Shown one piece after another: positions 1 through 64,000 of a stretch of 64,000 nt of DNA. This DNA is from an uncultured delta proteobacterium. Its GTDB lineage: Bacteria > Myxococcota_A > Polyangia > Fen-1088. The position numbers and the translations under genes are program-made. The stretch lies in contig CAVWIP010000012.1 in NCBI GenBank assembly GCA_963755125.1, positions 150,602 through 214,601 of the forward strand, in the 5' to 3' direction. The notes under the pieces were generated by a model. It saw nothing but the letters and a program-made list of their open reading frames with translations, searched no databases and had not been told where the DNA came from. Each line of letters opens with the position of its first letter. Within the stretch, counting starts at the first letter, position 1.

Positions 1-1287
1 CGATGTCTTCGCAGAAGATGATGGTCTTGTCGTAGCGGTCGGTGGCCTTGAGAAACTCGGTCACCTTGCGCGCCACGAGTTCCGTCCGCTTTTCGAGGAC
101 CAGGGTGCGGTCGAAGTCGCGCTGATTGTAGATGCGGTCGTCGATGACCTCGCCGTGCTTGTCGCGCCTGCCTTGCTCGGGCCGCCAACCCTGAAGATCC
201 TTGTCCAGATCGATGCGAACCACCTTGTAGGGGGCCAGGAAGCCGTCTTCGATGCCTTGCTTGAGCGAGTAGACGTAGACCGGCTCGCCGAAGTAGTTCG
301 TGGTGGAGATGTCGGTGGTTTCCTTGGGCGTGGCGGTCAGGCCGATCTGCGTCGCCGATGAGAAATAGTCCAAGATCTCGCGCCAGGCGGAATTGGCGTT
401 TGCGCTGCCGCGGTGACATTCATCGACCACGATCAGGTCGAAGAATCCAGGGGAGAACTGCTTGAAGATATCCTGCGACTCTTCGTTGCCAGAAATCGCC
501 TGGTACAAGGCCAGGTAGATCTCGTAGGACTTCTCGGCCTGGCGATTCTTGATCCGGTGCATGGCCGCACCAAACGGGCTGAAGTCCTTGTTCTTGGTCT
601 GGGTCAACAGGATGTCGCGGTCGCGAGGAACAAGATGCGCTTCTTGATGCCCGCTTTCCACAGACGCCAGATGATCTGGAACGCGGTGTAGGTCTTGCCG
701 GTGCCAGTGGCCATGACCAGCAGGACGCGGTCTTGTCCCTTGGCGATGGCCTCGACTGTGGCGTTGATGGCGCGGGCCTGGTAGTAGCGCGGGCTCTTAT
801 CGACGGCGTCTGGGTAGTAGTCCTGGGTGACGGTGGGCAAGCTGGCGCCGCTGATGCCCTTCCAGGTGCAGTAGCGCTTCCACAGCTCGGCCGGCGAAGG
901 GAACGCGTCCATGGAAAATTCATGCTCGGGACGCCGCTGCTGGCCGGACCTGTCGTGTTCGAGGAAGCCGTCGCCGTTTGAGCTGTAGACCGAGGGCACG
1001 CCCAGCATTTCGGCGTAGGTCAGGGCCTGTTGCATGCCATCGCCAACCCGGTGCTTGTTGTCCTTGGCCTCAACCACCGCGATGGGAATGTTCGGCTTGT
1101 GGAAGAGGACGTAGTCGGCGAACTTCCGCTCGCCCCGCCGGACCATGCGTCCACGGACGATGACCTGGCCGTCGGTCAAGAAGACCTGCTCACGCACCTG
1201 GGAATTGATGTCCCACCCGGCCGCGGTCAACGCCGGGGTGATGAACTTGGTGCAGATGTCCCGTTCCGACAGGTCCTTCTTGTTCAC
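1..1287 (-). CDS. hsdR: Type I restriction endonuclease R subunit (HsdR), N-terminal ~430 codons. The gene runs off the left window edge. There is an apparent -1 frameshift near 614-628.
   Basis: Minus-strand translation from the GTG at 1287 gives [25 protein letters not shown]...FADYVLF...IAVVEAKD (PD-(D/E)xK nuclease motif), then [35 protein letters not shown] (helicase motif I). After the ORF stop at 604-606 the reading continues in another frame as [41 protein letters not shown]...[11 protein letters not shown]...LGLTATP...[20 protein letters not shown] (helicase motifs II/III) out to position 1. A single missing G in ctcgcg(g)accgcgac explains the shift. Confidence 0.8.
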
Positions 1288-1357
1288 GATATGCCCGCCA
1301 GCCAGACGCCATGGTACCGCAGATCGCCGTGGCTGGCGCGATTGAAGACAGACAGTC

Positions 1358-2230
1358 TTACCCCGTCGGCTTCTTCCCCGGCGTTCCCGGCACTTTTCGG
1401 AAATCCACGAACAGCTTGCGCTCGGTGGGCTGGCAGGTGGGGCAGAAGCAGGCGTCGTCGCGGCCCACGCGTACGCGGCGGATGGTGGTGGCACACACCG
1501 GGCAGGGCTCGCCCGCGCGGCCGCGCACCTTGAGAAAGTCGCGCACCTTCACTTCGATGGGCAGATTGCGCGCCTCAATCTCGCGAATCGCGGCGTTCAG
1601 TGTGTCGCGGATGGCGGCGAAGAGACGGTCCACTTCGTCGGCCTGCAACTTGTGACAGAAGGTCTTGGGGTGCAGACGCGCGGCGAAGAGAATCTCGTCG
1701 GCGTACGCGTTGCCGATGGATGCGAGCGCGGTCTTGTCGAGGAGAAACTGCCGGACTTGATCGCGCCGGCCGGCCACCAGACGCCGCACGTACGCCAGGG
1801 TGAATTCGCTCGAAAGCAGGTCCACGCCCAGGGTGGCGAAGCCGGGGATCTGGTCCACCTGGTCGGCGCGGGCCACGTAGATTTTGCCCATGCGGGTCTC
1901 GTCCGCGTAGCGCAGCTCGGTGCCGCCCGAGAAGGCCAGCGCCAAGATCAAATCGCGGCCCGCGCGCGCCCCCACTTCCACCAACGAATACCGGCCGGTC
2001 AACATGGCGTTCACCACCAGGCACAGGCCGCCATCCAGATCGAAACGCAGAAACTGCCCGCGTCGCCTCACCTCGACGATGCGCTTGTCTTTCAGCACCG
2101 CCGGGAACGGGTCCGGCACCATGATCCGAAGCACCACCGGATCGCCGACGCGGACATCGGTGATAGGCAAGCCGCACACCGACCGGCGTAATACGGCTTC
2201 CACGTGGACCAGATCGGGCAACTCGGGCAC
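1358..2230 (-). CDS. fpg: Formamidopyrimidine-DNA glycosylase (Fpg/MutM, Fpg/Nei family)
   Basis: N-terminus after the GTG start is (M)PELPDLVHVEAV, which is the P2/E3 catalytic signature of Fpg. The C-terminal zinc finger is CPVCATTIRRVRVGRDDACFCPTCQ. The ORF-track ORF 1358..2353 was trimmed to the GTG at 2228-2230. Confidence 0.8.
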   Translation of the reverse strand: MPELPDLVHVEAVLRRSVCGLPITDVRVGDPVVLRIMVPDPFPAVLKDKRIVEVRRRGQFLRFDLDGGLCLVVNAMLTGRYSLVEVGARAGRDLILALAFSGGTELRYADETRMGKIYVARADQVDQIPGFATLGVDLLSSEFTLAYVRRLVAGRRDQVRQFLLDKTALASIGNAYADEILFAARLHPKTFCHKLQADEVDRLFAAIRDTLNAAIREIEARNLPIEVKVRDFLKVRGRAGEPCPVCATTIRRVRVGRDDACFCPTCQPTERKLFVDFRKVPGTPGKKPTG

Positions 2231-2410
2231 GTCATCACGGTAGCACCAGTGCCCGCGGTTTGCTTTGGCCCGGGTACTGGGCGCATGATGACAGTCTGCG
2301 GTGTGGCGGGGCTGACATACGTGCCCCGATCGTGTCGTCCTCGCCAAAGGCAACGGCCGGAATCCAGGCGGTCTTCCCTTTGGCTGGGCATTTGCAAGGG
2401 GTGACGAGCC

Positions 2411-3403
<993 letters not shown>

Positions 3404-3405
3404 CC

Positions 3406-4611
3406 ATGAAAACTCAACTTGCACTCGCCGCCGGTTTCGTCGGGCTTCTTGCGGCCCGCTCGGTGTTTCCCTGTGGCGCGCCCTTTGGCACAGGAATATC
3501 GGCCAATCCGCAGCAGGACATCATCGTGGCCTACAAGAACGGCGTGGAGACCTACGTGTTCCAGCCCACGTTCTGCGGCACCGCGACCGATTTTGGGCTG
3601 ATCCTGCCTGTCCCTTCAACTCTCACAGCGTCCCCGGCCCTGTCCGACCAGCAAGCCTTCACCACCGTCGATAGCCTGTCGCAGCCGGAGTACATCACCA
3701 ACACCGTTTGTATGGGAGGGACCACAGGTAGTGGGACGGGGGGGCTGGCCGGCGCGGCCGGAGCGCCCGGGTCGAACGCCGGCGCCACCGTGGTTTCGAG
3801 TGGCCGGGTGGGCTTCCTCGATTGGGTTCAGCTAAAGGCTGATACCGTGGCGTCGTTCACGGATTGGCTGAACAGCAACGGGTATCCTTACGGCACGGCA
3901 GCCTCCAACGTATTTTCCTACTACGTGCAGGAGGGCTGGTACTTCGTGGCGTTCAGGATCAGCCAGGGGGCAGTGCCGGACGGCGGGAGCGGCGTGTATT
4001 GCAATGCCCTGGGTCCGGTCGAGCTGTCGTTCACGTCCACTGTGCCGGTCGTGCCCTCGCGCATGGCGACTGCCGGCACCGTCGCGTCGTCGGGTTCCTA
4101 TTCCTACGCCTTTTCTTGGCGCATCTTTGGCATCACCACGGGCGACCAGCAACTGGCCTTTACCGATGGCGCGAACGCCAATCGGGTACTTGGATACTCG
4201 GGCGCACTGGCCGCGGCCGATGTGACTTCTTTGGCGGGTCTGGCCCAGACGGGCGACCGTCTGACCAAGCTGACTTTGACTTTTTCCTACGGATCGACGG
4301 ACCCGGACGTCGGCCTGTCTTTGGCCGCCGCGAGTGACTATCGGCAGATAATATACAACACCCAGTATATCTATTGCCCCGATGCCGGCACTGACACTCC
4401 TGTCGACGCAACTCATGTGACGCCAGCGGCAGACGCAGGAACCAAGCCCGATGCGCTACCCGCACTGGCAAGTGTCGACGCCGCCGGCACCGCTGGGATT
4501 TCTGCCAGGGGCAGCGGCTGCTCGATGGCGACAGGCTCCGCTTCCGGCGGCTGCTTCGCTCTGGCCTTGCTCGGGTTGGTGGTCGCTGTCCGGCTGCGCA
4601 GGCGGCGATAG
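3406..4611 (+). CDS. Secreted protein of unknown function with a C-terminal MYXO-CTERM sorting signal. It is translationally coupled to the FGE-family gene.
   Basis: The ATG at 3406 sits 2 nt after the upstream TGA, with the RBS gaagggag. Signal peptide MKTQLALAAGFVGLLAARSVFPCGAPFG. The C-terminus GSGCSMATGSASGGCFALALLGLVVAVRLRRRR (Gly/Cys motif, hydrophobic helix, Arg tail) matches MYXO-CTERM. The ORF-track start at 3007 was rejected because it overlaps the FGE gene in another frame. Confidence 0.75.
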   Translation: MKTQLALAAGFVGLLAARSVFPCGAPFGTGISANPQQDIIVAYKNGVETYVFQPTFCGTATDFGLILPVPSTLTASPALSDQQAFTTVDSLSQPEYITNTVCMGGTTGSGTGGLAGAAGAPGSNAGATVVSSGRVGFLDWVQLKADTVASFTDWLNSNGYPYGTAASNVFSYYVQEGWYFVAFRISQGAVPDGGSGVYCNALGPVELSFTSTVPVVPSRMATAGTVASSGSYSYAFSWRIFGITTGDQQLAFTDGANANRVLGYSGALAAADVTSLAGLAQTGDRLTKLTLTFSYGSTDPDVGLSLAAASDYRQIIYNTQYIYCPDAGTDTPVDATHVTPAADAGTKPDALPALASVDAAGTAGISARGSGCSMATGSASGGCFALALLGLVVAVRLRRRR

Positions 4612-4721
4612 GACGGGCCAGAGGCTGGAGGTTCGCGGCTATCTTGTGCCTGCGGGCGCGGCGAGGTTTGTTCGCGGCGTTCTGGCAGCAGAGCCACTCA
4701 TGGCGCGGCCGGTGCAATCAC

Positions 4722-6056
4722 CTATCCAGCTCGGTACAGGCGCCACAGCCACGCCGGCCCGAGTGATTCTTGCAGCGCGACGGCAGTCAGGGTCACGAAG
4801 AAGAGGAGCCGAACCGCGTAGACGATCTGGCGCCTCGCCGGCGCGCCAATCCACGACATCGAAATCAACAGGTGCCACGCGCAGAACTCGCGCAGACTGA
4901 AAATGGTGAGGCCAAGCCAGGCAAGGACCGCCACGTCCAGCCAGGCCCGTGACCACAAGAGCATACCGCCGCAGAACACGAGCAGGGCGGCCACGTTCCA
5001 GGCCATCGGAACGTTCAACCCTGGCGACGACAGGAGCAGCGGATTGGTAACGCCGGATTGACGCAAGCCGGGCAAGTCCAGCCAAAACGCGTACAGCGAG
5101 GCTGCCGCACAGCCAGCCGCCACGGCCAGCGCCGGCAGATCCCGCCAGGTCCAGCGTTTCCACGCCCGATCCTTCAGCAGCAGGAACACGCCATAAAGCA
5201 CCCATGGCGCCAGAAAGAACGCCCGGAAATGTACGAAGGCCGCCACGCAGTACGCGACAATGGCAGCCAGGCTGCGCCGTTGGCCCAAGTAGCGCGCGCA
5301 CAGGGCCAGGGGGACCATGGCGGCGCAGTCGTAGAACCCTTCGAGCGACCAGTGCATCATGCACGAATAGAGGAACGACACACCCAGCCACTCGACACCC
5401 GATCGCGGTCCTTCGAAGTACGACAGCAGGAAGCAAAACAGGGCGACGTGGGCGGCCAGGATGAACCACCCAAAGAGCAGCCGGCAGGCGGTTTTGAGGG
5501 AGATCGGTGTAAAGTGGTAGATGGCCGCGATTGGTGCGAAGAAGAGTACGTCACCCGGCGGGTACATTCGCGACTTGTGCGACCAATTGGTGGCCAGGGG
5601 TTTCGTCTCGGGCCATCCAGGAACGAAATACACACCATCCGACGGGACGCCTGGTACGCGCACATCCGCCGGCAAGCGCGCCAATTCGGCGGCGGTCAGT
5701 GGACGGAACATTTCGTGGATCGGTTTCCTCCACAGATCCGGGCCGACGCGCGTGAAGACCCGGGCTGTGTTCATATGTGAAAAATGGTCGGTCCACGCGC
5801 CGTTGGACAGATCGCCCCACGGGTGGTCGAATGTGCGGGCGCCATTCCAGACCGACCACAGGACCAGGGAGACCAGGGTGATGGTCAGGGCCTTGCGCCG
5901 CGGGGATGGATCATCGAGGCACAGCAAACGGCGCAACGGTTTCCACAGCCCTGCCAATGGTTGAAGAAGTGCTCGGAGGCGACCGACCTGCGACACGACT
6001 GTCGTGGTAACAGCCCCGGGCAGTCTATTGCCTCTTGTTTTCCTTGGGAAAAGCAT
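4722..6056 (-). CDS. Polytopic integral membrane protein, roughly 10 predicted TM helices, function unknown. It may be a GT-C-fold glycosyltransferase.
   Basis: Long hydrophobic ORF. The start was placed at ATG 6054-6056 (MLFPRKTRGN...). The ORF-track start at 6164 is also possible. It is the last gene of the co-directional PKS-associated operon. Confidence 0.55.
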   Translation of the reverse strand: MLFPRKTRGNRLPGAVTTTVVSQVGRLRALLQPLAGLWKPLRRLLCLDDPSPRRKALTITLVSLVLWSVWNGARTFDHPWGDLSNGAWTDHFSHMNTARVFTRVGPDLWRKPIHEMFRPLTAAELARLPADVRVPGVPSDGVYFVPGWPETKPLATNWSHKSRMYPPGDVLFFAPIAAIYHFTPISLKTACRLLFGWFILAAHVALFCFLLSYFEGPRSGVEWLGVSFLYSCMMHWSLEGFYDCAAMVPLALCARYLGQRRSLAAIVAYCVAAFVHFRAFFLAPWVLYGVFLLLKDRAWKRWTWRDLPALAVAAGCAAASLYAFWLDLPGLRQSGVTNPLLLSSPGLNVPMAWNVAALLVFCGGMLLWSRAWLDVAVLAWLGLTIFSLREFCAWHLLISMSWIGAPARRQIVYAVRLLFFVTLTAVALQESLGPAWLWRLYRAG

Positions 6057-6176
6057 GATTTGACGTGCGTTCCAGCAAACCGCGAGCCAGTCGTCGCTGC
6101 CGAGGGACAACCTCCACGATGCACCCGGTCCGAACACGCGTCGAGAAACCCGAGCAACGCGCATTCAGTGGTCGGG

Positions 6177-7685
6177 TCAGCGGCTGCGTTCGAGCACCAC
6201 GATGGCATGCCGGTCGAACTTCGGTACGAAACCAGCCCGCCGGGCTTGAGAGTCGACCGACGAGCCCTTGCCGGCCAGCACGTGCGAAAAGAGGCGATTG
6301 GACAGGAGCTCGGGCTCGTACTTGACCTGGGGCAGATCGCGGCCGAACCACACGGTGGCGCCGGTGTAGAAGTGCCAATCCAACAACAGGCCGGTCGCGT
6401 TCTTCTGGCGCGCCACCCAAGCCTGACCGTCGAGGCGAGCGTGCGAAATGTCGAAGTCGAATTGTCGCAAATGGCGAGCGCCGTCCACCACCACGGCCAG
6501 CATGCCGGCGACGATGACCAGTTGCTTTGCGCGAGTGAGCCATCGCCGCAAGCGGCTTGGCGCTGCGCCACCGTTGCTGGGCGGCGCGCGCGAGAAGAGC
6601 CAATGCCCGAGCACGGTTCCCGCCGCAATCAACAGGAACGGCCAGAAGAGCAGCGCGAAGCGTTCTTCCTTGTGCGCCTGCGTGCTGATGTAGCCGAGCA
6701 GACCCGCAGCCGAAAGCACGAACGGCCAGGTGGCGCGCAAACCGCAGATGGCCGGCAAGACCAGGATGGCCAGGCCGATAGGCAAACGCGCCCAGATGCC
6801 TGCCAGGTACCAAGTCGCGGGTTCGGTGCCGAACTCCGCGGCCCGGCCCTGGATGATGTTGAACTTGATGAAGGCGAGAAAAGATCCGAAGAAATGTCCC
6901 CAGGTCAACCGATCGACGATCCCGAACAGGGCCACCGGGACCAGGGCCGTCCCCGCAAGGATGGCGAGATCCCGCCACCGGTGCCGGGCGCCGAGCCAGA
7001 TCGCGGGCAGCAAAACCAGCGCGCCGTTGACGATGCGCAGACAGACCGCGAGGGACAGCAGCGTGCCGATGACGACGGCGCGCCCCTTTCCCTCTCGCGG
7101 GTCGAGTTCGGTCTGCTCGGCGACCAGGGCAAACGCGACGATGAGGACGATCATCGAAGGCAGCTCGGTGAGCGGCTCGACCGAATACAGGGCCAGCAGG
7201 GGAAAGGTCGCCATGAGAAAAGCGGCGACGAGTCCACCTTGCCAGCCCGCGGGTGGCGCGTCGCCAACGAACCCCATGGGCGCCGGCTGATCGAACACCA
7301 GATGTCCGCACGCACAGCACGGATGACGAGGGCGAAGCTGCCGCGCGCACGAAGCCCCCGCCCGCCACGCCGCCCACACCATGAACATCGACAGCAAGCC
7401 CCAACTCAAGCGAATCATCTCGCCGATCGTGCTGCCCCGCAGGCCCAGGCTCCTTCCCAGCGCCATCCACGCCCCGTGGTAACCGGGCAGTACCCAGGAG
7501 CGCAGACCGTCGGTCCACTCCCAGGTCTTCATGCCCTCACCCGTCACGCGGGTCCAGGCTGGCTCCAGGCTCTGAAAGTAGGCGTCTGGATACAGTACCG
7601 GTCCCAGGCGCGCGGCCACGATGCGGCCCACGAAGCCCACGGCGAGCACGATGCCGAGAATGAAGCGCACGCGTCGTGCGGTCAT
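6177..7685 (-). CDS. GT22-like (PIG-B/Alg9-type, Dol-P-Man/polyprenyl-P-sugar dependent) membrane mannosyltransferase family protein
   Basis: The N-terminal conserved block YPDAYFQSLEPAW...WEW..LRS...PGYH resembles the GT22 'PDE-FQ-LE' signature. The protein is polytopic. The ATG at 7683-7685 overlaps the upstream stop as ATGA, which indicates translational coupling. Confidence 0.6.
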   Translation of the reverse strand: MTARRVRFILGIVLAVGFVGRIVAARLGPVLYPDAYFQSLEPAWTRVTGEGMKTWEWTDGLRSWVLPGYHGAWMALGRSLGLRGSTIGEMIRLSWGLLSMFMVWAAWRAGASCARQLRPRHPCCACGHLVFDQPAPMGFVGDAPPAGWQGGLVAAFLMATFPLLALYSVEPLTELPSMIVLIVAFALVAEQTELDPREGKGRAVVIGTLLSLAVCLRIVNGALVLLPAIWLGARHRWRDLAILAGTALVPVALFGIVDRLTWGHFFGSFLAFIKFNIIQGRAAEFGTEPATWYLAGIWARLPIGLAILVLPAICGLRATWPFVLSAAGLLGYISTQAHKEERFALLFWPFLLIAAGTVLGHWLFSRAPPSNGGAAPSRLRRWLTRAKQLVIVAGMLAVVVDGARHLRQFDFDISHARLDGQAWVARQKNATGLLLDWHFYTGATVWFGRDLPQVKYEPELLSNRLFSHVLAGKGSSVDSQARRAGFVPKFDRHAIVVLERSR

Positions 7686-8383
7686 CGTCCCCACACTTCG
7701 ATTTCAAAAATACGCACAATCTGACCGGGGCGGTTGGGCACGAATCTCACGCGCACACCACGAGCGCCCGAACAGGCCAGCGCGTGCACGGCCACCGGCG
7801 CGTGATTGTCGGTCACCACCACCGGCGGCGGAACTGGCCGCGCCTGTAAGCACCACAGGCTGTATTCTTGCGAGGTGAAATCCGCTGACTCGACTGTTCC
7901 GGCGTGACGGATCACCACACTTCTGACTTGTCGCTTGCCCGACCAGAGCAGTTCCACCCAGGGATGCCTGTCGCCGGGGTCGGATGCCCATTTCTCCACC
8001 AGGGTGGGATTCGTGCGGCCGTCGACAAGATAGCCCGGGTTGTGCTGGGAAAAGGGGTCGCGAAAGAAGGAGCTGACCCGCACGGTCGTTCCCAGACGGT
8101 ACGCCACGAGATTGTGCTCCCCCGCAGGATGGGCTTCCAGGGTTGGAAACGCGACCACGGCGACCGCCTGCCTGCGCACGAACAGAAAGAAGCCCGTGCT
8201 CCAGGCAATGACCAAGACTCCCGCCAGCGCGAAAGCAACGGTCCGTCGCCGGGCCCACACCCGACCGACGACGGACACTACGGGAGCGGTCCTTTGGGCC
8301 ACCGCGGAGATGACGAGCGTCAGACGCCGCAGGCGAATCGCCCAGGAAGGGGAATACCAAGTCGCGAACCGCGGGAGCAGCAC
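7682..8383 (-). CDS. Single-pass membrane protein with a C-terminal discoidin (F5/8 type C)-like carbohydrate-binding domain
   Basis: TM segment VAFALAGVLVIAWSTGFFLFV. The C-terminus ...HPWVELLWSGKRQVRSVVIRHAG...VRVRFVPNRPGQIVRIFEIEVWGR is an FA58C-like ending. The start is uncertain: GTG at 8383 or an internal GTG. Confidence 0.5.
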   Translation of the reverse strand: MLLPRFATWYSPSWAIRLRRLTLVISAVAQRTAPVVSVVGRVWARRRTVAFALAGVLVIAWSTGFFLFVRRQAVAVVAFPTLEAHPAGEHNLVAYRLGTTVRVSSFFRDPFSQHNPGYLVDGRTNPTLVEKWASDPGDRHPWVELLWSGKRQVRSVVIRHAGTVESADFTSQEYSLWCLQARPVPPPVVVTDNHAPVAVHALACSGARGVRVRFVPNRPGQIVRIFEIEVWGR

Positions 8384-8439
8384 AGTGAACTGCTAGCCTA
8401 TCACTTCCGTTGGCGCGGCGCTGCGCGAGCCGCCAGGAC

Positions 8440-9180
8440 CTATTTCAGCAACGCCATCGTCACCACATGCGCATCAAGGTCACACCATAGCAGGGTGAGC
8501 GAGCGCGGTGCCATTCGCGCGGCCAATACAGGTGCCAAAGCAATGTCCAGCGCGCGCCAGGCTTCGGCCAAACCTGATGGCGCGTCCATCTCGTCGCCCA
8601 CCACGATGTCGCGCGTGTCGTGACGAAGCCCGAGGCCCATGGCCTTGAGCACTGACTCTTTGGCGCTCCAGATGCGCGCGACTGTCCGGTCGGCGTCGCG
8701 GCCACCGGTCTTGCTCACGCGAGAGGCTTCGCTCTCGCTGAAAAACTGTCGCACCAGAGCCGGATCGCGAGGCTCAACGGTTTCGAGATCGGCGCCGATG
8801 CTGGCCCCGGGCGGCAGCGCGATTGCCGCCAGGCCCCAGTCCCCACGATGCGAGATTGACAATGATAGGGGCAGGCGGCTCCCTTGCAGATCGACGTACG
8901 GCATTCCCGACTCGTCATTGAGGACGCTGAACTGGCAACGCCAATCGTGATTCGAGCTGGGCTTTCCCATTAACCCCGCCACGAGGCCGTTGCCTTCGGC
9001 TGCCAGTTCGCCCAGCAACCGCTTGGCCGCCCAGCGGCCGAGCAGCCATTTCCGCCGGCGCGGCAACAGCGCCAACCCGGCGAGGATCGCTTCCTCGCGC
9101 GGGCTGAGCAGGCCCGGCGGCGCCTGACCCGCTGCCAGCGCGGGGTGCTCGCCGGCGTGGGCCAGGACGTGACGGAACAT
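8440..9180 (-). CDS. Sfp-type 4'-phosphopantetheinyl transferase
   Basis: Motifs SLSISHRGDWGLAAIA and WSAKESVLKAMG (PPTase W/KEA motif). The ATG at 9178-9180 lies 3 nt downstream of the PKS stop. Confidence 0.85.
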   Translation of the reverse strand: MFRHVLAHAGEHPALAAGQAPPGLLSPREEAILAGLALLPRRRKWLLGRWAAKRLLGELAAEGNGLVAGLMGKPSSNHDWRCQFSVLNDESGMPYVDLQGSRLPLSLSISHRGDWGLAAIALPPGASIGADLETVEPRDPALVRQFFSESEASRVSKTGGRDADRTVARIWSAKESVLKAMGLGLRHDTRDIVVGDEMDAPSGLAEAWRALDIALAPVLAARMAPRSLTLLWCDLDAHVVTMALLK

Positions 9181-9183
9181 CGG

Positions 9184-12100
9184 TCACCCGATGACGCCGC
9201 GGAAGCGGCCCAAAGCCTCGTCGGGCAGCCCGCCCGGGATGCGCGAGGTGCGGTAGCCCTGCACGGTCAGGTAGACCTTGCCCTCGTCGTCGCGCACCCG
9301 CGCGTCGAACGACAGCGCGTCCTCGGACGCATGCGGTTGCAGCTCGGCCACCATCGTCTTGCCGTCGGGCGCCGGATCGAACACGGTCACTCGCTCCACC
9401 ACCGAGGGCAGCCCCATCTGTCCGGTCTGGCCGATCTCCCACACGCCCGCGGTCTGGAAGCACAGCTCGACCATGCGCGGCCCGACCATGCTGGTGCTGT
9501 TGGGGTTGGTGGTGTCGGCAGGCAGAGGTGTCCTCATGGTCCCCACCACCTTCCCGCTCGATAGCCGGTTGACCATCTCCAACACCCGGTAGGCCGGACC
9601 GTGGAAGTACACCCGGTAGATGTCGTCGTGGCCGATGCCGCCCACCGGGCCAGCGCCATCGACGGCCGTGCGCGCGCTCGGTCCCGTCCCCTGTTCCAGC
9701 ACCACCACGCCGGCGAAGTGCAGTTTCTCCTCGGGCTCGCGCCCCACCACCACCTGCACCGACGACAGGCTCGTATGAACCCGCACCCGCCCATCCGCGC
9801 CCAGCACCGGCCGCGCGCGCACGATCACCGAACGCGGCTCGTGGCGGTAGTACTTCATGGGCGCCAGGAAGCGCACGTTTTCCAGCGCCGCTACCCGATG
9901 CTGCGGGGCCAGCAACCAGGCCGCCTCGGCGAATGTCTCCAAACCCATCACGCCCGGCAGAACCGGAATGCCGTCGATGGCGTGATCGTGAAGGAACGGC
10001 TCCACCTTGGGGTCGAGACGAATCTCGGCCGTCATGCCCTGGTGCAGATCGAAGGTGACGTTGTCAAAGGGCAAAGGCAACGCCCTTTCGCGGGCGCGGG
10101 CCAGCAGGCTGCCCTCGGGATCGATGCCGCCGTCCTTGTCAAAGGGCTCCATCAGGATGCCCAGCTTGTGCCCCACCACCGCTTCGCCCGAGAAGCCCGC
10201 CTGCAGCGCATGGCGGATGACCGGCAGGCCCTCGTCCGGCGACAGCATGTCGATACCCGCGCGCTTCATGATCTCGGGGATGCTTCCGCGCGTGGCCATG
10301 CCGATTCCACCCCAGGCCGTCCAGTCGAGCGCGATGCCCAGCGAGCCCGGACGCGACGCCGCCCACCAGGAGAGCGTCTTGCACATGAAGTCGTTGCCCG
10401 CGCTGTAGTCGGCCTGACCGGCGTTGCCAAATCGGCCGGCGACCGACGAGAATCCGACAATCGCCTTGACGTCCATGTCGCGTGTCGCGGCCAGCAGATT
10501 GAAAAGCCCGTCGGCCTTCACCCGGAAGACCAGGTCGAATTCCTCCACCGGCTTGCGGTCGAGCGAGCGGCTGCGCTCGAGCCCTGCGGCGTGCAGGATG
10601 ACGTCGATGCGTCCGCTCTCGGCGCGGATGTTGTCCACCACCGCCTTGACCGCAGCGCCGTCCAGCACGTCGACCTGACGGTAGAAGGCACGGCCGCCTG
10701 CCTGCTCCACCCCGCGCAGGGCTTCCAGGATGCCGGCCTGCCGTTCCAGATCGAAGAGCTTCTCCTCGACCTGCGCGGGCGTGGCGCGGCCCTTCTCGGC
10801 CTTGATGCGCTCGAAGACCTCGCGCTTGGCAGCCTCGCGATCCTTGATCACGGTTTCGAGCAGAGCGTGTTCGCTCTCGGGCGGCATGGCGCGCGCATCC
10901 AGCAGGTAGAACGTGCCGCGCGACGCAGCCGCCAGATCGCGCACGATGGCCACGGTGATGGCCCCAGCCCCGCCGGTGACGGCGAACACCGTGTTCTCGT
11001 CCAACGTGAGCGGCGGCTTGGCGTCGGCCGGCACGGCTTGCATGACCTCCAGGCCAACCGTCACGCGCACGCCCCCCGCGTAGCCGATCTCCACCGCGCC
11101 CGGATCCTGCTCGGTCTCGTCGAGCAACGCGCGCGCGATGGTCTCGGCCGAGGCGCCGTCCTCGAAATCGACCGCCTTGGCCAGCAGATCGGGCCGCTCG
11201 CGCCGCAGCGTCTTGGTGAAGCCGGTGACCGCGCCCCCCACGGAGTTGCTGGCGCCGCTCGCACCATAGCCGTGCTGGCCGCCCATGCGGGTGGCGGCTA
11301 TGACGAAGCTGCCCGGGGTGCCCAGGCCCTCGTACAGGCCGCGGGCCGCCCCGTGCAAGAGCAAGACGCGGTCGCGGTAAAGCTTGCGAAACTGGACCAG
11401 GTCGAGGTCCGCCAGCGAAGCCGAGCGGTCGAGAGCAGGCAGAAAGTAGAGGCCCACGGGCTTGCCCGGCTTTGCCCATTTTTGCAAGGCGGCCTCGATC
11501 TCGGCCCGTTCCGGTCGCGCATCGATGCGCAGCACCTGCACTCCCCGACTTTCCAACTCATCGCAGAGGAGCTTGCCCGCACCTTCGCTGTCAGCGACCA
11601 CCACCACGCGACTGCCTCTCTCCAGTCGCACGCCGGTCTTCTTGCACGAATCCAGTGGAGGCCGCAGGGTCACCACCGGACGGCGCAGCAGCCCACTCAC
11701 AAAGGGGCTCTGCCCCACCGCCGCGTCGGCTGCGGCAGTCACGGCGGTCGGCGCTGCCACGGCAGGCGCAGGTGCTGTCGGCGCGGCCGGTGCCGCTGCC
11801 GGCAGGTACTTGTTCACGAACCCGATGACGTGGCGAAGGGTCGGGTAGTCCCGCAGCTTCACATCATCCTGGCGCGGAATACTGAATGCCTCCCGCACCA
11901 GCGCGAACACCTCCGCCTGCTTGACCGTGTCGATCCCCAAGTCAGCCTCGAGATCCAGGTCCAGCTCCAGCATGTCGCGCGGATAGCCCGTCTTGCCGGC
12001 CACCAGTTCCAGAACCTTTTCTTCGATCGGATTCCCCGAACCAACTGCACTAGCCGTGGTCGTGGTCGTGGTCGTAGACGTGGTCGTGGTCGTGGCCGGT

Positions 12101-15100
12101 TTCGCAGCCACAACTGCCGGCGCTGCCGCCACCAGATCCGGCCGATTCGTCTCCACGAACCCGATCACGTGACGGAGAGTCGGATAGTCACGCAGCTTGA
12201 CGTTGTCCTGCCTCGGGATATTGAACGTCTCCCTCACCAACGCAAACACCTCTGCCTGCTTGACCGTGTCGATCCCCAAGTCAGCCTCGAGATCCAGGTC
12301 CAGCTCCAGCATGTCGCGCGGATAGCCCGTCTTCTCTGCCACCACTCCCAGTACCTTCTCCACCACGACACTTGTCGTGGCCGTGGTCGTGGTCGTGGCC
12401 GTGGCCGTGGCCGTGGTCGGAGCCGTGGCCGTGGCCGTGGTCGTAGTCGTGGCCGGTTTCGCATCCACCATCGGCACCGCCGTCACCAGGTCCGGCCGAT
12501 TCGTTTCCACGAACCCGATGACATGACGGAGCGTCGGGTAGTCACGCAGCTTGAGCGTATCCTGGCGCGGAATATTGAATGTCTCCCGCACCAGCGCAAA
12601 CACCTCCGCCTGCTTGACCGTGTCGATGCCCAGGTCAGCTTCGAGATCCAGGTCCATTTCCAGCATGTCGCGCGGATACCCGGTCTTTTCTGCCACCAAT
12701 CCCAGCACCTTCTCCGCCACGACACTTGCCGTGGCCGTGGTCGTGGCCGTGGCCGTGGCCGCCGCCGCCCCTGCCCCAACCAGATCCGGCCGGTTCTCCT
12801 TCACGAACCCCACCACATGCCGGAGGGTCGGGTAGTCACGCAGCTTGAGCGTGTCCTGCCGCGGAATATTGAATGTCTCGCGCACCAGCGCGAACACCTC
12901 CGCCTGCTTGACCGTGTCGATGCCCAGGTCAGCTTCGAGATCCAGATCGGGATCCAGCATGTCGCGCGGATAGCCGGTCTTGTCGCTGACCAGTTTGAGC
13001 ACCGACTCCATGGCGGCGTCCGCTCCCGACGCTGCCGCGACAGTCGTGACCGCCGAGGACGCGGCCGACGGTGCGGTCGCCACCGGCGCAGGCGCCGGCT
13101 GAGCCGCAGGAGTCGCGATCACGGCCGGCGCGAGCGGCACTCGCGGCGCAGGCATCGCTGGCATCGGCGCCCCATCGCTCAGGCTTGCGCTTGGGCCCGT
13201 GCCCATGGTCCAGCTCGACTGAGCCGGCTCGCGCGCCGGCTGGCCAATGTCCTTGATGCGCAGGGTGCGCTTCTCGACCTCCAGGACCGGCGCCGGGTAC
13301 CCGGAGATCTCGGACAGCCAGCGTTGGTAGGCAGCCCGATCGGCCACCCGCTCTTCCAGACCATCGATGCGACGGAGCACGGTCATCGCGATCTGCGAAC
13401 CGAAGCCGGCGGCCAGTCGCAGGGCGTAGCGCACGGGATAGTGCCCGCCCTTCGACAGATTGAGCGTGCCCAGCTCGGGATCGGGCTCGCGGTAGTTGGG
13501 CACCGGCGGAACCACCTGCTTCTCCAAAATCTTGACCGCCACCGCGTCCTCCACGCCCACACCCATGGGATGACCGGTGAACCCCTTGGTGTTGCACACC
13601 ACCAGATCGTTGGCGCTGGCGCCAAAGGTCTTGCGTAGGGCGAATATCTCGGCCGAGGCGCTGCCTCCGCGCGCTGGCGTGTAGGTCTCGTGCGAGATGA
13701 ATACCAGCTCGCGCGCCATGGCGTGCCGATCGATGCCGTGACGTTGCTCCACGCCCGACACCAGCCGCTCCATCACGCCCTCGATGTGATCCACATCCAG
13801 GCGCGTCCCGTGGAAGGCGCTGTTGGCGAATGTGCTGCCCAGCACCTCACACAGGCCGCGCATACCGCGCTCGCGCAGCGAATCTTCCGACTCCACCACC
13901 AGGCCGCAAGCGCCCATGCCCAGCAACATGCCGTTGCGCCGGCGATCGAAGGGCAGCGCCGCCTTTTCCAGCACATCCTCGGTGGTGGCCGCGCCAGTGG
14001 CCAGGAAGCCGGCACCCATCCATTCCAGCAGGTTGTCCGAGGTGACGTCGTCGGCGCCGATGATGAGCACGCGGCGGCAGCGGCCGGCCCGGATCCAGTC
14101 CTCGGCCATGCCCACCGCCATGGTGGTCGAGGCGCAAGCCGCGTTGACTTGCGTGTTGGGACCGCGGATGCCGAGCAGTTCGGCAAACTGCGCGTGACCC
14201 ATGGAAAGAATGCGGAAGAGGAAACGGCGATCGAACTCGTAGCTGCTGCGGCCGGTTCGCTGCGCGAAGAAGCGCGTGACCTCGTCGACCAAGTTGTCGT
14301 AGCCGGGAAAAGCCGAGGCGAAGATCACGCCGGTCTCATCGGCCATCGCCACCGGAAGCCGCCAGCGGTCGGGCAAAAAGCTGCCCGTGGTGGTGCGGCG
14401 ATAGTGGCGCACCAGGGGAATGCCCGCGTCGCGCAGAGCCTCGATGCCCGCGGCGATGGCCAGCGCGGTGGTGACGTCCCAGGCTTCCACGCGCTCGCGC
14501 GGTACGCCGAATTCCTCGACGATATCGAAGACGCCGCGGCGGCCAGCCAGGCGAATGACCTCGTCGACCGATCGGATGGGATCCAGGCTGGGCTCGCCCA
14601 CCTCGCGCTTGACCAGGCGGACCACGTTCTTTTCCACCATGCGGGCGCGGAAGACGTGCGGCACCGGATCGATGAAGGAGTCGCCGCGCAGAATGCGTTC
14701 CACGTTGCCGTCATCGAAGACGTGTTGCTTCTGCCCAGGCAGGCCCAGGGCCGCGCCTGACACGACGATCGAGCCCGAGCGGGCCTCCGGCAAGGCGGGC
14801 GGGCCGGCGCGACGACCGCCGTACATCGCCATGCCCTCGTCGAGAAAACGCGCAAACAGTCTTCCCAGCCCGTCGTAGTTGGGCTGGCCTGCGGAAGTGC
14901 GAATAGGACTCTCGCTCATGATCTGGGTTGCTCCGTGCGAAGAATTCGGGAGGGAAACTGTGGGTGTGGCTGTTGCAGTGGCGGGCGGCGTCCCTGCAAG
15001 GGCAGCCACAAGATCCTCGGGGCGCGGGATGCCCGCGGCGTAGAAGCCACACATGGCATCGTGGAACGAACGGACGCCGCCGCGCTTGGGATGGTTAGTG

Positions 15101-17817
15101 GAGAAGCAGATGACGTCGTCTTTGTCCTCGAGAATGCTGTCGGCCAGGGCCATGAGCGCGCGCTTGGGCCCCACCTCGACGAAGATGCGCGCCCCCTCCC
15201 GGTAGCAGGTCTCGACGCCCTTGACGAACTGGACCGAGGACGCCATCTGGTCGGCCAGGCGCCGCCGGATGGTGTCCATGTCGTGGGTCGGGTAGAGATC
15301 CCCGTCGATGTTTCCCACCAGGGGAATGCGCGGGAACGCGATCTGCATCTCGCAGATGGTCCGGTAAAGCGCGTCGGATGCCGGTGCCACCACCTTGCTG
15401 TGGAAGGCGTGGGACACCGGGATGAGTTGCGCCGTCATGCCCAGCTTGTTGAAATAGTCGACCGCGCGGTCGACCGCATCGCTGGCGCCCGCAATCACGG
15501 TCTGCTTGCGGCTGTTGATGTTGGCCGGTGTGAGGTAGCCGCCGATCTCGGGCAGCCGGCTCACGATCTCGTCGGTGGGGCCGGCCACCGAGGCCATCTT
15601 GCCCTTGTCGCCGATGGACACCGAGGCCATGGCGCGCGCGCGTGCGCTCACCGCCACCAGTGCCTCGGGGAAGGTGACCATGCCCGCGCCCACAGCCGCG
15701 GCCCATTCGCCCAAACTGTGCCCCATCACGATGTCGGGCTTGACCCCGTGTTTGTCGAGCAGGCGCATGATGGCGATGTCGCTGGCCACCATGGCTGGCT
15801 GGCAGATGGTGGTGTCCTTCAGTGCCTCCTCGGCGGCTTGCACGGCAGCCGCATCAGCCTCGTTCTTGTAAACGTATGCGGTCAGCGGCTGACCCAGGAT
15901 GGGACCCATCACGCGGTCGGCCTCGGCAAAAGTTTCGCGCACGATCGGATCCGGAACATCGGCCAGCATGTTCACGTACTGTGAGCCCTGTCCCGGGAAG
16001 AGGAAGGCCACCTTGCCCGCTCGACCACACCGGAAGTGGATGCCCTTGCTCTGCAGCAGACGCCACTTCTTGGGCTCGTCCTTTTCAAGAGCTGCCAGAG
16101 CGGTCTCACCCTTCTTGACCAGATCGGCTGCATCCTCGAAGGCAATCACCAGACGTGCGGGCGCGGCCAGAAAGTCCGGTCCTGGCGGCTGGCGGTCGGG
16201 GGTCTGGCCGGCCTTGGCCCTTTCCAGCGCCTGGGTGAGGGCTGTGCGCACCGCCACCGCGTCGGCCCCGGACACGGCCAGCATGTTGCCCAGCATGGAC
16301 GGCCGGGTGTCCCGGGCCAGCGCGACCGAGGACGAGCCACCCGCGAAAGAAGCTGGCACCTGCACCAGCGGCTCACGCCGAGCCAACATGCCGGGCACAT
16401 ACTCCTCGACCACCACGTGGAAATTGGTGCCGCCAAAGCCGAAGGCCGACAAGCCACAGCGCCGCGGACCGAACGACGGCTTCTCCCAGGGCTGGGCCTT
16501 GGTGTTCACGAACAGAGGCAGCTTGTCCCAGGGAATGTTGGGATTCGGCTCTTTGAAGTTGATCGAGGGCGGCAGAATCTTGTGGTGACAGGCCAGCACG
16601 ACCTTGAGCAGGCTGGCGGCGCCAGCCGCGCTCTTGAGGTGGCCGATCTGCGACTTGATCGAGCCGAGCGCAATCCGATGCTTGATGGGCGAGCCTTCGG
16701 AGAGCAGCTTGGCCACGGTTTCCATCTCGGCCACGTCCCCGGCCCGTGTCGAGGTGCCGTGGCCTTCCAGGAGTGTCATGGTCGCGGGGTCCAGTCCGGC
16801 GCGCTCCCAGGCGCGACGCAAGGCCAGAATCTGCCCGATGGGATTGGGCGCGGTGATGCCCTTGCCCTTGCCGTCGCTGGAGCCGCCCACGCCGCGGACC
16901 ACCGCGTAGATGCGATCGCCCGCCTTCTCCGCGTCCTGCAGACGCTTGCACACGAAGAAGGCACCGCCCTCGCCCATGATGAAACCCTTGGCGTGCTTGT
17001 CATAGGGCCGCGATCCGTCGGGCGAGAGTGCGCCGATCTTGCAGAACTTGATGAAGGTGGTGGCGCCCATGTTCCGATCCATGGCGCCGGTGACCACCAC
17101 GTCATAGTGGTGATCGACCAGACCGTCGACCGCGGATTGCAAAGCTGCCAGCGAGGAAGCGCAGGCGGCGTCGGTGGTGAAATTCGGTCCGCGCAGGTTG
17201 AGCACAGCGGCCACGCGGCCGGAGGTGATGTTGGTCAACTCGCCGGGCATGGTGTCTTCGGTGGTGTCCGGAAAACGCCGGTTCACCGACTCCCGCAACT
17301 GCGCAACAAAGGCCGCGCGCTCGGCCTGGGGCAGCGACTGGAAGATCTGGGTGTCGGAGATGGCGTGCACGTACTCCGGCATGGAGAGGCGCAAGCAGGT
17401 CAGGTAGTGCAGCTCGCCGCCCATGGCATTGCCCAGGATCACGCCGGTCGATTCGGTGTCGAGCGGCCGGTCGGGATGGCCCGCGTCGCGTAGCGCCTCG
17501 GAAGCGCAGAGCAGAGCCCATTTCTGGCCGTCATCCATCGCGGCCGATACCGTGGGCGGAATGCGATACTTGGTGGGCTCGAAGGAAACGCCGCGCACCC
17601 AGCCGCCGATCTTTGAATAGGTCTTGCCCGGCGCCTTGGGATCAGCATCGTAGTAGTCAGCCTGGTTCCAGCGATCCAGGGTGACCTCGCTCACCGAGTC
17701 CCGGCCGGTCACGACGTTCTGCCAGAAGGCCTTGGCATCGAGCGCGTCGGGCAGTATGGCCCCCACGCCGATGATGGCGACGGCTCTCTCGGCCGGATCG
17801 CGTGTCGAACGACTCAT
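9184..17817 (-). CDS. PfaA-like iterative type I PKS / secondary-lipid synthase (2877 aa). The domain order is KS - AT - KS - 4 tandem ACP - KR - DH.
   Basis: KS1 has DAACASSL, EGHGTSTRAGD and KSQIGH (about nt 17790-16420). AT has GQGSQ, GHSLGE and HAFHS (about nt 16000-15050; GHSLGE near 15705-15722). KS2 has NAACASTT (near 14140), FHGT and NTKGFTGH (about nt 15000-13620). There are four near-identical ACPs, each with LEADLGIDTVKQAEVFALVRE, separated by Ala/Thr/Pro linkers (nt 13030-11825). KR has the Rossmann motif TGGAGAITVA (near 10965) and YSAGN. PKS-type DH has HDHAIDGIPVLPG (near 9985). The RBS is ggaggaag ahead of ATG 17815-17817. Confidence 0.95.
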   Translation of the reverse strand: MSRSTRDPAERAVAIIGVGAILPDALDAKAFWQNVVTGRDSVSEVTLDRWNQADYYDADPKAPGKTYSKIGGWVRGVSFEPTKYRIPPTVSAAMDDGQKWALLCASEALRDAGHPDRPLDTESTGVILGNAMGGELHYLTCLRLSMPEYVHAISDTQIFQSLPQAERAAFVAQLRESVNRRFPDTTEDTMPGELTNITSGRVAAVLNLRGPNFTTDAACASSLAALQSAVDGLVDHHYDVVVTGAMDRNMGATTFIKFCKIGALSPDGSRPYDKHAKGFIMGEGGAFFVCKRLQDAEKAGDRIYAVVRGVGGSSDGKGKGITAPNPIGQILALRRAWERAGLDPATMTLLEGHGTSTRAGDVAEMETVAKLLSEGSPIKHRIALGSIKSQIGHLKSAAGAASLLKVVLACHHKILPPSINFKEPNPNIPWDKLPLFVNTKAQPWEKPSFGPRRCGLSAFGFGGTNFHVVVEEYVPGMLARREPLVQVPASFAGGSSSVALARDTRPSMLGNMLAVSGADAVAVRTALTQALERAKAGQTPDRQPPGPDFLAAPARLVIAFEDAADLVKKGETALAALEKDEPKKWRLLQSKGIHFRCGRAGKVAFLFPGQGSQYVNMLADVPDPIVRETFAEADRVMGPILGQPLTAYVYKNEADAAAVQAAEEALKDTTICQPAMVASDIAIMRLLDKHGVKPDIVMGHSLGEWAAAVGAGMVTFPEALVAVSARARAMASVSIGDKGKMASVAGPTDEIVSRLPEIGGYLTPANINSRKQTVIAGASDAVDRAVDYFNKLGMTAQLIPVSHAFHSKVVAPASDALYRTICEMQIAFPRIPLVGNIDGDLYPTHDMDTIRRRLADQMASSVQFVKGVETCYREGARIFVEVGPKRALMALADSILEDKDDVICFSTNHPKRGGVRSFHDAMCGFYAAGIPRPEDLVAALAGTPPATATATPTVSLPNSSHGATQIMSESPIRTSAGQPNYDGLGRLFARFLDEGMAMYGGRRAGPPALPEARSGSIVVSGAALGLPGQKQHVFDDGNVERILRGDSFIDPVPHVFRARMVEKNVVRLVKREVGEPSLDPIRSVDEVIRLAGRRGVFDIVEEFGVPRERVEAWDVTTALAIAAGIEALRDAGIPLVRHYRRTTTGSFLPDRWRLPVAMADETGVIFASAFPGYDNLVDEVTRFFAQRTGRSSYEFDRRFLFRILSMGHAQFAELLGIRGPNTQVNAACASTTMAVGMAEDWIRAGRCRRVLIIGADDVTSDNLLEWMGAGFLATGAATTEDVLEKAALPFDRRRNGMLLGMGACGLVVESEDSLRERGMRGLCEVLGSTFANSAFHGTRLDVDHIEGVMERLVSGVEQRHGIDRHAMARELVFISHETYTPARGGSASAEIFALRKTFGASANDLVVCNTKGFTGHPMGVGVEDAVAVKILEKQVVPPVPNYREPDPELGTLNLSKGGHYPVRYALRLAAGFGSQIAMTVLRRIDGLEERVADRAAYQRWLSEISGYPAPVLEVEKRTLRIKDIGQPAREPAQSSWTMGTGPSASLSDGAPMPAMPAPRVPLAPAVIATPAAQPAPAPVATAPSAASSAVTTVAAASGADAAMESVLKLVSDKTGYPRDMLDPDLDLEADLGIDTVKQAEVFALVRETFNIPRQDTLKLRDYPTLRHVVGFVKENRPDLVGAGAAAATATATTTATASVVAEKVLGLVAEKTGYPRDMLEMDLDLEADLGIDTVKQAEVFALVRETFNIPRQDTLKLRDYPTLRHVIGFVETNRPDLVTAVPMVDAKPATTTTTATATAPTTATATATTTTTATTSVVVEKVLGVVAEKTGYPRDMLELDLDLEADLGIDTVKQAEVFALVRETFNIPRQDNVKLRDYPTLRHVIGFVETNRPDLVAAAPAVVAAKPATTTTTSTTTTTTTASAVGSGNPIEEKVLELVAGKTGYPRDMLELDLDLEADLGIDTVKQAEVFALVREAFSIPRQDDVKLRDYPTLRHVIGFVNKYLPAAAPAAPTAPAPAVAAPTAVTAAADAAVGQSPFVSGLLRRPVVTLRPPLDSCKKTGVRLERGSRVVVVADSEGAGKLLCDELESRGVQVLRIDARPERAEIEAALQKWAKPGKPVGLYFLPALDRSASLADLDLVQFRKLYRDRVLLLHGAARGLYEGLGTPGSFVIAATRMGGQHGYGASGASNSVGGAVTGFTKTLRRERPDLLAKAVDFEDGASAETIARALLDETEQDPGAVEIGYAGGVRVTVGLEVMQAVPADAKPPLTLDENTVFAVTGGAGAITVAIVRDLAAASRGTFYLLDARAMPPESEHALLETVIKDREAAKREVFERIKAEKGRATPAQVEEKLFDLERQAGILEALRGVEQAGGRAFYRQVDVLDGAAVKAVVDNIRAESGRIDVILHAAGLERSRSLDRKPVEEFDLVFRVKADGLFNLLAATRDMDVKAIVGFSSVAGRFGNAGQADYSAGNDFMCKTLSWWAASRPGSLGIALDWTAWGGIGMATRGSIPEIMKRAGIDMLSPDEGLPVIRHALQAGFSGEAVVGHKLGILMEPFDKDGGIDPEGSLLARARERALPLPFDNVTFDLHQGMTAEIRLDPKVEPFLHDHAIDGIPVLPGVMGLETFAEAAWLLAPQHRVAALENVRFLAPMKYYRHEPRSVIVRARPVLGADGRVRVHTSLSSVQVVVGREPEEKLHFAGVVVLEQGTGPSARTAVDGAGPVGGIGHDDIYRVYFHGPAYRVLEMVNRLSSGKVVGTMRTPLPADTTNPNSTSMVGPRMVELCFQTAGVWEIGQTGQMGLPSVVERVTVFDPAPDGKTMVAELQPHASEDALSFDARVRDDEGKVYLTVQGYRTSRIPGGLPDEALGRFRGVIG
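11825..13030. repeat. Tandem near-identical coding repeats of about 294-354 bp (four ACP domains plus linkers) inside the PKS gene
   Basis: An 84-bp block (cgcctgcttgaccgtgtcgatccccaagtcagcctcgagatccaggtccagctccagcatgtcgcgcggatagcccgtctt) is identical at about 11907-11990 and 12247-12330, and near-identical twice more up to about 13000. The alternative-frame ORFs 11859..12113, 12234..12464 and 12483..12779 repeat the same peptide. Confidence 0.8.
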
Positions 17818-17925
17818 TTCAACTTCCTCCCAGATATCGAAAACGGAAAACCGGGCGCCCGCCGGCTCGCCCCGGCGTCCGAATCAAGCGAATGGTTGCC
17901 TGCCTCTTTTCTCTCTCTTGCTCGG

Positions 17926-19587
17926 CTACGCGCGAGCCGCGTCTTGCTCCACCAAGGCCTTGGCCACGACGTCCATATCGGCCATCAGGCCCTTCGCGCA
18001 AGCCGTGATGGCGCTGGCCCGGAGGGCGCGCTCGAAGTCGGCAATGCCTGCATCATCCACCGCATCCATACCGCGGACCAGACGAACCGCCAGACCCAGC
18101 ACGTCAAGCGCCGCCTCGCGCGCGCAGATGCGCGACATGGCCTTGACGGCCGAAGGTGCGAAGAACGGCTGGTACTTGGGCGCGCTCCGGCCCGCAGCAT
18201 AGCGGGCGAAGTTGGCCGCGATCTCTGCCCGTGTCATCAACTCGCCCAGTTGGAATAGCACGTGCTGATTGCGGGTCAGACGGCCGACACGACAGCGCTC
18301 AGCCGTCTCCTGAACAACGTTTACCGCCAAGGCCGCCGCATCAGCCCCCACGTTGGCATCCTCGCGGTGCAGTGCTTCGAGTGAAGCAGCGATCTTCTTG
18401 TAGTACTGCCCGTGGTCCTGCAGGTGCAGGCGCCAGCGATCGCGCGATACCGTCCACTGCATGATCTCGCTGGTGCCTTCGTAGATCGTGGTGATGCGCA
18501 CATCGCGCCGGATCTTCTCGACCTCGTATTCCCTGGTGTAGCCGTAGCCGCCGTGCGCCTGGATGGCGGCGTCGGCCGCGGCGTTACCCGCCTCGGTGGC
18601 AAAGAGCTTCACGATCGCGCCCTCGGTCTGCAACTCCGGCTCGCCCTGGTCCAGCCGATGCGCCGTCTCTTCGATGAGAGCTCGCGCCGCCTCCAGCCTG
18701 ACCACATGGGGAACGATCAACTTGTCCATGTAGCCCTGCTTTTCAGCCAGAGGCGAGCCGGCCTGCACGCGCTCACGCGAGTAGCGGATGGCCCTGAGCA
18801 TGGCCGCCACGCCGCCGCCCAGGCCAAAGGCTGCCACCATGAGGCGGGTGAAACCGAACACCGACTGGGCGTGAACCAATCCCTTGCCCTCCACGCCGCC
18901 CAGCAGGTTCTGCTTGGGAACGTACACGTCCTCGAAGCTGACCGGCGAGGTATTGGACGAGCGGATGCCCAGCTTGTTCTCGTGCTTGCCAGGAACCAGG
19001 CCCGGGGTTCCCTGCTCCACCGCGAAGAAGGTGGGCCCGTCGGGCGCCATGGCCAGCACCGTGTATAGCTGCGCGTAGCCGCCGTTGGAGATGAACTGCT
19101 TGGCGCCGTCGATCTTGTAGCCCTTGATTTCGTCGTTCTCCATCACCCGCTCGGCGCGCGTGCGAATGGCAGACAACTCGCTACCCGCCAGGGGCTCGGT
19201 CACGGCGTAGGCGACAATCAAGCCTTCGTCGGCAATTCGCCGCAGCCAGTAGGTCCGCTGCTCCTCGGTCGCGCCAACCACGATGGGGTCGGTTCCCAGA
19301 AAGATGGCCAGGAAGGCGGTCGCCACGCCCAGATCCAGCTTGGCCATCTCCTCCGAGACCCGATAGACGTCGTAGGCGTTGCCGCCCAGGCCGCCCAGTT
19401 CCTCGGGGATGAACAAGAGGTGCAGGCCGATTTCAGGCCCCAGCAACTCACGGATCAGGTCGAGCGGAAAGAGATCCTTCTCATCTAGGTCCAGCCTGAC
19501 CTTGAGCGGCAGCTTCTGCTTGCCAAACGAGGTCAGCGTGTCGATCAGGGTCTGGAGTGAATCTTTGTCGAGACCTGGGTTCTTCAT
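17926..19587 (-). CDS. Acyl-CoA dehydrogenase family flavoprotein with an extra C-terminal domain of about 170 aa. It is the first gene of the PKS operon.
   Basis: ACAD motifs: ...GSELSAIRTRAE..., YKIDGAKQFISNG, TTIYEGTSEIMQ and the catalytic region YGYTREYEVEKIRRDVRI. The start was trimmed to ATG 19585-19587 (MKNPGLDKDS) with the RBS aggaagg. Confidence 0.85.
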   Translation of the reverse strand: MKNPGLDKDSLQTLIDTLTSFGKQKLPLKVRLDLDEKDLFPLDLIRELLGPEIGLHLLFIPEELGGLGGNAYDVYRVSEEMAKLDLGVATAFLAIFLGTDPIVVGATEEQRTYWLRRIADEGLIVAYAVTEPLAGSELSAIRTRAERVMENDEIKGYKIDGAKQFISNGGYAQLYTVLAMAPDGPTFFAVEQGTPGLVPGKHENKLGIRSSNTSPVSFEDVYVPKQNLLGGVEGKGLVHAQSVFGFTRLMVAAFGLGGGVAAMLRAIRYSRERVQAGSPLAEKQGYMDKLIVPHVVRLEAARALIEETAHRLDQGEPELQTEGAIVKLFATEAGNAAADAAIQAHGGYGYTREYEVEKIRRDVRITTIYEGTSEIMQWTVSRDRWRLHLQDHGQYYKKIAASLEALHREDANVGADAAALAVNVVQETAERCRVGRLTRNQHVLFQLGELMTRAEIAANFARYAAGRSAPKYQPFFAPSAVKAMSRICAREAALDVLGLAVRLVRGMDAVDDAGIADFERALRASAITACAKGLMADMDVVAKALVEQDAARA

Positions 19588-19699
19588 CAGTCTTGTGCCT
19601 TCCTGCGGCCAAGTGAATCGGTGGGAAAAGGGGGATACCCCGGCTGAAAGGCTCCGATGCTGGCACAAGCCGGGCCAAAATCAAAACCGGACGTCAGAG

Positions 19700-19800
19700 C
19701 AGGTGTTGCGCACCTCAAGATGCACATATCACACTGTAATCATTTGATTATTTCTTTAACCATCGTGACGCAAAGATGTGCAAAACCGCTGCCATGTGCG
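19700..19800. promoter_or_regulatory. AT-rich island with direct repeats AAGATGYRCA, upstream of the ACAD-PKS operon. It is a putative promoter/operator.
   Basis: tcaagatgcacatatcacactgtaatcatttgattatttctttaaccatcgtgacgcaaagatgtgcaaaacc is far below the local GC content. The repeat aagatgcaca / aagatgtgca is spaced about 51 bp apart. Confidence 0.3.
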
Positions 19801-19986
19801 TCGTCTCCTACACGCCCAGGTTGCCTGAAATGGCCCAGGTGCGACTCCCGACACGCACCCCTGCGGCCTTGGGTACGCACCAATACTGCACAGGCTCCTC
19901 TGCGCCCTCGACTCTCCCCTCTGTGTTCTCAGCCGACGCCGGCTAGCCCGCTGAACTCGCTCCCACCGGCCGCGACCCCGCTTCCA

Positions 19987-20388
19987 TTACTTCCAGCGGC
20001 TTTCACCACCTTCGGACTTCTTCTTGGCTGCTTCGGCAGCCTTCTCCTTGTCCTTCTTCGCCTGGGCCGCCCTGGCCTCTGCCTGCTTCTTCTTGTCGTT
20101 CTGCTGGATCCTCTTCAGGGCAGCCGCGGCGTCCTTCTCCTGTTGCTTGCGGCGCTGCTCCTCGCAGCCCGCCGGTTCACAGTCGCCTTCGCAGGCACAT
20201 TTCAACTTCTTCCCCTTGTTGCAATGGCACTGGTCCTGGGCGTCGCGATAGCAGCCGCAATCGTTGAGAGGCGTTGCAGCCGGCGGAGGCTCCGCTTCCG
20301 CCTTGGCGGCCTTCGATTTGGCAAAACCCAACCCTGGCGCCCAGACCAGAAGGCCGAATACTGCGATGATCGATGGCGTGATCCGCAT
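19987..20388 (-). CDS. Small secreted Cys-rich, Lys-rich protein (134 aa)
   Basis: Signal peptide MRITPSIIAVFGLLVWAPGLGFA. Cys cluster CGCYRDAQDQCHCNKGKKLKCACEGDCEPAGC, followed by a Lys/Ala/Glu-rich tail. The start was trimmed to ATG 20386-20388. Confidence 0.5.
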   Translation of the reverse strand: MRITPSIIAVFGLLVWAPGLGFAKSKAAKAEAEPPPAATPLNDCGCYRDAQDQCHCNKGKKLKCACEGDCEPAGCEEQRRKQQEKDAAAALKRIQQNDKKKQAEARAAQAKKDKEKAAEAAKKKSEGGESRWK

Positions 20389-20498
20389 GGCATTCTCCTC
20401 TTGCCAGGCATTATCACGTGAGCCACGAGCCGCGCAACCGTGTTGCGGCCTTGCGGCCGGCCCGCATCCATGATTGAAACACTCGACGGAGAAAGCCG

Positions 20499-20696
20499 AT
20501 GGGTACAAGCCTGACGACCCGTGACAGAACCGAAGCGCGAAAGAAGGGGCTGCTGGCGGTCGGAGCCTGGGGAGGCGCGGGACTGCTTGTCCTCACGCAT
20601 TGGCCACTGTGGTTCCCCTTGGCCGCTGCTGGGGGCGCAGGATACCTGACCTACAAATGGTTCATGTTCCGCGCGAAACGCGGCATGCGGTTCTAG
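20499..20696 (+). CDS. Small hydrophobic protein (65 aa), hypothetical
   Basis: A ggagaaag RBS lies 6 nt before the ATG. One or two predicted TM helices. No homology was recognised. Confidence 0.3.
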   Translation: MGTSLTTRDRTEARKKGLLAVGAWGGAGLLVLTHWPLWFPLAAAGGAGYLTYKWFMFRAKRGMRF

Positions 20697-20700
20697 GAAC

Positions 20701-21336
20701 CTACGGCTCGATATAAAGCGGCGGTCCGGAAGGTCTCTGGGACTCGCCAGACGGGCCTCCGGGCTGGCTGCGCCCGACCTGGTGGAAAGTCAAGGGCAAG
20801 TCCACATGCACCGCATCTCCTTCGAATCGCGGAAACCGCATGTTCTGGACGGAGATCCGCACGCAGCGCTCGGCATCAGGGGGCGCCCCGTTGACGCGGA
20901 TAAGGCTGGGGCGTCCCGACGGATCAGCCTCGAACGACACCGCCACCATCGGGTTCTCGGCAGACGGCGAGAAGCAGGATGCCAGCGTCGCCATCGTGCC
21001 TTGAATCGCTACGTTCAGCGTGTCGCGGCTGAGTCCGTTCGGATTTCCGTTGAGCGTGCCCGCGTTTCCTGAGGCGGCGGGGTTGGCGGCGGCGGCCGGA
21101 GCTGGATCAGCTTCCACGAGCTCAGCCGACGGAGAAAAGCCCTCAAAACCTCGCAGCCTGCGCGGTCCCAAACGTTCGGGAGCCGCCTCCGGTGACGTTG
21201 GTATTGCCGGAAGGGGGGGCAATTCCCTCTTCTTGAGGCCCAAAGCCTCGCATCCCGCGCCCGACCATGCCAGCACCAGCATCAGGCCGAGCGTGACCGG
21301 CCCTGCTGGCAAGCTGTGCGACGACTTCGTCCGCAT
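20701..21336 (-). CDS. Lipoprotein, hypothetical
   Basis: Signal peptide with lipobox MRTKSSHSLPAGPVTLGLMLVLAWSGAGC, then a Pro/Ala-rich linker. It is divergent from mak. Confidence 0.5.
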   Translation of the reverse strand: MRTKSSHSLPAGPVTLGLMLVLAWSGAGCEALGLKKRELPPLPAIPTSPEAAPERLGPRRLRGFEGFSPSAELVEADPAPAAAANPAASGNAGTLNGNPNGLSRDTLNVAIQGTMATLASCFSPSAENPMVAVSFEADPSGRPSLIRVNGAPPDAERCVRISVQNMRFPRFEGDAVHVDLPLTFHQVGRSQPGGPSGESQRPSGPPLYIEP

Positions 21337-21455
21337 TCTCTCATTGTATCGGAAGGTCATCGACGTCGCTTGAACGGGAGCGACTCCTTTGCTGCATGCC
21401 GCCATATCGTAGGTGCCGAGCCGGAACCGTCGAAGCGGTGTAGTGTCATTCGCCG

Positions 21456-22382
21456 ATGCGTATCGGAGTTGACCTGGGCGGAAGCAAGACTGAAAGCGTT
21501 GCCATCGACGACGCCGGAATCGAACGCGCACGATTGCGCGTACCCACGCCCAGCCACAGCTACGACGAGATCGTCGCATCCATCGTGCGTCTGGTGCGCG
21601 ACACCGAGGCCCGCGTCGGGCAGACGGGCACGGTCGGCATAGGAATCCCCGGCGCCGTGTCTCCCGCCACCGGGCTGGTCAAGAATGCCAACACGGTCGT
21701 GCTCATCGGGCGCACACTTGATCGCGACCTGGCGCACGCCCTGGACCGGCCTGTGCGGGTGGCCAACGACGCCAACTGCTTCGCGCTCTCGGAAGCCTCG
21801 GACGGGGCGGGTGCCGGCGCCAGGGTCGTCTTCGGCGTCATCGTGGGCACGGGAACGGGCGGCGGCGTGGTGGTGGATGGGAAGCTGCTGACCGGGCCAC
21901 ACGCCATCGCAGGCGAATGGGGGCACAACCCCTTGCCCTGGCCTCACGACGATGAGCGCCCGGGCCCACCTTGCTACTGCGGAAAGAACGGCTGCATCGA
22001 AACCTTCCTGGCTGGGCCCAGCCTGGCCCGCGACCATCAGCTTCACACCGGTGAAGCGCGGGACGCGGGCGACATCGCCCGGCGCGCTGAAGCCGGCGAC
22101 GCGGTTGCCGTGGCAACCATGACTCGCTATGAGGATCGCATGGCGCGGGGGCTGGCGTCGGTGATCAACCTTCTCGATCCCGATGTCATCGTCTTGGGCG
22201 GCGGGGTCTCGAACATCGCGCGCCTGTATCGTGAGGTTCCGCTGCGGTTGGGCCAGTACGTATTCTCGGACACGGTGAGCACGCCCGTCGTCCCAGCCCG
22301 CCACGGCGATTCCAGCGGGGTGCGCGGGGCCGCCTGGCTGTGGCCGCTTCCCCCTAGCGCATCTGCCGCCGGACCTGGATGA
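21456..22382 (+). CDS. mak: ROK-family sugar kinase, fructokinase/mannokinase (Mak-like)
   Basis: The protein is near-colinear with E. coli Mak. Matching blocks: MRIGVDLGGSKTE, TVGIGIPGAVSPATGLVKNANT, VANDANCFALSEA, GEWGHNPLPWP, zinc motif CYCGKNGCIETF, LDPDVIVLGGG and HGDSSGVRGAAWLW. Confidence 0.85.
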   Translation: MRIGVDLGGSKTESVAIDDAGIERARLRVPTPSHSYDEIVASIVRLVRDTEARVGQTGTVGIGIPGAVSPATGLVKNANTVVLIGRTLDRDLAHALDRPVRVANDANCFALSEASDGAGAGARVVFGVIVGTGTGGGVVVDGKLLTGPHAIAGEWGHNPLPWPHDDERPGPPCYCGKNGCIETFLAGPSLARDHQLHTGEARDAGDIARRAEAGDAVAVATMTRYEDRMARGLASVINLLDPDVIVLGGGVSNIARLYREVPLRLGQYVFSDTVSTPVVPARHGDSSGVRGAAWLWPLPPSASAAGPG

Positions 22383-22638
22383 AGGTGGAAACCACCAGGA
22401 AGAGCCCCAGCAGGATCCAGATGATGCCCCAGCGGATGTGCCGGTGCTGCTCGGGACCGCGTTCGAGACGCTCTTCGGGCTCGCTGGCCCGATCGCCGGA
22501 GGCTTCCTCCCCGATCTGGTCGTCGTCGGGACGCGTGCGCAGCCGCGGAGCACCCAGATACTTGACCCGAAGGGTGCCAAATAGGATGAGCACGCACCCG
22601 ACGGCGTAGGGAATCGCGGGAGGGATATTGAGCTGCAT
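22354..22638 (-). CDS. Small two-TM membrane protein, hypothetical
   Basis: ORF with two hydrophobic helices (AIPYAVGCVLILFGTL, WGIIWILLGLFLVVSTF). It overlaps the mak 3' end by 29 bp. Weak support. Confidence 0.25.
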   Translation of the reverse strand: MQLNIPPAIPYAVGCVLILFGTLRVKYLGAPRLRTRPDDDQIGEEASGDRASEPEERLERGPEQHRHIRWGIIWILLGLFLVVSTFIQVRRQMR

Positions 22639-22659
22639 CGCTTCTCCAGCTATGTGTCC

Positions 22660-24219
22660 CTAGCTCGCGATCTCGTCGGCCCTGAACTCGCGAATCACGG
22701 TCACCTTGATCTGGCCCGGGAAGGTCATCTCGCGCGAGATGCTTTCCGCGATCTGGGTTGACAGCAGCACCGCCCCTCGATCGTTCACCCGATTCTCGTC
22801 CACGTACACGCGCACCTCGCGTCCACCTTGCACCGCGAAGGCTTCGTCGACACCGGCAAAGGCGCGGCTGATGCGCTCGATCTCCTCCAGCTTGGCCATG
22901 TGATTGTCCTCGGCCTGCCGGCGCGCGCCCGGCCGTCCGCCCGACATGGCATCAGCCGCCGCGACCAGATACGCGTAGGCGCTATCGAACGGCTCATCGG
23001 TGTGATGCGCCCCGATGGCGTTGGCCACCACTTCCGGCTCTTTCAGTCGACGCGCATACTCCGCTCCGATGGAGGCGTGCGACCCGTCGAGTTCATGGGT
23101 CAGCGCCTTGCCTATGTCGTGCAGCAGCGCCGCCCGCCGGGCGAGCTTGACGTCCATCCCCAGCTCCGCCGCCATCATGCCGCACAGAAACCCCGCCTCA
23201 ACCGAGTGCTTCCACTGATTCTGTGCATAGCTGGTGCGGAAGTTGAGTCGGCCCACCAGCTTCACGATGTCGGGATGTGCGCGGTCGATGGCAAGCAGGG
23301 AAAACGCTCGTCGCCCCAGGTCGAGCGTCTCACGTTCCACGTCCACCACGATCCCGCGCGCCAGCCGTGTCACCGCGGCGGGTCCGCTGATGGATCGCTT
23401 CAACATGCGATTCACGCAGCGTCGGGCGATCTCCCGGCCCACCCCGTCGAGTCCCTCGATGCGGACCGCCGGTTGCCCGTCCAACAAGGAGAGCTGCACG
23501 TTGGTGACCGCCTCGATGGCACGCAAGTCAGCATCAACGGGTGGCACCTGTCCGGGCCGCAAGTCCGACAGGGGAATCACGAACTGGGGTCGCTCGGTCA
23601 AATCGTGGCCGGAAAAGCGACCCACCGCGATGCCCATGATTCTCTTGGCCGCGCGGATCTGGCTCCCCGACATAGCCGACTCCGCCATCTGGCGCAGCAT
23701 CTGTGCGGCAGCCGCGCGTGCGTCCTCGACCTCCGCTTCCACCAGCATCCGCTGCGCTTCTCGCGCAGGCCGGGCCGCCACCCGCTCCAACTCGGCTTGC
23801 CGGCTCCTTTCGATCGACTGCACCTCCGCTGTCAGAGCACGCCCGTCCTGCTCCCGCTCGGCCACCGGCGCCTCGCGTTCCGCAAGACGCTGGCGCGCCT
23901 CTCCCAGCAGTCGCACCTCCTCATCAATGCGCACCGCCTGAGCCGCAAGCGCAGTCTCGCTCTCCGCCAGCTCGGCTTCCCGTGCACGCAGGCCTGCCTC
24001 CACCTCGGACCGGATGGCCAGGGCCTGTTCGCGCGCCTGGATGTCCGACTCGCGCAGCAAGGCCTGCCCCTCGATCTCCGCCTCGCTGCGGATGCGCCTG
24101 GCCTCCCCGCCGTCGGGGTCGGCACCCGGCCGCCGCAGACGACGGCCCGCCCACATGCCGAAGCACGCGCCGGCCGCCAGTCCGACGAGCACCGTGATCC
24201 AGACGGCCGGCTCGCCCAT
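22660..24219 (-). CDS. rny: Ribonuclease Y
   Basis: N-terminal TM helix, a long coiled-coil, a KH domain (GREIARRCVNRML...) and an HD domain (LLHDIGKALTHE...GAHH). The start ATG at 24217-24219 abuts the stop of the upstream giant TPR gene at 24220-24222. Confidence 0.9.
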   Translation of the reverse strand: MGEPAVWITVLVGLAAGACFGMWAGRRLRRPGADPDGGEARRIRSEAEIEGQALLRESDIQAREQALAIRSEVEAGLRAREAELAESETALAAQAVRIDEEVRLLGEARQRLAEREAPVAEREQDGRALTAEVQSIERSRQAELERVAARPAREAQRMLVEAEVEDARAAAAQMLRQMAESAMSGSQIRAAKRIMGIAVGRFSGHDLTERPQFVIPLSDLRPGQVPPVDADLRAIEAVTNVQLSLLDGQPAVRIEGLDGVGREIARRCVNRMLKRSISGPAAVTRLARGIVVDVERETLDLGRRAFSLLAIDRAHPDIVKLVGRLNFRTSYAQNQWKHSVEAGFLCGMMAAELGMDVKLARRAALLHDIGKALTHELDGSHASIGAEYARRLKEPEVVANAIGAHHTDEPFDSAYAYLVAAADAMSGGRPGARRQAEDNHMAKLEEIERISRAFAGVDEAFAVQGGREVRVYVDENRVNDRGAVLLSTQIAESISREMTFPGQIKVTVIREFRADEIAS

Positions 24220-27200
24220 CTACCCGATCGCAAGTCCCAGGTGCGCGCGCAGGGCGAAGTATTCGTCCGACACGCACCACTGAATCAGGTCCCGAACCTT
24301 GTCCTTGGGATCGGCGCAGCCCACCGCCAAGGGCTCGGACTGGATCTGGTGGGCCGCCACCTCCAGGTCGTTGCACATGAGGAAGCCGGCCCGCGACGAG
24401 GTGAAGTCCACCGCCTTGGACCAGCGGTGCAGATCCGCCTCGGCCTGACTCTCGATGAAGCGCCGGACCACCTCGGCCAGCTGCTCGACGTTCTGGGGCG
24501 GAACCAGGCGGCGCAGAAGCTCCAGACGCTCCGCTACCGGTTGCTCCATGTCCGACTTGATGGGCACCTTGGGCTGCACCAGCTTGAGCGCCGCCAGGAA
24601 GTACGCCTTCAGTTCGGACACCTGGGGCACCACCGCCGGCCAGCGCACGACGTGATCGGGCCGCATCAGCGTCAGCTTCTTGCCCAAGGCGTAGGCCAAT
24701 TCCTTTTCCTGCTTGCCCTGCAACAAGGCAGCCCCGACCACGAAGGACGGGCAGAGTTGCTGCTTCTCGCGCGCGTTCATCAGCTCGAGCTCGCCCGGCC
24801 AATCCTGACGCAAGTACAGTTCAGGCGCTGTGACCGCAAGCGCCTGGCTCACGTAGACGAAGACGCCACTGAACATCAGCTTGTCGTTGGTGGGATCGCG
24901 CCGATCCCTGCGCCGAATTCCCACTTCCTTGTGCTCGCGGGCGCGCACCGCCATGATGGCCTGGCTGATGCTCGCCAGGATGAGCGAGATGTAGCGATCC
25001 TCATCGCCGTGGTAGATGTACTTCTGCCAGAGCTCCTCATTGAGCCGCGCCTTCACCCGGGACAGGGTCTTCACTTTGTACTGCTCGTGGAAGCGCAACT
25101 CCTCGGCATCGGCCTGGCGCAGATAGGCGAGCACCGAGGCCGTGCACCAGACCTGGTCGTACTTGCCCATGTCGGTAAACAGGTGCCGGAGTGTCTTGAG
25201 GATGGGCACCATCGCCCCGATGTCCTGCGTGCGCCTGAGGATCGCACGCCACGCGCGCACGGCCTTGTCGTAGGCTTCCGGCCCCTGCATTTGGTACAGT
25301 TCAGCCAAGATCTGGTGGCGCGGCATATTGTCGGGCTCCAGCTTCGCGCACACCTCGAACGCTTCAGCGGCGGCACGGTAGTCCTTGAGCCGTGAGCGGT
25401 AGATTTCGCCCAGCGCGTGCCACAGGGCGATCTGGGTCGACCGCTTCTCGGGCGGCACCTCGGTGCCCAGACGCTTGATCATGCGACGGTAGGCCCGCTG
25501 CTGGTTGGTCCAGTCCTTCTTCGCCGTCATGATCTTGTCGATGCGCTCGAAGGGCTTGAGGTCGTCGGGGTACTCGTCCAGCGCCTTGTTGAACAGCTCC
25601 ACCGCCTCATCGGGCGAGTGCAACTCGGCGTTGGTGATCTGGCCCGCCGTCTGCAGGTACTTGGCCTTGACCCGACCTGTCTCGATGGCTGCCAGGCGCA
25701 ACAGAATCTCCACCGCCTTCTTCCACTGCTTGGTTTCAGTGAGCAGCTCCAACACGTCGGCCAGCAGGCCGCGCGCATCGGGCTTGACCTCGATCGCCTC
25801 GAGATAGGCCGCGATGGCCTTCTGCGGGTTCTTCAACCGCTCCTTGTAGACCCCGATGATCTCCTCGTGCAGACGGAGCTTCTCTTCATCGCTCTCGACA
25901 TGTGCGAGCAAGGCCCGCTTCTGGCGAATCACCGCTTCCCAGTCTCCGGCGGCGGCGTGGATCTCGGTCAACGCCTCCAGCGTGGGGCGGTGGCCGGGAT
26001 CGATCTCCAACGCCTTCTCGAACATGTTGATGGCCTTGGCCCGGTCGCCGATCTTCGTCTTGATGTGGCCGATGCGATGGAAGATCTCCACGATCTGCGC
26101 TTCGCTCTGCGACTCGCGATGGTGAACCAGAATGGTCTGGTATAGCTTGAACGCTTCGTCCCACTGCTCGCGGCGATAGAGCAGATTGGCCCGGTCCACC
26201 AGGGTGGGCAGGTGGGTGGCGTCCAGTTCGTAAGCCGAGCGGTAGTATTTGAGCGCTTTCTCCTCGTCGCCCAGTTGCTCCGCCGCCTTGGCCAGGCGGT
26301 AGCACAAAATGTTGAGCTCGCGGTGAGCCCGACGATCCGCCTTGCGCGTCAGCATCTCCAGGATGGGCACCAGCGGCGCCCATTCACTCTGGCGGTAGTA
26401 GATGTCGGCCAGCGGGGTTGCGGCCTCGACGTGTTCCGGATCGAGTTCCAGGGTGCGCGCGTACAGTTCCTTGGCCTTGGCCTCGTCGCCCAGCTCGGTC
26501 TGGTAGAGCTTGCCGGCTTCGTAAAGGAGGCGGGTACGTTCCAGCACGTTGGGCGTGTGCGACTCGGCACGCTCCATGAACTGAGCCGCCTTGAAGGAGT
26601 CGCCGCGCCGCTTGTAGATGTTGAGCAGCGACAGCATGCTGGGCACGTGCGTCGGGTCGATGGCCAGGGCATCGCTCAGGCGTTCCTCGGCGATGTCCGA
26701 CATCTGCATCTGCTCGTCGAGTATCTTGCCCAGGCGGTAGCTCAGGTCGACCTTCTCGGGGGGCGAGGCTTGGCCCACCAGCCGCTGCATGATGTCCACC
26801 GCGCGCTCCCACTGCTCCGTCTCCTCGTACAGTCGCGCCAGCCCCCGCAAGGCCTCGGCGTGGTCGGGGTCCACATTGAGGATTTCGTTGAAAGCCTCGA
26901 TGGCACTGTCGGGATCGCGCAACCCTTCCTCGTACACCCGTCCCATGTCCAGGTAGATCGTAGCCTTGGCCGCCACATCGTTCTCCACCTGGATGTGCTT
27001 GCGGAAGGTGTCCACCAGCGCATCCCACTTGCGCTCGCCACGATAGAGACGTTCCAGATCCTGGCACGCCTTGAGATTGCGCGGATCGATGGTGAGCGCC
27101 TGCTGCAGGCTATCGATGGCATCGTCGATCTTGCCGGGAAGTTGCTCGCACACCTGCGCCATGCGCAGCAGGAGAGCGACCCGGTCATCGTCGGGCGCCG

Positions 27201-30200
27201 TGACCTGGAGCTGATGCTCCAGGACCTCGAGGTACGCGTCCATCCGGCCGGCCTTCTCGTACAACTGCTCCAGCGCCTTGAGCGCAGGCAGGTTTTGCGG
27301 ATCGACGGTCAGCACCTCCCTGTACGCCTGCACCGCCCGCTCGTTGTCGCCCAGGCGGGACTCCCACAGCTCGCCCACCTGCAGGCGTAGCTTGACCGCC
27401 AGCTCGCCGTCACTGACCACCTGTGACTTTCGCGCCAGCACGTCGGCCAGGCGCTCCCAGGCCTGGGTGCGCCGGTGCAGGCGTTCGAGGGCCTCGATGG
27501 CCTTCAGGCAATGCTCGTCAGCTTGCAGGGCCTGGTCGTAGGCCACCGTGGCCTGGCCCGCATCGCTGATGTGGGTCTCATAGGTTTCGGCCAACGCCAG
27601 CAACACTTCAACCCGTCGCGCCGGATCAGACTCGACTTCGGCGTGCTTGGACAGAACGCTGACCAGATCCTTCCAGCGGGACTCCTTGCGATAGAAGTCA
27701 GCCAGCGCCGCCATGGCGCCCACGTGGTTGGGCTGCCGCGAGAGAGCCTCCTTGGCGGAGGTGATGGCATATTCGGTGTGGTGCAGGGCCGAGTCGTACC
27801 AGCGTCCGATCTTGACCCACAAGTCGGCCGCCTGCTTCGCGTCCTCCATGCCCTGAGCGGCCTGTGTGTACTCGGACAGGAGCTCCGACCACTTGTTGGT
27901 GACGTTGGCCAGCCGTTCCAGTTCCTGAGCGACGGCGTTGCTCGAGTAGTCCTCACGGAACGCGGCCTGCAGCATGATGAAAGCGGAGTCTCGATCGCCG
28001 ATGTGCTCCTCGTAGATACGCGCAATCTCACAGAACAGCTTGATCTTCTCCTCCGCCTCACCGGTGTATTCCACCCGGGCCAACAGCAGCTCCACCAACT
28101 CAGGCCACACCTTACGCTGACGGTACACATCCTCCAAGGCCGATGAGGCTGCTGCATGCGAGGGGTCCATCTTCAAGACGCGCTCGTAGGCTTCAGCCGC
28201 CGCGCCGCCGTCGCCGATCTTCTCGGACCAGATGGACGCGATCTGCATCAACACATCCACCTTGTCACCCACCGATGCGAGCGCTGCCGCCCGGCGCTCC
28301 AGTACGTCCACACACTCCTCCCAGCGCCCCTCCTGGGTGAACAGCGTCTCCAGCGCCGTGAGAGCACGGGCATCAGCCGCATCGATCTGCAAGACATGGC
28401 GCCACGCCTCGATGGCCGCATCGACGCGCACCAAGGTGCTGCCTTCCAGTTCGCCGAGTTCCGCGTAGCAATCCCGCAGCGTGGCCGCCGGGAAGGTTTC
28501 GCTGCCCACGGCGATGAGTTGGTGCAAGGTTTCCGAGAGCTCTTCCCAGGCCGCGGCGCTCCGGTAGTTGGCTGCGATGGCCTGCAGCGCCTCGACGTCC
28601 CCGGGATTGATCTCGGTGACCTTCTTCCAGCACTCGAGGGCGTTTCTTTCCCGGCCGAGCTTCTCACCCCACACACGGCCCAAACGCTTGTACACCGGAA
28701 TGCGCGCCTCCGGGTCTTCGCTCGCTCGAATCTGGCTGTCCAAAACCTCCGTCAGCTCGCGCCACTCCTCGGCCTGCTCGTGCAGGTCGGCCAAAGCCGA
28801 CAGTGCCACCGGGTCAGCGCCGCGCAGGTCGAGCACCCGCCGCCACAACTCGATGGCCTTTTCACGCTGGCCGAGAACGTCGGACGTGATCCTGGCCATG
28901 CGCGCGTAGCAGTCGGAGAGCGCTTCGTCGCCCGGGGCGATGTCCAGCATCTTCTCGTAGATCTGGTACAGGTCTTCCCACTGCTCGGCGCGGAAGTAGA
29001 TGCGCTCCAATGCCTCGAGAGCTTCCGGCGAGCGCGACTCCTGTTCCAGCACCGCTAGATAGCTGGCCACCGCTCCCGGCGCGTCGTCGATGACGTCGGC
29101 CAGGATCTTGCCCAGACGCAGGTGCAGCGCGACCAGTTCCCTCGACCCGTCGGTGATGGCGATGCGCCGACGCAAGACATCTGCAAGTTTTTCGTAATCG
29201 CCTTGCTTGTCGTAAACCCGATCGAGGAAAGCCAGGGCTTCGCCGTCACTGGGGTCGAGCGCCAGCACCTGTCCCAGCACATCCTCGACCCGCACCAGAT
29301 CGGCAAGCTCGGCGTCGAAGACCGTGGCCAGGCGGAAGAGAACGTCGCGGCGCACGCGGCGATCGCTGGCCCGGGCCGCCGCGTCCGCCATGCTGGCCAC
29401 GTAGGTTTCCCACTGGTGGGTGGCGCGGGCCAAGCGTAGCAACTCATCCAATCCCTGCTCGGACGCCGGATCCTCGACCACCGCTTTCGACCACCACTCA
29501 AGCGCCGCCACCTGATCCATGAGCTTGGACTCGGAGATCTCCGCCAGCCGCCGCAGCAGCCGCTGTCGCTCCTCGGCGTCGGACTCCACGCCCAACTCGA
29601 CGTGATAGACTCGAACCAGCTTCTCCCACTCCTCGCCCACCCGGTAGAGCGGCTCAAGGACCTGCGCGATCTCCCGCTGCATGGCCCCGCTCGATAGCAG
29701 CCGCTCCAGCGTGGCACGGGTCTCGGCGTGCTTGGGATCGATGTTGAGGATGTCCTGATACGCCTCGACCGCCTTGGGCATGTCCCCCAGCGCCACTTCC
29801 AGGATCTGGGCCAGCCGGAAGGTGAGATCGATGATCTGAGCGTCGCTATCCGCCAGACGGATCTCGCCGCGGACGATGTCGGCCAGCTCCGTCCAGCGCT
29901 CGGTCCTGGTGTAAAGCCGGTCGAGTGCCTCGAGGCCGTCCTTGCGATCGGGCTCGGCATCGGCGACCCGCCGATAGGTCGCGATGGCCTTGTCGAGGTC
30001 ATGGGTTTCCTCCTCGTAGATGCGGGCCAGCCGCAGCAGCATCTCGGTCTGCAGCCGACTGTCCAGGATGCGGTCGATCTCGGCGTCGTACACCGCGGCC
30101 AGATCAGCCCAGCGGCCGCTCGACTCGGCCAAGCGGTCAATGTGGGCAATCACCTCCTGATTCGACGGGTCCACCCGCAGGGCGCGGCAGTAGGCATCAA

Positions 30201-33200
30201 ACGCCGCGTCGAAATCATTGAGCCGACGCTCGTGAATCTTGGCCAACAGGTCGAGCAACTCGACCCGTCGCACCGGATCCTGCGTGTAGGAAACCATTAC
30301 CTCGTGAACCGCGGCCACCTTGGGCCAGTCGCCTGCGCTTTCGTACACCGGTTGCAACACCTGGGCCGCCGCGATGGGCTCCTCCCCTCGCTGCATCATG
30401 CCTTCAAGAGCCTTCAGGGTCGGCTCGTGCGAGGGATCCATGGCCAACACGCGCTGATAGGCTTCCGTGGCCCGGCTCGCATCTTTGAGCTTGTCCGACC
30501 ACAGCTCACCGATGCGGTAGCGCAACGAAACCACCTCGGCCGAGGACGAAGACAGCTCGGTCTGGCGCTCGAGCACGTTGAGCAGGTCGTACCATCGCTC
30601 GGTCTGCAGGTAGAGGCGATCCAGGGCCTGCAGGGCATCCAGGTCATCCGGATCCATGTCGAGGATCGACGTGTAGGTTTCTATGGCGCGGGGAGCGTCT
30701 TGCAGTTCGCGGTCGTACACCTGGCCCAGCACGAAAAGCCGTTCCTTCTTTCGTGCCGGGTCCGTGGCCAACTCGGCCTGGCGGGCGTAGACATCCTTCA
30801 AGTCGTTCCAGCGCGACAGGCGCAAGAACAGCCGCACCAGGCTGTCCAGGGCCGTCTCGTTGGTGTCATCCAGGGCCAGGACCTGTCGGTAGACCTCGAT
30901 AGCCTTGTCGGAGTCGTCGAGGACTTCTTCCCAGATCTTGGCTGCGCGCGAGCCCAGCTCCTTCTTGTCGGCCAGCGCATCGACCATGTCCATCTTTCGC
31001 TGCAGCAGCAGAACCAACTGAGCGTAATCGGCGGTGCGGATGTAGATGGCCTCCAGCGCATCCGCCGCTTCCAGGTCGCGCGGTCCCACGGCCAGCGCCT
31101 GCTTGTAGGCCTCTGCCGCAATTTCGGAGTTGCCGAGCTCGTTCTCGGCCAGCTTCGCGACGGCGTGGTAGACGGCGCCCTTCAACTCGTCCGACTGCAA
31201 CTTCTCGGCGGCGGCTTGATAGCGGACCACTAGGTCGTCACACCGGCCGAGGGCCTTGGCCAGGCGTTCCAGGCGTCGGGTCGTCTCGGGATCGAGGGGA
31301 TCCTCGGCCAGCGCGCGCCCCAGAGCCTGGTACGCCCGTGCCGGATCGTCGAGCCCGTCCTCGCAGGCCGTGGCGATCTCGTGCAAGAGGTCAATCTTGC
31401 GCCGCATGTCCAGGGCGTGGCGTGCCTGGATCTCCAGCACCCGTACCAGGTTGCCAAAGTCGCTGCGCGCACGGTACACCGGGTCCAGGATCTCGGCCAG
31501 AACCAGATCGTGGTCGGGGTTGTCGAGCAGTCCTTCCAGCGCCGCCACGGTTTCTTCGTGGCCAGGCGCCAAGTCGAGCAGTCGTCGATACGTCTCCACT
31601 GCGGACGTGATGTCGCGCAGCTTCTGTTCCCGCAGGTGCCCGAGACGAGAAAGCAGGCGTACCTGCTCCTCCTCGTTGCTCGCCAGCTCGAGCTGTCGCT
31701 GCAGGTTGTCCGCCAGATCGAGGTCCAATCCCTTGTGCACGAAGAGACGATCGAGCGCGCGCAGGGCGGTCAGGCTGCCCGCGTTGTCACCCAGCGCCTC
31801 CTTCCACGCGGCAATCGCCTCGTCGGGATTGCCGATGGCCTCTTCCCATATGGCAGCGATGCGAGCGTGAATCTGCTCGCGCTCCTCGCTAGAGCGGACC
31901 AGCTCCACCTTCTTCTTCAGGGTGTCGACCAGATCGGACCAACGCTCGGTCCGCGTATACAGTCGTTCCAGGGCTTCGAGCGCGGAGGCGTCTTCCGGTT
32001 CGATCTCCTGGGCCAGGCGGAAGTACTCGACCGCCTTGTCTGATTGGTCGAGCTTCTCGTCGTAGGCCACCGCGATGACCAGCAAAATCTCGCGCTCCAA
32101 CCCGGACGCGAGCTTGCGACTTCCCTGGATTTCGCTGTACAGGGCCACCAACTCCCGCCACTTGTCCATGCGATCAGCCAGCGCTTCCAACGCCGCGCGC
32201 GCCTCGGCCGAGTCGGGACTTATGCCGAAAGCCTCGGCATAGGCCTGGTACGCCCGTTCAGCGCGGCCAGCCTCGCCTTCCAACCCGCCGATGCGCAAGA
32301 GCAGGGCGACCCGGGCCGCGGCATCCGTCTCGCGCGCCAACTTGATACGCTGAACCTGCAGCAACCGCTCCGTCTCGTGTCCCGCCTCGTAGATGGGCTC
32401 GAGGGCCGCCACCGCGCTCATCTGGTGCTGACTGTCGGCAAGATAGACTTCCAGAGCTGCACGCGCGCCTGCATGGGTCGCGTCCAGCGCCAGTGCCTCC
32501 TGATACGACTCCACGGCAACGCCCGGACTCTTCAGGTACTTCTCGGAGACCTCGCCCAGCCGGAACTTCAACTCGGCCGCAGCCGGGTCGTCATTGGGCA
32601 GCTTGAGCTGGCGGACGATGATCTTGCTCAGATCCTTCCAGCGCTCCGTGGCCCGATACAGCCGGTCCAGCGCGCGCAGGGCTTGCACGTCTTCCTTGGC
32701 CGTCTTCAGGATGTCCTTGTACAACTCGATCGCCTTGTCGGCGTCGTGCACCTGTTCTTCGTAGAGCGCCGCGAGCTGCAGTCGCACCTCGCGCTTCTCA
32801 TCCTCGGAGCCGGCCAGAGCGAGTTTCTTGTCGTAGATGGCTAACAACTGGTCGTGCTGGCCGGTTGCAATGTACAGGCGTTCGAGGGCGAGCACGGCCT
32901 GCTCGTCGCGGTCCACGATCTCCAGGATCTCGCGGTTGCGCGCAATCGCCGCCTCGCTGTTGGCCAGCTCCTTCTCGTAGGCTCGCGCCACGGTAGCCAA
33001 GAGGGGAAGACCATCTTGTCCCTGCAGGCTTGGCAGGACGGCCTCGTAGGCTTCCACCAGCAGCGCCCAGTTGCCCGTCTCGCCAGCCAACCGCTCGGCG
33101 TACTCGCGCGCCCATTCCTCACGCGGATTCTCCGACAGCGCCTGCAACGCCACGGTAAGCGCCAGCGGCCTGTCGCCGGCGTCGCTCTCGAGGATTTGGG

Positions 33201-34605
33201 CGATGCGCAGCATGCGCTCCTGGCGCTCGGCCGCATCTTTGGTGTGCTCGAGCTGCACCTGCAGCACCTCGGCCAGCCGCTTGGCGTCCTTGCCCTTCTC
33301 GTACATGGGGATAAGTGCCTCGGCCGCCGCCAGGTTGTGGCCATCGAGGGAGAGCACCTTCTCGAAGGCCTTCTGCGCCTTGTCCGGCTTGTTCAGTCGG
33401 TCGCGGTAGAGGACCGCGATCTTGTTCCACAGCCCCACCCGGGCCGCGTCGGTTTCCGTGTCGGCTTGCCGCTCCAACACCCGCGCGAATTCGTCCCACT
33501 TGCCCTGGACCGAGTAGAAACCCTCGAGCGCGTCCCAATCCTTGTTCTGCAGATAGAGCTTGCGGAGCGCATCCTGGGCGCGTCGGTTGTCGGGCTCGGC
33601 ATCCAGCAGCGTCTTCCACGCGGCCACGGCCAAGTCGAGCCTCTGCAACTTCTCGGTGTACACCGTGGCCAGCTTGGGCAGAATGACGCCGCGTTTGGCT
33701 GGGTCGTCGGTCAGAACGGCCTGCTTGTCCAGAACTGCAGCCAGTTCGTCCCACCTCTTCTCACGCTCGTACAACTTTTCCAGCTCAACCAGCGCCTCTG
33801 CGTCACTGTCGTTGACCTCGAGGACTTTGCCCCACAGCTCGATCGACACGGCCGCCTTCTTGAGCTTCTCCGTGGCCAGCTTGGCCACCTCGGCCCAGCG
33901 CCTGCCCCGCTCGGCCGGATCGGCAACCCGCGCTATCTCCTGCCGCAACACCGCCACCAGGCGATCCCAGTCCCGCCGCTTCTCGTACATCTGCTTGAGG
34001 AAGGTGAGCGCGTCGGCGTTCCCTGGATCAATCTCGAGAATCGCCTCGAACGCCTTAATGGCCTCGGCTTGGTTCGAGAACTTGTCCAGGTACAGGTTTG
34101 CCACCCTTAGGTGCAGGGCAATCTTCTCCTCGGCGGCCTCGACGATGGCCGCCTTCTTGCGCAAGACCGCAATCAATTCGGGCCAACGCGGGATGGCCTC
34201 GTACTGGGCAGCCAGCGCGTCCATCACCTCAACATTGTCGGGTTGCAGGGCCAGGATCCGGTTGTAGGCCTCCACCACCATCACATCGAGCTTGAGCCGA
34301 TCGCGGTACAGCTCGACCATCTCCAACAACACGGGAACCTTCGCCTCGGGAGTAGGCCAAGTCGCCTTCTCAACCGCTTCCTTCAGGACCTCCACGCATG
34401 CCTTCCATCGTTCCGCCCTCCGGTATACCCGGGCCAACTCGCGCCTGGGCTCCCATGCCGAGGGCGCGGCAGCCGCGATCTTCTTCCACGCATCGATGCC
34501 CTTCTCCACCGACAGACGTTCGGTCTCCAGCGCTGCGGCTGCCTGGCCCTGCAGCTCCGCTGGAAAGTCCTCAAGCACAGCGTTCGAGGTTGATTCCTTG
34601 CCCAC
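24220..34605 (-). CDS. gltI: Giant cytoplasmic TPR-repeat protein (3461 aa), GltI/AgmK-like gliding-motility scaffold
   Basis: About 3100 aa of uninterrupted 34-aa TPR units (recurring ...A.YE.VL..DP.N..AL.AL..LY...RW.EL..VL...), plus a non-TPR C-terminal domain of about 370 aa. Its size and its position after the gltD-H homologues match M. xanthus AgmK/GltI (about 3800 aa). Confidence 0.85.
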   Translation of the reverse strand: MGKESTSNAVLEDFPAELQGQAAAALETERLSVEKGIDAWKKIAAAAPSAWEPRRELARVYRRAERWKACVEVLKEAVEKATWPTPEAKVPVLLEMVELYRDRLKLDVMVVEAYNRILALQPDNVEVMDALAAQYEAIPRWPELIAVLRKKAAIVEAAEEKIALHLRVANLYLDKFSNQAEAIKAFEAILEIDPGNADALTFLKQMYEKRRDWDRLVAVLRQEIARVADPAERGRRWAEVAKLATEKLKKAAVSIELWGKVLEVNDSDAEALVELEKLYEREKRWDELAAVLDKQAVLTDDPAKRGVILPKLATVYTEKLQRLDLAVAAWKTLLDAEPDNRRAQDALRKLYLQNKDWDALEGFYSVQGKWDEFARVLERQADTETDAARVGLWNKIAVLYRDRLNKPDKAQKAFEKVLSLDGHNLAAAEALIPMYEKGKDAKRLAEVLQVQLEHTKDAAERQERMLRIAQILESDAGDRPLALTVALQALSENPREEWAREYAERLAGETGNWALLVEAYEAVLPSLQGQDGLPLLATVARAYEKELANSEAAIARNREILEIVDRDEQAVLALERLYIATGQHDQLLAIYDKKLALAGSEDEKREVRLQLAALYEEQVHDADKAIELYKDILKTAKEDVQALRALDRLYRATERWKDLSKIIVRQLKLPNDDPAAAELKFRLGEVSEKYLKSPGVAVESYQEALALDATHAGARAALEVYLADSQHQMSAVAALEPIYEAGHETERLLQVQRIKLARETDAAARVALLLRIGGLEGEAGRAERAYQAYAEAFGISPDSAEARAALEALADRMDKWRELVALYSEIQGSRKLASGLEREILLVIAVAYDEKLDQSDKAVEYFRLAQEIEPEDASALEALERLYTRTERWSDLVDTLKKKVELVRSSEEREQIHARIAAIWEEAIGNPDEAIAAWKEALGDNAGSLTALRALDRLFVHKGLDLDLADNLQRQLELASNEEEQVRLLSRLGHLREQKLRDITSAVETYRRLLDLAPGHEETVAALEGLLDNPDHDLVLAEILDPVYRARSDFGNLVRVLEIQARHALDMRRKIDLLHEIATACEDGLDDPARAYQALGRALAEDPLDPETTRRLERLAKALGRCDDLVVRYQAAAEKLQSDELKGAVYHAVAKLAENELGNSEIAAEAYKQALAVGPRDLEAADALEAIYIRTADYAQLVLLLQRKMDMVDALADKKELGSRAAKIWEEVLDDSDKAIEVYRQVLALDDTNETALDSLVRLFLRLSRWNDLKDVYARQAELATDPARKKERLFVLGQVYDRELQDAPRAIETYTSILDMDPDDLDALQALDRLYLQTERWYDLLNVLERQTELSSSSAEVVSLRYRIGELWSDKLKDASRATEAYQRVLAMDPSHEPTLKALEGMMQRGEEPIAAAQVLQPVYESAGDWPKVAAVHEVMVSYTQDPVRRVELLDLLAKIHERRLNDFDAAFDAYCRALRVDPSNQEVIAHIDRLAESSGRWADLAAVYDAEIDRILDSRLQTEMLLRLARIYEEETHDLDKAIATYRRVADAEPDRKDGLEALDRLYTRTERWTELADIVRGEIRLADSDAQIIDLTFRLAQILEVALGDMPKAVEAYQDILNIDPKHAETRATLERLLSSGAMQREIAQVLEPLYRVGEEWEKLVRVYHVELGVESDAEERQRLLRRLAEISESKLMDQVAALEWWSKAVVEDPASEQGLDELLRLARATHQWETYVASMADAAARASDRRVRRDVLFRLATVFDAELADLVRVEDVLGQVLALDPSDGEALAFLDRVYDKQGDYEKLADVLRRRIAITDGSRELVALHLRLGKILADVIDDAPGAVASYLAVLEQESRSPEALEALERIYFRAEQWEDLYQIYEKMLDIAPGDEALSDCYARMARITSDVLGQREKAIELWRRVLDLRGADPVALSALADLHEQAEEWRELTEVLDSQIRASEDPEARIPVYKRLGRVWGEKLGRERNALECWKKVTEINPGDVEALQAIAANYRSAAAWEELSETLHQLIAVGSETFPAATLRDCYAELGELEGSTLVRVDAAIEAWRHVLQIDAADARALTALETLFTQEGRWEECVDVLERRAAALASVGDKVDVLMQIASIWSEKIGDGGAAAEAYERVLKMDPSHAAASSALEDVYRQRKVWPELVELLLARVEYTGEAEEKIKLFCEIARIYEEHIGDRDSAFIMLQAAFREDYSSNAVAQELERLANVTNKWSELLSEYTQAAQGMEDAKQAADLWVKIGRWYDSALHHTEYAITSAKEALSRQPNHVGAMAALADFYRKESRWKDLVSVLSKHAEVESDPARRVEVLLALAETYETHISDAGQATVAYDQALQADEHCLKAIEALERLHRRTQAWERLADVLARKSQVVSDGELAVKLRLQVGELWESRLGDNERAVQAYREVLTVDPQNLPALKALEQLYEKAGRMDAYLEVLEHQLQVTAPDDDRVALLLRMAQVCEQLPGKIDDAIDSLQQALTIDPRNLKACQDLERLYRGERKWDALVDTFRKHIQVENDVAAKATIYLDMGRVYEEGLRDPDSAIEAFNEILNVDPDHAEALRGLARLYEETEQWERAVDIMQRLVGQASPPEKVDLSYRLGKILDEQMQMSDIAEERLSDALAIDPTHVPSMLSLLNIYKRRGDSFKAAQFMERAESHTPNVLERTRLLYEAGKLYQTELGDEAKAKELYARTLELDPEHVEAATPLADIYYRQSEWAPLVPILEMLTRKADRRAHRELNILCYRLAKAAEQLGDEEKALKYYRSAYELDATHLPTLVDRANLLYRREQWDEAFKLYQTILVHHRESQSEAQIVEIFHRIGHIKTKIGDRAKAINMFEKALEIDPGHRPTLEALTEIHAAAGDWEAVIRQKRALLAHVESDEEKLRLHEEIIGVYKERLKNPQKAIAAYLEAIEVKPDARGLLADVLELLTETKQWKKAVEILLRLAAIETGRVKAKYLQTAGQITNAELHSPDEAVELFNKALDEYPDDLKPFERIDKIMTAKKDWTNQQRAYRRMIKRLGTEVPPEKRSTQIALWHALGEIYRSRLKDYRAAAEAFEVCAKLEPDNMPRHQILAELYQMQGPEAYDKAVRAWRAILRRTQDIGAMVPILKTLRHLFTDMGKYDQVWCTASVLAYLRQADAEELRFHEQYKVKTLSRVKARLNEELWQKYIYHGDEDRYISLILASISQAIMAVRAREHKEVGIRRRDRRDPTNDKLMFSGVFVYVSQALAVTAPELYLRQDWPGELELMNAREKQQLCPSFVVGAALLQGKQEKELAYALGKKLTLMRPDHVVRWPAVVPQVSELKAYFLAALKLVQPKVPIKSDMEQPVAERLELLRRLVPPQNVEQLAEVVRRFIESQAEADLHRWSKAVDFTSSRAGFLMCNDLEVAAHQIQSEPLAVGCADPKDKVRDLIQWCVSDEYFALRAHLGLAIG

Positions 34606-34935
34606 TTGGTCCTCCGGGATGAATAAGGCAATCGCAGGATCGCGACCGCATGCTCCTGGCCGCTCCTTGGGGAGAGGCTAAGACCGCGGAAAATGGAGCA
34701 TTTTATACCACGCTGGCCGCTTTGCACACAACGGGAATGAGCCCCATTTTCTCGTCGGTGCGGGCCTTTTCAACCGCCGTGAGGGCCCCCGCCACGCCTC
34801 CCTGTGCCTACCCGCGGCCGGGCCACCGGGCAGACCTTTCCAAGATCAGGCTGTGCACCCACTCGGAGCGATCGGTGGTGGTCGGCACGAAAACGACCAC
34901 GACCTTCTGCGGCTATCGCGGGATTCGCTTCAAAC

Positions 34936-35823
34936 CTACGGGCCGCTCAGGGCATAGAGCTTGTCGCTCGCGGCCCGCAGGAAGCCAAACGCCGATCCGT
35001 CCTTGCCTCCGCCGGTTGCCACGAACTTCTGCAGATAGTCGCGCGCCTGTTCCTTCTGCTCGTTGGCGTGCGATTCCTCGTACCATTCGGCGTAGGTCAT
35101 ACCGCAGTTGTAAAGGGCGTCGAAGAGTCCGCTGTCCACGTCGAGCGCCTTCTTGAACTCGGCCACCGCTTGCTCGTACTGCTTGAGTGACTTGAGAGCC
35201 ACGCCGTGGAGGTTGTAGCACTCGGCACTGTTGTCGTTGGCCCGCACGCACTCCGCAAGAACCTGCGCGGCCTCTTTGTCGGCGTCATAGTCGAGGTAAA
35301 GCCGGCCCAGCGCGATGAACGGCTTGTCCATCCGGGGGTTGAGCTCGATGGCGTTGCGCAGAGCCTGGTCGGCCTCCTTGGGACGCTCTTGAAAAAGGTA
35401 CACCAAGCCTAGACGCCACTGAGCCTTGAACAGCTTGGGGTCTAGTTCCGTCGCCTTCTTGAGCGCGGTTTCCGCCTTGTCCAGCTGTTTCGCCTCAAGA
35501 TAGGCTTCGCCCAGGTCGTACTGGAAGTTGGCGTTGCTCGGGCTTCGTTGGGCCGCTCCCTCGAACGCATCGATGGCTTTGTCCCACTTGCGCTGCTTCT
35601 GATAGACCTTGCCCAAGTTGTAATAGGCCATCTCGTAGGTGGGGTCAGTCTGAATGGCCAGCCTCAACTCACGCTCGGCCGAGTCGTAGAGGTTGGTCTT
35701 GAATGCCTCGACACCCTTGTTTGCGATCTCGATGGCTTTGATGCGCTGCTGGCTGCAAACGAATGCATCGCAGGCCGGCAGAATCAACCCGAGGACGAAC
35801 ATAGCTTTCAGATAGCGACCCAT
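34936..35823 (-). CDS. gltH: TPR-repeat lipoprotein, GltH-like
   Basis: Lipobox MGRYLKAMFVLGLILPAC followed by about 6 TPR units. It lies between the gltG-like and gltI-like genes. Confidence 0.6.
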   Translation of the reverse strand: MGRYLKAMFVLGLILPACDAFVCSQQRIKAIEIANKGVEAFKTNLYDSAERELRLAIQTDPTYEMAYYNLGKVYQKQRKWDKAIDAFEGAAQRSPSNANFQYDLGEAYLEAKQLDKAETALKKATELDPKLFKAQWRLGLVYLFQERPKEADQALRNAIELNPRMDKPFIALGRLYLDYDADKEAAQVLAECVRANDNSAECYNLHGVALKSLKQYEQAVAEFKKALDVDSGLFDALYNCGMTYAEWYEESHANEQKEQARDYLQKFVATGGGKDGSAFGFLRAASDKLYALSGP

Positions 35824-35854
35824 CGCGGCTCCTTCCCTTGTCGAATGGCGAGCG

Positions 35855-38065
35855 CTATTCGCCCGAAGCACCGGCGGTGAAGTTGAACGGATACGACACG
35901 ATGACGATGCCGCCACCGAGCGGCTTGGGGAACTCCCAACGCCGGACTGCCTGCACCACGCAGTTCTCCACGCGGATGTTGCCCATGGTCGAACTCTGCA
36001 AGACCGAGGCGATGACGGTTCCCGTCGCGGCGATGGTGAACTGGACCGAGATACGGCCCGCGAGATCGGCCTTCTTCGTCAACTCGGTCTCGTAGCAGTA
36101 CTTCACCTCGTTGATGTGACGGCGGATGATCCGGCGGATGATCTCCTTGTCCAGCGACCCGCGCACGTTGGCCTGGCCCGGGATGACGTCCGGCGCACGA
36201 GCGCGGCGACCGCCCAGACCACCGGCGCCACGGCCGTAGCCGGAGCCGTTGCCGCCACCGCCGCCCTTGCCGATGGTGCCGAAGTTGCCGAGACCGATGG
36301 TGCCTTCGCCAGTACCGCCACCGCCCGTCCCGGTGCCGACCAGACCAAGACCGCCCACGCCGTAGGCTTCGCCAATCTGGTTGCCGATGAGGCCGCCCAG
36401 CACGTTCTCTGCATCGTTGCCGGCCGCCGTGTCGCGACCGAAGATGGAAGCCAGGTGCGAGCCCTCGGCCATCTTCAACACGCCGAGGATGCCGGCGTTC
36501 TTGGCCTGCTCTTCCGCAAGTTTCTTGGCCAGGTGCGGGTCAGGGTTGTCCTTGGGGCCCTTGAGCCCGTAGAGACCCTCCTTGTTCTTGGAGGTCTTCT
36601 TCCCCATCTTGCCTTCCTCACCTTTGTGCCGCTTGCCCTTGCCGCCCTGTTCGTCGGGTCCCTTCTTCTTGAGCCACTCAGGAATCTCTTCTTCCTTCTC
36701 CTCGGGGGGCTTGATGAGGAAGTTCACGAAGCGACTGTCCGCATTGAAGAGATCGAGAGAGAGCGACTTGGGATCGGGCGGGACAGAGAAGATCATCAGA
36801 AGGAACAGCAACAGACCGATGGCCGTTCCCACGGTGTAGGCTTGCTCGCTCCAGCGCCAGACCAGGAAGGGAACCGGGAAGGTGCGCGGCTTGGGCGTTG
36901 CGCTGACTAAGAAAGTGGTCTCGCCGCAGTCGATCTTGGCGCGGCCCCGGTCGCCGAGAGAGAAACTGGCTCCGCGCTGCTGCACGAACTGCGGCAACGG
37001 AACCACCTGGTTGTCCAGCAGAACCTCACCCGTCATGGACGGCGTGACGTTGACCAGGAAGTCAGCACCCGTGGTAGATACCAGGGAGAAAGACTGACCG
37101 CCAATGAAGTCGGGTCCCAGGGGCGCGTCCGCGTTCGCATCCCCGCCAACCACGAAGTTGGGGTTGGTCCGCCCCCTGCGTTTCAGGCCCATGTAGCACA
37201 GCGCAATTCCCAAACCAATTCCCCCGAACACGACGAAGTCCATGGCCGGCGACTGGGCCTTCCACTGGAAGCTCTTTGACTCGCCGCCGTCAGCCACGAA
37301 CTTGTCGTACCGGCTCTTCTCCGCTCCAAGGTTCAAGATGGTGGCGAAGAACGCCACCAAGGCCACCACTATAAGAGCGCCACCCGCGAGCAGCATCGAC
37401 TTCGACTGCCCCTCTGTGCTCCGCCCCGTGGGGTCTGACAGATGGCGCGTCTGGATCACGACGCCGCGGTACAGGGCCTGGACCTCGATGGCGTGGCTGC
37501 CATCGTGGACTTCCACCTCCGCCCCGGCGTGGCTGGCGAAGCCGCCCATACCAGGCGCCGCCGGTGCGTATGCCTGCGGAGCCGCCATGGCCTGGGGCGC
37601 CGCCACGGGCTGGGGTGCAGGCGCTCCGTAGCCGACAAGCGTCGGGGCCGGGGCTTGGGGCCGAACCGGGGCTGAATACTGCGCGGGTGCGACTGGGGCG
37701 GGAGCTACCGGGGCAACTGGCATGACCGGACCGGGAGTAGGCGCTTCTGCATCGGCCGCCGCGAAGGTGATGGCCACGCGAACGTCGCCGAACTGGACCT
37801 GGTCCCCGCTCTTGAGGCTAGCTTTGGCGACGCGCTCGCCGTTGACCAATGTGCCCCGGGTCGAACCCAAATCGATGAGTTGAACCTCGTTCGGCCCGTT
37901 CACTTCAAGCACGGCGTGCATGCGCGACACGGACTCGTCGTCAAGGCGCAGATGCGAGGAAGCCAGCTTGCCGATCTTGATGACGGGCTCCGTCAACACC
38001 TCTTCTCGTACGACCTGATCCCCCCTGAAGATCTGGAACTTGACGGGGACTACGACATTGGCCAT
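35855..38065 (-). CDS. gltG: FHA-domain protein with TM segments and an AgmX/PglI-type (TonB-C-like) C-terminal domain, GltG/PglI-like
   Basis: The N-terminal FHA domain is KIGKLASSHLRLDDESVSRMHAVLEVNGPNEVQLIDLGSTRGTLVNGERV. It is followed by a Pro/Ala-rich linker and TM helices. The C-terminus IIRRHINEVKYCYETEL...ISVQFTIAATGTV...VENCVVQAVRRWEFPKP..GGIVIVSYPFNF is typical of the AgmX/PglI C-terminal domain. Confidence 0.8.
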   Translation of the reverse strand: MANVVVPVKFQIFRGDQVVREEVLTEPVIKIGKLASSHLRLDDESVSRMHAVLEVNGPNEVQLIDLGSTRGTLVNGERVAKASLKSGDQVQFGDVRVAITFAAADAEAPTPGPVMPVAPVAPAPVAPAQYSAPVRPQAPAPTLVGYGAPAPQPVAAPQAMAAPQAYAPAAPGMGGFASHAGAEVEVHDGSHAIEVQALYRGVVIQTRHLSDPTGRSTEGQSKSMLLAGGALIVVALVAFFATILNLGAEKSRYDKFVADGGESKSFQWKAQSPAMDFVVFGGIGLGIALCYMGLKRRGRTNPNFVVGGDANADAPLGPDFIGGQSFSLVSTTGADFLVNVTPSMTGEVLLDNQVVPLPQFVQQRGASFSLGDRGRAKIDCGETTFLVSATPKPRTFPVPFLVWRWSEQAYTVGTAIGLLLFLLMIFSVPPDPKSLSLDLFNADSRFVNFLIKPPEEKEEEIPEWLKKKGPDEQGGKGKRHKGEEGKMGKKTSKNKEGLYGLKGPKDNPDPHLAKKLAEEQAKNAGILGVLKMAEGSHLASIFGRDTAAGNDAENVLGGLIGNQIGEAYGVGGLGLVGTGTGGGGTGEGTIGLGNFGTIGKGGGGGNGSGYGRGAGGLGGRRARAPDVIPGQANVRGSLDKEIIRRIIRRHINEVKYCYETELTKKADLAGRISVQFTIAATGTVIASVLQSSTMGNIRVENCVVQAVRRWEFPKPLGGGIVIVSYPFNFTAGASGE

Positions 38066-38157
38066 TTGGGTCTCCTCCGGTTACGGCAGGCGGGGGCCAG
38101 CGGCGGCCACGCCTATGCTCTCGACCCTTGCCCTCTGGGTCTTGCGACCCCGAGCGG

Positions 38158-38406
38158 CTAGATGTCTTCGAGCGACTTGAGCATTTCGGGAATGAAGTCT
38201 TTGCGGATTTCGATAAGGCTGGAGTGTTTGGCTTTGTTGATGGCGTTCACCAATTCGCCATCAGGCCGCTGCAGGTCGCCCTCGACGTTGTCGTCTTCGA
38301 AATCGTAGACGGTCTTGGACTTGAACTGCTCGGCCCCACCTTCTTGAGCCAGAACCGTACCCAGTCCCCCGACGGTGAGAACCGCAATCATTGCCATGAG
38401 TCGCAT
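38158..38406 (-). CDS. gltF: Small secreted protein (82 aa), GltF-like by position
   Basis: Signal peptide MRLMAMIAVLTVGGLGTVLAQEG. The assignment rests on size and synteny only. The start was trimmed from the ORF-track start at 38496. Confidence 0.45.
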   Translation of the reverse strand: MRLMAMIAVLTVGGLGTVLAQEGGAEQFKSKTVYDFEDDNVEGDLQRPDGELVNAINKAKHSSLIEIRKDFIPEMLKSLEDI

Positions 38407-38529
38407 CGGTTCATTTCCTTCCTTCGGCTGCGCTGGGAGACAAGCACGGAAAGCTCGCCTCCTACTGACAACCAAGATCGAATTTGGTTCCCACAATTAT
38501 GGATCGGATTCGATCGACGAAGCTCCGCG

Positions 38530-40419
38530 TCACTCCCAGTTCTTCTTCTCAGGTTTCTTCGGCGCCGCTTTCTTCGCGTCATCCGGCTTGTCGCCGGGAT
38601 TAGCTGGGGCGGCCTCGGGCGCCGCTCCAGCGGGCGGGGGTTCGACCGAAGATCCGGGAACTGGGGCCTGGCTCTCGGCGCCCTTGTCATCGGCACCCTT
38701 GCTCTCGGTGCCCTTGTCGTCGGCCTTGCCACCGCCGGTGACCTTCTTCGTCTTCTCCTCTTCCTTTTTCGTCTTTTCCTCCGCGGCCTTCGTCTTGTCC
38801 TCCTCCTCCTTCTTCTTCATCTCCTCCTGCTGGCGCTTCTCCTCGGCCTCCATCTTCTTCATCTCTTCTTCCATCTTCTTCTGCTGCGCCTCTGCCTTGC
38901 GCTGCATCTCCTCAGCCTCTTTCATCATCTTGGCCGCTTCCTCCAGTGCCACGAAAACCTCATCGATGTCCTTGATGCGCTTCTCGGCGTCCTTGCGTGC
39001 CTTGGGCGAGGGAGACCGCGTCAGGAAATCCCGATAGTATGCTTGGGCCTTTTGCAGCATGGGCTTGTCGCTGCCGCCCTTGTACTCTTGGTACAGCAGG
39101 CCGAGGTTGAAATAGGCATCCGGGCGCTGTGGGTCGAGATTCCGGGCCTCGTTGTACTTCTGTTCTGCCTCGTCGAACTTCTTGTTGCCGCGCAAGGCGA
39201 CCCCCAGCCCAATGATCGCCTCGTAGTTGCGCGGCTTGGCCTTGAGCACAGCTCTCAAGTTCTCTTCCGCGATGTCGTAGTTGCGAAATTTCAGTGAAAC
39301 CGCGGCCAGATTGAGCCGGGCCTCGAACAGCCCGGGATCATTTTCTACCGCGGCGGTGAAGTTCTTGATCGCGTCCGTGTAGTTCTTCTTGGCCAGGTAG
39401 ATCATGCCCATCGTGTTGTAGACCACGGCCACGGCCTTCTTCATCTCGACCGTGTAGCCCGTTCCCTCCACGGGAGTCTCCTGGGCCGTCTTCTCCCCCT
39501 CCTTTTCCTTGGCCTCTTCTTTCTTGCCCTTGCCTTTCTTGGCCTTCTTGTTCGCATCGTCGGAAACCGCCCCCTCTTCCTCGAACTTTCCCGTGGCGAT
39601 TTCCTCTGCCCGCTTGATCGCCTGGGCACCCACCAGTTTGGCTGCCTCGGGCAGATCCAAATCGTAGTAAATAAAGCAAAGGCCTGCGTAGGCCTGCAGG
39701 CTGTTCCCGTCAAGTGCGAGCACGCGTCGCAGTTCCTTCACAGCGCCGTCGTTGAGCGCCTTCTTGTCGGTGCCGGTCGCGAGACGGGCACGTTCACGGT
39801 AAATCTGGGCCATGTTGATGCGGGCGGCGATGGACCCGATCAAGGGATCAGCCTGAATCGAGCGCTTGAAGAGCGACTCCGCGTCGGCCTTGTTCCCGCC
39901 CTGCCAGGCCACGTAGCCCAAATTCGCCAAGGCAGGAGCAAAGGGCTTGGCTCCGCCAGCCAGCTTCTCCCAGATGCGGACGGCCTCGTCCTTCTTGCCA
40001 CACTCAAGATCCACCGCAGCTTCGTTGCTGCGCGCCTCGAGAAGCACGGGCACCCGGTCTGCGATCTTCCTGAAACCCGAAGCTACCGACGAACATTCCG
40101 GGCCGGGAACGGATCCCGCCTTCTTGGCTTTCATGTATTCAGCGACAGCCTTGTCGTAGGCAGCTCTGTCGTCCTCGCTGATCTGGCGCTCTGTCGGTTT
40201 CCGGGTAATGAGGGGAACCTCCCCGGGACTGGCGGCGGCCGGCGCTGCAGCAGGGGTCGGCTTCTTGCCGGGCGTCCACTCCTCCTCGTCGGGCAGTGCG
40301 CCGGTTTCTGGACTCTTGGGCTTACCGGCTGTCGCGCAGCCAATGGACAGGGCAAGCAAGGCTCCGACCCCGACCAGGGTCCAAGACGAGCACACTCCGA
40401 GACTTCGATGCGTCATCAT
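38530..40419 (-). CDS. gltE: TPR lipoprotein with a Lys/Glu-rich coiled-coil tail, GltE/AglT-like
   Basis: Lipobox LALSIGC, TPR units, and a C-terminal EEMQRKAEAQQKKMEEEMKKMEAEEKRQQEEMKKKEEEDK low-complexity tail. Confidence 0.6.
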   Translation of the reverse strand: MMTHRSLGVCSSWTLVGVGALLALSIGCATAGKPKSPETGALPDEEEWTPGKKPTPAAAPAAASPGEVPLITRKPTERQISEDDRAAYDKAVAEYMKAKKAGSVPGPECSSVASGFRKIADRVPVLLEARSNEAAVDLECGKKDEAVRIWEKLAGGAKPFAPALANLGYVAWQGGNKADAESLFKRSIQADPLIGSIAARINMAQIYRERARLATGTDKKALNDGAVKELRRVLALDGNSLQAYAGLCFIYYDLDLPEAAKLVGAQAIKRAEEIATGKFEEEGAVSDDANKKAKKGKGKKEEAKEKEGEKTAQETPVEGTGYTVEMKKAVAVVYNTMGMIYLAKKNYTDAIKNFTAAVENDPGLFEARLNLAAVSLKFRNYDIAEENLRAVLKAKPRNYEAIIGLGVALRGNKKFDEAEQKYNEARNLDPQRPDAYFNLGLLYQEYKGGSDKPMLQKAQAYYRDFLTRSPSPKARKDAEKRIKDIDEVFVALEEAAKMMKEAEEMQRKAEAQQKKMEEEMKKMEAEEKRQQEEMKKKEEEDKTKAAEEKTKKEEEKTKKVTGGGKADDKGTESKGADDKGAESQAPVPGSSVEPPPAGAAPEAAPANPGDKPDDAKKAAPKKPEKKNWE

Positions 40420-40428
40420 CGCTGGCTC

Positions 40429-43400
40429 CTACTCCTTGGAAGTGACCTGGAGATCGTCGGGCAGTTCCGCGACGACACCGCCGGGCGTAATGGGTGTCGA
40501 GACGTAACCGGGCTCCGGCTTCATCTCGGCCGAGAGGGGGTACTCGGCGGGCTTCATCTGGTTGAGCTCCACCTCGCACATGCTCGACCATTCATTGTAC
40601 CAGGACTCCTTGGTGGCGGCCTTGAGGCACAGATCGTAGCCAACCACGGCCTTCGATTCGATGGGCTCAGCCTTGTCGACGAGAGCGTCGCAGAAGATCT
40701 CGCGGGGCCGGTTGCCCCACTCGTCCTGCTCCTTGAGATCCTTGGGGATATCCGCCGTGTAGAGCTGGTTGACGAAATCCGCGTAGACCTGCCCGATGCG
40801 CGCCGAGGCCGCGATCGTCCAGTGCGCCACGTGGTAGTCGAGCACGAAGTCATACAGGCCCTTCTTGTCCGCGCTGGGGCCCGTCAATTTCTCGGCCAGG
40901 GCCGTCTTCTCGGTCATGTACGCAAGGAACTTCTTGCTCGACTCCTCGTACTTCTTCTTCTTGGCCGCCGCGACCTTCGGCTTGTCCCACTGGGTGGGCT
41001 GCTGGAAGTCCAGGCCCGACGGGAACTTCACCCGCAGGAACTTCTCGTAGAGCTCTTCAGCCTGGTAGAAGGCCGCGCCGGCCACGGCGAAGCGGGCAAT
41101 CGCCTCCCGCGCTGTCCGCTCACCCGCACTGGCGCCGGGAATCTTCTTCGCCGCCTCGCCGTGATTCCACAGCTTGAGGACATCTTTGAAGTGCTCCAGG
41201 CCATCCTTGGCGTATTTGGAGCTGCGCTCGAAGACGGTGATCTTCGAGCTGGTGGGCGGACCGCACTGGGTGCGCAGCTTCTCCTTCAGCTTCTTCTTCT
41301 TGTCTTTGATCTTGGAATTGATCTCGGCAAAGACCTTCTGCCGGCCGGTGGCGCTCACGCGCTCGACCTTGATGCAGGCGCCGTTGACGCCTTCCTGCGG
41401 ACAGGAACGCTTCCATGCGATCTCGCCCAACTTGAAGTGGGCGAGAATCTGCTTGTCCACGCCACCCTTGGCGCCCCATTTCTTCAGGTACTCAGTCAGG
41501 TGCTTGACCAGATCGTCGGTCTTGCTTTGCTTTTCGTACACCTCGCTCATCTGGAACACGACGTTGGCCGCATCCTGTGAATCGCGCGTCCCGTAGTACT
41601 TGACGAAGGCGTTCATGTCGTCGACTGCCTTCTCGAACTCGCCCAGCCCGATGCGGAAGGTATAGGCATTACCCAGAGCGGTCCGCGACTGCTTCTCGCC
41701 CGAGAACTTGGTGGCGAACTCCTCGTAGCGCCGGGCTGCCTCGCTGTAGTAGGCGAGCTGGTGATAGCCGCTGGCAATTTGGAAGAGAGCCCGCTGCGCC
41801 AAGGGATCCTTCGGGTGCTTTTCGATCAGCTCCTGGCGCGCCCTGATGGCCTGGCCGACCAGACGCGCGTTCTGGAAACAAAGGCCAGCATTGTAGAGAC
41901 GCTCGGCGTGCTTGGGGTGGTCGGGAATGGTTTCCGCGGCGGCCACGTACGAGATGCCACACTCCTTGTAATTCTTCTCCTTCTCGTATTGCTTGGCTTC
42001 CACCACCAGGCTGTCGGTCTTGAGACCAATCATCTGCTTCTTGAATTCCTGGTCCTTCATGAGGACGGCATTGCCCAGGAACTTCTCAACCGTGGCGAGC
42101 AGCTCCTTGTACTTGCCCATGATGTTGAGACAGTCGAGCAGCAAGTTGGCCGAGTAGATCGCCAACTCGTCGGTCACGTGCTTGTCGACGATGTCCCTGA
42201 ACAGACCCACCGCATCTTCAAAGTGATTGTAGTCGTAGTAGATTCTCGCTTTTCGGTACTTGATCTTCACCAACTCCGGCGCGTCGGGCACGTACTTGAT
42301 GTAGGTGTCGAAGGCCGCGATCATCTTCTGCTGTCCGGCCGGGATCGGGCGCGGCTTCATGTCCTTGTGCTCTTTCTCGGGCATCGCCCCTTCGTCGTTG
42401 ATGTTGAGCGCGTTCTTCCAACCCAGCACCGCTGCATAGGCCGCCTCTTTCACGTACTTTCCCTTGGGGTCCAACTGGACCACCTTGGTATAGGTTTCGG
42501 CGGCCTCGGCCCACTGCTCGGTCACCCACAGAATTTCGCCGAAGAAGAAGGTCATCTCGGGGGTGTCCTTCTCATTGTTGAAGTGATCCAGGTACTCCTT
42601 GTAGATGAGGCGGGTGAGCTGATAGGTGTCGGCGTTCTTGGTCCGTTGCGCTTCCTTGTGCCAGATGAGGGCGAGTTCCTTGGTGGTGTCGTGATAGTTG
42701 TTCTTGCACTCGGTCATCACGTCCTTCTTCACACCCTCCACTTTCGCCATGTGCTCGTAGATCGTGCCGAGGCGCTTGACCTCCTGCACCTGATCCCGCT
42801 TGCTGCCCGAGGACAGGGTGTTACGCAGGATCTTGTATTGCCACTCACACAGGCGCGGTGACTTCTCGTTGAGCGAGATGATCTTGCGGTAAACCTTCGA
42901 TGAGTCGGCGAACATGCCTTGTTCCCAGTACAGCTCGGCCAGTGCCTCCAACATCTTGGGGGCATAGTCTCCACCCATGCGCTGGAAGAACTCCCAGGCC
43001 TTTTCCGGGGACGCTCCCGGGGTTCGCGCGTAGGCCTTGACCAGATCCTTCTTGGCCTCTTTCTCCAAGGGACCGCTTTGGCTCTTGGGGATCTTGCCCG
43101 CCTGACAAAGCTCGATCACGTTGACGAAGATGCCCAGCGCCGACTTGAAGTTGCCCAGGTTGATCTGCGCCCAGCCCTTCTTGTACACGGCGAATCCGTA
43201 GACCGACGACTTGGGGAACTGCTCCACCTTCTCGTAGAACTTGAGCGCGTTCTCCATCTCGCCCTTGCCAAAGAAGTATTCGGCAAAGGACAGGTAAGCG
43301 TTGGGGACGTACTTCGACTGTGGGTAGTCCTTGATGAGGCGGTGGAAGAACTCCCGGGCCTTGTCGTCCTTCTTGATCATCTGCAACAGATAGGCGAGGC

Positions 43401-43965
43401 GGAACAACACCTCGTCCATGCGCTCGTACTTCGGGTGCTTGGACGCCTCCACGTAGTCCTTGACCGCCTCGTTGGCCCACTTCTCGGCCGCCTTCTCGTT
43501 GTCCTGCTGGTCCTTCTTCAGCTTCGCGGCGAGAGAAGTGTTCTTCTTCTGCTCGGCTTGGAAGATCTTCTCGTCGAAGCTGCGTGCCTGCAAGCTGTTG
43601 AAGCGCTGCTTTTCGGCATAGAGCTCGCCCAGCCGGAAATAGAAGTCGGCCTTCTGCGGGTCGTCGTTGGGCGTAATCTTGATGAGTCGGTTGAGCTGGG
43701 AGATCTGCTTGTCGGTGATCTGTTGAATCTTCGCCTGCTGCTGACCGACGAACTGTTCCACCGTCAGAACCGGCCCGGTCTGTTTCTGCTCCTTGGGCGG
43801 CTCCTTTGGTTTCGTCAGCTCGGTCTGGGCCGCGCCCTGGACCTCCAGTTCCTTCTTCTTGTACTTCGCGTCAGCGAAAGCCGTCCCCAAGCCTGCCACC
43901 ATGCTGACGAGGACGATGCCGAGCGAGGCACCGCGTATGGAACGTCGTTGATCCTTCATGTTCAT
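40429..43965 (-). CDS. gltD: Large secreted TPR-domain protein (1178 aa), GltD/AgmU-like
   Basis: Signal peptide MNMKDQRRSIRGASLGIVLVSMVAGLGTAFA with TPR units throughout. It is strongly Lys-rich, which locally lowers the GC content. It is the first Glt-like gene of the block. Confidence 0.65.
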   Translation of the reverse strand: MNMKDQRRSIRGASLGIVLVSMVAGLGTAFADAKYKKKELEVQGAAQTELTKPKEPPKEQKQTGPVLTVEQFVGQQQAKIQQITDKQISQLNRLIKITPNDDPQKADFYFRLGELYAEKQRFNSLQARSFDEKIFQAEQKKNTSLAAKLKKDQQDNEKAAEKWANEAVKDYVEASKHPKYERMDEVLFRLAYLLQMIKKDDKAREFFHRLIKDYPQSKYVPNAYLSFAEYFFGKGEMENALKFYEKVEQFPKSSVYGFAVYKKGWAQINLGNFKSALGIFVNVIELCQAGKIPKSQSGPLEKEAKKDLVKAYARTPGASPEKAWEFFQRMGGDYAPKMLEALAELYWEQGMFADSSKVYRKIISLNEKSPRLCEWQYKILRNTLSSGSKRDQVQEVKRLGTIYEHMAKVEGVKKDVMTECKNNYHDTTKELALIWHKEAQRTKNADTYQLTRLIYKEYLDHFNNEKDTPEMTFFFGEILWVTEQWAEAAETYTKVVQLDPKGKYVKEAAYAAVLGWKNALNINDEGAMPEKEHKDMKPRPIPAGQQKMIAAFDTYIKYVPDAPELVKIKYRKARIYYDYNHFEDAVGLFRDIVDKHVTDELAIYSANLLLDCLNIMGKYKELLATVEKFLGNAVLMKDQEFKKQMIGLKTDSLVVEAKQYEKEKNYKECGISYVAAAETIPDHPKHAERLYNAGLCFQNARLVGQAIRARQELIEKHPKDPLAQRALFQIASGYHQLAYYSEAARRYEEFATKFSGEKQSRTALGNAYTFRIGLGEFEKAVDDMNAFVKYYGTRDSQDAANVVFQMSEVYEKQSKTDDLVKHLTEYLKKWGAKGGVDKQILAHFKLGEIAWKRSCPQEGVNGACIKVERVSATGRQKVFAEINSKIKDKKKKLKEKLRTQCGPPTSSKITVFERSSKYAKDGLEHFKDVLKLWNHGEAAKKIPGASAGERTAREAIARFAVAGAAFYQAEELYEKFLRVKFPSGLDFQQPTQWDKPKVAAAKKKKYEESSKKFLAYMTEKTALAEKLTGPSADKKGLYDFVLDYHVAHWTIAASARIGQVYADFVNQLYTADIPKDLKEQDEWGNRPREIFCDALVDKAEPIESKAVVGYDLCLKAATKESWYNEWSSMCEVELNQMKPAEYPLSAEMKPEPGYVSTPITPGGVVAELPDDLQVTSKE

Positions 43966-43993
43966 TTCCCTTGCTTAGCTGATCTGGGTCCGG

Positions 43994-45742
43994 TCAGGGC
44001 GTCTCGCCCGCCGGTGCCGATTCCGGCGCGGGCGCTTCGGCCGGCGTTTCGCCGCCTTCTGGCACAGGAGCCCCTTCTCCACCACTGGCCGGCGCCCCTT
44101 CGGGTCCCGCGCTTCCATGCACACACTTGTTCAGGAGCTTGTACCGGTAGTAGCCGAGTTCATCGCGCCAATACTCCCCCAGGAACGGCCAGAACTCGTG
44201 TTCGTCATCGATACGGACGTTGCTGATGTCCTTGGCGCGGCCGGCACCGCCAGTCATTGTCTCAGCCTTGACGTCCTCTTCCAACTGGCCCTTTTCACCC
44301 TGGAGAATCTCGTACTCGATCTTGATCACGCGGGTTATGAGCTGGCGAAACTCATTCACCAGGCGTTCGACGCGCTTGCGAGCGATTTCGCCGGTTTCAT
44401 TGACGGCCAAGGCGCGGGTCACGCCGATTTCGGAATAGATGGTCGTGGCCACCGCGGTGCTCTTCCACGCGGCATCGGCCTTCTCATGCTGAATCAGCTC
44501 GCGGTCGAGTTCTCGTATGGCGTCGAAGCGCCGGACCAGGCTGCGGTCAGACATGACCGCTCGCGCCGCCCGTTCAACCGCCGGAGGCAGTCCCGATCTG
44601 CCACTGCGAATCTTCACCGCCAGATCATAGAACTGATCGTTGGCGGTGTGGCTGGCCAGTGCCTGGGCCAGGCCTTCCGCCACCTGGGGCACCCAGTCGT
44701 TAAACTCCTGGATGGCACTGGCGGCCCGGTCGAAGAGGCAATTATAGAAATAGATGGTCGCCTTGACTGTCAAAGCCTCGGCCACTGACTCTGGCTTGAT
44801 GAAGTACTCGAAGAACGGGGCGCGCAGGGTGTGAATGTTGCCAAGTGCCTTTGAATACCCCTGTTGCTTGAGCATGAAGTTGGCCCACGATGCCTCGAAC
44901 AGACTGTTGGGCCAGTCATACGACTCGGGTGAAACCCGATCGAAGTACTTGGTCGCCATCTCGAACTGGCCGGTGGAATAGAAGACCCGAGCGAGGGAGA
45001 GATTGGCCAGATCCTGGAAGGGCTTGACCTTCGGATCCTGACTCTCCTCGGCAGCCCGCAGCACCGCTTTGAACGCGTCGACCGCCGGCTTCGCGGCATA
45101 TTCACGCACGTGGGTCGCGCCTTCGAACAGCTTGGCCTGCGGGTAGAACGCACTCTTGGCCGGCACCAAGTTGAAAAGCGAAACGGCTTCCTGGAACTTG
45201 CCCTTATTGTAGTTGTACTTGCCCAATAGGAAGTACAGCTCGTCGCGCACCGCCTCGAGCTGCGGGGCTTCCAGTTCCTGTCGGTTGTACTTGCCGATCT
45301 TCTCCAGGACGGCGGCGGAATCCACCGGCTGATGGGTGAGCGAAGCCAGCCACTGCAGGGTTTCATTGTAGTGGGGATGGGCAGGACCCTTCTGCACAAC
45401 GCGATCGAAGTAACTCAACGCTGCCGAAAAGAACTTCAGCTTGAACAGCGTCTTGCCCATCATGAACTCGGCCCGCATTCTCGCGTCCACGCCCGCCTCG
45501 CCCTCGATGGCCTTGTTGAACTCAATGGAGGCCATGTAGTAGTCACCGCGCTGGTAGAACTTCTCAGCGCGCTCGAGCGCGGGCGACGGCTCACCCGCTG
45601 ACTTGGGGTTCGATTGCGTATCGGCCGCGGGCGTGGCGGCGGCCGGCTTGTTCTTCTTCCGTCTTTGCGCCCAGGCATCGGACGTCACCGTCAGGGTGAG
45701 GGCGAGAAGCAGGAACAATGCACAACCCTTTTCACGGCTCAT
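43994..45742 (-). CDS. Secreted TPR-containing protein (583 aa), an additional putative Glt-associated periplasmic component
   Basis: Signal peptide MSREKGCALFLLLALTLTVTSDAWA, TPR-like repeats, and an Ala/Pro/Glu-rich C-terminal tail. It is co-directional and 28 bp upstream of the gltD-like gene. Confidence 0.55.
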   Translation of the reverse strand: MSREKGCALFLLLALTLTVTSDAWAQRRKKNKPAAATPAADTQSNPKSAGEPSPALERAEKFYQRGDYYMASIEFNKAIEGEAGVDARMRAEFMMGKTLFKLKFFSAALSYFDRVVQKGPAHPHYNETLQWLASLTHQPVDSAAVLEKIGKYNRQELEAPQLEAVRDELYFLLGKYNYNKGKFQEAVSLFNLVPAKSAFYPQAKLFEGATHVREYAAKPAVDAFKAVLRAAEESQDPKVKPFQDLANLSLARVFYSTGQFEMATKYFDRVSPESYDWPNSLFEASWANFMLKQQGYSKALGNIHTLRAPFFEYFIKPESVAEALTVKATIYFYNCLFDRAASAIQEFNDWVPQVAEGLAQALASHTANDQFYDLAVKIRSGRSGLPPAVERAARAVMSDRSLVRRFDAIRELDRELIQHEKADAAWKSTAVATTIYSEIGVTRALAVNETGEIARKRVERLVNEFRQLITRVIKIEYEILQGEKGQLEEDVKAETMTGGAGRAKDISNVRIDDEHEFWPFLGEYWRDELGYYRYKLLNKCVHGSAGPEGAPASGGEGAPVPEGGETPAEAPAPESAPAGETP

Positions 45743-46148
45743 GGATGGACCTCGCTCGGTGACGCCCACCTCGGAAGAATTCGGCGGGCAATTGGTGGAA
45801 GAACTGCTCAAATGTTTTGGTGTCGCCGACCCGGCCGCACGACCGTAAGCTAGTGTCTAGGTGTTTGCGGGGCTTCAACTCGAAAACCGTGGCGATCGTG
45901 TCGGAGACGCTACCGTCGGTGTCTGGCCTGGAAACCGCGCCATCCTAGGCACGCGGATCTGAGGTGTCAAGCGAGAACATCCCACCCCGGACCGCGCTCA
46001 ACTACGCGAATCTTCGGAACAATATGTCGCCCCGCGGGGCTGCGATTCCCTGTTGACAGGAGCCTTCGCGACGCTAAGATGACCGACGATTGCTACCTCA
46101 CCGTGCTTGCCCTCGGCTTCGGCCGAACCGGACAGGAGGAGTCCTTCG

Positions 46149-46646
46149 ATGAGCCCGAAACTGCGTATCCCGTCTCGCCGCCTGTGGATGGCGCTTGTTC
46201 GTGTCTCCTTGCTTGGAGCGTCCCTTCTCGCCCTTGCCGTCTTTGGCAGCATGGCCTGCGAGGACAACGGGATTGGCCGTCCCTGCGATATCTTGGTTGA
46301 CGCTGGTCAGACGCAGGCCGTTTACAATCCTCAGGCGCTCGAGTGCCCGAGCCGGATCTGCCTCAAGCCCGTCAATGAGAACAGTGCGAACGTAACGACT
46401 GGCCCCTACTGCTCGGCGACATGCTCAAGCGATAGCGACTGCAGTGGACAGAAGAAGGACATGAGTGACAATAGCGACCACCGCTGCGCAACAGGCTACG
46501 CCTGCGGTGTGGCCTTCGTTGTCGGCGCGCTCTGCTGCCAGAAGCTCTGCCTCTGCAAGGACTTCCTGGTCGCCGGGGCCGGTCTGACGACGCCGACCGC
46601 CTGTGACCCCAAGCTGAACAACGGAAAGACGGCCTGCGATCAGTAG
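46149..46646 (+). CDS. Cys-rich lipoprotein (165 aa, 16 Cys), hypothetical
   Basis: RBS aggagg, ATG 46149. Lipobox LAVFGSMAC, then a Cys-rich mature part (CATGYACGVAFVVGALCCQKLCLCKDF...). Confidence 0.55.
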   Translation: MSPKLRIPSRRLWMALVRVSLLGASLLALAVFGSMACEDNGIGRPCDILVDAGQTQAVYNPQALECPSRICLKPVNENSANVTTGPYCSATCSSDSDCSGQKKDMSDNSDHRCATGYACGVAFVVGALCCQKLCLCKDFLVAGAGLTTPTACDPKLNNGKTACDQ

Positions 46647-46658
46647 CGAACGGCGGGG

Positions 46659-47041
46659 ATGGGTGCCCGCGCAACGCGGGACGCGCGGCGGTTGGTGCAC
46701 GCGCCGAGGCTCTGGCTGCCGCCCTGCTGGAAGCGCGTGGCTATCGCATCGTCGAGCGAAACTGGCGCCGCCCCCAGGGAGAATTGGACTTGGTGGCGGA
46801 ATATCGAGGCATCCTTGTCTTCGTCGAGGTCCGCTCGCGCACGGGTGAGGAACGCGGGCATCCTCTTGAAACGGTGAATGCTCGCAAGCGAGCCCGCGTC
46901 GTGCGCGCCGCTCGCCTGTACCTGGAAGACAACCAGCCCACTGCTACGGCATTCCGTTTCGATGTCGTAGGGGTGACCTTCGCTTGCGACGGGGCTCCGC
47001 CCACAATGACTCACGTGGAAGACGCGTTTCGCGTGGGTTGA
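46659..47041 (+). CDS. yraN: YraN-family (UPF0102) endonuclease. The 5' end is disrupted by an apparent single-base frameshift.
   Basis: Frame 2 encodes ...GARAEALAAALLEARGYRIVERNWRRPQGELDLVAEYRGILVFVEVRSRTGE...RFDVVGV, the YraN signature. The only upstream ATG (46659, MGARATRDARRL) is in frame 0. Restoring one G in ttgg(g)tgca gives MGARATRDARRLGARAEALAAALLEARGY..., a complete 128-aa YraN. Confidence 0.6.
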
Positions 47042-47047
47042 GGCTGT

Positions 47048-47197
47048 TCACTCACATGGGAACCCTGGAAGGGTTCCCATCCCCTCCCGCGATGGTCCGC
47101 CGCCGGCGAGGGCGCGCGCGAAGCGCGCGGGGTGGGCAGGGTGGCGGGTCGTCCCAAAGTCCCCGCAGGGGGCAAAGCCGGCGGGCTCCCCACGCGA
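47048..47197. repeat. Palindromic MITE/REP-like element, copy A. It fills the yraN / rplS convergent intergenic region.
   Basis: Perfect 25-bp palindrome ATGGGAACCCTGGAAGGGTTCCCAT (47056-47080), then a conserved body CCCCTCCCGCGATGGTCCGCCGCCGGCGAGGGCGCGCGCGAAGCGCGCGGGGTGGGCAGGGTGG...AAGTCCCCGCAGGGGG. The body is shared with copy B and, in reverse orientation, with copy C. Confidence 0.75.
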
Positions 47198-47632
47198 CTA
47201 CACCACGCTGGGCGCTTCGCCGTCGATAGCAGGAACGGCCTCTTCGGGAGCCGAACCGCCAACCTCTCCCTGCTCCACAACGCTGCGCTCACCCTTGATA
47301 CGCGCCGCGCGGCCCTGCAGATCCCGCAGATAGTTGAGACGAGCCCGGCGTACGCGCCCGCGCTGCACAATCTCAATCTTCTCGATCCGGCTCGTGTGCA
47401 GAGGGAAGATGCGCTCGACGCCCACGCCATACGAGATCTTGCGCACAGTAAACGATGCGCAAGCCGAGCCGGAGCGCCGGTCAATGCACACACCCTCGAA
47501 TATCTGGACGCGCTCCTTTTCGCCTTCTTTGATCAGGGTGTGAACCCTAACGCTGTCACCCGGCCGAAAATCCGGAATGTTGTCCCGCCGGTAGGCATTC
47601 TCGATCGCTCGTATCAGGGGGTGCGTGCTCAT
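47198..47632 (-). CDS. rplS: 50S ribosomal protein L19, with a C-terminal extension of about 30 aa
   Basis: [50 protein letters not shown]...[22 protein letters not shown], then an extra tail [28 protein letters not shown]. The start was trimmed to ATG 47630-47632. Confidence 0.85.
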
Positions 47633-47689
47633 GGGTCCGCTCGATGCAGGGGCGTATTTACTACGCGGAAGGAGGCCGGCAGTCAACAC

Positions 47690-47977
47690 TTACATGGGAA
47701 CCCTGGGAGGGTTCCCATATCCCTCTCGCGCTCTGGCTCTGGCGGGCTAAGCCCGCCTTCGCCTACGCGATCATGGGAACACAAAGACCTCGCCTAGCCC
47801 TTCGGCCCCCACACCTGCCCCCCCCGACGCTCGCTTCTCTCGGCCTCACCTCCCGCGATGGTGCGCCACGCGCGGCACTGGCAGAGCGGCGGGCAACGAG
47901 GGCGCGCGCGCGGCGCGCGGGGCAGGCAGGGTGGGGTTGTTGGTCCCGAAGTCCCCGAAGGGGGAGCCCGCCTTCGC
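47690..47977. repeat. Palindromic MITE/REP-like element, copy B. This composite or nested copy fills the trmD-rplS intergenic region.
   Basis: Palindrome ATGGGAACCCTGGGAGGGTTCCCAT (47694-47718). A half-palindrome ATGGGAAC lies at 47774. The body CTCCCGCGATGGTGCGCC...CGAGGGCGCGCGCGCGGCGCGCGGGGCAGGCAGGGTGG...AAGTCCCCGAAGGGGG is homologous to copy A. A 22-bp direct repeat GCCCGCCTTCGCCTACGCGATC at 47751-47772 and 47966-47987 flanks about 195 bp, resembling a target-site duplication. Confidence 0.7.
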
Positions 47978-48763
47978 CTACGCGATCCCATCCAGCTCGG
48001 CGAGCAGGGCCCTGTCTTCTTCGGTCAGCGGGTACCGGTCGATCAGGTCAGGACGGCGCAACAACGTACGCCGCAGTGCTTCTCGCCGACGCCAACGTGC
48101 CACTCGGGCATGGTTACCTGAAAGCAACACGTCTGGAACACCCAGCCCGCGGTAGACGGGAGGCCGGGTCCACTGAGGAAACTCCAGTCGGCCGACCGAG
48201 AAAGACTCTTCCACCACCGACTCCCCGCAACCGAGCACTCCCGGCACCAAGCGCGCGGTGGCCTCGATGATGACAGCGGCCGCAACCTCGCCGCCAGCCA
48301 ACACATAATCCCCGATGCTCACCGACTCGTCGGCGTAGATCTGGGCGATGCGCTCGTCCAGACCCTCATAGCGGCCGCAGATGAGCATGATGTGGCCGCG
48401 AGCCGTCAAGTCTGCGGCACACTTCTGGTCGAACAGTCGCCCTGACGGTGTGAGCAGGATCCGATACGCTCGCCCGCGCCGAGTCTCGACATCGTCAATG
48501 GCCGCCGCGACGGGTTCCGGGCGCAAGATCATGCCAGGTCCGCCGCCGTAGGGCGAGTCGTCGACCTGACGATGGCGGCCTGGCGCGAAGTCTCGCGGGT
48601 TGGTTCTCTCGACGGAGATGAGGCCGCTGCTGACAGCCTTTCCCAGCAGGCTGGCCTGGAGGAAGGAAGTGAACACCTCGGGAAACAGGGTGACAATCTC
48701 AACCACAAGCCGAGGTGACGTCGCGCCACCAACGTCGTCTGTGTCGAGCCGACCATCACTCAT
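47978..48763 (-). CDS. trmD: tRNA (guanine37-N1)-methyltransferase
   Basis: Motifs ...VVEIVTLFPEVF..., DDSPYGGGPGMIL, IMLICGRYEGLDERI and the SIGDYVLAGGE knot motif. The start is ATG 48763, or the internal GTG of LVVEIV. Confidence 0.85.
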   Translation of the reverse strand: MSDGRLDTDDVGGATSPRLVVEIVTLFPEVFTSFLQASLLGKAVSSGLISVERTNPRDFAPGRHRQVDDSPYGGGPGMILRPEPVAAAIDDVETRRGRAYRILLTPSGRLFDQKCAADLTARGHIMLICGRYEGLDERIAQIYADESVSIGDYVLAGGEVAAAVIIEATARLVPGVLGCGESVVEESFSVGRLEFPQWTRPPVYRGLGVPDVLLSGNHARVARWRRREALRRTLLRRPDLIDRYPLTEEDRALLAELDGIA

Positions 48764-49358
48764 GAGGATCAACCACCACTCGTTTCGTCGAACGGTCGAT
48801 CGCCACAATGAACTCGGGCACCGCGGGAAGCAACCGCTCGTCCGTCTCCCCGCTCCCAATCACCATGACGTCGTGACCGCCGTTCCAGAACACCTTACGC
48901 ACAACGCCCAGACTGCATCCCTCGCTGTCTTCGACCAGGCAGCCGACCAGGTCCTCCACGTAGAACTCGCCCGCTCCCAACGGCGGAAGCGTCGTCCTAC
49001 GCAACCACAACTCCCGCCCGGTCAGAGACGCCGCCTCCTTTCGCGTCGAAATGCCCTCCAGCCTGAGCAGAAATCCGTCGACAATTCGCCGAATCGCCGT
49101 GACCGTGGCCAGCGTTTCCGAGCCCGGTCGCGTGGAGAGCCCGCCGACTTCGTCGGCGGCGGACCGCCGCGGGAGGGTTTGGGAACCCTTCCGGGGTTCC
49201 CATGTCAACCCCCCAATCGCCACCTCTAGCGGCAGCGCAACGGTGTCCAGTCGCCAACCGCTGGAGTGAAAAGGGCGGAGGCTGATCTCGCCAGTAGTGC
49301 CGTGCGGCCGCCCCAAGGTTCCAAAGGGCAGACTCTCGGAAAGCACGCTGTGACCCAC
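48756..49358 (-). CDS. rimM: Ribosome maturation factor RimM, carrying an in-frame 75-bp repeat-element insertion
   Basis: GTG start at 49356-49358. N-terminal barrel LGRPHGTTGEISLRPF, PRC barrel GAGEFYVEDLVGCLVEDSEGCSLGVVRKV...DVMVIG. An extra segment LTWEPRKGSQTLPRRSAADEVGGLS is encoded by repeat copy C. Confidence 0.8.
   Translation of the reverse strand: MGHSVLSESLPFGTLGRPHGTTGEISLRPFHSSGWRLDTVALPLEVAIGGLTWEPRKGSQTLPRRSAADEVGGLSTRPGSETLATVTAIRRIVDGFLLRLEGISTRKEAASLTGRELWLRRTTLPPLGAGEFYVEDLVGCLVEDSEGCSLGVVRKVFWNGGHDVMVIGSGETDERLLPAVPEFIVAIDRSTKRVVVDPHE
49135..49210. repeat. Palindromic MITE/REP-like element, copy C, in reverse orientation and inserted in-frame within rimM
   Basis: The plus strand ...GTCGGCGGCGGACCGCCGCGGGAGGGTTTGGGAACCCTTCCGGGGTTCCCATG is the reverse complement of the copy-A core (CATGGGAACCC..GGGTTCCCA-CCCTCCCGCG-TGGTCCGCCGCCG). 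The stem is GGGAACCC/GGGTTCCC with a 5-nt loop. Confidence 0.7.
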
Positions 49359-49382
49359 TGAGCGCAGCGGAGAACCCCCGCG

Positions 49383-49667
49383 CTACTCGAGGATCTCCAA
49401 AATCGCACGTCGCTTCATCTTTGCTGAAGCGGCGGAAAGAACCGTGCGCAAAGCCTTGGCGGTGCGGCCTTGGCGCCCGATGACCCGTCCCAAGTCGGAT
49501 TCGGCCACCTTCAACTCGAAGACTGTACCGTCCTGCTCCTCGATTTCCTCGACCGCTACCTCATCGGGGTGCTCCACCAGCGCGCGCGCCAGATAGAGGA
49601 CCAGATCGCGCAGCGGAGGCGCTTTCTCGGAACCTCCCACGGAGGGGGACTCGGCGCCCTCTGTCAC
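49383..49667 (-). CDS. KH-domain RNA-binding protein (YlqC/UPF0109-like)
   Basis: KH motif LKVAESDLGRVIGRQGRTAKALRTVL. This is the typical gene between rpsP and rimM. Confidence 0.75.
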   Translation of the reverse strand: MTEGAESPSVGGSEKAPPLRDLVLYLARALVEHPDEVAVEEIEEQDGTVFELKVAESDLGRVIGRQGRTAKALRTVLSAASAKMKRRAILEILE

Positions 49668-49674
49668 GGGAGCA

Positions 49675-49938
49675 CTACTCGGTCGGCGCCGCTACGGTTG
49701 CGCGCCTGACCTTCTTGATGAGCTGGCCGACGGTCTCGCTAGGAACGGCCCCCATGGCCAACCAGTGGTCGACACGGGCCATGTCGAACTTGACCTCGGG
49801 CGGGCTACGCCGCGGGTCGTAGATTCCAACCTGCTCGATCAGACGTCCATCTCGCGGACTCCGGCGATCCGAGGCGACAACGCGATAGTGCGGGGACTTC
49901 TTTCCTCCGCCGCGGGTGAGTCGTAGTGTGACGGCCAT
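49675..49938 (-). CDS. rpsP: 30S ribosomal protein S16
   Basis: MAVTLRLTRGGGKKSPHYRVVASDRRSPRDGRLIEQVGIYDP. Confidence 0.9.
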   Translation of the reverse strand: MAVTLRLTRGGGKKSPHYRVVASDRRSPRDGRLIEQVGIYDPRRSPPEVKFDMARVDHWLAMGAVPSETVGQLIKKVRRATVAAPTE

Positions 49939-50115
49939 GTTATTGGGATCCTCGTGGGCTCGAGCTGAGCCAACGGCTGAGAGTGATTATAACGCATGCG
50001 ATTGTCAAGGCGAAGGTGGTTCTTTTCTCTGCCGAATTTTATCAGCCTGCACGCGTTATTGCCCACCAATCAGAGTGACAACCGGCCGAGCCTCTGCGAT
50101 TTTCCTTTGGTTTTC
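49939..50115. promoter_or_regulatory. Divergent promoter region (rpsP operon on the minus strand, cytochrome gene on the plus strand). It is AT-rich relative to the surroundings.
   Basis: On the minus strand a TATAAT lies at 49986-49991, about 48 nt upstream of the rpsP ATG, and a TTGACA lies 11 nt upstream of it. That spacing is too short for a canonical pair, so only the -10 is credible. Confidence 0.3.
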
Positions 50116-51777
50116 ATGCGTTCACAGCCTCTAGGTCCTCTCCTGCTCGCCTTATTCGCGGCTCATTTCGCGTATCCGAGTAGCCTTGCCTTCGCCAGCC
50201 CGCGTGAACGCCGCGCCGTGGTCTTCTACACTGCACAGACCCAGGGCACGCTTGAACCCTGTGGCTGCACGAGCGATCCGCTGGGCGACATCGCGCGCGT
50301 GACCGCACTGGTTCGTGGCTCCGCACGAGCTGGCGCTACCCTCTTGGTTGATGCCGGCAATCTGACGTACCCCGCAGGTGAAATTCCATCGCGCAGACAA
50401 GAGGCTGCTGATCTGGTGGCAAGTTTCTTGGCCCGCGAGATCACCCGTCTGCCTTTCGGTGGCTCGGCCCTCGGCGAGACGGATCTTGCATGCGGGGTCG
50501 CCAAGGTTCAGCCCAAACGCTTGGCCGCCAACCTCGACAACCTGGCTTTCGTCGAGCCGTCGCGCATCAGCCCGGTGGGAGGAATCAAGATCGGAGTCTT
50601 CGGGCTGGTGGACCCCGCCCTCGTGCGGGAGAAAGGGCTGCGCGCGGAAGAACCAGTGAGCGCCGCTCATGCCGAGGCCGACCGATTGCGCGCGTCCGGT
50701 GCCGAGATCGTGATCGCGCTGGCGCCGCTCGAACGCCAACAGGCACGGGCGGTGGCGCGCGAGGCGTCGGTTGACTTCGTGGTGCTGGGGAATGACGTCG
50801 GCGAGGGATCGTCACGCGCAGAGAAGGTCGGCCGTGCTTTCCTTCTGGTCCCAGGTTCTGAGATGCAGCGGGTGGGCAGGCTGCAGATCGTTCTTCGCCA
50901 TGATGACGGGCGCCCTTCCGGTGAACCCCTGCGCGATGCCGGCGGACCGGCTGCGAGTCGCATGCGCTCCGAGGAGGTCGGCCGCCAACTCCGACAGCTA
51001 GATGCCGAGCTTGCACGCTGGGAAGAAGACGCCAGCAGCGACCCAGCCTTTGTGGCGGCCAAGCGCGAGGAGCGAGCCGAACTGCGCGCCGAGGCCGCCC
51101 GGCTGGCCAGCACGCCGTGGTCAGCCCCAGCCAAAGGCTCGTATTTCATCAACGAGCTTGTGCCCATACGACGCAGCTTGGCCCGTGATCCTGCCCTGGC
51201 TGCCAGCATGCGGAGGCTTGACCAGGCGGTGGGTGCCGCCAACCTTCGAGTGGCAGAGCCACCTCCACCCGCCGAACCGGGCCAGGCCCACTTCTTGGGT
51301 GACGCTTCCTGCGTGCGCTGCCACAAGGCGGCGGTGCGGTTCTGCAAACGCACGGCCCACGCGCATGCGTGGAGAACCCTGCAAGCTGTGGGCAAGACAG
51401 GCCACGGCGACTGTGTTAGCTGCCATGTCACAGGCTACGGCGAGATGGGTGGGTCGAGCCTAGGGTTCAGCAAAGGCCTGGAGAACATCCAGTGCGAGGC
51501 TTGCCATGGCCCGGGCTCGATCCACGTCGAGAAGCGCGGGCTGGAGAAACCGCTCGCCCTGCGCACGCGCACACCCGAGTCGGTGTGCACGCGCTGCCAC
51601 AACGAGAAGCACTCCGACACCTTCCAGTACGAGGCCTATCTGCGCGACATCATCGGCCCCGGCCATGGCGAGGACGTACGCGACGATCTGGGCGCAGGAC
51701 CGACCGCCAGAGATCTGCGCCGAGCCGCCGCGAAGCGCGCGTCGATCTCTGCCAAGCAGCCGAAGGAATTGTGGTGA
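50116..51777 (+). CDS. Periplasmic tetraheme c-type cytochrome with a large N-terminal phosphoesterase/5'-nucleotidase-like domain
   Basis: Signal peptide MRSQPLGPLLLALFAAHFAYPSSLAFA. Four CxxCH motifs: CVRCH, CVSCH, CEACH, CTRCH. The N-terminal half (VVFYTAQTQGTLEPCGC...LLVDAGN...IKIGVFGL...IVIALAP) resembles a degenerate calcineurin-like fold. The ORF-track start at 49996 was rejected. Confidence 0.7.
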   Translation: MRSQPLGPLLLALFAAHFAYPSSLAFASPRERRAVVFYTAQTQGTLEPCGCTSDPLGDIARVTALVRGSARAGATLLVDAGNLTYPAGEIPSRRQEAADLVASFLAREITRLPFGGSALGETDLACGVAKVQPKRLAANLDNLAFVEPSRISPVGGIKIGVFGLVDPALVREKGLRAEEPVSAAHAEADRLRASGAEIVIALAPLERQQARAVAREASVDFVVLGNDVGEGSSRAEKVGRAFLLVPGSEMQRVGRLQIVLRHDDGRPSGEPLRDAGGPAASRMRSEEVGRQLRQLDAELARWEEDASSDPAFVAAKREERAELRAEAARLASTPWSAPAKGSYFINELVPIRRSLARDPALAASMRRLDQAVGAANLRVAEPPPPAEPGQAHFLGDASCVRCHKAAVRFCKRTAHAHAWRTLQAVGKTGHGDCVSCHVTGYGEMGGSSLGFSKGLENIQCEACHGPGSIHVEKRGLEKPLALRTRTPESVCTRCHNEKHSDTFQYEAYLRDIIGPGHGEDVRDDLGAGPTARDLRRAAAKRASISAKQPKELW

Positions 51778-51850
51778 TACCGTCAGGGCCGGCGGGCCGG
51801 ATCGGGTTCCGACCTCCAGCCTCCGGCGTCCTGCCTCCTGGGAGGCGGCG

Positions 51851-52846
51851 CTAGCCGTCGCGCTTCTTCGGCGACGAACCCGCGAGAATCTGATCGAGCA
51901 GGTCACTCTCGATGTTGCCCCCGCTGACCAGGACAACCACGCGACGACCCTGCACCGGGAGCTTGTCTTCCATGAGGCCGGCCAGCGCGACCGCTGCCGA
52001 GGCCTCGCACATGATGCCCAGGGACCGGTACGCGTACACGATGGCCTGGCGGATGCCCACCTCACTCGCCAAAGCAACCTCGGGGAAATAGTCCTTGGCC
52101 ATAGCAAAGGTGCGCTCGCTAACCGCACCTTCCAGGCCCTCGGCCAGAGTGGGGCCGCCGTCGTATTGGGTGTAGGCTCGGCCATCCTCTAGCGAGCGCT
52201 TCATGGCGCAGTTGGCTTCAGGCGAGACGCCCAGCACGCGGATTCCGCGCGGAACCATTTCCACCCCCAACCCAGCCGCCAGGCCGCCGCCGCCCACCGG
52301 GGTCACCACCGTGTCCACGTCGGGAAGCTGGGCCAAGATCTCGCGTGCCAACACGCCTCCATTTCCCGCAATGACCCAGTCGTCGTCGAAAGCCGAGGCG
52401 AAGCTGAGCGAGGGATCGGCTGCCGCACGTCGGCGAGCCTCGGCTTCGGCTTGGTCATAGGACGCACCCGCGACCTCCAGCGCCGCGCCCAGCGCCAGGA
52501 TGCCGTCGCGCTTGCTTTGCGGTGTCTGGGCAGAGACCAGTACCCGGGCCTCGACCCCGAACGCACGGGCCGCCAGCGCTATGCCCAGCCCGTGGTTGCC
52601 CGCCGAGGCGGCGATGATGCGCTTCTTGCCTGCCTGGCACATCCCCGCTACGAACGCCGCAGCCCCGCGCAGCTTGAACGATCCGGTTCGCTGCAGCGAC
52701 TCGAGTTTGAGCCAAACATCCGCTCCGGTGCGGCGGCCCAACGCGGGCGCGGGAACGAGCGGCGTCACGCGCACCAGTCTGCGTACCCGTTCGGCGATGC
52801 TGCCGCCAGTGACTTCGGTCCAGATGTCTGGGTCGAACAGGCGCAT
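51851..52846 (-). CDS. PLP-dependent threonine/serine dehydratase family enzyme
   Basis: Lysine motif LQRTGSFKLRGAA, a Gly-rich loop TPVGGGGLAAG, and SAGNHG. The start was set at MRLFDPD (ATG about 52844-52846) so that it does not overlap the nadA start. Upstream in-frame ATGs at 52942/52948 are possible. Confidence 0.75.
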   Translation of the reverse strand: MRLFDPDIWTEVTGGSIAERVRRLVRVTPLVPAPALGRRTGADVWLKLESLQRTGSFKLRGAAAFVAGMCQAGKKRIIAASAGNHGLGIALAARAFGVEARVLVSAQTPQSKRDGILALGAALEVAGASYDQAEAEARRRAAADPSLSFASAFDDDWVIAGNGGVLAREILAQLPDVDTVVTPVGGGGLAAGLGVEMVPRGIRVLGVSPEANCAMKRSLEDGRAYTQYDGGPTLAEGLEGAVSERTFAMAKDYFPEVALASEVGIRQAIVYAYRSLGIMCEASAAVALAGLMEDKLPVQGRRVVVLVSGGNIESDLLDQILAGSSPKKRDG

Positions 52847-52931
52847 GGGGTCGATGCACGCTACCAGCGCAGCCCGCAAAACGCCACGTGTCTGCGTGCG
52901 TTCGGCCAGTGAGGGCGGTAGACCTAGATCG

Positions 52932-54017
52932 ATGCTCGACATCGACATTGCCCGGCTCGTGCGCTCGGGCCAGGTGGAAGCAAGCCGGGCCGAGCGCGTG
53001 CTCTGGCTGTGGAGCGAGATCCGCCGCCTCAAGCGAGAAAAGAACGCCTTCGTGCCCGCCCACAACTACCAGGTGCCGGAGGTGCAGGTTATTGCCGACA
53101 CGGTCGGCGATTCCTTCGAGCTGGCGGTGCGCGCCCGCGACGTAAAAGCGCGCCTGGTGGTCTTCTGCGGTGTCCGCTTCATGGCCGAGGGCTGTACCAC
53201 CCTGGCTCCGGACGTGCCCGTCTACCTGCCGAACCAGCAGGCGCTCTGCTCGCTGGCGGAGATGGATGCAGACGATCTCGAGGAACGGCAGCAGTTCTTG
53301 CGCTCGCTTGGGCGCAAGTTCGCCACCATGACCTACGTGAACACCTACGCCAGCGTGAAGGCTCTGTCCGACGTGTGTTGCACCAGTTCCAACGCGGTGA
53401 AGATCGCCGACCGGCTGGGCGCGCCGGACCTGCTCTTCGTGCCCGACCAAAATCTCGCCTATCAGGTGGCGCTTCAGACCCGACGCATGTACCTGCCTCC
53501 GCCGGAGCCGCACCAGTTCCATCCGCGCGAGTACCTGGCGCGCGTCGAACCTCTGCTCCGAGAAGGCGAGCGCGCGGGTCTAGTCGGCAACATTTTCGCC
53601 TGGGAAGGCGCCTGTCACGTGCACCAGCAGATGACCCTGGCCGACATCGCCCATATCCGCCAGGAAGATCCCGAGGCCGTGGTCATCGTGCACGGCGAGG
53701 TGAAGCCCGAATTGCAGCAGGCCGCCGACGAGGTGATGTCGACCGCACAGATGGCCAAGTACGTCGCCAGCCATCCCGAGAAGAAACGCCTGGCCATCCT
53801 CACCGAGTGCGGCCTGGTGGTACGTCTGGAGCTGGAGCACCCCGACCGGCAGTTCTACAAGCCCTGCCGGCTGTGCGAGCACATGAAGGCCATCACCCTG
53901 GAGAGCGTCTACGAAACCCTGCGCGACGAGCCAGCCCACTGCCTGGTCACGGTTCCCGAGGGTGTGCGACAGCGCGCCGCGACCGCCATGCTGCGCATGA
54001 TCGAGCTTGCTGCGTGA
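52932..54017 (+). CDS. nadA: Quinolinate synthase A
   Basis: Motifs AHNYQVPEVQ, VVFCGVRFMAE, TYVNTYASVKA and GACHVHQQM; 361 aa. The first 144 codons of ORF 52500..54017 were rejected. Confidence 0.85.
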   Translation: MLDIDIARLVRSGQVEASRAERVLWLWSEIRRLKREKNAFVPAHNYQVPEVQVIADTVGDSFELAVRARDVKARLVVFCGVRFMAEGCTTLAPDVPVYLPNQQALCSLAEMDADDLEERQQFLRSLGRKFATMTYVNTYASVKALSDVCCTSSNAVKIADRLGAPDLLFVPDQNLAYQVALQTRRMYLPPPEPHQFHPREYLARVEPLLREGERAGLVGNIFAWEGACHVHQQMTLADIAHIRQEDPEAVVIVHGEVKPELQQAADEVMSTAQMAKYVASHPEKKRLAILTECGLVVRLELEHPDRQFYKPCRLCEHMKAITLESVYETLRDEPAHCLVTVPEGVRQRAATAMLRMIELAA

Positions 54018-54023
54018 ATCCCG

Positions 54024-55112
54024 CTACGGGAATACCAGCACGTTGCGCGAGCCGTAGCTGGCTACCAGCCCGTCGATGTGGCGCCTGACCAGATCGCGCC
54101 GGGCCACCACCGCCCGGATCTCGCTCGGGGTCAGGATCTGGTATTCGTCCTGGCTCGCCTGGGCGAGCATCTGCTCCATCGCCGGAACGGTGACCCGGTC
54201 GAGCGCCTGGTAGAGCTGGCGCGAGAATCGTTGTGTCCGGTGCAAGATCGAGCGCGTGTGCTCGTTGCCCTCGGGCTCGATGAAGAAAGACATGGTGTTG
54301 TCCATGAAGAGCAAGCGTGAGCCGTCAGGCAATGTCTTCATGTTCCCGCCACTGTAGCGGTCAGGGTTGGAGGTCAGAAAGTCGAAAACCACAAGCTGCG
54401 AGAGCTGGGCGGCCAGCGCGCGCTTGTCGATCGGAATGGGCTGCCCTTGCGTCAACCATTGCATGCTCTGCTGGATGCCGTCGGGTGTGTCCAAGTCCGA
54501 GTCCTTGATCTCGGGTACCCAGTACATGACCACACCCGCCGTCTTGCCCATCGGATTGAAAACCGTCTCGGCGCGGATGCGCGGCAAGGCCGCCAGGCTG
54601 TCGGGATGAAGGTGCGAAAAGATCTCCTCGCGGCTCACCATGCGAGGCGCCGCCGGCGGAACAGCATTGAGGCCCAGCAGACGGTTGAGCCGGTAGGCCG
54701 CCACTTCCTTGCGCGGGATGGTCCGCAAATCGGTCTGAGCCGGCTTGAAGGCCGCACGCGAGCCATCGGCGAGCTCGACCCGAAACGACAGCGTCGATCC
54801 CCCTTTGTTGAGCTTCATGCCCAGGATGGGCTGCGTGCGCACGCGCTCGATCAGCATCTCGTCGGACATGCCGAGGAAGGTCCCGGCCGGCTCCTCGAAG
54901 ATGGCGGGGTTGGGCGGATTCGACAGCTCGCCGCGCGGCAGAAGCGTGGCGGAAACCGCCGGACCTGATGATCGATGGCCGAACAGTTGCCCCAACCTGT
55001 CAGTTCCGCCCTCGCTGAAGAAGTGCACCGATGCTCGGGCAAGCCATCCCGCGCCGACGAGAGCGCTCGCCAGCACCAGGGCTTCGGCCGCCACATATCG
55101 CCCGAGTCTCAC
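54024..55112 (-). CDS. Membrane-anchored Fam20/FJX1-like 'secretory-pathway kinase' homologue (DUF1193/Fam20C family)
   Basis: GTG start. N-terminal signal-anchor RLGRYVAAEALVLASALVGAGWLA. The blocks GGSTLSFRVELADGSRAAFKPA, RKEVAAYRLNRLLGLNAVPPAAPRMV, VFDFLTSNPDRYSGGNM and LLFMDNTMSF align to human FAM20C [61 protein letters not shown] and IIHLDNGRGFG. Confidence 0.7.
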   Translation of the reverse strand: MRLGRYVAAEALVLASALVGAGWLARASVHFFSEGGTDRLGQLFGHRSSGPAVSATLLPRGELSNPPNPAIFEEPAGTFLGMSDEMLIERVRTQPILGMKLNKGGSTLSFRVELADGSRAAFKPAQTDLRTIPRKEVAAYRLNRLLGLNAVPPAAPRMVSREEIFSHLHPDSLAALPRIRAETVFNPMGKTAGVVMYWVPEIKDSDLDTPDGIQQSMQWLTQGQPIPIDKRALAAQLSQLVVFDFLTSNPDRYSGGNMKTLPDGSRLLFMDNTMSFFIEPEGNEHTRSILHRTQRFSRQLYQALDRVTVPAMEQMLAQASQDEYQILTPSEIRAVVARRDLVRRHIDGLVASYGSRNVLVFP

Positions 55113-55159
55113 CAGATAATTCTAGGGCCTGACGCGGGCGAGCACAAACAAGGTTGAAC

Positions 55160-56269
55160 TTAGTTGTCCAATGCCTGCTGAATCGCCGCGTCGATCTCGG
55201 CCCTGCGCCTGTGCCCGACCATGACCCTGCGAATGACTCCATCGCGGCCGATGATGACCAGGTGGGGCAACGAAACCACCCGGTACAGCCCGCCGACCTC
55301 TTGGTCGTCGAGGAGATTCGGGTAGGGCGCCGGGTACTGCCGCAAGAAGTCCTGGATCTCGGTTTGGTCGGCCATGGATCCCTCCGAGCTGATGGCCAAG
55401 AACTCTACGCCCTGCGACCGCCGCGCACTGTAAATCTCGTGGAGCGTGGGCGCGAGTGCGATGCATGGCGGACACCAGCGAGCCCAGAAATCGAGCAGGA
55501 CGACTTTGCCCCTCAGCTCCGCAAGCGCCACGCTGCCCGGCTTTCCGTCGATGCGCGGGAGCACGAAAGCGGGCGCGACAACCCCGCGGCCGACCGGCGC
55601 AATCGCATCGCGGTTGTGGCTGAGCCAGACGATGTTCAGGGTGAGCGCGCCGGCGAGAATGCCGCCCAGGACCGAGGCAGCCACGCGCATGCGCCTGGGC
55701 GGGTCCACCTGCCCTGGCGCAGGCACGGGTGAGCCGCCCGCGCCTTGCACTCGGGACGTACGGCTGCGTGCCAGCCGAATCCCGATGACAAGAATCACCA
55801 GGGCCCAGGCCAGCCCGACCACGGGAATCGCCGGGCCCAGCACGCCCGCAGCAGCCGGGAACAGCGAGCCGGCCAGCTCGGCCAGACCCGAAAGCAAGAG
55901 GTAGGGAATGCTGCAGGCTGCGCCCAACTCGGCGTCAAGCACCGGGTCGCGGCGGCCCCGGCCAGCCAGGACGGTGGTGGCGATTGCAGCCGGCAGCGCT
56001 ATCAGCATGGCCGGCCGCAGATCCTGACCGACGATACTCAGAAGTTGCGCCAGAGTGCCGGCAAGGGATGCCTCGCGCAGCATGAGCACCGCGCGCGCCA
56101 CGACCGGAAGGCGAAAACACAGCACGCCGAGCAGCAAGATCACCAAGGCATCGCCCACTCCACCGCGCTCCCACACTTGAATATCGGCCAGTGCGCGTCC
56201 GGGCGACACGATGAGAGTGCCCACACGGAGCAAGAGCCCCGACCTGACGTTGCTTCGACCTTCGGTCAT
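55160..56269 (-). CDS. TlpA/ResA-like thiol:disulfide oxidoreductase (thioredoxin fold, WCPPC) fused to an N-terminal polytopic membrane domain
   Basis: C-terminus VVLLDFWARWCPPCIALAPTL...VVSLPHLVIIGRDGVI. The N-terminal about 230 aa are hydrophobic. The start was set at ATG 56267-56269 (MTEGRSNV). Confidence 0.7.
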   Translation of the reverse strand: MTEGRSNVRSGLLLRVGTLIVSPGRALADIQVWERGGVGDALVILLLGVLCFRLPVVARAVLMLREASLAGTLAQLLSIVGQDLRPAMLIALPAAIATTVLAGRGRRDPVLDAELGAACSIPYLLLSGLAELAGSLFPAAAGVLGPAIPVVGLAWALVILVIGIRLARSRTSRVQGAGGSPVPAPGQVDPPRRMRVAASVLGGILAGALTLNIVWLSHNRDAIAPVGRGVVAPAFVLPRIDGKPGSVALAELRGKVVLLDFWARWCPPCIALAPTLHEIYSARRSQGVEFLAISSEGSMADQTEIQDFLRQYPAPYPNLLDDQEVGGLYRVVSLPHLVIIGRDGVIRRVMVGHRRRAEIDAAIQQALDN

Positions 56270-56288
56270 CAACGCTCTCTGCGCTGGG

Positions 56289-57438
56289 CTACTGCCGCCC
56301 ATGCTCGCGCTGCTGAAGCAGCTTCTTGGCCGCTGTCGCAAGTGCGCCCGGAATGTTGCGCGAACGCGCGATATTGCGCAGGTCGTCCTGGTGCAAGTAA
56401 GGCAAGAAACGCAGCGACGAGCCGAGCGGGCACTTGGGGTTGCTCACCAAGGCCATCTTCACGGGATAATCCTTGCTGCACTCGCGGCTGTTCGCGATGT
56501 AGCGAATCACGTCGTCGCACACGTTGGTGCTGCCCGCGAACTGCCTGATCTCCATGTCCGTGATCTGCGGTGAACGAATGACAGTCATGGCCACCAGCTT
56601 GTTGCTGTCGCGGACCAGCATCTTGCGGCAGTAGGCGTTCCCGATGGTCGCGAGTCGGATCTTCTCGAAGATCCTGAGCTGGTCGAACTTGATGAATGAC
56701 ATCCCGGACGCTCGCTCCTTCTCTTCGGCCACCGCCTCCTCGTCGAACAACTCCTCGGCATCCCCGGACGCCTCATCGATTCCCGAAGCAGCCTCGGCCG
56801 CGGTTATCGCGGCCTGGAAGCGACCGTCGGTGGCTGCCCCATCCGTGGCTTCGGGATCCTGGCGAATCGCATTGACGATCTCGTCAAAGGCGGGGATGCC
56901 CTCCAGACGAACTCCGTTGCGCGCGCACAACTCCACCGCCCTGTTGACCGAGGACATGCGCGCTCGCTTGTTGAAGAACAGCGCCTCCACGATGGGCGGG
57001 CAGCGCAACAGTCGCACTTCGTTCTGGAAAATGATCTCAAGCAAGCTTTCGCCAAGACGGCCGGCCAGCATGACGAATGTTCTGGTCGGCGGTGGCCGGG
57101 TTGTAGAGGATCCTCTCCAGCACGGCCGTGCGCTGGTCGGGCAGACGCGCGGCAAAAAAGTGCAGCAAGGGCGCAGGCAATGCCTCGCCCAGGGGCGGGT
57201 TGATGACGTTGTCAGGGAAGCTCGCCGGTGCAGCCTCAGCGGCCGTTCGGATCGCCGGCTCAGCGTCGAATGACAGCTGGTAGATGGCCACCAGCAGCTC
57301 GGCCGGCCGCAGCGGCGCCATGCCCCGCACCGCCAGCAGCTTGGCCGTGGGCGCGCCGGCAACCAAGCTGGCCACGGCCGGCGATAGGCTGGCCACCGGT
57401 AGCGGCTGGAGTTGCAGGGATTCGCCTTGACTAGACAT
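56289..57438 (-). CDS. HEAT/ARM-like repeat protein, hypothetical, with an apparent single-base frameshift near 57070
   Basis: The N-terminal frame (ORF 57037..57438: ...ERILYNPATADQNIRHAGRPSWRKLA*) and the downstream frame (...TFVMLAGRLGESLLEIIFQNEVRLLRCPPIVEALFFN...LVSNPKCPLGSSLRFLPYLHQDDLRNIA) share the same repeat type and abut. The start ATG lies 2 nt after the coaX stop. Confidence 0.5.
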
Positions 57439-58198
57439 GGTTTCGCTCGAACAGGATGCGCAAGCCTCGCAGGGTTAGGAGCTCGTCACACTCTTCGATA
57501 GTAGACGAGTCCCGCGCCACGAGGGTGGCCAGGCCGCCCGTGGCGACCACCATCGGTGCATAGTTCATTTCCGCACGGATCCGGTTGACCAGAGCGTCGA
57601 CCATGCCCGCATAGCCAAAAACCAGGCCGGCCTGGATGCTGGCCACGGTGTTGGTGCCCACCACGCGCTTTGGCCTGGCGATCTCCACCCGAGGAAGACG
57701 CGCGGTGGACCGATACAGCGCATCGGCCGATACGATGAGGCCGGGGGCGATGATTCCGCCGGCGTACTCCCCGCGCGCCGTGATCGCGTCAAAGGTGGTG
57801 GCGGTGCCGAAGTCGACCACGATGGCCCCCTGCGGCCAACGCGCATAGGCGGCCACCGCGTTCACTATGCGATCCGCGCCCAGATCGCGCGGGTTCTCGT
57901 AGAGGACGGCCATCCCGGTCTTCATACCTGGCCCAACGACCAAGGCTGCGACGCCGAAGTAGCGCACAAACAACCGTTCCATGGGCGCGGTGGCGGGAGG
58001 GACGACGGACGATATAATGGCCTCCGTGACCTGCCGCATGGTCAGGCCTTGCAGTTCAAGCAACCCCGACAGGATTGCTGCGTACTCATCTGCCGTGCGT
58101 TCGACTCGGGTTTCCACGCGCCAGTCGAAACGCAAGGCTTCTCCCTCGAACAGGCCGAGGGCCGTATGAGTGTTTCCAATGTCAACCGCGAGCAGCAT
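57431..58198 (-). CDS. coaX: Type III pantothenate kinase
   Basis: MLLAVDIGNTHTALGLF, GADR and VVDFGTATTFD. Confidence 0.9.
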   Translation of the reverse strand: MLLAVDIGNTHTALGLFEGEALRFDWRVETRVERTADEYAAILSGLLELQGLTMRQVTEAIISSVVPPATAPMERLFVRYFGVAALVVGPGMKTGMAVLYENPRDLGADRIVNAVAAYARWPQGAIVVDFGTATTFDAITARGEYAGGIIAPGLIVSADALYRSTARLPRVEIARPKRVVGTNTVASIQAGLVFGYAGMVDALVNRIRAEMNYAPMVVATGGLATLVARDSSTIEECDELLTLRGLRILFERNHV

Positions 58199-58290
58199 GG
58201 GGGCTGGATGATTGTATCTGTATCTGCGCGCCAGTGCATGTCCGAGCGGACTTTGTGGGATGCGGCTTTTCCAGCTGGACGGGGAGCCGC

Positions 58291-59910
58291 TTGAGACGAA
58301 GGAGACTGACCGTCGAGATCTCCGGGCTGGTCGGGGCCGGCGGCGGTTCGCGTTGGCGGCCTCGTTTTCCGTCAGGAATCACCCTCCTGGCTCTGGTGGC
58401 CGGGTTGATCTTTGGCGGCTGCTGGCTTCTCGATGCCTACTGGCTCGGCGAGAGAACCGGCCCGTCCCAGCACCTGGGCCCGCTGCAGCTCCTGCTCGAC
58501 CTGGATGCGGGAACCCTGCAAAACGAGTTGGGCGCCCTCGCCCAGATCATCGTCGCAGTTCTCGGCATCGCCATCACCGTGGTTTCCATCGTGGTCCAAC
58601 TGGCTGCGACCCGCTACAGCCCCCGTATCGCGGACATGTTCTTCCGCGACAAGACCAACCTGGCCATCATGGGATTCTTCGTGGTGGCCTGTCTCAACGC
58701 AGTCTGGGTCACGTTGGCGGTCAGCAGCAACTACGTCCCGCGCGCTACCATCGTGATGACCCTGACGATGACGAGCGCCAGCGTTTTGCTGCTCATCCCT
58801 TACTTCGCCTACGTATTCGACTTCCTCGACCCCGGCAAGGTGATCGTACGTATCGGCCAGCATGTGCTCGATGCGGCCTTGGGCCGTCGGGTGGGCCGCA
58901 AGGCCGCGCACGACTTGGCCGCGCGCCAGGCCATGAGTATCGGCGCGATGGAACATCTTTCCGATGTCGCCGTCAATGCCGTTGCTCAGAAGGATAAGAT
59001 TATCGCCTCCCACGCCACCGCAGCCCTGCGCGAGGCCGTGGTCCGCTACCAGCTCATCAAGGCGAGCCTGCCCGTCGAATGGTTTGCCGTGGGCCCCCGC
59101 ATTCGCAGCAACCCTGACTTCATTGCCATGGAGCCGGAGTCACTGCGCGAGATGGAGCGCGAGCGACTGTGGTTCGAATGGAAGGTGCTGCGCCACTTTC
59201 GCAGCGTCTTTGCCGAGTCGCTCAACCATCTTTCCGAGATGGCGCACGTGGTGGCCATCGAGACCCGCTACGTAGGCGAGGCGGCCCTGCAGCGCGATGA
59301 TCGCGCCGTGGTTGCGGTCGTGGTGAAGTACTTCAACACCTACCTGCGCGGGGCGCTCAACAGCCACGATGTGCGCGCTTGCTACAACATCCTCAACCAA
59401 TACCGTCTGCTGGCCGAGCTTCTGCTTCGGCAGGGCGGGTCCGATCTGGCGCTGGGTATTGCGCGCCACTTTGCCTACTATGGCCAGGTCGCCCGCGGCG
59501 CCGGGATGGGATTCGTCACCGAGACTTCGGCCCACGATCTGGGCGCGTTGTGCGAGCGCGCCTTCGAGCTTGCCTCTCCAGCGCATGACGCCATGCTGGG
59601 GATCTTTCTGGAAGTGGACAAGGAGGCCGAAACCACGTCTGACGAGAAGGCCCTGCGGGGCGTGCGCAAGGCTCAGGTTAAACTGGCTACCTACTACTTG
59701 GTCCGTGGGGCCGACGCCTACGCAGAGCGCATCTGCGACGACATGCGCTCGGAGAGCCCCGAGCGCCTCGCCTCGATTCGTGCCGAGATGCTTCGCATCC
59801 ACGCCAAGGACTTCTGGGAGGTCACGGATCGCGGCGTCAATTTCGACTACCTGGACGATTCCCGCAAGGAAAAGCTCGACCAGTTCTTCGACGGTCTAAG
59901 TTTGAGGTAG
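58291..59910 (+). CDS. Membrane protein with four N-terminal TM helices and a large cytoplasmic domain (DUF2254-like), hypothetical
   Basis: Putative TTG start at 58291 after ggggag. TM helices ITLLALVAGLIFGGCWLL, IIVAVLGIAITVVSIVVQLAA, LAIMGFFVVACLNAVWVTLAV and VMTLTMTSASVLLLIPYFAYVF. The start is uncertain. Confidence 0.5.
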   Translation: MRRRRLTVEISGLVGAGGGSRWRPRFPSGITLLALVAGLIFGGCWLLDAYWLGERTGPSQHLGPLQLLLDLDAGTLQNELGALAQIIVAVLGIAITVVSIVVQLAATRYSPRIADMFFRDKTNLAIMGFFVVACLNAVWVTLAVSSNYVPRATIVMTLTMTSASVLLLIPYFAYVFDFLDPGKVIVRIGQHVLDAALGRRVGRKAAHDLAARQAMSIGAMEHLSDVAVNAVAQKDKIIASHATAALREAVVRYQLIKASLPVEWFAVGPRIRSNPDFIAMEPESLREMERERLWFEWKVLRHFRSVFAESLNHLSEMAHVVAIETRYVGEAALQRDDRAVVAVVVKYFNTYLRGALNSHDVRACYNILNQYRLLAELLLRQGGSDLALGIARHFAYYGQVARGAGMGFVTETSAHDLGALCERAFELASPAHDAMLGIFLEVDKEAETTSDEKALRGVRKAQVKLATYYLVRGADAYAERICDDMRSESPERLASIRAEMLRIHAKDFWEVTDRGVNFDYLDDSRKEKLDQFFDGLSLR

Positions 59911-59936
59911 ACTACTCATTTACAGATGACTCCACG

Positions 59937-61565
59937 ATGACGGTTGACCTGGGCATTTCCGTTGACGACTCGGCCGAGGACGCTGGTTCCGCGGGCCAGC
60001 GGTTCGGATTCACACTGAGCACCGAAAGCCCACGCATCCTGGTCGTTGACGACGAGCGTGTAATTCGCGAGATGCTGTCGGACTTCCTCGGCCTCGAGGG
60101 TTACGTCGTGCGCACCGTGGAGGACGGCGTGCAGGCTTTGGAGGAACTGCAGCGGCGCAGCTACAACCTCGTCATCTCGGATCTGAAGATGCCCAACATG
60201 AGTGGCCTCGAGTTGATCGAGAAGATCACCGAGTTGGGGATTCCCGTGCTGACCGTCATCATGACTGGATTCGGCACGGTCGAGACTGCCATCGAAGCAA
60301 TGAAGCACGGTGCCTACGACTACGTGCTCAAGCCCTTTCGCGTAGAGGAGGTCGTCCACACGGTGCAGCGTGGACTCGACCGGCAGCGCCTGCAGCACGA
60401 GAACCTGCGCCTCAAAGATGCCCTGTCCATCTATAAAATCAGCGAGGCCATCGCGACCTCGCTTTCAGTCGAGCGGGTGCTTGATCTGGTCCTCGATGCG
60501 GTGCTCGATGCAGTCAGTGCCGACGTGGCCAATCTGCTGCTGGAAAAGCCGCAGCCCGACCGCCGTCCCGGCGATCCGCTAGGGCCATTCGTCGAGCACG
60601 CGCGCAAGGTGTCGCCACGCTTCGGGCCGGCAGACACGGCGCCACCCCTGAACTTCGCCGAGGTTTTCCCGCTGTTTCAGGAGGACAAGCCCCTGCTCGC
60701 GCATGGCGCCCGCGCGCACCGCTTCTTGCTCGGCCCACCTGAAAAGCGCCTGGTCAGCTTCTGTTCCATCCCGCTCAAGCTCAAGGGACGCATCATCGGC
60801 ATGCTGAGCGCGTACAGCTACAGCAAGGGCGCCAAGTTCAGCGAAGGCCAGCGCAAGATGCTCTATGTGCTCGGCAGTCGCGCCGCCGTATCCATCGAGA
60901 ACGCACGTCTGTACGAGAGCCTGGTCGACACCAACAAGGATCTCAGCCTGGCCAATGTCTCGCTGGAGGAGAACTTTCGTCAGACCATCATCGGCTTTGC
61001 CCACGCTCTGGAAGAGTCGGATCGCTACACCCGCGGCCATTCGGAGCGCGTTTCGACCTACGCGCGCCTCATCGCAATGGGCATGCGCATGCCCGAGGCG
61101 GAGATCGAGACCATCGTAAAGGTCGGCCTCTTGCACGACGTGGGCAAGATCGGCATTCGCAACGATCGGCTCAACAAGCCGGGCAAGCTCACGCCGGAAG
61201 AGTTGGCCATGTTTCGCTCGCACCCGGCCAAGGGCAAGCGCATCCTGGAGCCGATCCCGTTCATGCGCGACATCGTGCCCGGTTGCTACTGTCACCATGA
61301 GGCGTGGGACGGCTCCGGCTACCCCCAGGGCCTGCGCGCTGACCGAATCCCGCTCATCGGTCGCATCGTTGCAGTGGCAGACGCCTACGACGCCATGACC
61401 ACCGACCGCGCCTATCGGCAGGCCCTGCCACACGCGATCGCGTGTGGCGAGCTTGAGCGCTGCAGCGGCACGCAATTCGACCCCGAGATCGTGCGCGTGT
61501 TCCTGGCGCATATCGAGGAGCACAGGAAGCTCGAGCTTTTGGCCGGCCACAGCCTTCCACGCTGA
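59937..61565 (+). CDS. Response regulator with REC - GAF - HD-GYP domains, a putative c-di-GMP phosphodiesterase (RpfG-like)
   Basis: REC domain: ILVVDDERVIREML...LVISDLKMPNMSGLEL...KHGAYDYVLKP. GAF domain in the middle. HD-GYP domain: LLHDVGKIGI...HHEAWDGSGYPQGL. Confidence 0.85.
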   Translation: MTVDLGISVDDSAEDAGSAGQRFGFTLSTESPRILVVDDERVIREMLSDFLGLEGYVVRTVEDGVQALEELQRRSYNLVISDLKMPNMSGLELIEKITELGIPVLTVIMTGFGTVETAIEAMKHGAYDYVLKPFRVEEVVHTVQRGLDRQRLQHENLRLKDALSIYKISEAIATSLSVERVLDLVLDAVLDAVSADVANLLLEKPQPDRRPGDPLGPFVEHARKVSPRFGPADTAPPLNFAEVFPLFQEDKPLLAHGARAHRFLLGPPEKRLVSFCSIPLKLKGRIIGMLSAYSYSKGAKFSEGQRKMLYVLGSRAAVSIENARLYESLVDTNKDLSLANVSLEENFRQTIIGFAHALEESDRYTRGHSERVSTYARLIAMGMRMPEAEIETIVKVGLLHDVGKIGIRNDRLNKPGKLTPEELAMFRSHPAKGKRILEPIPFMRDIVPGCYCHHEAWDGSGYPQGLRADRIPLIGRIVAVADAYDAMTTDRAYRQALPHAIACGELERCSGTQFDPEIVRVFLAHIEEHRKLELLAGHSLPR

Positions 61566-61675
61566 GGCCGACCGCGGCCTTCGAGGTTCCGCGCTGAGCG
61601 GGCTGGCGGTGAAGTGGTAGGACGGCGCATGCCCGAATAGCGTATCAGGCGACAAACTTCACCCCGGCGCACAAA

Positions 61676-61706
61676 GAAAAACCCCGAGGCCGAAGCCCCG
61701 GGGTTT
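61676..61706. terminator. Bidirectional rho-independent terminator between convergent genes
   Basis: The sequence aaaaaCCCCGaggccgaagccCCGGGGttt has a GC stem flanked by an A-tract on the 5' side and a T-tract on the 3' side, about 110 nt after the HD-GYP stop and about 40 nt after the minus-strand stop at 61745. Confidence 0.5.
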
Positions 61707-61744
61707 CACTAGATGATGCTGTCTAGCTCTTAGCTAGGCTTGCC

Positions 61745-64000
61745 CTATGGGCCACCGACCGACATCGCTACGCTTGCCGTGTTGTTCGCGGTCCCGTCCG
61801 TCACGGTGAGCGAGGCGGTCTGTGCGGTAGTAGTGGAGACGGTTCCGATGAACGTCACCGTAACCGTGCAATTACCGGTGCTGAGGGGTGTTCCGTAGCA
61901 GGTGTCGTCGGTTATTGCGAATGCGGTAGCGTTCGTTCCACCGAGGGCCTCCCGGAGGAGTTTGGTCACCTGGCTGCTATTGGCGTTGGTCACAGTGAAG
62001 CTGGCGCTGGGCGGCGTTCCGGCAAGCACCACCGGATTAGTGTTGGAGTTCGGACTGATCGACAGGTCCGACAGACCGGTGCCGGTCAGGGTCACGGGGT
62101 TCGGTGTTGCACCGGCCACAGACACGTTCGTCGTCATCGCTCCCGCTGCCAGCGGAGCGAAATCGATCACGAGCGAACACGAGTTGACTGATCCAGGATT
62201 GGGAGTAGGCAACGCTACGTAGCCTCCACTGGGGTTAATGCAGGTACTGCTCGGATCGACTGCGAAGTTGGTCGAATCCGACAATTGGACCTGCAGAGGA
62301 GTGGAGGTCTGTCGGGTAACCACCGTATCTCCACCCGAGCCGTTGGTGACAATAATGGTGAGGGCCGTCGTCGGCACACCAACTTGCGTGCTGCCGAAGT
62401 TGGTCGAACTCGGCGGGGTCACGACGAGGCTCACCGGATTGACGACCTCTGCCTGCAGGGAGTAGGTTTCTAGAGAAGTCTCCCCGCTTCCGCCGGTCGC
62501 GGTATCCACCGCCTGAACCGAAAGACCCACATTCGGCCCGAGCACGGAAGTGAGTTGAGAATTCACCACCACCGTGCAGGTCCCACCCGCTGCCAGTGCA
62601 GTGGTTCCGGTTCCGCAGGTCGAGGTTCCGACGGTGGCGAATGTCGAGGTTCCAGTCAATTTCAGGCTGGGAGCGCCAGCCGTGGGGGCTTGACCGACGT
62701 TGCTGATTGTGAACGTCAACGACGGTGTCTGACCCACGAGGATCTGGCCGAAGTCAACAAAGAAGGCCGGCGTCACCCCGGTGATAGTGACCGCGCTGGT
62801 GGCAGTTGCGCTGAGCTGGAGCTGGGCAGGCTGCTGAACCTGGCCGAGGACGCCCAGGATATTACCCTGGGGGCCGCTCACCGCTGCCCAGCGATCGCGC
62901 GTCCCAGTTCCAACCCAACTCATGGGCTTGAATGTCACGGCAAAGGTGCAGAATCCAGCCGGTGCAAGATTCCCTGTGCCGCAAGCGACACCGGCGCCAG
63001 TGGTCGTCGCCTTGGTCAGAGTGAAGTCCCCCTCCGACCCTCCGATCCCTGGTGCAAACGCGATCGCGGCACCTGCAAACGTCGTGGCATCACTGCCCAG
63101 AGCCACGTTGGCGGTCGTGTTGTTGTAGAGCACGAAGTACGCGGTCGTCCCCGTGGTCGAGCCCACAGCGGTGGTCCCTGCGAAGGTATAGAAGGAATTC
63201 GTTCCGCCGACGGGTTGGGCATATACGCTGTTCGAAGTAGCGATCCCGGTGCCCTGCAGGTTCACGTTGACAGCGGCGATAGCCTGGCCGAAGAGGCTCA
63301 GAACTGCCGTTTGCAGTCCAGCGGCCGCCGTCGGGGTGAACTGGACGTTCACGCTACACGTAGCACTCGGAGCAAGCGATCCAACGGTAGTGCAGGTTCC
63401 CGGGTTCTCCGCCAGCGAGAACTGGGTGCCGGTCTGCACCCATGTGGTTTGCAGGCCGACGGCAGGCACCTGACCCAAGTTGGTGAACCACAGGGTGAGT
63501 ATGCCTGAGTTTGTACTAACCGGCGCGCTACCGAAATCGATGGACCCGACGGGGGCGGTGGGGCTGCCCAGATCGCCGAAGCCGTACAAAGCGAGCGTAG
63601 CCGGCTTGACAGTGGTGGCCGTGAGCGCCAGGGGCGCAGAGACACCGGTCGGACCGCCCGTGAAGGTGATGCCGGTCGCAACCGGGCCAGTAACACTGGC
63701 GCCGGTAAACACCAGTGTCATCTGGCAGGACGCGCCGCCAGCCAGGACAGTGCCAACGTTGCATGCACTGCTAGTCACCGTGAAGCCCGTCGGAAGTGAC
63801 CCGGCCAGAGCCAAGCTTGCCGCAGTTGCCGCGGTTGCGCCGTTGTTGGTTATCGTGAAGGTCTCTGGCATCTGGGCACCCGTCGCCACATTGCCAAAGG
63901 CGAGTGTCTGGGCGTTGTTGTTCTTCGGGTCGAGAGAGATTGCCGCGCCCGAGAGCGTGAGCTGCGCAGTGGCCGTTCCCTGGATTGGAACAGTGGCCAA
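61745..64000 (-). CDS. C-terminal >751 aa of a very large repetitive secreted/surface protein (Ig-like 'choice-of-anchor D'-type repeats). The N-terminus lies beyond the right window edge.
   Basis: Gly/Thr/Ala/Ser-rich repeats of about 100 aa, with paired Cys, recurring ...TLTxTNxG....L......G....F......C......G.SC...V.F.P..... No stop codon occurs before position 64000. Confidence 0.7.
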   Translation of the reverse strand: MATVPIQGTATAQLTLSGAAISLDPKNNNAQTLAFGNVATGAQMPETFTITNNGATAATAASLALAGSLPTGFTVTSSACNVGTVLAGGASCQMTLVFTGASVTGPVATGITFTGGPTGVSAPLALTATTVKPATLALYGFGDLGSPTAPVGSIDFGSAPVSTNSGILTLWFTNLGQVPAVGLQTTWVQTGTQFSLAENPGTCTTVGSLAPSATCSVNVQFTPTAAAGLQTAVLSLFGQAIAAVNVNLQGTGIATSNSVYAQPVGGTNSFYTFAGTTAVGSTTGTTAYFVLYNNTTANVALGSDATTFAGAAIAFAPGIGGSEGDFTLTKATTTGAGVACGTGNLAPAGFCTFAVTFKPMSWVGTGTRDRWAAVSGPQGNILGVLGQVQQPAQLQLSATATSAVTITGVTPAFFVDFGQILVGQTPSLTFTISNVGQAPTAGAPSLKLTGTSTFATVGTSTCGTGTTALAAGGTCTVVVNSQLTSVLGPNVGLSVQAVDTATGGSGETSLETYSLQAEVVNPVSLVVTPPSSTNFGSTQVGVPTTALTIIVTNGSGGDTVVTRQTSTPLQVQLSDSTNFAVDPSSTCINPSGGYVALPTPNPGSVNSCSLVIDFAPLAAGAMTTNVSVAGATPNPVTLTGTGLSDLSISPNSNTNPVVLAGTPPSASFTVTNANSSQVTKLLREALGGTNATAFAITDDTCYGTPLSTGNCTVTVTFIGTVSTTTAQTASLTVTDGTANNTASVAMSVGGP

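Follow-up and report, generated by a model that had tools for sequence, protein, structure and literature searches.

The six co-directional open reading frames on the minus strand between positions 4722 and 19587 of the 64-kb window (the whole stretch of DNA analysed, from a Polyangia (Myxococcota) MAG) most probably form three evolutionarily independent units that became neighbours by chance (probability about 0.75). The first unit is a trio of genes encoding an acyl-CoA dehydrogenase (ACAD), a PKS and a PPTase, and only this trio would constitute a Type R lipid synthase. The second is a pair encoding a discoidin-like protein (DISC) and a GT22 glycosyltransferase, and the third is a single gene for a GT-C-fold protein. 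The gene order is ACAD, PKS, PPTase, DISC, GT22, GT-C. The reading frames lie at the coordinates given by an earlier, sequence-only reading, and separate gene calling on contigs L001-L006 of the same species recovered all six genes. The family calls of that reading for the ACAD, the PfaA-like PKS, the PPTase and GT22 also held against Pfam and NCBIfam, and that for the GT-C protein held by fold. The features, in the direction of transcription, are:

17926..19587, minus strand: predicted VLCAD-class acyl-CoA/acyl-thioester dehydrogenase (ACAD), 553 aa; Pfam ACAD N, M and C domains (PF02771/02770/00441)
17848..17868, minus strand: GC-rich hairpin with T-run within the ACAD-PKS spacer, from a terminator-like consensus scan
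9184..17817, minus strand: Type R PfaA-like iterative type I PKS/FAS, 2877 aa, KS-AT-KS-ACPx4-KR-DH; Pfam and NCBIfam
8440..9180, minus strand: Sfp-type PPTase, 246 aa; PF01648, E = 1.4e-16, and a weak 4PPT_N match
7682..8383, minus strand: membrane-anchored discoidin-like (F5/8 type C) protein (DISC), 198-233 aa, TM helix at aa 51-69
6177..7685, minus strand: GT22 (Alg9/PIG-B-like) polytopic glycosyltransferase, 502 aa; PF03901
4722..5996, minus strand: GT-C-fold membrane protein, ~404-444 aa, start between 5936 and 6056; small family outside Pfam

The gene junctions had been described as short or overlapping, and this was true of two of them. Three nucleotides separate the PKS stop codon from the PPTase ATG, a junction that also measures 0-3 nt in L087-L089, and the DISC stop and GT22 start overlap as ATGA. 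The remaining spacers are wider, with 108 nt between ACAD and PKS, at least 56 nt between PPTase and DISC, and ~120-240 nt between GT22 and GT-C. The last value was adopted because homologues and gene callers both put the GT-C start downstream of the ATG that lies behind a 12-nt junction; the homologues align only from residue ~55-90, and the callers' starts give a protein of 404-424 aa. The hairpin in the ACAD-PKS spacer could be a candidate attenuator or RNA-stability element. No strong terminator between PPTase and DISC was found by the terminator-like consensus scan. The sequence is compatible with co-transcription of the six genes, which may even have a species-specific functional link.

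To find relatives, the C-terminus of the PKS was compared with a collection holding one genome per species, in which at least 583 candidate stretches encode a relative. The best 80 of these (of at least 583) came from Myxococcota, Acidobacteriota, Chloroflexota, Actinomycetota, Verrucomicrobiota, Dormibacterota, KSB1 and Gammaproteobacteria. Relatives of the PKS are present in at least eight phyla, and full-length homologues in many phyla share 48-99% identity with it. When the ORFs of 80 related loci were clustered all against all, only the PKS, the ACAD, the PPTase and a carboxylase were broadly shared. The ACAD gene lies directly upstream of the PKS gene in 46 of 49 related loci, and the PPTase gene is downstream in 61 of 62. 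Most relatives have the carboxylase, a dedicated acyl-CoA carboxylase encoded either as a fused 1871-aa BC-BCCP-central-CT protein or, in Chloroflexota, as split CT and BC genes; it is missing from the cluster in the present Polyangia lineage. As previously reported, no pfaB/C/D-like genes were found within the 64-kb window, and PfaC, PfaB and FMN-type PfaD were likewise absent from the conserved set of the 80 related loci.

The three downstream genes behaved differently from the trio. Across the 83 related PKS loci (L007-L089), all from other species, no homologue of DISC, GT22 or GT-C was found, and the DNA downstream of the PPTase differed in every lineage compared. Even close relatives, with a PKS 69-93% identical and the upstream synteny kept, have other genes at this position. 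The DISC-GT22 pair, in turn, is translationally coupled in three other Polyangia contigs (L090-L092) that contain no PKS, ACAD or PPTase, and the GT-C homologues occur in contexts without GT22, DISC or a PKS. These data argue against the earlier proposal that GT22, GT-C and DISC glycosylate the lipid made by the PKS. In its full form, that proposal makes all six genes one pathway, in which a lipid made by the PKS and ACAD is exported and then glycosylated in the periplasm by GT22 and GT-C while DISC binds the sugar, much as for heterocyst glycolipids. The compact, co-directional arrangement and the lack of a predicted terminator between PPTase and DISC would suit such a pathway, as would the nature of GT22 and GT-C, both polytopic GT-C enzymes acting on lipid-linked substrates. 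The sister lineage L009 also has a GT-C-type gene, of a different kind (PIG-V/PMT_2-like), ~3 kb downstream of the PPTase, which could hint at a recurrent association with envelope glycosylation genes. Set against the 0/83 count, the recurrence of both downstream units in PKS-free contexts and the true GT22 to GT-C gap, the single pathway is very unlikely, and the gene distribution indicates that DISC-GT22 and GT-C are lineage-specific neighbours rather than tailoring enzymes of the PKS.

The glycosyltransferase assignments themselves were robust to different degrees. The product of 6177-7685 matched PF03901 at 123.7 bits against a cut-off of 23.8 (E = 1.4e-35); the protein has ~9 hydrophobic segments, and its homologues (P0121-P0215) are mainly from Polyangia MAGs. 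For DISC, the F5/8 type C families (PF00754/PF22633) scored 15-17 bits, below threshold. Its orthologues, which are 43-54% identical and always immediately upstream of GT22 in L090-L092, matched F5/8 type C in 4/4 cases, the best at 27.9 bits against a cut-off of 28.2 and covering positions 2-126 of the 127-position model. The earlier discoidin call was thus consistent across the orthologues, with every score sub-threshold. The GT-C protein matched no Pfam family, and its profile is unrelated to GT22. Its family comprises 262 representative clusters at E <= 1e-3. The protein, modelled with AF2 at a pLDDT of 94.8, has a GT-C transmembrane fold, and an Asp-His pair is conserved in its first external loop. 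Most likely, the DISC-GT22 pair would work at the periplasmic face, where it would transfer hexose linked to polyprenyl phosphate onto a glycan or glycoconjugate of the envelope, with DISC providing a discoidin-like lectin domain. The GT-C gene would encode a transferase of GT-C fold that stands on its own and whose family has no name.

Returning to the trio, TIGR02813 (PfaA) matched the PKS just above its cut-off (1052.7 versus 1010.1 bits) in three stretches, with an extra KS inserted. The earlier description of an iterative PfaA-like synthase that has several ACPs and a dedicated Sfp-type PPTase was supported, and the following domains were located:

16393..17787, minus strand: KS1, aa 11-475, triad C219/H353/H393; Pfam, triad kept in 119/119 full-length family members
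15118..16005, minus strand: malonyl-specific AT, aa 605-900, GHSLGE and HAFH motifs; Pfam, motifs invariant or near-invariant
13378..14700, minus strand: second KS, aa ~1040-1480, complete triad C1228/H1376/H1416; second ketoacyl-synt stretch
11803..13029, minus strand: four tandem ACPs, each DLGIDTVK; Pfam PP-binding (PF00550) x4
10309..10986, minus strand: KR, aa 2278-2503, Y2471 and N2475 intact; Pfam KR, conserved in the family
9229..10041, minus strand: PKS-type (double hot-dog) DH, aa 2593-2863, H2612xxxGxxxxP; Pfam PKS_DH_N and PS-DH, conserved in the family

The HAFH motif is well established in PKSs as a mark of malonyl specificity. The DH is not FabA-like, and the PKS has neither an ER nor a TE domain. 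The second KS, between the AT and the ACPs, had been overlooked in the sequence-only reading. This domain gave ACP_syn_III and thiolase matches at the Cys, and its triad is invariant in all 119 full-length family members. The inventory of domains in the trio, with intact catalytic residues and conservation among relatives, is a direct observation.

In the scheme of Shulse & Allen (2011, PLoS One 6:e20146, PMC3098273), Type R is defined by one pfaA homologue of the order KS-MAT-CLF-ACP(3-6)-KR and a PPTase gene downstream of it, with exemplars in Koribacter, Solibacter, Elusimicrobium and Roseiflexus. The same paper reports, for the PPTases of Types M-T including R, a P1a motif x(G/D)xP and a P1b' motif hShxH, without the PUFA-type P0 and P1b (PMC3098273). 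Based on domain order, the downstream position of the PPTase and the PPTase motifs, the present PKS and PPTase match Type R. The PPTase reads SGMP at P1a and LSISH at P1b', lacks P0, and carries WSAKESVLK, corresponding to the W/FxxKEsxxK motif of Sfp-type (group II) PPTases. The domain labelled 'CLF' in the 2011 description (PMC3098273) occupies the position of the second KS, and the intact Cys-His-His triad indicates that it is not a CLF. The system had been put forward as undescribed; it is uncharacterised, no product being found for any Type R member in the literature searched, but its type was already defined.

The ACAD was predicted to be of the VLCAD class from its domains, its catalytic Glu and an extra C-terminal helical domain. 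The Glu, E370 in IYEGTSEIM, is invariant among the family members compared. The best Foldseek matches of the AF2 model (pLDDT 88.3) were 2z1q, human VLCAD (7s7g/3b96) and 3owa, with TM scores of 0.76-0.80 over 520-580 columns. Identity between phyla is 53-60%, and the conserved position upstream of the PKS, which some pfa clusters give to a PfaD-type ER gene as had been pointed out, marks the ACAD as a genuine conserved PKS partner on comparative grounds. Because it is genetically locked to the PKS, it may act on a substrate carried by an ACP instead of by CoA.

A working scheme for the trio can be proposed. The PPTase would prime the four tandem carrier domains and the AT would load malonyl units. 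The two KS domains, both competent by their triads, could split elongation between early and late chain lengths, as do PfaA-KS and PfaC-KS in PUFA synthases. The KR and the PKS-type DH would then yield trans-2-enoyl intermediates, and the ACAD, with its long-chain-enzyme fold, may be a trans-acting redox partner on the long acyl thioester that sets or removes the alpha,beta-unsaturation. The product would be a fatty-acyl or polyenoyl lipid with a long, unbranched chain built from malonate, probably made in bulk since there are tandem ACPs and, in most relatives, a dedicated acyl-CoA carboxylase. The direction of the ACAD reaction, like the chain length and the final lipid, is a prediction of this scheme.

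Alternatively, the synthase could make a conjugated all-trans polyene, either a pigment or an enediyne-PKSE-like product, with the ACAD acting as a tailoring desaturase or being unrelated to chain reduction. ACADs are normally oxidising rather than reducing enzymes, and a KS-AT-ACP-KR-DH protein with a PPTase resembles the general logic of iterative polyene synthases; the lack of an ER domain, the PKS-type DH and the absence of a FabA-like isomerase also fit. The tandem ACPs, the acetyl-CoA-carboxylase-type enzyme and the VLCAD-class partner point instead to a bulk long-chain lipid, and in the ORF clustering of related loci no cyclase, thioesterase or polyene-tailoring gene was conserved. We therefore regard a polyene product as unlikely and retain the bulk lipid as the preferred reading.

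All four ACPs carry Thr (T1635, T1733, T1851 and T1964) at the canonical phosphopantetheinyl-Ser position. The attachment Ser of the (D/E)xGxDS motif is replaced in every domain, though the four PF00550 matches hold. In alignments with the PigH, CurA and FAS ACPs, the Thr falls on the Ser that is modified there. Thr was found in 544/544 motifs from 121 family proteins and in 234/234 motifs from 67 independent genomes, the latter using all four ACN codons. To our knowledge, all known carrier domains have Ser at the phosphopantetheine site, and no precedent for Thr phosphopantetheinylation or Thr-ACPs was found in the literature searched. One explanation would be a decaying or non-canonical paralogue, with Thr-ACPs that cannot be primed and a locus that is silent or non-biosynthetic. 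A Ser-to-Thr change blocks modification of the E. coli ACP by AcpS, which fits this explanation. It is, however, improbable in the extreme, as full-length ORFs exist in hundreds of species, the catalytic residues of KS1, KS2, AT, KR, DH and ACAD are conserved, the PPTase is co-conserved, and the Thr is constant across phyla despite the use of all four codons, which implies purifying selection for Thr itself.

We infer that the cognate PPTase modifies the ACP Thr; this would account for the near-constant presence of a private PPTase gene beside that of the synthase. A tentative extension, with somewhat less than even odds, is that Type R synthases, the present one among them, hold their intermediates on phosphopantetheine that a co-evolved private PPTase has attached to Thr. 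With two KS domains that are both active and an obligate ACAD of the VLCAD class, they may form a distinct megasynthase class. If so, the Thr-phosphopantetheine bond would be new among post-translational linkages, priming would be orthogonal and would insulate the synthase from the housekeeping AcpS and AcpH, and a distinct class would make bulk lipid in the abundant soil phyla Acidobacteriota, Chloroflexota and Myxococcota.

Among known systems, the PUFA synthases PfaABCD(E), including myxobacterial pfa1-3, share the PfaA order of KS, malonyl-AT, tandem ACPs, KR and DH, a dedicated Sfp-type PPTase and a redox gene immediately upstream of the pfaA-like gene; in myxobacterial pfa clusters this is pfa1/ER. 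They differ in having PfaB, PfaC (with its KS-CLF and two FabA-type DH domains) and FMN-type PfaD, whereas here the ACAD takes the place of PfaD and an extra, apparently active KS with an intact triad is fused into the PfaA-like protein. PUFA-synthase ACPs read LGIDS, and those here DLGIDT. The heterocyst glycolipid cluster (hglE/D/C/A/B and hglT; Type F) also has a PfaA-related multi-ACP synthase and suggests, by analogy, a long-chain product that is glycosylated. The present locus has no HglC/HglD-type partners, and its glycosyltransferases are polytopic GT-C enzymes that are not co-conserved with the synthase.

For the single components, the VLCAD class (human VLCAD/ACAD9, Thermus 2z1q, Bacillus 3owa) shares with the ACAD a length of ~550-600 aa, the ACAD core with the extra C-terminal helical domain and the YEGT Glu; the ACAD is only 23-28% identical to it in sequence and is tied to a PKS. 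GT22 resembles the eukaryotic-type GT-C mannosyltransferases (ALG3, ALG6, ALG9/12 = GT22, PIG-M, PIG-B) and bacterial PimE/ArnT by its PF03901 match, and the GT-C protein resembles them by its fold and Asp-His. Both proteins here are bacterial, and the GT-C protein lies outside Pfam without sequence kinship to GT22.

The closest system is Type R. Beyond the defining gene order, relatives are accompanied by an acetyl-CoA carboxylase gene, unlike the present Polyangia cluster, and the same phyla are represented among the ~50% identical full-length homologues of the same architecture (Chloroflexota, Acidobacteriota and a Korobacteraceae MAG). The Type R paper is silent on the ACAD partner, the C-terminal DH, the intact 'CLF' triad and the ACP Thr (PMC3098273). 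The present synthase is a new representative of a known orphan type, to which the ACAD partner, the second-KS triad and the Thr-ACPs add new family-wide details.

Six genes, all on the minus strand, were found between positions 4722 and 19587, and the same set was recovered in independent gene calls for six contigs of the same species (L001-L006). These were:

17926-19587, minus strand: ACAD, 553 aa; Pfam ACAD N, M and C domains
9184-17817, minus strand: PKS, 2877 aa; Pfam KS, AT, four PP-binding, KR and PS-DH domains
8440-9180, minus strand: PPTase, 246 aa; PF01648
7682-8383, minus strand: discoidin-like protein (DISC), 198-233 aa; one TM helix, weak F5/8 type C match
6177-7685, minus strand: GT22, 502 aa; PF03901, E = 1.4e-35
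4722 to ~5996, minus strand: polytopic membrane protein (GT-C), ~404-444 aa; no Pfam or NCBIfam family

The genes named in the sequence-only reading were confirmed by the gene calls and L001-L006, and its family assignments agreed with the Pfam and NCBIfam searches, that of DISC through matches just below threshold and that of the GT-C gene through a fold search. The check proposed for GT22, a PF03901 HMM search of 6177-7685, gave a match at E = 1.4e-35, and the PKS scored 1052.7 bits against the NCBIfam PfaA model TIGR02813 (cut-off 1010.1). The short or overlapping junctions claimed for the set stood for PKS and PPTase (3 nt) and for DISC and GT22 (ATGA overlap), but not for ACAD and PKS (108 nt) or PPTase and DISC (at least 56 nt). 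Between GT22 and the GT-C gene, the nominal gap was 12 nt when the long ORF was used; since homologues aligned only from residue ~55-90 of this ORF, and the gene callers' starts gave 404-424 aa, the real gap is ~120-240 nt. Scanning the cluster for promoters and terminators was uninformative, with promoter-like sites at chance level. The 108-nt ACAD-PKS spacer contains a GC-rich hairpin with a T-run after it (17848-17868, minus strand), which could be an attenuator or processing site inside the conserved operon.

Full-length PKS homologues of 48-99% identity were found by protein search in Myxococcota, Chloroflexota, Acidobacteriota, Leptospiraceae and Calditrichota, and an alignment scan of a collection with one genome per species gave at least 583 candidate stretches related to the PKS C-terminus. 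Related MAGs were from fen and peat soils. The best 80 of the at least 583 stretches, each with 10-kb flanks, were taken as the locus set and searched with the window proteins by tblastn. Among these best 80, ACAD lay directly 5' of the PKS in 46 of the 49 loci with enough upstream DNA, at 53-60% identity across all 553 residues. The PPTase was 3' of the PKS in 61/62 loci, adjoining it in 24 and lying ~5.7 kb away in 37. In the one such locus examined (L028), the ~5.7-kb spacer (11395-17010) consisted of a single gene for an 1871-aa fused biotin carboxylase-BCCP-central-carboxyltransferase, a eukaryote-style ACC; ACC-related ORFs clustered across 54 of the best 80 loci. Chloroflexota loci carried split carboxyltransferase and biotin carboxylase genes 3' of the PPTase (L042:12173-13720; L021:13555-15090). 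A private acyl-CoA carboxylase was present in most clusters of Type R, the class discussed below, outside this Polyangia lineage; the window cluster had no carboxylase gene. When all ORFs of the best 80 loci were clustered all-vs-all, no other gene proved broadly common.

Genes often lying 3' of the PPTase in Acidobacteriota loci encoded an Abhydrolase_3 alpha/beta hydrolase (9 loci), a flavin oxidoreductase of the GMC family (17) and an ABC1 kinase (10), as at L059:18009-19745, L066:17757-18791 and L070:19598-21295. All three, being lineage-limited, were not counted as core genes; the hydrolase and oxidoreductase are candidate release or tailoring enzymes for that lineage only.

Genes for pfaB/C/D, ACC and etf were sought in the rest of the window and not found, in agreement with the earlier statement that PfaB/C/D partners were missing there; the genes there encode only TPR giants, an FHA protein, NadA, a response regulator and the like. 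The TPR-repeat proteins formed a run at 24220-45811 (minus strand; 3461, 326, 629, 1178 and 605 aa) accompanied by the FHA-domain protein (35855-38065, minus strand). The 3461-aa protein and the adjoining RNase Y (22660-24219) were syntenic with the PKS locus in the relative L088. At the window edge (1-1494, minus strand) lay a type I restriction HsdR gene, with HsdM beyond. Contigs of the same species differed here (L001 vs L003/L005): in some, HsdR was split into two ORFs (227 and 565 aa), and in others it was intact at 792 aa, pointing to either a frameshift polymorphism or an error in assembly.

A six-gene glycolipid pathway, as first proposed, would join the trio of ACAD, PKS and PPTase to DISC, GT22 and GT-C. 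Homologues of the latter three were absent from all of the best 80 of at least 583 PKS loci, even from L007 and L009-L013, where the PKS C-terminus is 70-93% identical, and from three further relatives fetched via the PKS (87%, 78% and 69% identical). Close relatives kept the upstream synteny (ROK kinase, small ORFs, RNase Y and the 3461-aa TPR protein), and the DNA 3' of the PPTase was unlike in each: an AAA/DUF4143 protein with an MFS transporter, a Sushi-repeat protein with a PIG-V-like GT-C protein, SlyX, DUF3392, or an expansin-like protein with an M48 peptidase. GT22 homologues (36-65% identity) were confined almost entirely to Polyangia and related MAGs. In 3/3 contigs examined (L090-L092), GT22 followed a DISC orthologue of 43-54% identity, the two gene calls overlapping by the same 4 nt in two of them (L091, L092). 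The surroundings contained glycoside hydrolases, sulfatases and TonB receptors, and no PKS, ACAD or PPTase was found in the three contigs. The F5/8 type C match of DISC fell just below threshold in 4/4 proteins. This recurrence without the trio marks DISC-GT22 as an autonomous, translationally coupled pair. These sequence comparisons do not support the six-gene glycolipid pathway, and confirm the sequence-only reading in part: the trio, DISC-GT22 and the GT-C gene are, despite standing together, most probably three independent units.

Two neighbouring features were also recorded. In L009, a sister-lineage MAG, the Sushi-repeat and PIG-V/PMT_2-like GT-C genes (12830-16191) lay ~3 kb 3' of a PPTase that looks truncated. 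This GT-C protein was unrelated in sequence to the window GT genes, and its position may be fortuitous, or may mean that envelope glycosylation genes recur beside such loci. In the window, an FGE-sulfatase protein, formylglycine-generating enzyme-like and bearing a MopE metal-binding motif, was followed by a DUF2330 protein (2411-4611, plus strand). The pair was convergent with the GT-C gene and had no counterpart at the corresponding site of close relatives. As the GT genes were also missing there, the 2.4-8.4 kb region from Fpg to the PPTase represents a variable island.

Profile comparison gave no signal (probability <1%) for the GT-C-like gene either as a GT22 relative or as kin of the L009 PIG-V-like gene. 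The family profile had no match among PDB sequences, and against Pfam only marginal GT87, ALG3 and EpsG matches were seen, in 2-3 of 52 members. The GT-C identity of the 4722-5996 protein was instead settled by fold search. Its family (P0336-P0485) is a small one of ~400-aa proteins in 262 representative clusters, with no Pfam model. Its members share an invariant Asp, with an almost invariant His after it, and the motifs PPGD and FYD are conserved; the group may form a new GT-C family. GT-C enzymes generally use polyprenyl-phosphate sugars. On this general knowledge, the most likely role of DISC-GT22 and of the GT-C protein is to glycosylate envelope components from such sugars, independently of the synthase.

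The AT and the ACPs of the PKS flank another complete ketosynthase domain (aa ~1040-1480), overlooked previously. Across the alignment of 119 full-length family members, the Cys-His-His triads of KS1 (C219/H353/H393) and of the second KS (C1228/H1376/H1416) were invariant. Also conserved were the AT motifs GHSxGE and HAFH, established in PKSs as marks of malonyl specificity, the HxxxGxxxxP motif of the DH and, in the KR, the residues Tyr and Asn. No ER or TE domain was present in the PKS. The second KS and the conserved domain set define the architecture KS-AT-KS-ACP4-KR-DH, and the so-called ‘CLF’ of Type R is predicted from its triad to be an active KS.

The catalytic Glu of ACAD, in IYEGTSEIM, was invariant, and the sequence core resembled MCAD and butyryl-CoA dehydrogenase. 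The structural model (pLDDT 88.3) superposed along its whole length on VLCAD-class structures (TM 0.76-0.80), with matches to Thermus 2z1q, human VLCAD 7s7g/3b96, Bacillus 3owa and ACAD9. The extra 140 residues were modelled as a VLCAD-type helical domain; a hot-dog thioesterase or docking domain was therefore rejected for this C-terminal extension. The model fits a long-chain thioester as the probable substrate.

All four PKS ACPs (11803-13029; T1635, T1733, T1851 and T1964) read DLGIDTVK, with Thr where other carrier proteins hold the universally conserved phosphopantetheine-attachment Ser. In a phmmer search of the PDB, this Thr fell opposite the Ser that carries phosphopantetheine in the PigH, CurA and FAS ACPs, and the window ACP2 sequence contained no serine at all. 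Thr was found in 544/544 DLG[IV]DTVK-type motifs from 121 family proteins, and in all 234 ACP motifs from 67 independent genomes, encoded by ACG, ACC, ACA or ACT. As Ser (TCN) is one mutation from Thr (ACN) yet was never seen, Thr itself is selected. We infer that the co-conserved PPTase primes this Thr; no mention of threonine phosphopantetheinylation was found in the literature searched. This surprising feature is cheaply testable by mass spectrometry and, if the Thr is modified, would widen phosphopantetheinylation chemistry and supply engineers with an orthogonal carrier/PPTase pair.

The synthase would iteratively build a long, unbranched chain from malonyl units, the two KS domains splitting the elongation cycles between them and KR and DH yielding trans-2-enoyl intermediates. 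The VLCAD-class ACAD flavoenzyme may then stand in for the missing ER redox step, or tailor unsaturation. The tandem ACPs and dedicated carboxylase would favour a bulk lipid over a trace metabolite. The glycolipid-pathway reading would have led experimenters to the wrong genes; the comparative data identify which three form one set. This trio is among the most widespread orphan lipid/polyketide synthases of uncultured soil and peat bacteria, and the obligate ACAD, the active KS at the ‘CLF’ position and, in many lineages, the private carboxylase are handles for reconstitution.

Type R is one of the 20 types into which Shulse & Allen 2011 (PMC3098273) sorted pfa-like ‘secondary lipid’ clusters: one pfaA homologue (KS-MAT-CLF-ACP(3-6)-KR) followed by a PPTase gene, scattered across Acidobacteria, Elusimicrobia and Chloroflexi, with an acetyl-CoA carboxylase gene between synthase and PPTase in Koribacter and an uncharacterised product. 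That paper does not mention ACAD, glycosyltransferases or threonine. Beyond it, the literature searched yielded no characterised Type R product, and nothing on an ACAD-PfaA pairing or on hglE-KS clusters in Acidobacteria/Myxococcota. The description of the system as undescribed was too strong for the PKS and PPTase, which fit a type defined in 2011; no later paper characterising Type R was found. PPTase motifs P1a and P1b' were reported for Types M-T, R among them (PMC3098273), and read SGMP and LSISH in the window PPTase. In PKS domain order, downstream PPTase and PPTase motifs the window genes fit the Type R definition, and the core belongs to this known but orphan type.

Follow-up and report, generated by a model that had tools for sequence, protein, structure and literature searches.

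A ketosynthase (KS) domain lying between the acyltransferase (AT) and the ACP array of a PfaA-like polypeptide raises two questions: whether the extra domain is a competent ketosynthase, and whether such a protein belongs to any described family. The gene was found in a 64,000-nucleotide stretch of DNA (the window) from a Polyangia genome, where its minus-strand frame is a single uninterrupted ORF of 2877 aa. The order KS-AT-KS-ACPx4-KR-DH, proposed in an initial annotation made by reading the letters, was recovered by domain callers (Table 1). The protein scored above the cutoff of the TIGR02813 PfaA profile (1052.7 against 1010.1 bits), with the match split into three stretches because the second ketosynthase, KS2, interrupts the PfaA pattern. 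An identical protein is held at NCBI as MGA7743429.1, 'SDR family NAD(P)-dependent oxidoreductase [Polyangia bacterium]'. Across several phyla, the order KS1-AT-KS2-ACP-KR-DH was seen again at 80 loci, each assembled independently, and is thus no product of chance or of assembly.

Table 1. Features of the locus, in positions of the 64-kb window.
Feature	Position	Strand	Evidence
Acyl-CoA dehydrogenase (ACAD) family gene, directly upstream of the megasynthase gene	17926..19668	(-)	Pfam Acyl-CoA_dh N, M and C; NCBIfam and PDB matches
Type R PfaA-like megasynthase gene, KS1-AT-KS2-ACPx4-KR-DH, 2877 aa	9184..17817	(-)	Single ORF; Pfam and NCBIfam domain calls
KS1, type I PKS/PfaA-type ketosynthase, aa 11-475	16393..17787	(-)	Pfam ketoacyl-synt N and C, KAsynt_C_assoc
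AT, aa 605-900	15118..16005	(-)	Pfam Acyl_transf_1, E 1.6e-38
KS2, FabF-like ketosynthase, aa ~1014-1485	13363..14778	(-)	TIGR03150, PDB matches, AlphaFold2/Foldseek, tree
KS2 catalytic codons	Cys1228 14134-14136; His1376 13690-13692; Lys1411 13585-13587; His1416 13570-13572; Phe1472 13402-13404	(-)	
Four tandem ACP domains	11809..13032	(-)	Pfam PP-binding, 4 stretches; tblastn self-matches
ACP Thr at the phosphopantetheinyl Ser position	Thr1635 12913-12915; Thr1733 12619-12621; Thr1851 12265-12267; Thr1964 11926-11928	(-)	
Ketoreductase (KR) catalytic subdomain, aa 2278-2503	10309..10986	(-)	Pfam KR E 2.2e-25, adh_short; YSAGN at aa 2471
PKS-type dehydratase (DH), aa 2593-2863	9229..10041	(-)	Pfam PKS_DH_N and PS-DH; HxxxGxxxxP at aa 2612
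Sfp-type 4'-phosphopantetheinyl transferase (PPTase) gene	8440..9180	(-)	Pfam ACPS E 1.4e-16; begins 3 nt after the megasynthase stop

The initial annotation could assign the architecture to no described family, and here it was mistaken. A 'Type R' secondary lipid synthase cluster was described from Koribacter, Solibacter, Elusimicrobium and Roseiflexus (Shulse and Allen, 2011, PLoS One 6:e20146; PMC3098273): a lone pfaA homolog (KS-MAT-CLF-ACP(3-6)-KR) has a PPTase gene behind it, and in some cases the two are separated by a gene for acetyl-CoA carboxylase. Since this layout was catalogued in 2011, the two-KS order is not to be taken as a new architecture. The grouping of the window gene was tested by proxy, using the orthologue from a Roseiflexus sp. 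MAG instead of the reference sequences of Shulse and Allen. The two proteins were collinear from end to end; identity was 53% across aa 7-1543 and 47% across aa 1700-2862, and the Pfam pattern was the same. By its domain order, its downstream PPTase gene and this collinearity, the window gene belongs to the Type R family. In the literature searched, which lay mostly outside subscription journals and is weak evidence on such points, only Shulse and Allen (2011) gave the two-KS layout, and no experiment on any Type R cluster was found. What is added here to the known layout is a full catalytic set in the domain labelled 'CLF', partner genes of either ACAD/ETF or PfaD kind, and a threonine in the ACPs throughout the family.

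The KS2 region was searched alone and matched the TIGR03150 FabF profile with an E-value of 2e-40 over positions 20-406 of 407, and Pfam ketoacyl-synt with an E-value of 3e-15. The TIGR03150 score of 138.6 bits falls below the curated cutoff of 493.75, and KS2 was therefore classed as FabF-like and not as a FabF orthologue. Sequence and profile matches in the PDB were to FabF and type II KS-alpha chains. An AlphaFold2 model (pLDDT 89.8, pTM 0.92) was compared with whole FabF structures using Foldseek, giving target-normalised TM-scores of 0.85-0.90. Because KS2 matches the FabF profile and the FabF fold throughout, it was read as a complete KS fold; a linker or docking domain, which the initial annotation had named as the outcome that would overturn its reading, was ruled out by the Pfam, NCBIfam and PDB searches together with the model and Foldseek.

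Residues C1228, H1376, K1411, H1416 and F1472 of KS2 align with C163, H303, K335, H340 and F400 of E. coli FabF. The features of KAS I/II-type condensing enzymes were all found, namely a thiolase fold, a Cys-His-His triad, the Lys and a gating Phe. All five residues were invariant in 49 of 49 family members, and the same set was kept in 33 diverse database proteins. The motifs quoted in the initial annotation, NAACASTT (Cys1228), FHGT (His1336) and NTKGFTGHPMG (Lys1411 and His1416), are present, and the active-site Cys had been read correctly; the role given to FHGT was wrong, as it aligns with the non-catalytic 'YHMT' region of FabF. The first catalytic His is His1376, in 'ISHETYTP' (alignment with FabF structures and E. 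coli FabF). PfaC CLFs fetched for comparison carried E or G at the Cys position, with further losses. The claim that KS2 is no Cys-less CLF was upheld by this comparison and by the residue mapping.

A neighbour-joining tree (Poisson distances, 200 bootstraps) placed KS2 as sister to FabF in 198 of 200 replicates, apart from PfaC KS and CLF, with sparse reference sampling and long branches. KS1 and KS2 of the megasynthase were ~21% identical and fell in separate clades, which rules out KS2 as a recent KS1 duplicate. Across the family, mean identity was 65% between KS2 domains and 63% between KS1 domains; KS2 is thus conserved across phyla as strongly as KS1 and is under strong purifying selection. 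The conservation of its residues shows selection for chemistry, and does not itself specify which chemistry or which cycle. Judged by sequence and predicted fold, KS2 is a competent, fully equipped FabF-like ketosynthase.

KS1 carries Cys219, His353, Lys388 and His393 as catalytic residues. Its best solved relatives were KS domains of type I and trans-AT PKSs, with PfaC (6riw) matched at an E-value of 4.5e-61; it was 44% identical to the KS of Persicobacter PfaA, with which it formed one clade in 200 of 200 bootstraps. The megasynthase thus holds two different ketosynthases, with catalytic residues intact in each. The AT has a GHSLG active site and a HAFH motif. HAFH is generally associated with malonyl specificity in PKSs, and the motif predicts that specificity here.

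The four ACPs of the window share the motif LGIDTV. The alignment with E. coli AcpP was gap-free around Ser36, and Thr stood in place of the Ser. The pattern LG[IV]DTV, and thus Thr instead of Ser, was found in 236 of 236 array ACPs across the family, in which arrays of 2-6 near-identical ACPs occur; four other pfa-like clusters had LGIDSI throughout. E. coli ACP S36T cannot be phosphopantetheinylated. No report of threonine phosphopantetheinylation was found in the literature searched (mostly outside subscription journals, weak evidence in this respect). The PPTase aligned with Sfp keeps ISH.G, IG.D.E and WS.KE..K. Type R PPTases have been described as having P1a x(G/D)xP and a PKS-like P1b' hShxH and as lacking the P0 motif (PMC3098273); 'SGMPY' and 'LSISH', conserved among 31 cluster PPTases, were matched to that text by eye.

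The ACAD gene, the megasynthase gene and the PPTase gene form a conserved three-gene unit. The ACAD ORF opens at a TTG and spans 580 aa, but translation probably begins at Met28 (19587), for a protein of 553 aa. In length the enzyme resembles VLCAD, and it retains the catalytic Glu in IYEGTSEI. Its nearest matches among solved structures and NCBIfam models are of a generic kind (MCAD, Bcd, VLCAD, AcrC) and do not by themselves fix the direction in which it works. An orthologue was found directly upstream of the megasynthase gene, on the same strand, in 62 of 71 loci, with 53-56% identity over the full length, and all 7 checkable loci without one encode a bona fide PfaD enoyl reductase (ER; TIGR02814, 650 bits). 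As all seven are Anaerolineae-type and belong to one clade, this exclusivity may reflect a single evolutionary event. In 15-17 loci the block of same-strand genes also holds etfB, etfA and a gene for an Fe-S/CCG oxidoreductase, and a PPTase gene followed the megasynthase gene in 43 of the 61 loci with enough flank. Carboxyltransferase and BCCP genes were present in many family clusters and WS/DGAT genes in some; the Anaerolineae variant has the order KS1-ACP2-AT-KS2-ACP2-KR-DH. Within the window, tblastn and domain calls gave no further KS, AT, KR, DH, PfaC, PfaD or FabA-like gene and no ETF, carboxylase or WS/DGAT gene, and no release enzyme was found near the megasynthase gene. Promoter and terminator counts over 7500-21000 were no better than in shuffled sequence, and the scan therefore says nothing on operon boundaries.

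The best overall explanation, regarded as moderately probable, is that the window holds a Type R family member in a three-gene unit, with two active-type ketosynthases and an ACAD that performs enoyl reduction. Malonyl units would be used iteratively, as suggested by a lone HAFH-type AT, a tandem array of near-identical ACPs and a single KR and DH. In canonical PUFA synthases the PfaA KS serves early cycles and the PfaC KS late cycles (PMC12895367); by analogy, KS1 and KS2 may divide the elongation cycles by chain length. Enoyl reduction, for which the megasynthase has no domain, would be supplied by the upstream ACAD, fed in many relatives by EtfAB and the Fe-S/CCG oxidoreductase, and the carboxyltransferase and BCCP genes of many clusters would support flux. 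ACADs normally oxidise. Activation of the ACPs would fall to the PPTase and apparently take place on threonine. The product is expected to be a long acyl chain, largely saturated or trans-unsaturated/hydroxylated; a cis-polyunsaturated acid is not expected because there is no FabA-type DH/isomerase. Put together as a self-contained menaquinone/ETF-linked machine, in which carriers all phosphopantetheinylated on Thr by the co-encoded PPTase, an ACAD reversed for enoyl reduction and two unrelated active ketosynthases that share out the elongation cycles make a long-chain lipid, the proposal is tentative and, as a whole, somewhat unlikely.

Three other accounts of KS2 were weighed. The domain might act as a CLF, either setting chain length in a pseudo-heterodimer with KS1 or priming by malonyl-ACP decarboxylation, and not condense. 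Shulse and Allen labelled it CLF (PMC3098273), KS/CLF pairs occur within one system in PUFA synthases and type II PKSs (PMC12895367), and the PDB matches of KS2 include the KS-alpha partners in type II KS/CLF complexes (6smo_B, 1tqy_A, 9s5h_B). This was nevertheless judged improbable: the defining loss of Cys, seen as E/G in PfaC CLFs, is absent from a fully invariant residue set, the tree joins KS2 to FabF and not to CLFs, no CLF chain was present among the best 60 PDB matches, and a whole AT domain separates KS2 from KS1, so that the two are no tandem. Slightly less probable again is a non-iterative line of two modules making a short product, in which KS1-AT loads or first extends and KS2-ACPn-KR-DH is an AT-less second module served by the same AT. 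Two dissimilar KS domains in series would suit such a line, as would the Anaerolineae variant, whose ACPs directly after KS1 resemble one carrier set per KS; the main form, window included, has no carrier between KS1 and KS2, however, and near-identical ACPs, a PfaA-type scaffold and acetyl-CoA-carboxylase parts are hallmarks of iterative high-flux lipid synthases, while the WS/DGAT genes of some clusters point to long acyl chains. That KS2 reflects chimeric assembly, or is a pseudogene remnant or a functionless recent internal duplication, as the many short 'stand-alone' database proteins of 500-880 aa from this region might suggest, is effectively refuted. These entries stem from contig ends or from long-read assemblies with frameshifts, and their contigs (L001, L002) show the collinear gene in pieces; the window ORF is intact, the architecture occurs in at least 80 loci, KS2 is under strong purifying selection, and at only 21% identity the KS1-KS2 duplication must be ancient.

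A further rival explanation bears on the direction of the ACAD reaction. The enzyme could instead tailor the chain by 2,3-desaturation, or belong to neighbouring catabolism, in which case the synthase would make a conjugated polyene or use housekeeping FabI/FabK. ACADs are usually oxidative, passing electrons through ETF to quinone, a chain that the EtfAB and Fe-S/CCG protein of the clusters resemble, and KS-AT-ACP-KR-DH with no ER is the logic of enediyne/polyene PKSs. In another pfa-like cluster, carried by a Streptomyces plasmid, PfaD stands next to two distant ACADs (25% identity), and ACADs can thus be tailoring enzymes in such clusters. Against this stands the strict alternation with the PfaD ER: among checkable loci, 62 had the ACAD only, 7 had PfaD only, and none had both or neither. 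The ACAD is moreover a specific orthologous group, 53-56% identical between phyla and without exception the next gene upstream on that strand, and among its closest NCBIfam models are AcrC, a reductive acryloyl-CoA reductase, and the Etf subunits of that enzyme, matched below their cutoffs. A non-reductive role was considered fairly unlikely.

The family is very widespread, its KS2 signature peptides occurring in at least 587 species genomes of one genome-per-species collection. Identification of the published 'CLF' as a FabF-like ketosynthase, on sequence and predicted fold, changes how the enzyme would be modelled and mutations designed, and the conserved partners (ACAD with ETF and Fe-S oxidoreductase, or PfaD; carboxylase parts; PPTase) amount to a concrete, testable pathway. 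A family-wide change from Ser to Thr at the prosthetic-group site of ACPs is unexpected for carrier-protein biochemistry and provides a lead; it could explain why the clusters have their own PPTase, and a possible failure in heterologous hosts. If the proposed pathway is correct, a long-chain lipid would be widespread among bacteria of soil and sludge (Chloroflexota, Acidobacteriota, Actinomycetota, Myxococcota).

Compared with known systems, the window cluster resembles Type R in that a KS-like domain separates the AT from the ACP array, which a KR follows, with a PPTase gene directly downstream and no pfaB, pfaC or pfaD, as in the Chloroflexi and Acidobacteria clusters (PMC3098273). The occasional carboxylase gene ahead of the PPTase gene in other family loci also fits that description. 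The family as seen here departs from the published description in that the domain labelled CLF there has Cys-His-His-Lys-Phe in every member and groups with FabF, in the upstream ACAD/ETF genes, PfaD variant, C-terminal DH and ACP Thr, none of which is mentioned in that paper, and, for the window, in the host, the Polyangia (Myxococcota) being absent from the 2011 list. With canonical PfaA (the Shewanella/Moritella type, represented by Persicobacter PfaA1/PfaA2 as comparators) the window protein shares KS1, AT, tandem ACPs, KR and a PKS-type DH in the same order and a TIGR02813 score above cutoff, and differs by the extra FabF-like KS between AT and ACPs. Unlike the canonical PfaABCD synthase, the window has no PfaB, PfaC (KS-CLF-FabA-type DH x2) or PfaD, and its ACP attachment residue is Thr (LGIDTV), not the Ser of LGIDS(I/L). 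PfaC/PfaD partners are carried by two of the comparator clusters (L084, L085).

Chains of an ACAD, EtfAB and a membrane Fe-S oxidoreductase are known as mycobacterial FadE/EtfAB/EtfD and as clostridial Bcd or acryloyl-CoA reductase-Etf. Family loci likewise hold a block of genes for an ACAD, EtfB, EtfA and a 4Fe-4S/CCG-domain protein, but in the Type R family this block is joined to the megasynthase operon and alternates with the PfaD ER, and the window has the ACAD alone. The PfaC KS-CLF didomain (6RIW; Persicobacter and Streptomyces PfaC as comparators) similarly joins a pair of KS-fold domains within a single polypeptide that belongs to a PUFA-type system, although its KS and CLF are adjacent and its CLF has lost the Cys (E/G); KS2 shares 14-22% identity with PfaC KS and CLF and branches apart from both. 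In keeping Cys1228, KS2 also differs from CLF/KS-beta. From FabF/KAS II it is set apart by an identity of ~25%, by ~90 extra residues, mostly near the N-terminus, by its embedding in a megasynthase and by the motif SHETYTPARGGSASAE where FabF has HGTSTPAGD; in whole-domain fold and in the five catalytic and gating residues the two agree, and FabF/KAS II is the nearest relative of KS2 by sequence, profile and tree.

The open reading frame of the PfaA-like synthase is unbroken, and Pfam and NCBIfam domain calls reproduced the order KS-AT-KS-ACPx4-KR-DH given in the initial annotation (see table; KS1, first ketosynthase; KS2, ketosynthase between AT and ACP array). The full protein scored narrowly above threshold with the PfaA model TIGR02813 (1052.7 bits, cutoff 1010.1). 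An identical deposited protein, MGA7743429.1, is named 'SDR family NAD(P)-dependent oxidoreductase [Polyangia bacterium]', and the closest genome among the matches listed was a 'delta proteobacterium' MAG (97% identity over KS2). The AT carries GHSLG and HAFH, the latter a malonyl-specific signature. The KR contains YSAGN and the DH HxxxGxxxxP, and KS1 has the same five catalytic residues as KS2 (Cys219, His353, Lys388, His393 and Phe). All domains look active.

Features of the synthase locus and its surroundings in the window (nt, nucleotide positions; aa, synthase residues)
Feature	Position	Strand	Remarks
FGE-sulfatase/MopE-motif ORF	nt 2411..3403	+	overlaps next ORF by ~400 nt (region 2411..4611)
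DUF2330 ORF	nt 3007..4611	+	true start probably further downstream
Sfp-type PPTase	nt 8440..9180		246 aa; begins 3 nt past synthase stop codon
Synthase	nt 9184..17817	-	single ORF, 2877 codons
KS1 with KS C-terminal extension	aa 11-475		Pfam, NCBIfam
Acyltransferase	aa 605-900		Pfam, NCBIfam
KS2 (second ketoacyl-synthase match)	nt 13363..14778	-	between AT and ACPs; Pfam, NCBIfam
KS2 Cys1228	aa 1228		E. coli FabF Cys163
KS2 His1376	aa 1376		E. coli FabF His303
KS2 Lys1411	aa 1411		E. coli FabF Lys335
KS2 His1416	aa 1416		E. coli FabF His340
KS2 Phe1472	aa 1472		E. coli FabF Phe400
ACP array, four PP-binding domains	nt 11809..13032	-	after KS2; Pfam, NCBIfam; Thr codons 12913-12915, 12619-12621, 12265-12267, 11926-11928
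Ketoreductase	aa 2278-2503		Pfam, NCBIfam
PKS-type dehydratase	aa 2593-2863		Pfam, NCBIfam
ACAD family gene	nt 17926..19668	-	108 nt upstream of synthase; start probably Met28
RNase Y	nt 22660..24219		adjoins TPR run; start abuts end of 3461-aa ORF
Very large TPR-repeat proteins	nt 24220..45811	-	3461, 326, 629, 1178, 605 aa
FHA/TonB_C protein	nt 35855..38065		within TPR run

The KS2 region (aa 1014-1519), scanned separately, matched TIGR03150 (FabF) over model positions 20-406 of 407 (E 2e-40) and Pfam ketoacyl-synt (E 3e-15). An AlphaFold2 model with 33 homologues as input (pLDDT 89.8, pTM 0.92) was superposed on complete FabF structures with a target-normalised TM of 0.85-0.90. Because of this FabF-length profile match and superposition, the region was taken as a full ketosynthase domain, and a KS-AT linker, which the initial annotation had named as the alternative, was ruled out. 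Residues were mapped by aligning KS2 to FabF structures and to the E. coli FabF of NC_000913.3. In KS2, all five catalytic residues were the same in each of 49 full-length family members and in 33 diverse database sequences, and 47 KS1 domains of the family likewise showed no variation at these sites. The second ketosynthase is thus real and Cys-bearing. The KS2 motifs quoted in support of it were all present, but 'FHGT' is not the catalytic His motif: it pairs with 'YHMT' in FabF, which is a non-catalytic stretch, and the first catalytic His sits within 'ISHETYTP'. This correction is small and leaves the conclusion on KS2 unaffected. The His-motif region reads SHETYTPARGGSASAE and is invariant across phyla (FabF counterpart HGTSTPAGD). 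KS2 exceeds FabF in length by ~90 residues, most of them in an insertion towards the N terminus (aa about 1040-1110) where certain Arg, Lys and Gly positions do not vary.

Mean pairwise identity within the family is 65% for KS2 and 63% for KS1, whereas the two domains share only 21% identity with each other; the pair is ancient, and purifying selection acts on each copy. Among solved structures, KS1 came closest to ketosynthases of type I and trans-AT PKSs and to 6RIW, a PfaC didomain (E 4.5e-61). By sequence, profile and fold, KS2 was nearest to discrete FabF enzymes and next to the KS-alpha subunits of type II PKSs; its top 60 structure-database relatives included neither a type I KS nor a CLF. 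A KS-domain phylogeny, as the initial annotation proposed, was computed by neighbour joining (447 columns, 200 bootstraps), with pfa-like clusters on one Persicobacter and one Streptomyces plasmid as references. KS1 grouped with Persicobacter PfaA-KS (200/200), KS2 was monophyletic (200/200) with E. coli FabF as its sister (198/200), and PfaC-KS and PfaC-CLF formed separate clades, one each. On the sequences compared, KS2 is firmly distinct from PfaA-KS, PfaC-KS and PfaC-CLF; with few references and long branches, the sister position of FabF is indicative only. At the five sites KS2 reads CHKHF, against EAKHS and GHKDG in genuine PfaC CLFs, in agreement with the earlier statement that it is not a Cys-less CLF.

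A scan of two KS2 signature peptides against one genome per species confirmed at least 587 relatives. The best 80 of these came from Chloroflexota, Acidobacteriota, Actinomycetota, Myxococcota and one verrucomicrobial MAG, and had the order KS1-AT-KS2-ACP(2-6)-KR-DH without exception wherever the contig permitted. Of the short database proteins that look like a 'stand-alone' KS2, many are contig-end or frameshifted-assembly pieces of the same gene. In a 95%-identical relative (L001, 7077..15475) and in Kibdelosporangium lantanae (L002, 5928..15116) assembly frameshifts split the single synthase gene into 3-4 called genes, hence the apparent 'stand-alone KS2' proteins; such splits are a trap when architectures are counted from gene calls.

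All four window ACPs carry 'DLGIDTVKQAEV'; aligned without gaps to E. coli AcpP ('DLGADSLDTVEL'), their Thr coincided exactly with Ser36, to which phosphopantetheine is attached. LG[IV]DTV was found in 236/236 array ACP motifs of the family (relatives' loci L003-L082 and the window), whereas PfaA-type ACPs of Streptomyces, Persicobacter, Nostoc and Azospirillum pfa-like clusters all have LGIDSI. Ser and Thr codons lie one nucleotide apart; the complete absence of Ser therefore argues that Thr is selected. This threonine is surprising. E. coli ACP S36T 'cannot be post-translationally modified by 4'-PP' (PMC3340395), and no mention of threonine phosphopantetheinylation was found in the searchable literature, the coverage of which is incomplete. 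Modification on Thr, if it occurs, would account for the close linkage with a dedicated phosphopantetheinyl transferase (PPTase) and would matter for the biochemistry of carrier proteins in general. The window PPTase retains the usual Mg2+ and catalytic motifs of Sfp.

Partner genes were surveyed by ORF clustering of 82 loci and targeted tblastn. Of the 71 loci whose upstream flank reaches 2.5 kb or more, 62 have an acyl-CoA dehydrogenase (ACAD) gene directly upstream of the synthase. The cluster ACADs form one tight group of orthologues (53-56% full-length identity across phyla) and keep the catalytic Glu motif IYEGTSEI; that of the window has a C-terminal extension of ~170 aa, as in VLCAD-type enzymes. 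In 15-17 loci, mostly from Acidobacteriota, etfB, etfA and a 690-aa 4Fe-4S/CCG-domain oxidoreductase gene precede the ACAD on the same strand (among them L049, L051, L053, L056, L059, L064 and L068; e.g. L056:1165-3237, L051:3392-4183, L059:4158-5144). ACAD, EtfAB and the 4Fe-4S/CCG protein make up a complete predicted electron path from acyl chain to quinone pool within a biosynthetic operon; the window, unlike these loci, has the ACAD alone. The ACAD is missing in nine loci; in all seven of these that extend downstream, the PPTase gene is followed by that of an enoyl reductase of the PfaD family (TIGR02814, 650 bits, cutoff 449). ACAD and PfaD were never found in the same locus. The PfaD variant (L034, L036, L040, L046, L055, L062, L070; e.g. 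L062:15779-17419, minus strand) is Anaerolineae-type, with the order KS1-ACPn-AT-KS2-ACPn-KR-DH and 1-3 extra Thr-type ACPs between KS1 and AT (two in L062). A PPTase was present in 43/61 loci with sufficient downstream sequence, carboxyltransferase and BCCP genes (acyl-CoA carboxylase parts) behind the synthase in about 20-38, and a WS/DGAT acyltransferase gene in five. The 64-kb window held no further likeness to KS, AT, KR, DH, PfaD, ETF, carboxylase or wax-ester synthase and encoded no release enzyme; the remaining neighbours are housekeeping genes or unrelated ones (RNase Y, very large TPR proteins, FHA/TonB_C protein, Fpg).

One polypeptide carries the complete set of KS, AT, ACP, KR and DH activities, including two different intact ketosynthases, and a PPTase and an ACAD are dedicated to it. 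The synthase would operate iteratively on malonyl units, given its single malonyl-type AT, tandem near-identical ACPs and PfaA scaffold, and the carboxylase parts in relatives' clusters. KS1 and KS2 would probably share out the elongation cycles by chain length, purely by analogy with canonical PUFA synthases: there, PfaC-KS takes over for the last cycles after PfaA-KS has primed the chain and run the first rounds (PMC12895367). Enoyl reduction would probably be supplied by the ACAD, since the megasynthase is without an enoyl reductase and the ACAD strictly alternates with PfaD. However, ACADs usually oxidise; the seven PfaD loci are all Anaerolineae-type, so that one replacement event may account for the alternation; and a Streptomyces sp. 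2P-4 plasmid cluster has PfaD beside two ACADs. In that comparator (L084, 6977..24473), PfaA pieces, a PfaC-like KS-CLF-FabA x2 and PfaD are directly followed by two ACAD family genes (570-600 aa) and an FAD oxidoreductase; these ACADs are distantly related, only ~25% identical to the family ACAD. Division of labour and reduction by the ACAD are accordingly put forward tentatively, at or slightly below an even chance; the ACAD/ETF-or-PfaD pattern makes the pathway testable. There is no FabA-type dehydratase/isomerase, and cis-polyunsaturated products are therefore unlikely; our best guess is a long acyl chain, saturated, trans-unsaturated or hydroxylated.

The two-KS architecture, which the initial annotation could not assign to any described family, is catalogued as Type R among the pfa-like cluster Types A-T (Shulse and Allen, PLoS One 2011; PMC3098273), and its novelty is therefore low. 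The observation was confirmed and its interpretation was half right. Type R was defined there by one pfaA homolog with the domains KS-MAT-CLF-ACP(3-6)-KR and a PPTase gene after it, and was reported from Koribacter, Solibacter, Elusimicrobium and Roseiflexus with its product given as unknown. The Koribacter cluster has an acetyl-CoA carboxylase gene between the pfaA homolog and PPTase genes (PMC3098273), and carboxylase parts near the synthase are common to that cluster and about 20-38 of the family loci. No later paper characterising Type R was found in the searchable literature, and in a 2026 paper the secondary lipids whose product is known still number just a handful. The locus keeps moderate interest through this large uncharacterised family, the 'CLF' label to be revised, the ACAD/ETF-or-PfaD pattern and the ACP threonine. 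The window synthase is collinear with a Roseiflexus sp. MAG orthologue (53%/47% identical) and agrees with the Type R description on every testable point. It is a further Type R member, from a host lineage, Polyangia, absent from the 2011 list. The 'CLF' label of Shulse and Allen for the middle domain is at odds with the invariant FabF residues, the FabF-type relatives and the tree. That the window belongs to Type R and that KS2 is a catalytic ketosynthase are both given high confidence, and the Type R 'CLF' annotation should become FabF-like KS.

Follow-up and report, generated by a model that had tools for sequence, protein, structure and literature searches.

The DNA stretch analyzed here, a 64-kb segment referred to below as the window, contains an ordinary Glt gene cluster with the Sorangium-type order published in 2011, as judged by comparing order and sizes with the published gene list. 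Its products probably represent three modules of a trans-envelope complex of the Agl-Glt type, with the rny gene at its end reflecting lineage-specific synteny. According to our literature search, the sole undescribed feature is the location of rny directly behind the 10.4-kb gene of a TPR giant in most related species; a search for work on RNase Y in myxobacteria retrieved nothing relevant. The sequence originates from an uncultured member of the Polyangia (Myxococcota), whose genome is about 95% identical to MAGs from a peat fen, and its large ORFs have a third-codon-position G+C of 0.76 to 0.86. The eight ORFs are all encoded on the minus strand (Table 1), and ORF calls, hydropathy, and lipobox reading reproduced the positions, sizes, and localizations that a first-pass annotation of the window had given. 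The localizations predicted from hydropathy and lipobox reading also agree with the M. xanthus model (PMC11761067). An Rfam scan of the window yielded no match.

Table 1. Positions of the glt-type genes, rny, and associated features in the window
Feature	Position	Strand	Basis
GltC homologue, secreted TPR protein, 582 aa from ATG	43994..45742	-	NF033756
GltD (AgmU)-like secreted TPR protein, 1178 aa	40429..43965	-	Synteny and architecture
GltE (AglT)-like TPR lipoprotein with K/E-rich tail, 629 aa	38530..40419	-	NF033758, lipobox
GltF/CglF-like small secreted protein, 82 aa	38158..38406	-	NF033764, signal peptide
GltG (PglI)-like inner-membrane protein, 736 aa	35855..38065	-	NF033760, NF033768, FHA
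TPR lipoprotein in the "gltH position," 296 aa	34936..35826	-	TPR families, lipobox
Promoter-like element within the spacer (330 nt) preceding the giant	34676..34741	-	Alignment with seven relatives
GltI (AgmK)-like cytoplasmic TPR giant, 3461 aa	24220..34605	-	Architecture, collinearity, position
Last 281 aa of the giant, M48-like zincin fold lacking HExxH (pseudo-peptidase)	24223..25065	-	Modeled fold
rny (RNase Y), 519 aa	22660..24219	-	TIGR03319, RNase_Y_N, HD
Small lipoprotein with weak AgmX/PglI-type C-terminal domain	20701..21339	-	NF033768, lipobox

For comparison with related genomes, contigs were searched with a profile derived from an alignment of giant C-termini. The search matched 492 loci, of which the best 80, all from uncultured Polyangia, were used, and the gene order was common to these 80 related species genomes. 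In the loci L085 and L086, located on contigs of about 1 Mb, the order trmD-rplS-...-gltC-D-E-F-G-TPR lipoprotein-giant was identical. The block is not a chance arrangement, since its gene order is found again in related contigs and species genomes. In a search for homologous proteins, the best 120 matches comprised close relatives only, none of them longer than about 1400 aa.

Four products of the cluster are homologous, at the level of their sequences, to the Glt proteins C, E, F, and G, as demonstrated by matches to specific NCBIfam models. The gene farthest upstream had been annotated as an additional one for a secreted TPR protein; its product is indeed a secreted TPR protein, with a signal peptide ending in SDAWA/Q, but it is a GltC homologue rather than an extra component (NF033756 gliding_GltC; E = 4e-87, 293 bits; residues 30 to 541 aligned with positions 99 to 620 of the 622-position profile). 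Its position is that of sce2914 and Hoch_2490 (Luciano 2011, Table S3) and of the counterparts in L085 and L086. The GltE-like protein (lipobox LSIGC) matched NF033758 gliding_GltE (E = 1.6e-31, 110 bits), and the GltF/CglF-like protein, which carries a signal peptide, matched positions 25 to 88 of the 88-position profile NF033764 gliding_CglF (E = 3.4e-23, 81.5 bits). The GltG-like protein matched NF033760 gliding_GltG (E = 3e-123, 412 bits) and displays the complete GltG feature set of cytoplasmic FHA domain, membrane anchor, and periplasmic TonB-C-like domain. Specifically, it features an N-terminal FHA domain (Pfam FHA, 64 bits), three hydrophobic segments (residues 220 to 250, 272 to 295, and 408 to 432), and a C-terminal AgmX/PglI (TonB-C-like) domain recognized by NF033768 myxo_SS_tail with 107 bits, above the cut-off of 40. 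The matches to the C, F, and G models span most of each profile. All four Glt scores lie below the equivalog cut-offs with which they were compared (GltC, 450; GltE, 225; CglF, 90; GltG, 650), so that homology, but not equivalog status, is established for GltC, GltE, and GltF.

The 1178-aa protein encoded between gltC and gltE had no match to a GltD-specific model in Pfam or NCBIfam. It possesses a signal peptide, TPR matches from about residue 100 to 730, and thereafter a non-TPR helical C-terminal part, and its size and place fit the published entries for M. xanthus GltD (1191 aa) and sce2915. On the basis of synteny and architecture, we infer that it is orthologous to M. xanthus GltD. An unrelated run of TPR genes, resembling Glt by size and repeats only, is hardly credible as an explanation of the block: most Pfam matches are indeed to generic TPR families, and neither the GltD-like protein nor the giant matched a specific model, but the GltC, GltF, and GltG models were matched over most of their profiles and the GltE model was matched too, the GltG-like protein has the FHA plus AgmX/PglI architecture, and the conserved order is identical to that of a cluster listed as Glt in Luciano 2011. 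The specific matches to GltC, GltE, GltF, and GltG likewise bear out the first-pass assignment to Glt rather than to unrelated TPR families. Of the G1-type block proposed there, the Glt-type cluster stands (GltG, GltE, and GltF/CglF with 412, 110, and 81.5 bits, plus the giant family), while the readings concerning gltH, gltK, and the extra TPR gene do not.

An unlikely alternative, though worth weighing, is that the cluster is paralogous to Glt and serves the envelope in a role other than motility, as Nfs does in the assembly of the spore coat; the uncharacterized M. xanthus clusters G4 and G5 would be further parallels. This would fit the scores below every equivalog cut-off, the several paralogous and not mutually substituting clusters of myxobacteria described in Luciano 2011, the listing of at least two such clusters each for Sorangium and Haliangium (Luciano 2011, Table S3), and the absence from the window of an outer-membrane adhesin platform and a motor; neither aglRQS motor genes nor GltA/GltB/GltK/CglB platform genes were found in the 64 kb. 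However, low scores are also predicted by class-level divergence, the gene order is that of the Sorangium cluster listed with GltI homologues, and the window encodes a GltI-type giant. Since GltF and GltI belong to the Myxococcales-specific "Group A" of Luciano 2011 and Nfs is described there as having no I, J, or K, Glt is favored over Nfs. By analogy, the function of the cluster would be gliding.

The ORF directly upstream of the giant had been called a gltH homologue, an assignment that we rejected. In M. xanthus, GltH is an outer-membrane β-barrel of 209 aa (Luciano 2011, Table 1; PMC11761067), whereas the 296-aa product in the window is a lipoprotein (lipobox ILPAC) that matched TPR families only, with 54.7 bits for the GltE model and 45 bits for the Tgl model. 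Of the 47 related species genomes (within the best 80 of 492 loci) whose giant C-terminus is at least 50% identical, 45 have this TPR lipoprotein gene immediately before the giant, and a counterpart occupies the same place in L085 and L086. Its nearest counterpart among the entries of Luciano 2011, Table S3, is Hoch_5625 of Haliangium, a TPR protein of 296 aa located near GltG and scored as a GltE homologue, and the protein is best read as a GltE-like paralogue. A candidate for a β-barrel GltH was not found in the 64-kb window.

In agreement with the first-pass annotation, no GltJ-like gene follows gltI; rny is located there, and the window contains no GltJ-like ORF. A tblastn search of the 64 kb with the GltG tail gave a single weak match, to a small lipoprotein gene, and most of the other large ORFs of the window had no GYF, zinc-ribbon, or GltJ match in Pfam or NCBIfam. 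Nor did the 80 related genomes (best 80 of 492 loci) have GltJ behind the giant. The ORFs of about 650 to 725 aa behind the giant in a more distant clade are similar to GltJ in size but hydantoinase/caprolactamase-alpha-like and were rejected as GltJ. Equally rejected as a GltJ substitute was the small lipoprotein (lipobox LAWSGAGC), whose AgmX/PglI tail is weak (NF033768; E = 7e-5, 22.8 bits against a cut-off of 40) and which features no ZnR, GYF, or transmembrane segment. Its gene is syntenic, downstream of rny and ROK, with homologues at the same relative place in about 20 related loci; its membership in the Glt system is uncertain.

The lack of gltJ and gltK had been considered a departure from G1. 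While gltJ is indeed missing, gltK is a gene of M. xanthus cluster G2 (gltK-B-A-C; Luciano 2011) and never belonged to G1. In Table S3 of Luciano 2011, GltJ homologues are given for Cystobacterineae (Anaeromyxobacter and Stigmatella), in which gltJ comes after gltI, and the rows for Sorangium and Haliangium contain no J, H, or K homologue. Because the Sorangium order is the same and likewise listed without J, H, and K, their absence here is no anomaly; GltJ, GltH, and GltK would be additions of the Cystobacterineae and would not be expected in this lineage. The record is thereby corrected in that the features flagged as odd, i.e., no gltJ/gltK and an extra TPR gene (gltC), represent normal Sorangium-type organization. 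For those working on the machinery, it is relevant that in this clade the gene conserved next to gltG and gltI encodes a 296-aa TPR lipoprotein rather than the β-barrel GltH.

The giant lacks a signal peptide, and its TPR family matches, the only model matches obtained with Pfam and NCBIfam, extend to about residue 3150, followed by a non-TPR C-terminal domain. It is collinear over approximately 3450 aa, with 28 to 58% identity, with 33 giants of 3136 to 4166 aa. A taxon look-up of ten representative giants returned the names Lujinxingia litoralis and one Myxococcales MAG, and Nannocystis pusilla was also among the homologue matches. The position of the giant is that of sce2920/21, entered as MXAN_4863 homologues in Luciano 2011, Table S3, and its architecture fits that of GltI, which has been described as a long protein of TPR repeats ending in a large helical domain (PMC11761067). 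Synteny and architecture together suggest that it is orthologous to M. xanthus GltI. The C-terminal domain had no Pfam match at the sequence level and belongs to a family with 2804 representatives at E ≤ 1e-3. A first model, comprising the whole 455-aa C-terminal part, gave a PDB comparison swamped by TPR matches; the last 281 aa, modeled alone, adopted an M48-like peptidase fold. In each of the 17 giants inspected, [Y/F]xx[G/A/S][K/R] takes the place of the HExxH motif, and the domain should therefore not bind zinc canonically. GltI-type giants are thus modeled as ending in an M48-like pseudo-peptidase domain, a fold that would give the "large helical C-terminal domain" of GltI a concrete shape.

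The 330-nt spacer between the gltC-G side and the giant carries a conserved promoter-like element, composed of TTGTGT, 18 nt, TGG-TATAAA, and a conserved leader. It was recognized by aligning the window with seven relatives that otherwise diverge in the spacer, the invariant columns reading ...TTCCCGTTGT...TGGTATAAAA...CCATTTTCCGCGG... and, in addition, CCGGAGGAnCAnGTGGG. A Shine-Dalgarno sequence (GGAGGA) and the GTG start codon of the giant follow at positions 34617 to 34603, 3' of the element. On inspection, the alignment further showed terminator-like hairpins with T-runs behind the lipoprotein gene of L013, L017, and L085. For M. xanthus as well, Text S1 presumes that an insertion upstream of agmK affects the promoter of that gene. 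Given the conserved promoter-like element, the giant and rny probably form their own unit, apart from gltC-G. The proposed co-transcription of rny with the motility scaffold thus holds in part: judged from the sequence, the giant is probably the only partner, and gltC-G are separated from it by the promoter-bearing spacer. An internal rny promoter was considered as well, but synonymous-site conservation is not raised in the last 450 codons of the giant, giving no sign of a conserved promoter there, and a consensus scan found no promoter-like site; both constitute weak negative evidence.

At the junction (...GCG ATC GGG TAG ATG GGC GAG...), the stop codon of the giant is followed immediately, and in frame, by the ATG of rny; direct reading thus verified the 0-nt spacing reported earlier. 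Translational coupling of the two genes is possible. In-frame TAG-ATG as programmed read-through or fusion found no support, as spacing varies from -1 to about 100 nt among relatives, of which only about half have the two genes in one frame. The rny product was matched end to end by TIGR03319 RNase_Y (E = 5e-119; 398 bits, cut-off 454; residues 8 to 518 on positions 2 to 513 of 514), contains RNase_Y_N (74 bits) and HD (68 bits) domains, and has an N-terminal membrane helix at residues 4 to 25; a KH region was not detected by Pfam at E ≤ 0.01. Within the best 80 of 492 loci, 53 of 57 related species genomes have rny behind the giant, typically at a spacing of -1 to about 100 nt. None of 12 more distant genomes with the same giant does; there, a 265-aa ORF and a hydantoinase-like gene come next. 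The pair occurs without upstream glt genes in L002, L044, and L067, indicating that in some lineages the giant is tied more loosely to glt than to rny.

From hydropathy and the usual placement of RNase Y, both products of the pair are expected on the cytoplasmic side of the inner membrane. This, together with the frequent adjacency at short spacing, the pair's own promoter-like element, and its retention in the three loci without upstream glt genes, could suggest that the two are functional partners, the giant with its pseudo-peptidase end scaffolding or localizing RNase Y or coupling mRNA turnover to the envelope complex; the tight pairing of the genes would then mirror this partnership. Such a partnership is nevertheless quite improbable: the adjacency is absent from all of the more distant genomes, Cystobacterineae are described as having gltJ at this place (Luciano 2011), the rny product resembles an ordinary full-length RNase Y, and neutral synteny also yields a conserved order within one clade. 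The specific version in which the pair, with its stop-start junction, is a functional two-gene unit, the scaffold with its dead M48-like domain recruiting or regulating the membrane-anchored RNase Y, is very improbable; if true, it would connect mRNA decay with the gliding complex at its cytoplasmic face. That RNase Y and motility are functionally linked is unsupported, and we regard gltI-rny as a conserved, probably co-transcribed pair of one clade.

In the preferred reading of an Agl-Glt-type complex, and by analogy, GltC, GltD, GltE, and GltF plus the extra GltE-like TPR lipoprotein would make up a periplasmic module, with D, E, F, and C as connector. GltG would represent the inner-membrane module, its TonB-like part energized by a TolQR-like AglRQS motor, and the giant the cytoplasmic module, a scaffold binding the FHA domain of GltG. 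The aglRQS motor and the gltA/B outer-membrane platform would be encoded at other places in the genome, which is also the case in Sorangium and Myxococcus. The giant would be driven by its own conserved promoter, with the housekeeping gene rny just behind it and most likely co-transcribed, an adjacency reflecting lineage-specific synteny and not a motility function. The locus adds an uncultured peat lineage of the Polyangia to the known distribution of Glt clusters.

Among known systems, the sce2914-sce2921 region of Sorangium cellulosum So ce56 has the same order as the window, C-D-E-F-G-[one gene]-I. Luciano 2011, Table S3, lists sce2914 to sce2918 as C, D, E, F, and G (568, 1289, 497, 90, and 681 aa), leaves sce2919 unlisted, and gives sce2920/21 as I (1774 plus 2081 aa), with aglRQS and gltA/B-like genes elsewhere in the genome; in contrast to these two ORFs, the giant of the window is one uninterrupted ORF. 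In the M. xanthus Agl-Glt system, the C, D, E, F, G, and I counterparts agree with those of the window in size, predicted localization, and domains, and the giant apparently has its own promoter region as well. According to Luciano 2011, the M. xanthus genes are arranged as G1 (gltD-E-F-G-H and gltI-J) and G2 (gltK-B-A-C), with aglRQS and platform genes unlinked to the G1-type block. Thus, gltC lies in G2 in M. xanthus and is joined to gltD in the window, a β-barrel GltH is replaced by a TPR lipoprotein, and gltI is followed by gltJ in the former and by rny in the latter; moreover, GltG of the window has two additional predicted membrane segments, and its GltE has a long K/E tail. The M. xanthus Nfs system (nfsA-H) shares with the window a contiguous block of C-D-E-F-G homologues, but has A and B upstream, H downstream, and no GltI-type giant, whereas the window has the giant and no candidates for Nfs A, B, or H. 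The C-terminal domain of the giant differs from the M48 metallopeptidases BepA, Ste24/ZMPSTE24, and HtpX in having no HExxH on the active-site helix, and the domain order of BepA is opposite to that of the giant. The rny product, finally, shares its N-terminal membrane helix, RNase_Y_N, and HD domain with the Rny-type RNase Y of Bacillus subtilis.

The window has a G+C content of 57 to 68% (2-kb steps). Eight consecutive minus-strand open reading frames (ORFs) with high third-position G+C occupy positions 22660 to 45742, and their translations bore out the coordinates and sizes proposed in a first-pass annotation. Translations and a hydropathy scan revealed signal peptides and two lipoboxes among the products, and no export signal on the 3461-aa TPR protein (the giant). 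NCBIfam models made for gliding proteins of Myxococcus xanthus gave specific matches to four products, i.e., the GltG-, GltF-, GltE-, and GltC-like proteins (see table). As all four scores lie below the equivalog cut-offs, these profile matches show homology to the Glt proteins, but not functional equivalence. The GltC match spans profile positions 99 to 620 of 622, identifying as a GltC homologue the product that had been taken for an additional TPR protein. The GltG-like protein features a Pfam FHA domain and an AgmX/PglI C-terminal domain (107 bits); judged by hydropathy only, its segment 408 to 432 aligns with the single transmembrane helix of the M. xanthus protein, and two extra membrane segments are predicted at residues 220 to 250 and 272 to 295, resulting in three predicted spans with the overall topology kept. 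The 1178-aa secreted TPR protein had no specific match among the NCBIfam and Pfam models; it resembles GltD in its length and place in the cluster and in having a signal peptide and a central TPR region. The earlier gltH label for the 296-aa ORF is wrong: its product is a TPR lipoprotein, whereas GltH of M. xanthus is an outer-membrane β-barrel of 209 aa (Luciano et al. 2011, Table 1; PMC11761067). Putative GltE homologue is the best available label for this lipoprotein, after Hoch_5625 of Haliangium, a 296-aa TPR protein near GltG and GltF homologues that is scored as a GltE homologue in Table S3 of Luciano et al. 2011. The rny product aligns end to end with TIGR03319 (398 bits) and, with RNase_Y_N and HD domains and an N-terminal membrane helix, is by its domain content a full-length RNase Y.

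Features of the window, with positions, strands, and model matches
Feature	Position	Strand	Details
4'-Phosphopantetheinyl transferase gene	8440-9180	-	adjoins synthase gene
Multidomain synthase, 2877 aa	9184-17817	-	KS, AT, ACP, KR, DH domains; may be PUFA-type or polyketide synthase, from domain order
Small lipoprotein	20701-21339	-	weak AgmX/PglI-type C-terminal domain (22.8 bits); syntenic 3' of rny and of a convergent ROK kinase gene in ~20 related genomes
rny (RNase Y)	22660-24219	-	
Giant (GltI/AgmK-like)	24220-34605	-	
Spacer before giant	34606-34935		330 nt
Conserved promoter-like block	34676-34741	-	TTGTGT, 18 nt, TGG-TATAAA, leader CCATTTTCCGCGG; alignment with seven relatives
TPR lipoprotein, 296 aa	34936-35826	-	
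GltG-like protein, 736 aa	35855-38065	-	GltG model, 412 bits, E 3e-123 (cut-off 650)
GltF-like protein, 82 aa		-	CglF (= GltF) model, 81.5 bits, E 3e-23 (cut-off 90)
GltE-like lipoprotein, 629 aa		-	GltE model, 110 bits, E 2e-31 (cut-off 225)
GltC-like protein, 582 aa		-	GltC model, 293 bits, E 4e-87 (cut-off 450)
YraN (UPF0102)-like ORF	46784-47041	+	read by eye
UshA-like protein, 593 aa	49996-51777	+	219 bits against the UshA-like (seleno)protein model (cut-off 275, not reached); C-terminal multihaem cytochrome c region
Response regulator	59937-61565	+	GAF and HD-GYP-type (HD_5) domains
Large protein beside response regulator	61745-64000	-	repeated 'choice-of-anchor D'/Ig-like domains; extends past window end

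From gltC to the TPR lipoprotein gene, adjacent ORFs are separated by gaps of 9 to 123 nt, and a longer spacer precedes the giant. In the alignment with seven relatives, this spacer has diverged except for the promoter-like block, 3' of which a conserved GGAGGA and a GTG start are found; in three relatives, a hairpin and a T run follow the lipoprotein gene. We interpret the block as a promoter that the giant has to itself, in line with a similar suggestion for agmK of M. xanthus (Luciano et al. 2011, Text S1). At the other end of the giant, its stop codon directly adjoins the rny start, as the first-pass annotation had stated, and the two genes share a reading frame (GGG TAG ATG GGC). Since there is no spacer before rny and synonymous-site conservation does not rise in the last 450 codons of the giant, rny is most simply taken to be co-transcribed with the giant. 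The earlier proposal of co-transcription with the motility scaffold would hold for the giant, whereas the 330-nt spacer and the promoter-like block speak against its extension to gltC-G.

Matches to TPR families extend to around residue 3150 of the giant, and the remaining ~300 aa form a non-TPR domain. The last 460 aa match 2804 representative proteins at E ≤ 1e-3; among the best 150 of these are 33 giants of 3136 to 4166 aa, including one from Lujinxingia litoralis, and 28 of the 33 are collinear with the window giant over roughly 3250 to 3600 aa, with 28 to 58% identity. We infer that the giant is the ortholog of M. xanthus AgmK (GltI). The pseudo-M48 end of the giants, a predicted M48-like peptidase fold without HExxH, is a modest new detail; the same end, preceded by TPRs, occurs on many shorter proteins of about 1.0 to 1.9 kaa, one of which, in a Kofleriaceae metagenome-assembled genome (MAG; locus L003, 10001-13720), has neither glt genes nor rny in its vicinity.

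Several 'Myxococcales bacterium fen_' MAGs are ~95% identical to the window in the C-terminus of the giant, and two relatives with contigs of about 1 Mb (L085 and L086) repeat its order of trmD, rplS, yraN, a small divergent gene, gltC-D-E-F-G, the TPR lipoprotein gene, and the giant. The UPF0102 gene of these contigs (Pfam) is co-oriented with trmD-rplS and the glt genes; the plus-strand YraN-like ORF of the window may reflect inversion of a short segment at this site, or the ORF may have been misread. Neighbors were counted over 80 species-level genomes, the best 80 of 492 loci matched with giant C-termini. Where the C-terminus is at least 50% identical, rny is next on the same strand in 53 of 57 genomes with enough downstream sequence, compared with 0 of 12 at 44 to 49% identity; for the TPR lipoprotein gene directly upstream, the corresponding counts are 45 of 47 and 0 of 7. 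The closest group and locus L081 have 0 nt between the giant and rny, most other loci have a spacing of -1 to ~100 nt, and one locus (L002) carries the pair without glt genes upstream. Behind the giants of the 44 to 49% clade, neither rny nor GltJ was found; in most genomes checked (L071-L078, L082), a conserved ~265-aa ORF without family match and then a hydantoinase/caprolactamase-alpha-like gene follow, the latter directly after the giant in L078 and L082. The conserved giant-rny pair is likewise a modest new detail, and its synteny is the sole point in favor of the giant and RNase Y being functional partners; as this synteny is confined to one clade, such a partnership appears very improbable.

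By analogy with M. xanthus, GltG would act as a TonB-like inner-membrane link energized by the TolQR-type AglRQS motor, GltD, E, F, and C would form a periplasmic connector reaching the outer-membrane GltA/B platform, and the giant, in the cytoplasm, would organize several FHA domains of GltG. Pfam and NCBIfam scans of most other large ORFs found no motor or outer-membrane genes in the 64-kb window; these are likewise unlinked in Sorangium according to Table S3 (Luciano et al. 2011). The presence of GltF and of a GltI-type giant argues for a block of Glt rather than Nfs type. Its function in this uncultured organism would, by analogy, be gliding; a Glt-like paralogue with another envelope function is an unlikely alternative reading of the same genes.

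In M. xanthus, cluster G1 comprises gltD-E-F-G-H followed by gltI-gltJ, and G2 comprises gltK-B-A-C (Luciano et al. 2011). As a G2 gene, gltK was never to be expected in this block, and its absence, previously flagged, is no anomaly; gltK and gltH are moreover regarded as more recent acquisitions in the main text of that study. The accessible part of its Table S3 lists GltJ homologues in Anaeromyxobacter and Stigmatella and no GltJ, GltH, or GltK homologue in Sorangium or Haliangium. For Sorangium cellulosum So ce56, it gives sce2914 (GltC), sce2915 (GltD), sce2916 (GltE), sce2917 (GltF), and sce2918 (GltG), leaves sce2919 unlisted, and assigns sce2920 and sce2921 to GltI, which is exactly the gene order of the window. 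As far as these entries reach, the flagged features therefore represent the known organization of this myxobacterial branch: the first-pass annotation was right about the Glt type and the absence of gltJ and gltK, but not about their being unusual. Judged by gene content and order, this is a Glt cluster of the Sorangium type, for whose 'missing' and 'extra' genes a published explanation exists.

Follow-up and report, generated by a model that had tools for sequence, protein, structure and literature searches.

The rpsP-rimM-trmD-rplS operon of an uncultured member of the Polyangia is interspersed with palindromic repeats, which raises the question whether these are signals serving the operon, products of local duplication or members of a mobile family. 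We followed this question in the window, i.e., the whole 64-kb stretch of DNA that was analysed, and in related metagenome-assembled genomes (MAGs), whose loci and proteins carry L and P numbers below. The repeats of the window probably belong to a family of small mobile elements, non-coding and non-autonomous, that spans the lineage of these uncultured Polyangia, and no host function needs to be assumed for them.

Repeat copies in the operon

The operon is encoded on the minus strand and comprises rpsP (49938..49675), a KH-domain gene (49667..49383), rimM (49358..48756; PF01782/PF24986 in relatives), trmD (48760..47978; PF01746) and rplS for ribosomal protein L19 (47632..47198; PF01245, E 6.7e-45). 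A UPF0102/yraN gene runs convergent to it and ends at 47041 (stop codon 47039-47041). Four copies of one repeat family, denoted A, B1, B2 and C, lie in the 64-kb window, all of them within this operon and within a span of 2.2 kb.

Copy A (47051-47197, plus strand) is a long form that scores 66 bits with the covariance model of the family. As the first-pass annotation had recognized, it sits between convergent genes, i.e., it fills the gap between the UPF0102/yraN stop and the rplS stop (47198-47200), the latter adjoining its 3' end. The trmD-rplS spacer holds copy B1 (47689-47772, plus strand; 76 bits), a short form of the 'type II' subfamily, directly followed by the composite copy B2 (47773-47985, plus strand), which was read from the sequence and from self-comparison. 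The last two codons of trmD and its stop (CTA, 47978-47980) are located inside the 3' end of B2. Copy C (49208..49128, minus strand; core 49203..49129) is a short form that lies in frame inside rimM and is the best-scoring site of the window (85 bits). The earlier description of the elements as intergenic is incomplete, as it missed copy C and the intragenic part of the family quantified below. A filter-free search of the 64 kb with the covariance model found no sites beyond C, B1 and A.

Two further observations concern the neighbourhood of these copies. Just upstream of rplS and touching the left end of B1, the minus strand reads TTGACT, a 17-nt spacer and TAGTAA (47658-47686), which is also conserved in L117 and looks like a dedicated rplS promoter, but fails the consensus filter of the promoter scan. 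Furthermore, a 179-aa open reading frame (ORF) with a signal-like N-terminus and many cysteines (46107-46646, plus strand) is found just upstream of the UPF0102 gene. Its position is kept in the syntenic loci, where the products have 165-176 aa and no Pfam hit.

Anatomy of the repeat unit

The basic unit measures 81 nt, i.e., 27 codons, and is composed of a 5' pentanucleotide, a 75-nt core and a final A. The pentanucleotide is variable (consensus TTGAN) and precedes the first hairpin P1, which consists of ATGGGAACCC, a 5-nt loop and GGGTTCCCA and is invariant with 10-11 bp. Next comes the linker (A/T)NCCCTCCCGCG, also written CCCTCCCGCG, which is near-invariant though it lies outside the search pattern. 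It leads into the second hairpin P3 of about 14 bp, whose sequence differs between subfamilies while its pairing is kept. The P3 triloop has the form C-RNA-G in 65/76 copies, most subfamilies show an internal loop, and the core closes with CGCG before the final A.

In the window, P1 reads ATGGGAACCC-TGGAA-GGGTTCCCAT in copy A (47056-47080) and ATGGGAACCC-TGGGA-GGGTTCCCAT in copy B1 (47694-47718), such that both differ at one loop base only. This corroborates the palindrome reported in the first-pass annotation: the P1 hairpins of the window have stems of 10-11 bp and loops of 3-5 nt, and dinucleotide shuffles of the window produced 0 matches. Copy A continues the order CTCAC and P1 with the linker CCCCTCCCGCG, a P3 whose loop bears an additional module, and CGCG-A. 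Copy B1 has the P3 CTCTGGCTCTGGCGGGC-TAA-GCCCGCCTTCGCCTA, and copy C is exactly TTGAC, the 75-nt core and A, summing to 81 nt.

To assess the structure, 83 distinct short copies from related genomes were aligned almost without gaps, 65/83 of them having the 75-nt core. Among 111 distinct model hits, 98.1% of the cells are paired compared to 89.5% in shuffles. The covariation score of 0.201 contrasts with 0.054 for shuffled data (reached by 0/500 shuffles) and with 0.03-0.06 when pairing partners are slid. Double-sided changes occur at 6/7 inner P3 pairs (156 cells). G-U pairs are found in only 6/2326 paired cells and make up 1.3-2.8% of the predicted P3 pairs. Triloops of the observed type are very stable in DNA. 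Since G-U is almost absent and the triloops are DNA-stable, these data fit a hairpin that is selected in DNA rather than RNA, while the high G+C content may partly explain the rarity of G-U.

We also considered whether the 5' and 3' flanks close up into a helix, and rejected this: the covariation seen at positions -2/+2 and -3/+3 does not follow base pairing, and we read it as subfamily-specific termini.

With all frames read, the consensus TTGAC form contains a stop codon in only one of six frames, namely the TGA within TTGAC. In-frame survival of a copy is thus possible, since the basic unit has a length divisible by three.

Inserted modules and the composite copy B

In the long forms, the P3 loop is enlarged by a G-rich module of about 66-70 nt (copy A 47107-47176; copy B2 47894-47965). 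It runs from GCGCGCGAAGCGCGCGGGGTGGGCAGGGTGG to GTCCCGAAGTCCCCGnAGGGGG, and its G runs look able to form a quadruplex. The reverse-complemented and hence C-rich module sits in P1 or in the linker, as in B2 (47781-47850) and also in L116, L119, L038 and L102. Of 32 module matches, 29 are at most 200 nt away from a P1 half-site. The remaining three are weak (L047, L051, L054) and are about 2 kb or more away from the nearest such half-site; judging by these matches, the G-rich module may also exist independently of the hairpin element.

The GC-rich body that the first-pass annotation had described for both spacers is real: 47112-47172 and 47904-47964 are 70% identical, 47080-47108 and 47846-47874 83%. 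Copy B is composite, as had been stated there, and resolves into two adjacent elements, i.e., the complete short copy B1 and the composite B2. The latter opens with the P1 5' half ATGGGAAC at 47773, which is the extra half-palindrome noted before, while the remainder of P1 is replaced by the C-rich module. The linker CCTCCCGCG and a P3 with the G-rich module in its loop follow.

The direct repeat in copy B, originally given as 22 bp and compared with a target-site duplication from a nested insertion, is exact and spans 23 nt (47750-47772 and 47965-47987). The proposed duplication does not hold, since the repeat is the 3' P3 arm plus CGCGATC, which is identical in B1 and B2. That is, it is the repeated end of two family members, given that B2 has its own 5' arm TGGCAGAGCGGCGGGC and that the two 3' arms of copy B differ in sequence in L069, a syntenic MAG contig. 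The insertions that are actually nested are the G-rich and C-rich modules.

An exact 27-codon insertion in rimM

Copy C encodes LTWEPRKGSQTLPRRSAADEVGGLSTR in RimM. The RimM protein of the window has 200 aa and is 27 aa longer than the 173 aa of its nearest relatives. The empty alleles of L120 and L121 read ATTGGCGAG|CCGGG, while the filled allele of the window reads ATTGGGGGG, followed by TTGAC, the 75-nt core and A, and then CCGGGC; the site is also empty in L117. The reconstructed empty junction is GCGATTGGGGGG|CCGGGCTCGG. The comparison of filled and empty alleles thus identifies an exact insertion of 81 nt (27 codons) without any duplicated base. In the AlphaFold model, the insert (residues 52-78) forms an unstructured, low-confidence loop between two strands, with the rest of the fold being confident.

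The absence of a duplication is not restricted to rimM: testing every offset across 64 solitary copies revealed no target-site duplication (maximal z 1.95). No retained target tetra- or pentanucleotide is present in the empty rimM sites either, i.e., TTGAC arrives with the element, and the bases outside the 81-nt unit differ between insertion sites.

In the operon tree, the window is placed beside L119, which has a long form at the identical rimM nucleotide position, whereas L116 carries a long form 3 nt further along in the same rimM loop and falls among L117 and L069, relatives with an empty site. In terms of these sequences, this indicates a rimM insertion shared by the window and L119, in which modules were probably gained or lost in place later, and a second, independent hit in the same loop in L116.

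Syntenic relatives lacking the element, a comparison already suggested in the first-pass annotation, show lineage-specific presence or absence at three operon sites. Beside the rimM site, L117 lacks copy A, and the convergent stop codons are 8 nt apart there. L069 has a decayed orthologue of copy A as well as an orthologue of B1. The trmD-rplS spacer varies from 139 nt in L117 (one copy) over 188 nt in L116 and 346 nt in the window to 424 nt in L120, where five units are present, three of them 74-nt tandem variants. The trmD stop is located one base before the element in L117 and inside its 3' end in the window, L116 and L069.

These alleles also bear on the label MITE, which the first-pass annotation had used. 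A classical MITE would be an internally deleted insertion sequence of the DDE-transposase type with inverted ends, moved by cut-and-paste with duplication of its target. Small size, many copies, lack of coding potential and nested insertions would agree with that, and the type I ends are weakly similar in inverted orientation (CATGGGAACCC vs CGTGGGGAGCCC, 9/15 terminal positions matching). However, neither the rimM junction nor the 64 copies show a duplication, there are no terminal inverted repeats, i.e., the termini are unpaired with Watson-Crick pairs at or below expectation, and no parent element with the same ends is found in the 119 loci. We therefore drop the label and regard such an origin as quite unlikely.

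Dispersal and genomic context

The P1 hairpin pattern is found in at least 115 stretches from at least 45 species-representative MAGs, in agreement with the dispersed family that had been assumed in the first-pass annotation. Among the matches listed, the MAGs are labelled Myxococcales, Polyangia, Myxococcota or (delta)proteobacteria; they stem from fen, peat, soil, permafrost and groundwater. With the covariance model, 112 hits at E<=1e-9 were obtained in 91 sources (90 loci and the window). The number of loci per MAG has a lower bound of 3-11, which is far below classical REP families; the syntenic MAG fen_1125, for instance, contributes four (L001, L069, L106, L110). A scan of viral contigs for the family gave 0 hits.

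Given this distribution, a purely local duplication or gene conversion in the operon without any mobility is refuted as a complete explanation, and we assign it hardly any probability. It would account for all four window copies lying within 2.2 kb and for the 3' arms of B1 and B2, whose 100% identity over 23 nt suggests local homogenisation and may indeed result from local conversion. It does not account for copies in unrelated contexts in at least 45 genomes, nor for the exact rimM insertion and the second, independent one.

Most copies are intergenic. Where they lie between co-directional genes, both orientations are about balanced (11 vs 9), and the spacers holding copies are convergent in 7 cases and divergent in 1. 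A stop codon on the same strand overlaps the 5' pentanucleotide or the first base in 20/94 copies, and for 6/94 copies a stop on the opposite strand is located 0-1 nt from the 3' end. A copy in L076 (about 4440-4520) has its 3' end some 10 nt away from what resembles a tRNA gene on the opposite strand.

Such positions raise the alternative of a functional cis-acting RNA, i.e., a terminator, an attenuator or an mRNA stabiliser or processing site that is selected at gene ends. Stable hairpins at gene 3' ends and between operon genes are what one would expect of it, and REP elements are known to have been co-opted as cis-acting RNA signals. In addition, the complement of the reference orientation of the family is predicted to be the more stable strand in 69/76 copies and has about twice as many G-U pairs. 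Against this, the copies take both orientations relative to transcription, some reside inside coding sequences, and close relatives lack a copy at orthologous sites. A T-tract is missing behind the hairpins (the tails read CCCCTCCC and GTGAGTGA), and the terminator and promoter scan raised no flag at the elements. The bidirectional terminator once proposed for copy A thus lacks a T-run on either strand. Rfam models, searched with gathering thresholds on the whole window and with E<=1 on 46950-49300, matched nothing relevant, and the pairing is almost purely Watson-Crick. Taken together, a selected cis-acting RNA appears improbable as the origin of the family, while single copies may have been co-opted by the host secondarily.

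Intragenic copies and arrays

Intragenic copies, which occur in either orientation, account for 8-25% of about 95 distinct copies: 7 satisfy a strict test, which requires the surrounding ORF to be long, supported by GC3 and open to either side, and 24 satisfy a looser one. Interrupted hosts confirmed by Pfam are SucD, a peptidase M16, a molybdopterin oxidoreductase, a dynamin-like GTPase and a DEAD-box helicase. Two further ORFs (L012 243-1475, L020 5038-6315) enter an element with their own 3' ends and gain a C-terminal tail (…MGTLEGSPNPPAMVRGEQSSPAPHA…) before they stop. The family thus also remodels protein C-termini, as it does for trmD in the window.

Arrays are arranged head-to-tail with periods of 74-87 nt. 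A DEAD/DExH helicase of L041 contains such an array (1524-1988): shortly before the DEFH motif, six 78-nt copies that are 100% identical add 156 aa in frame, and the microhomology CACGC is present at the array edge. This helicase array sits on a 929-kb long-read contig. CRISPR arrays were considered and discarded, for the whole 74-87 nt unit repeats, 'spacer' included.

Two variants were seen beside the main family. In L120 (4299-4659), a variant subfamily forms three 74-nt units whose P1 is weaker (ATGGGAA...TTCCCAT). A variant of lower G+C content shows the compensatory change ATGGAAACCC/GGGTTTCCA in P1, as read back from the peptides P0124 and P0128; its arrays are annotated as proteins of 258-533 aa (P0124, P0128) that cycle through all three frames.

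One may ask whether the repeat is a selected peptide module, i.e., a protein repeat rather than a DNA element, given that the 27-codon unit is in frame in several proteins and often uses the same frame (WEPxKGSQTLPR in RimM, SucD and others). This reading is already contradicted by the intergenic majority and the frame diversity of the copies, the intragenic ones being found in both orientations and in differing frames, and we would be astonished to see it confirmed. The variation keeps base pairing instead of amino acids, the RimM insert is predicted to be disordered, and the array ORFs pass through all three frames (P0124). Peptide queries aimed at counting the in-frame hosts were uninformative: a dimer retrieved three short hypothetical ORFs only, and the 30-aa peptide of the window six representatives, two of which are unrelated repeat proteins.

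Mobilisation

We return to the mobile family that we favour and to the question what would move it. Clustering the 757 GC3-validated ORFs of the 119 loci gave ordinary paralogous families and no recurrent transposase near the copies. Where the element is truncated to a 5' fragment, a normal gene follows (an ABC-F ATPase, a dehydrogenase-like ORF) and no parent element, and the inverted copy pairs in L012 and L020 enclose ordinary genes rather than a transposase. The orientation of copies relative to local GC skew is split into 36 vs 41 loci, where the 8-kb skew is a weak and noisy proxy of replication direction.

By analogy to REP/RAYT and IS200/IS605 systems, we infer that the element would be moved in trans by an enzyme of the HUH/Y1 type that recognises folded single-stranded DNA hairpins. 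Copies persist where they are harmless, i.e., at gene ends, where they often touch or supply the stop codon, in operon spacers and in tolerant protein loops. Perfect arrays would grow by replication slippage, for which the microhomology at the edge of the L041 array is an example. For the operon studied here, copies A and B would represent old insertions in its only neutral spaces, while copy C would have entered RimM's one tolerant surface loop later. Since only four copies are present in the 64-kb window, all within 2.2 kb, recent activity in this genome is unproven.

A bolder interpretation, which we put forward tentatively and think possible but not likely, is that of a coding-compatible transposon. 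Such an element of 27 codons would be essentially stop-free, would insert and perhaps excise seamlessly, would hit the same tolerant loops of essential genes repeatedly and would expand into in-frame minisatellites, driven by an enzyme not yet linked to elements of this kind. If true, the family would be a free-living, high-G+C counterpart of the Rickettsia palindromic elements, and long-read genomes together with population metagenomes of the lineage could reveal the mobilisation mechanism and the effect on protein evolution.

Irrespective of this, existing metagenomes could reveal how the element is mobilised, since close relatives offer exact alleles of both the filled and the empty state. 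What makes the family interesting is mainly that the unit is exactly 27 codons long and that copies occur inside genes. In-frame colonisation of genes by palindromic sequences is known mainly from Rickettsia; according to the copies found here, palindromic selfish DNA also colonises housekeeping genes in frame outside reduced intracellular genomes, namely in the large, high-G+C genomes of myxobacteria from soil and peat. The copies also mark tolerant surface loops of proteins, provide strain-level markers and are a source of annotation errors, i.e., spurious array ORFs, shifted stop codons and 'long' orthologues.

Comparison with known systems

A literature search for myxobacterial MITE or REP families, of incomplete coverage, found nothing specific. 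The family is apparently undescribed, yet of a known kind, i.e., that of small palindromic non-autonomous repeats.

It resembles the REP, BIME and REPIN elements, which are likewise short hairpin repeats without inverted ends or duplication, located at gene 3' ends and in operon spacers, often near stop codons. REP and BIME sequences also form mosaics with other short motifs, and a mobilisation in trans via single-strand hairpins is presumed for them. In contrast, the Polyangia family has no GTAG/GTGG tetranucleotide beside the hairpin, its unit combines two different hairpins with a conserved single-stranded linker, and its clusters are head-to-tail instead of alternating or inverted doublets. 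It further differs by a sizeable in-frame intragenic fraction, and no RAYT gene was found in the sequence examined.

With the IS200/IS605-derived PATEs, the family shares hairpins near both ends, asymmetric ends and the lack of inverted repeats and duplication, and its absence from close relatives is compatible with the seamless insertion and loss of such elements. Different from PATEs, however, it leaves no conserved target 5' of the insertion in the empty rimM site; there is also no detected orientation bias when using local GC skew as a proxy, and no TnpA in the 119 loci. The pneumococcal BOX and mycobacterial MIRU elements are similar in being modular, in their variable tandem copy number and in their location in operon spacers, where they sometimes overlap stop codons. 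They show no correspondence in sequence or modules, and the Polyangia family is set apart by its covarying hairpin and exact single-unit insertions.

The Rickettsia palindromic elements are found inserted in frame in unrelated housekeeping genes, the mobilising enzyme being unknown (PMC10969869). By description they are the counterpart of our intragenic copies: palindromic, in frame, and extending the protein by a peptide loop that does not destroy it. The host differs, with a free-living, high-G+C Myxococcota lineage here and a reduced alphaproteobacterial genome there. So does the element itself, which in the Polyangia has a unit of 81 nt compared to about 100-150, is intergenic in most of its copies and builds perfect intragenic tandem arrays.
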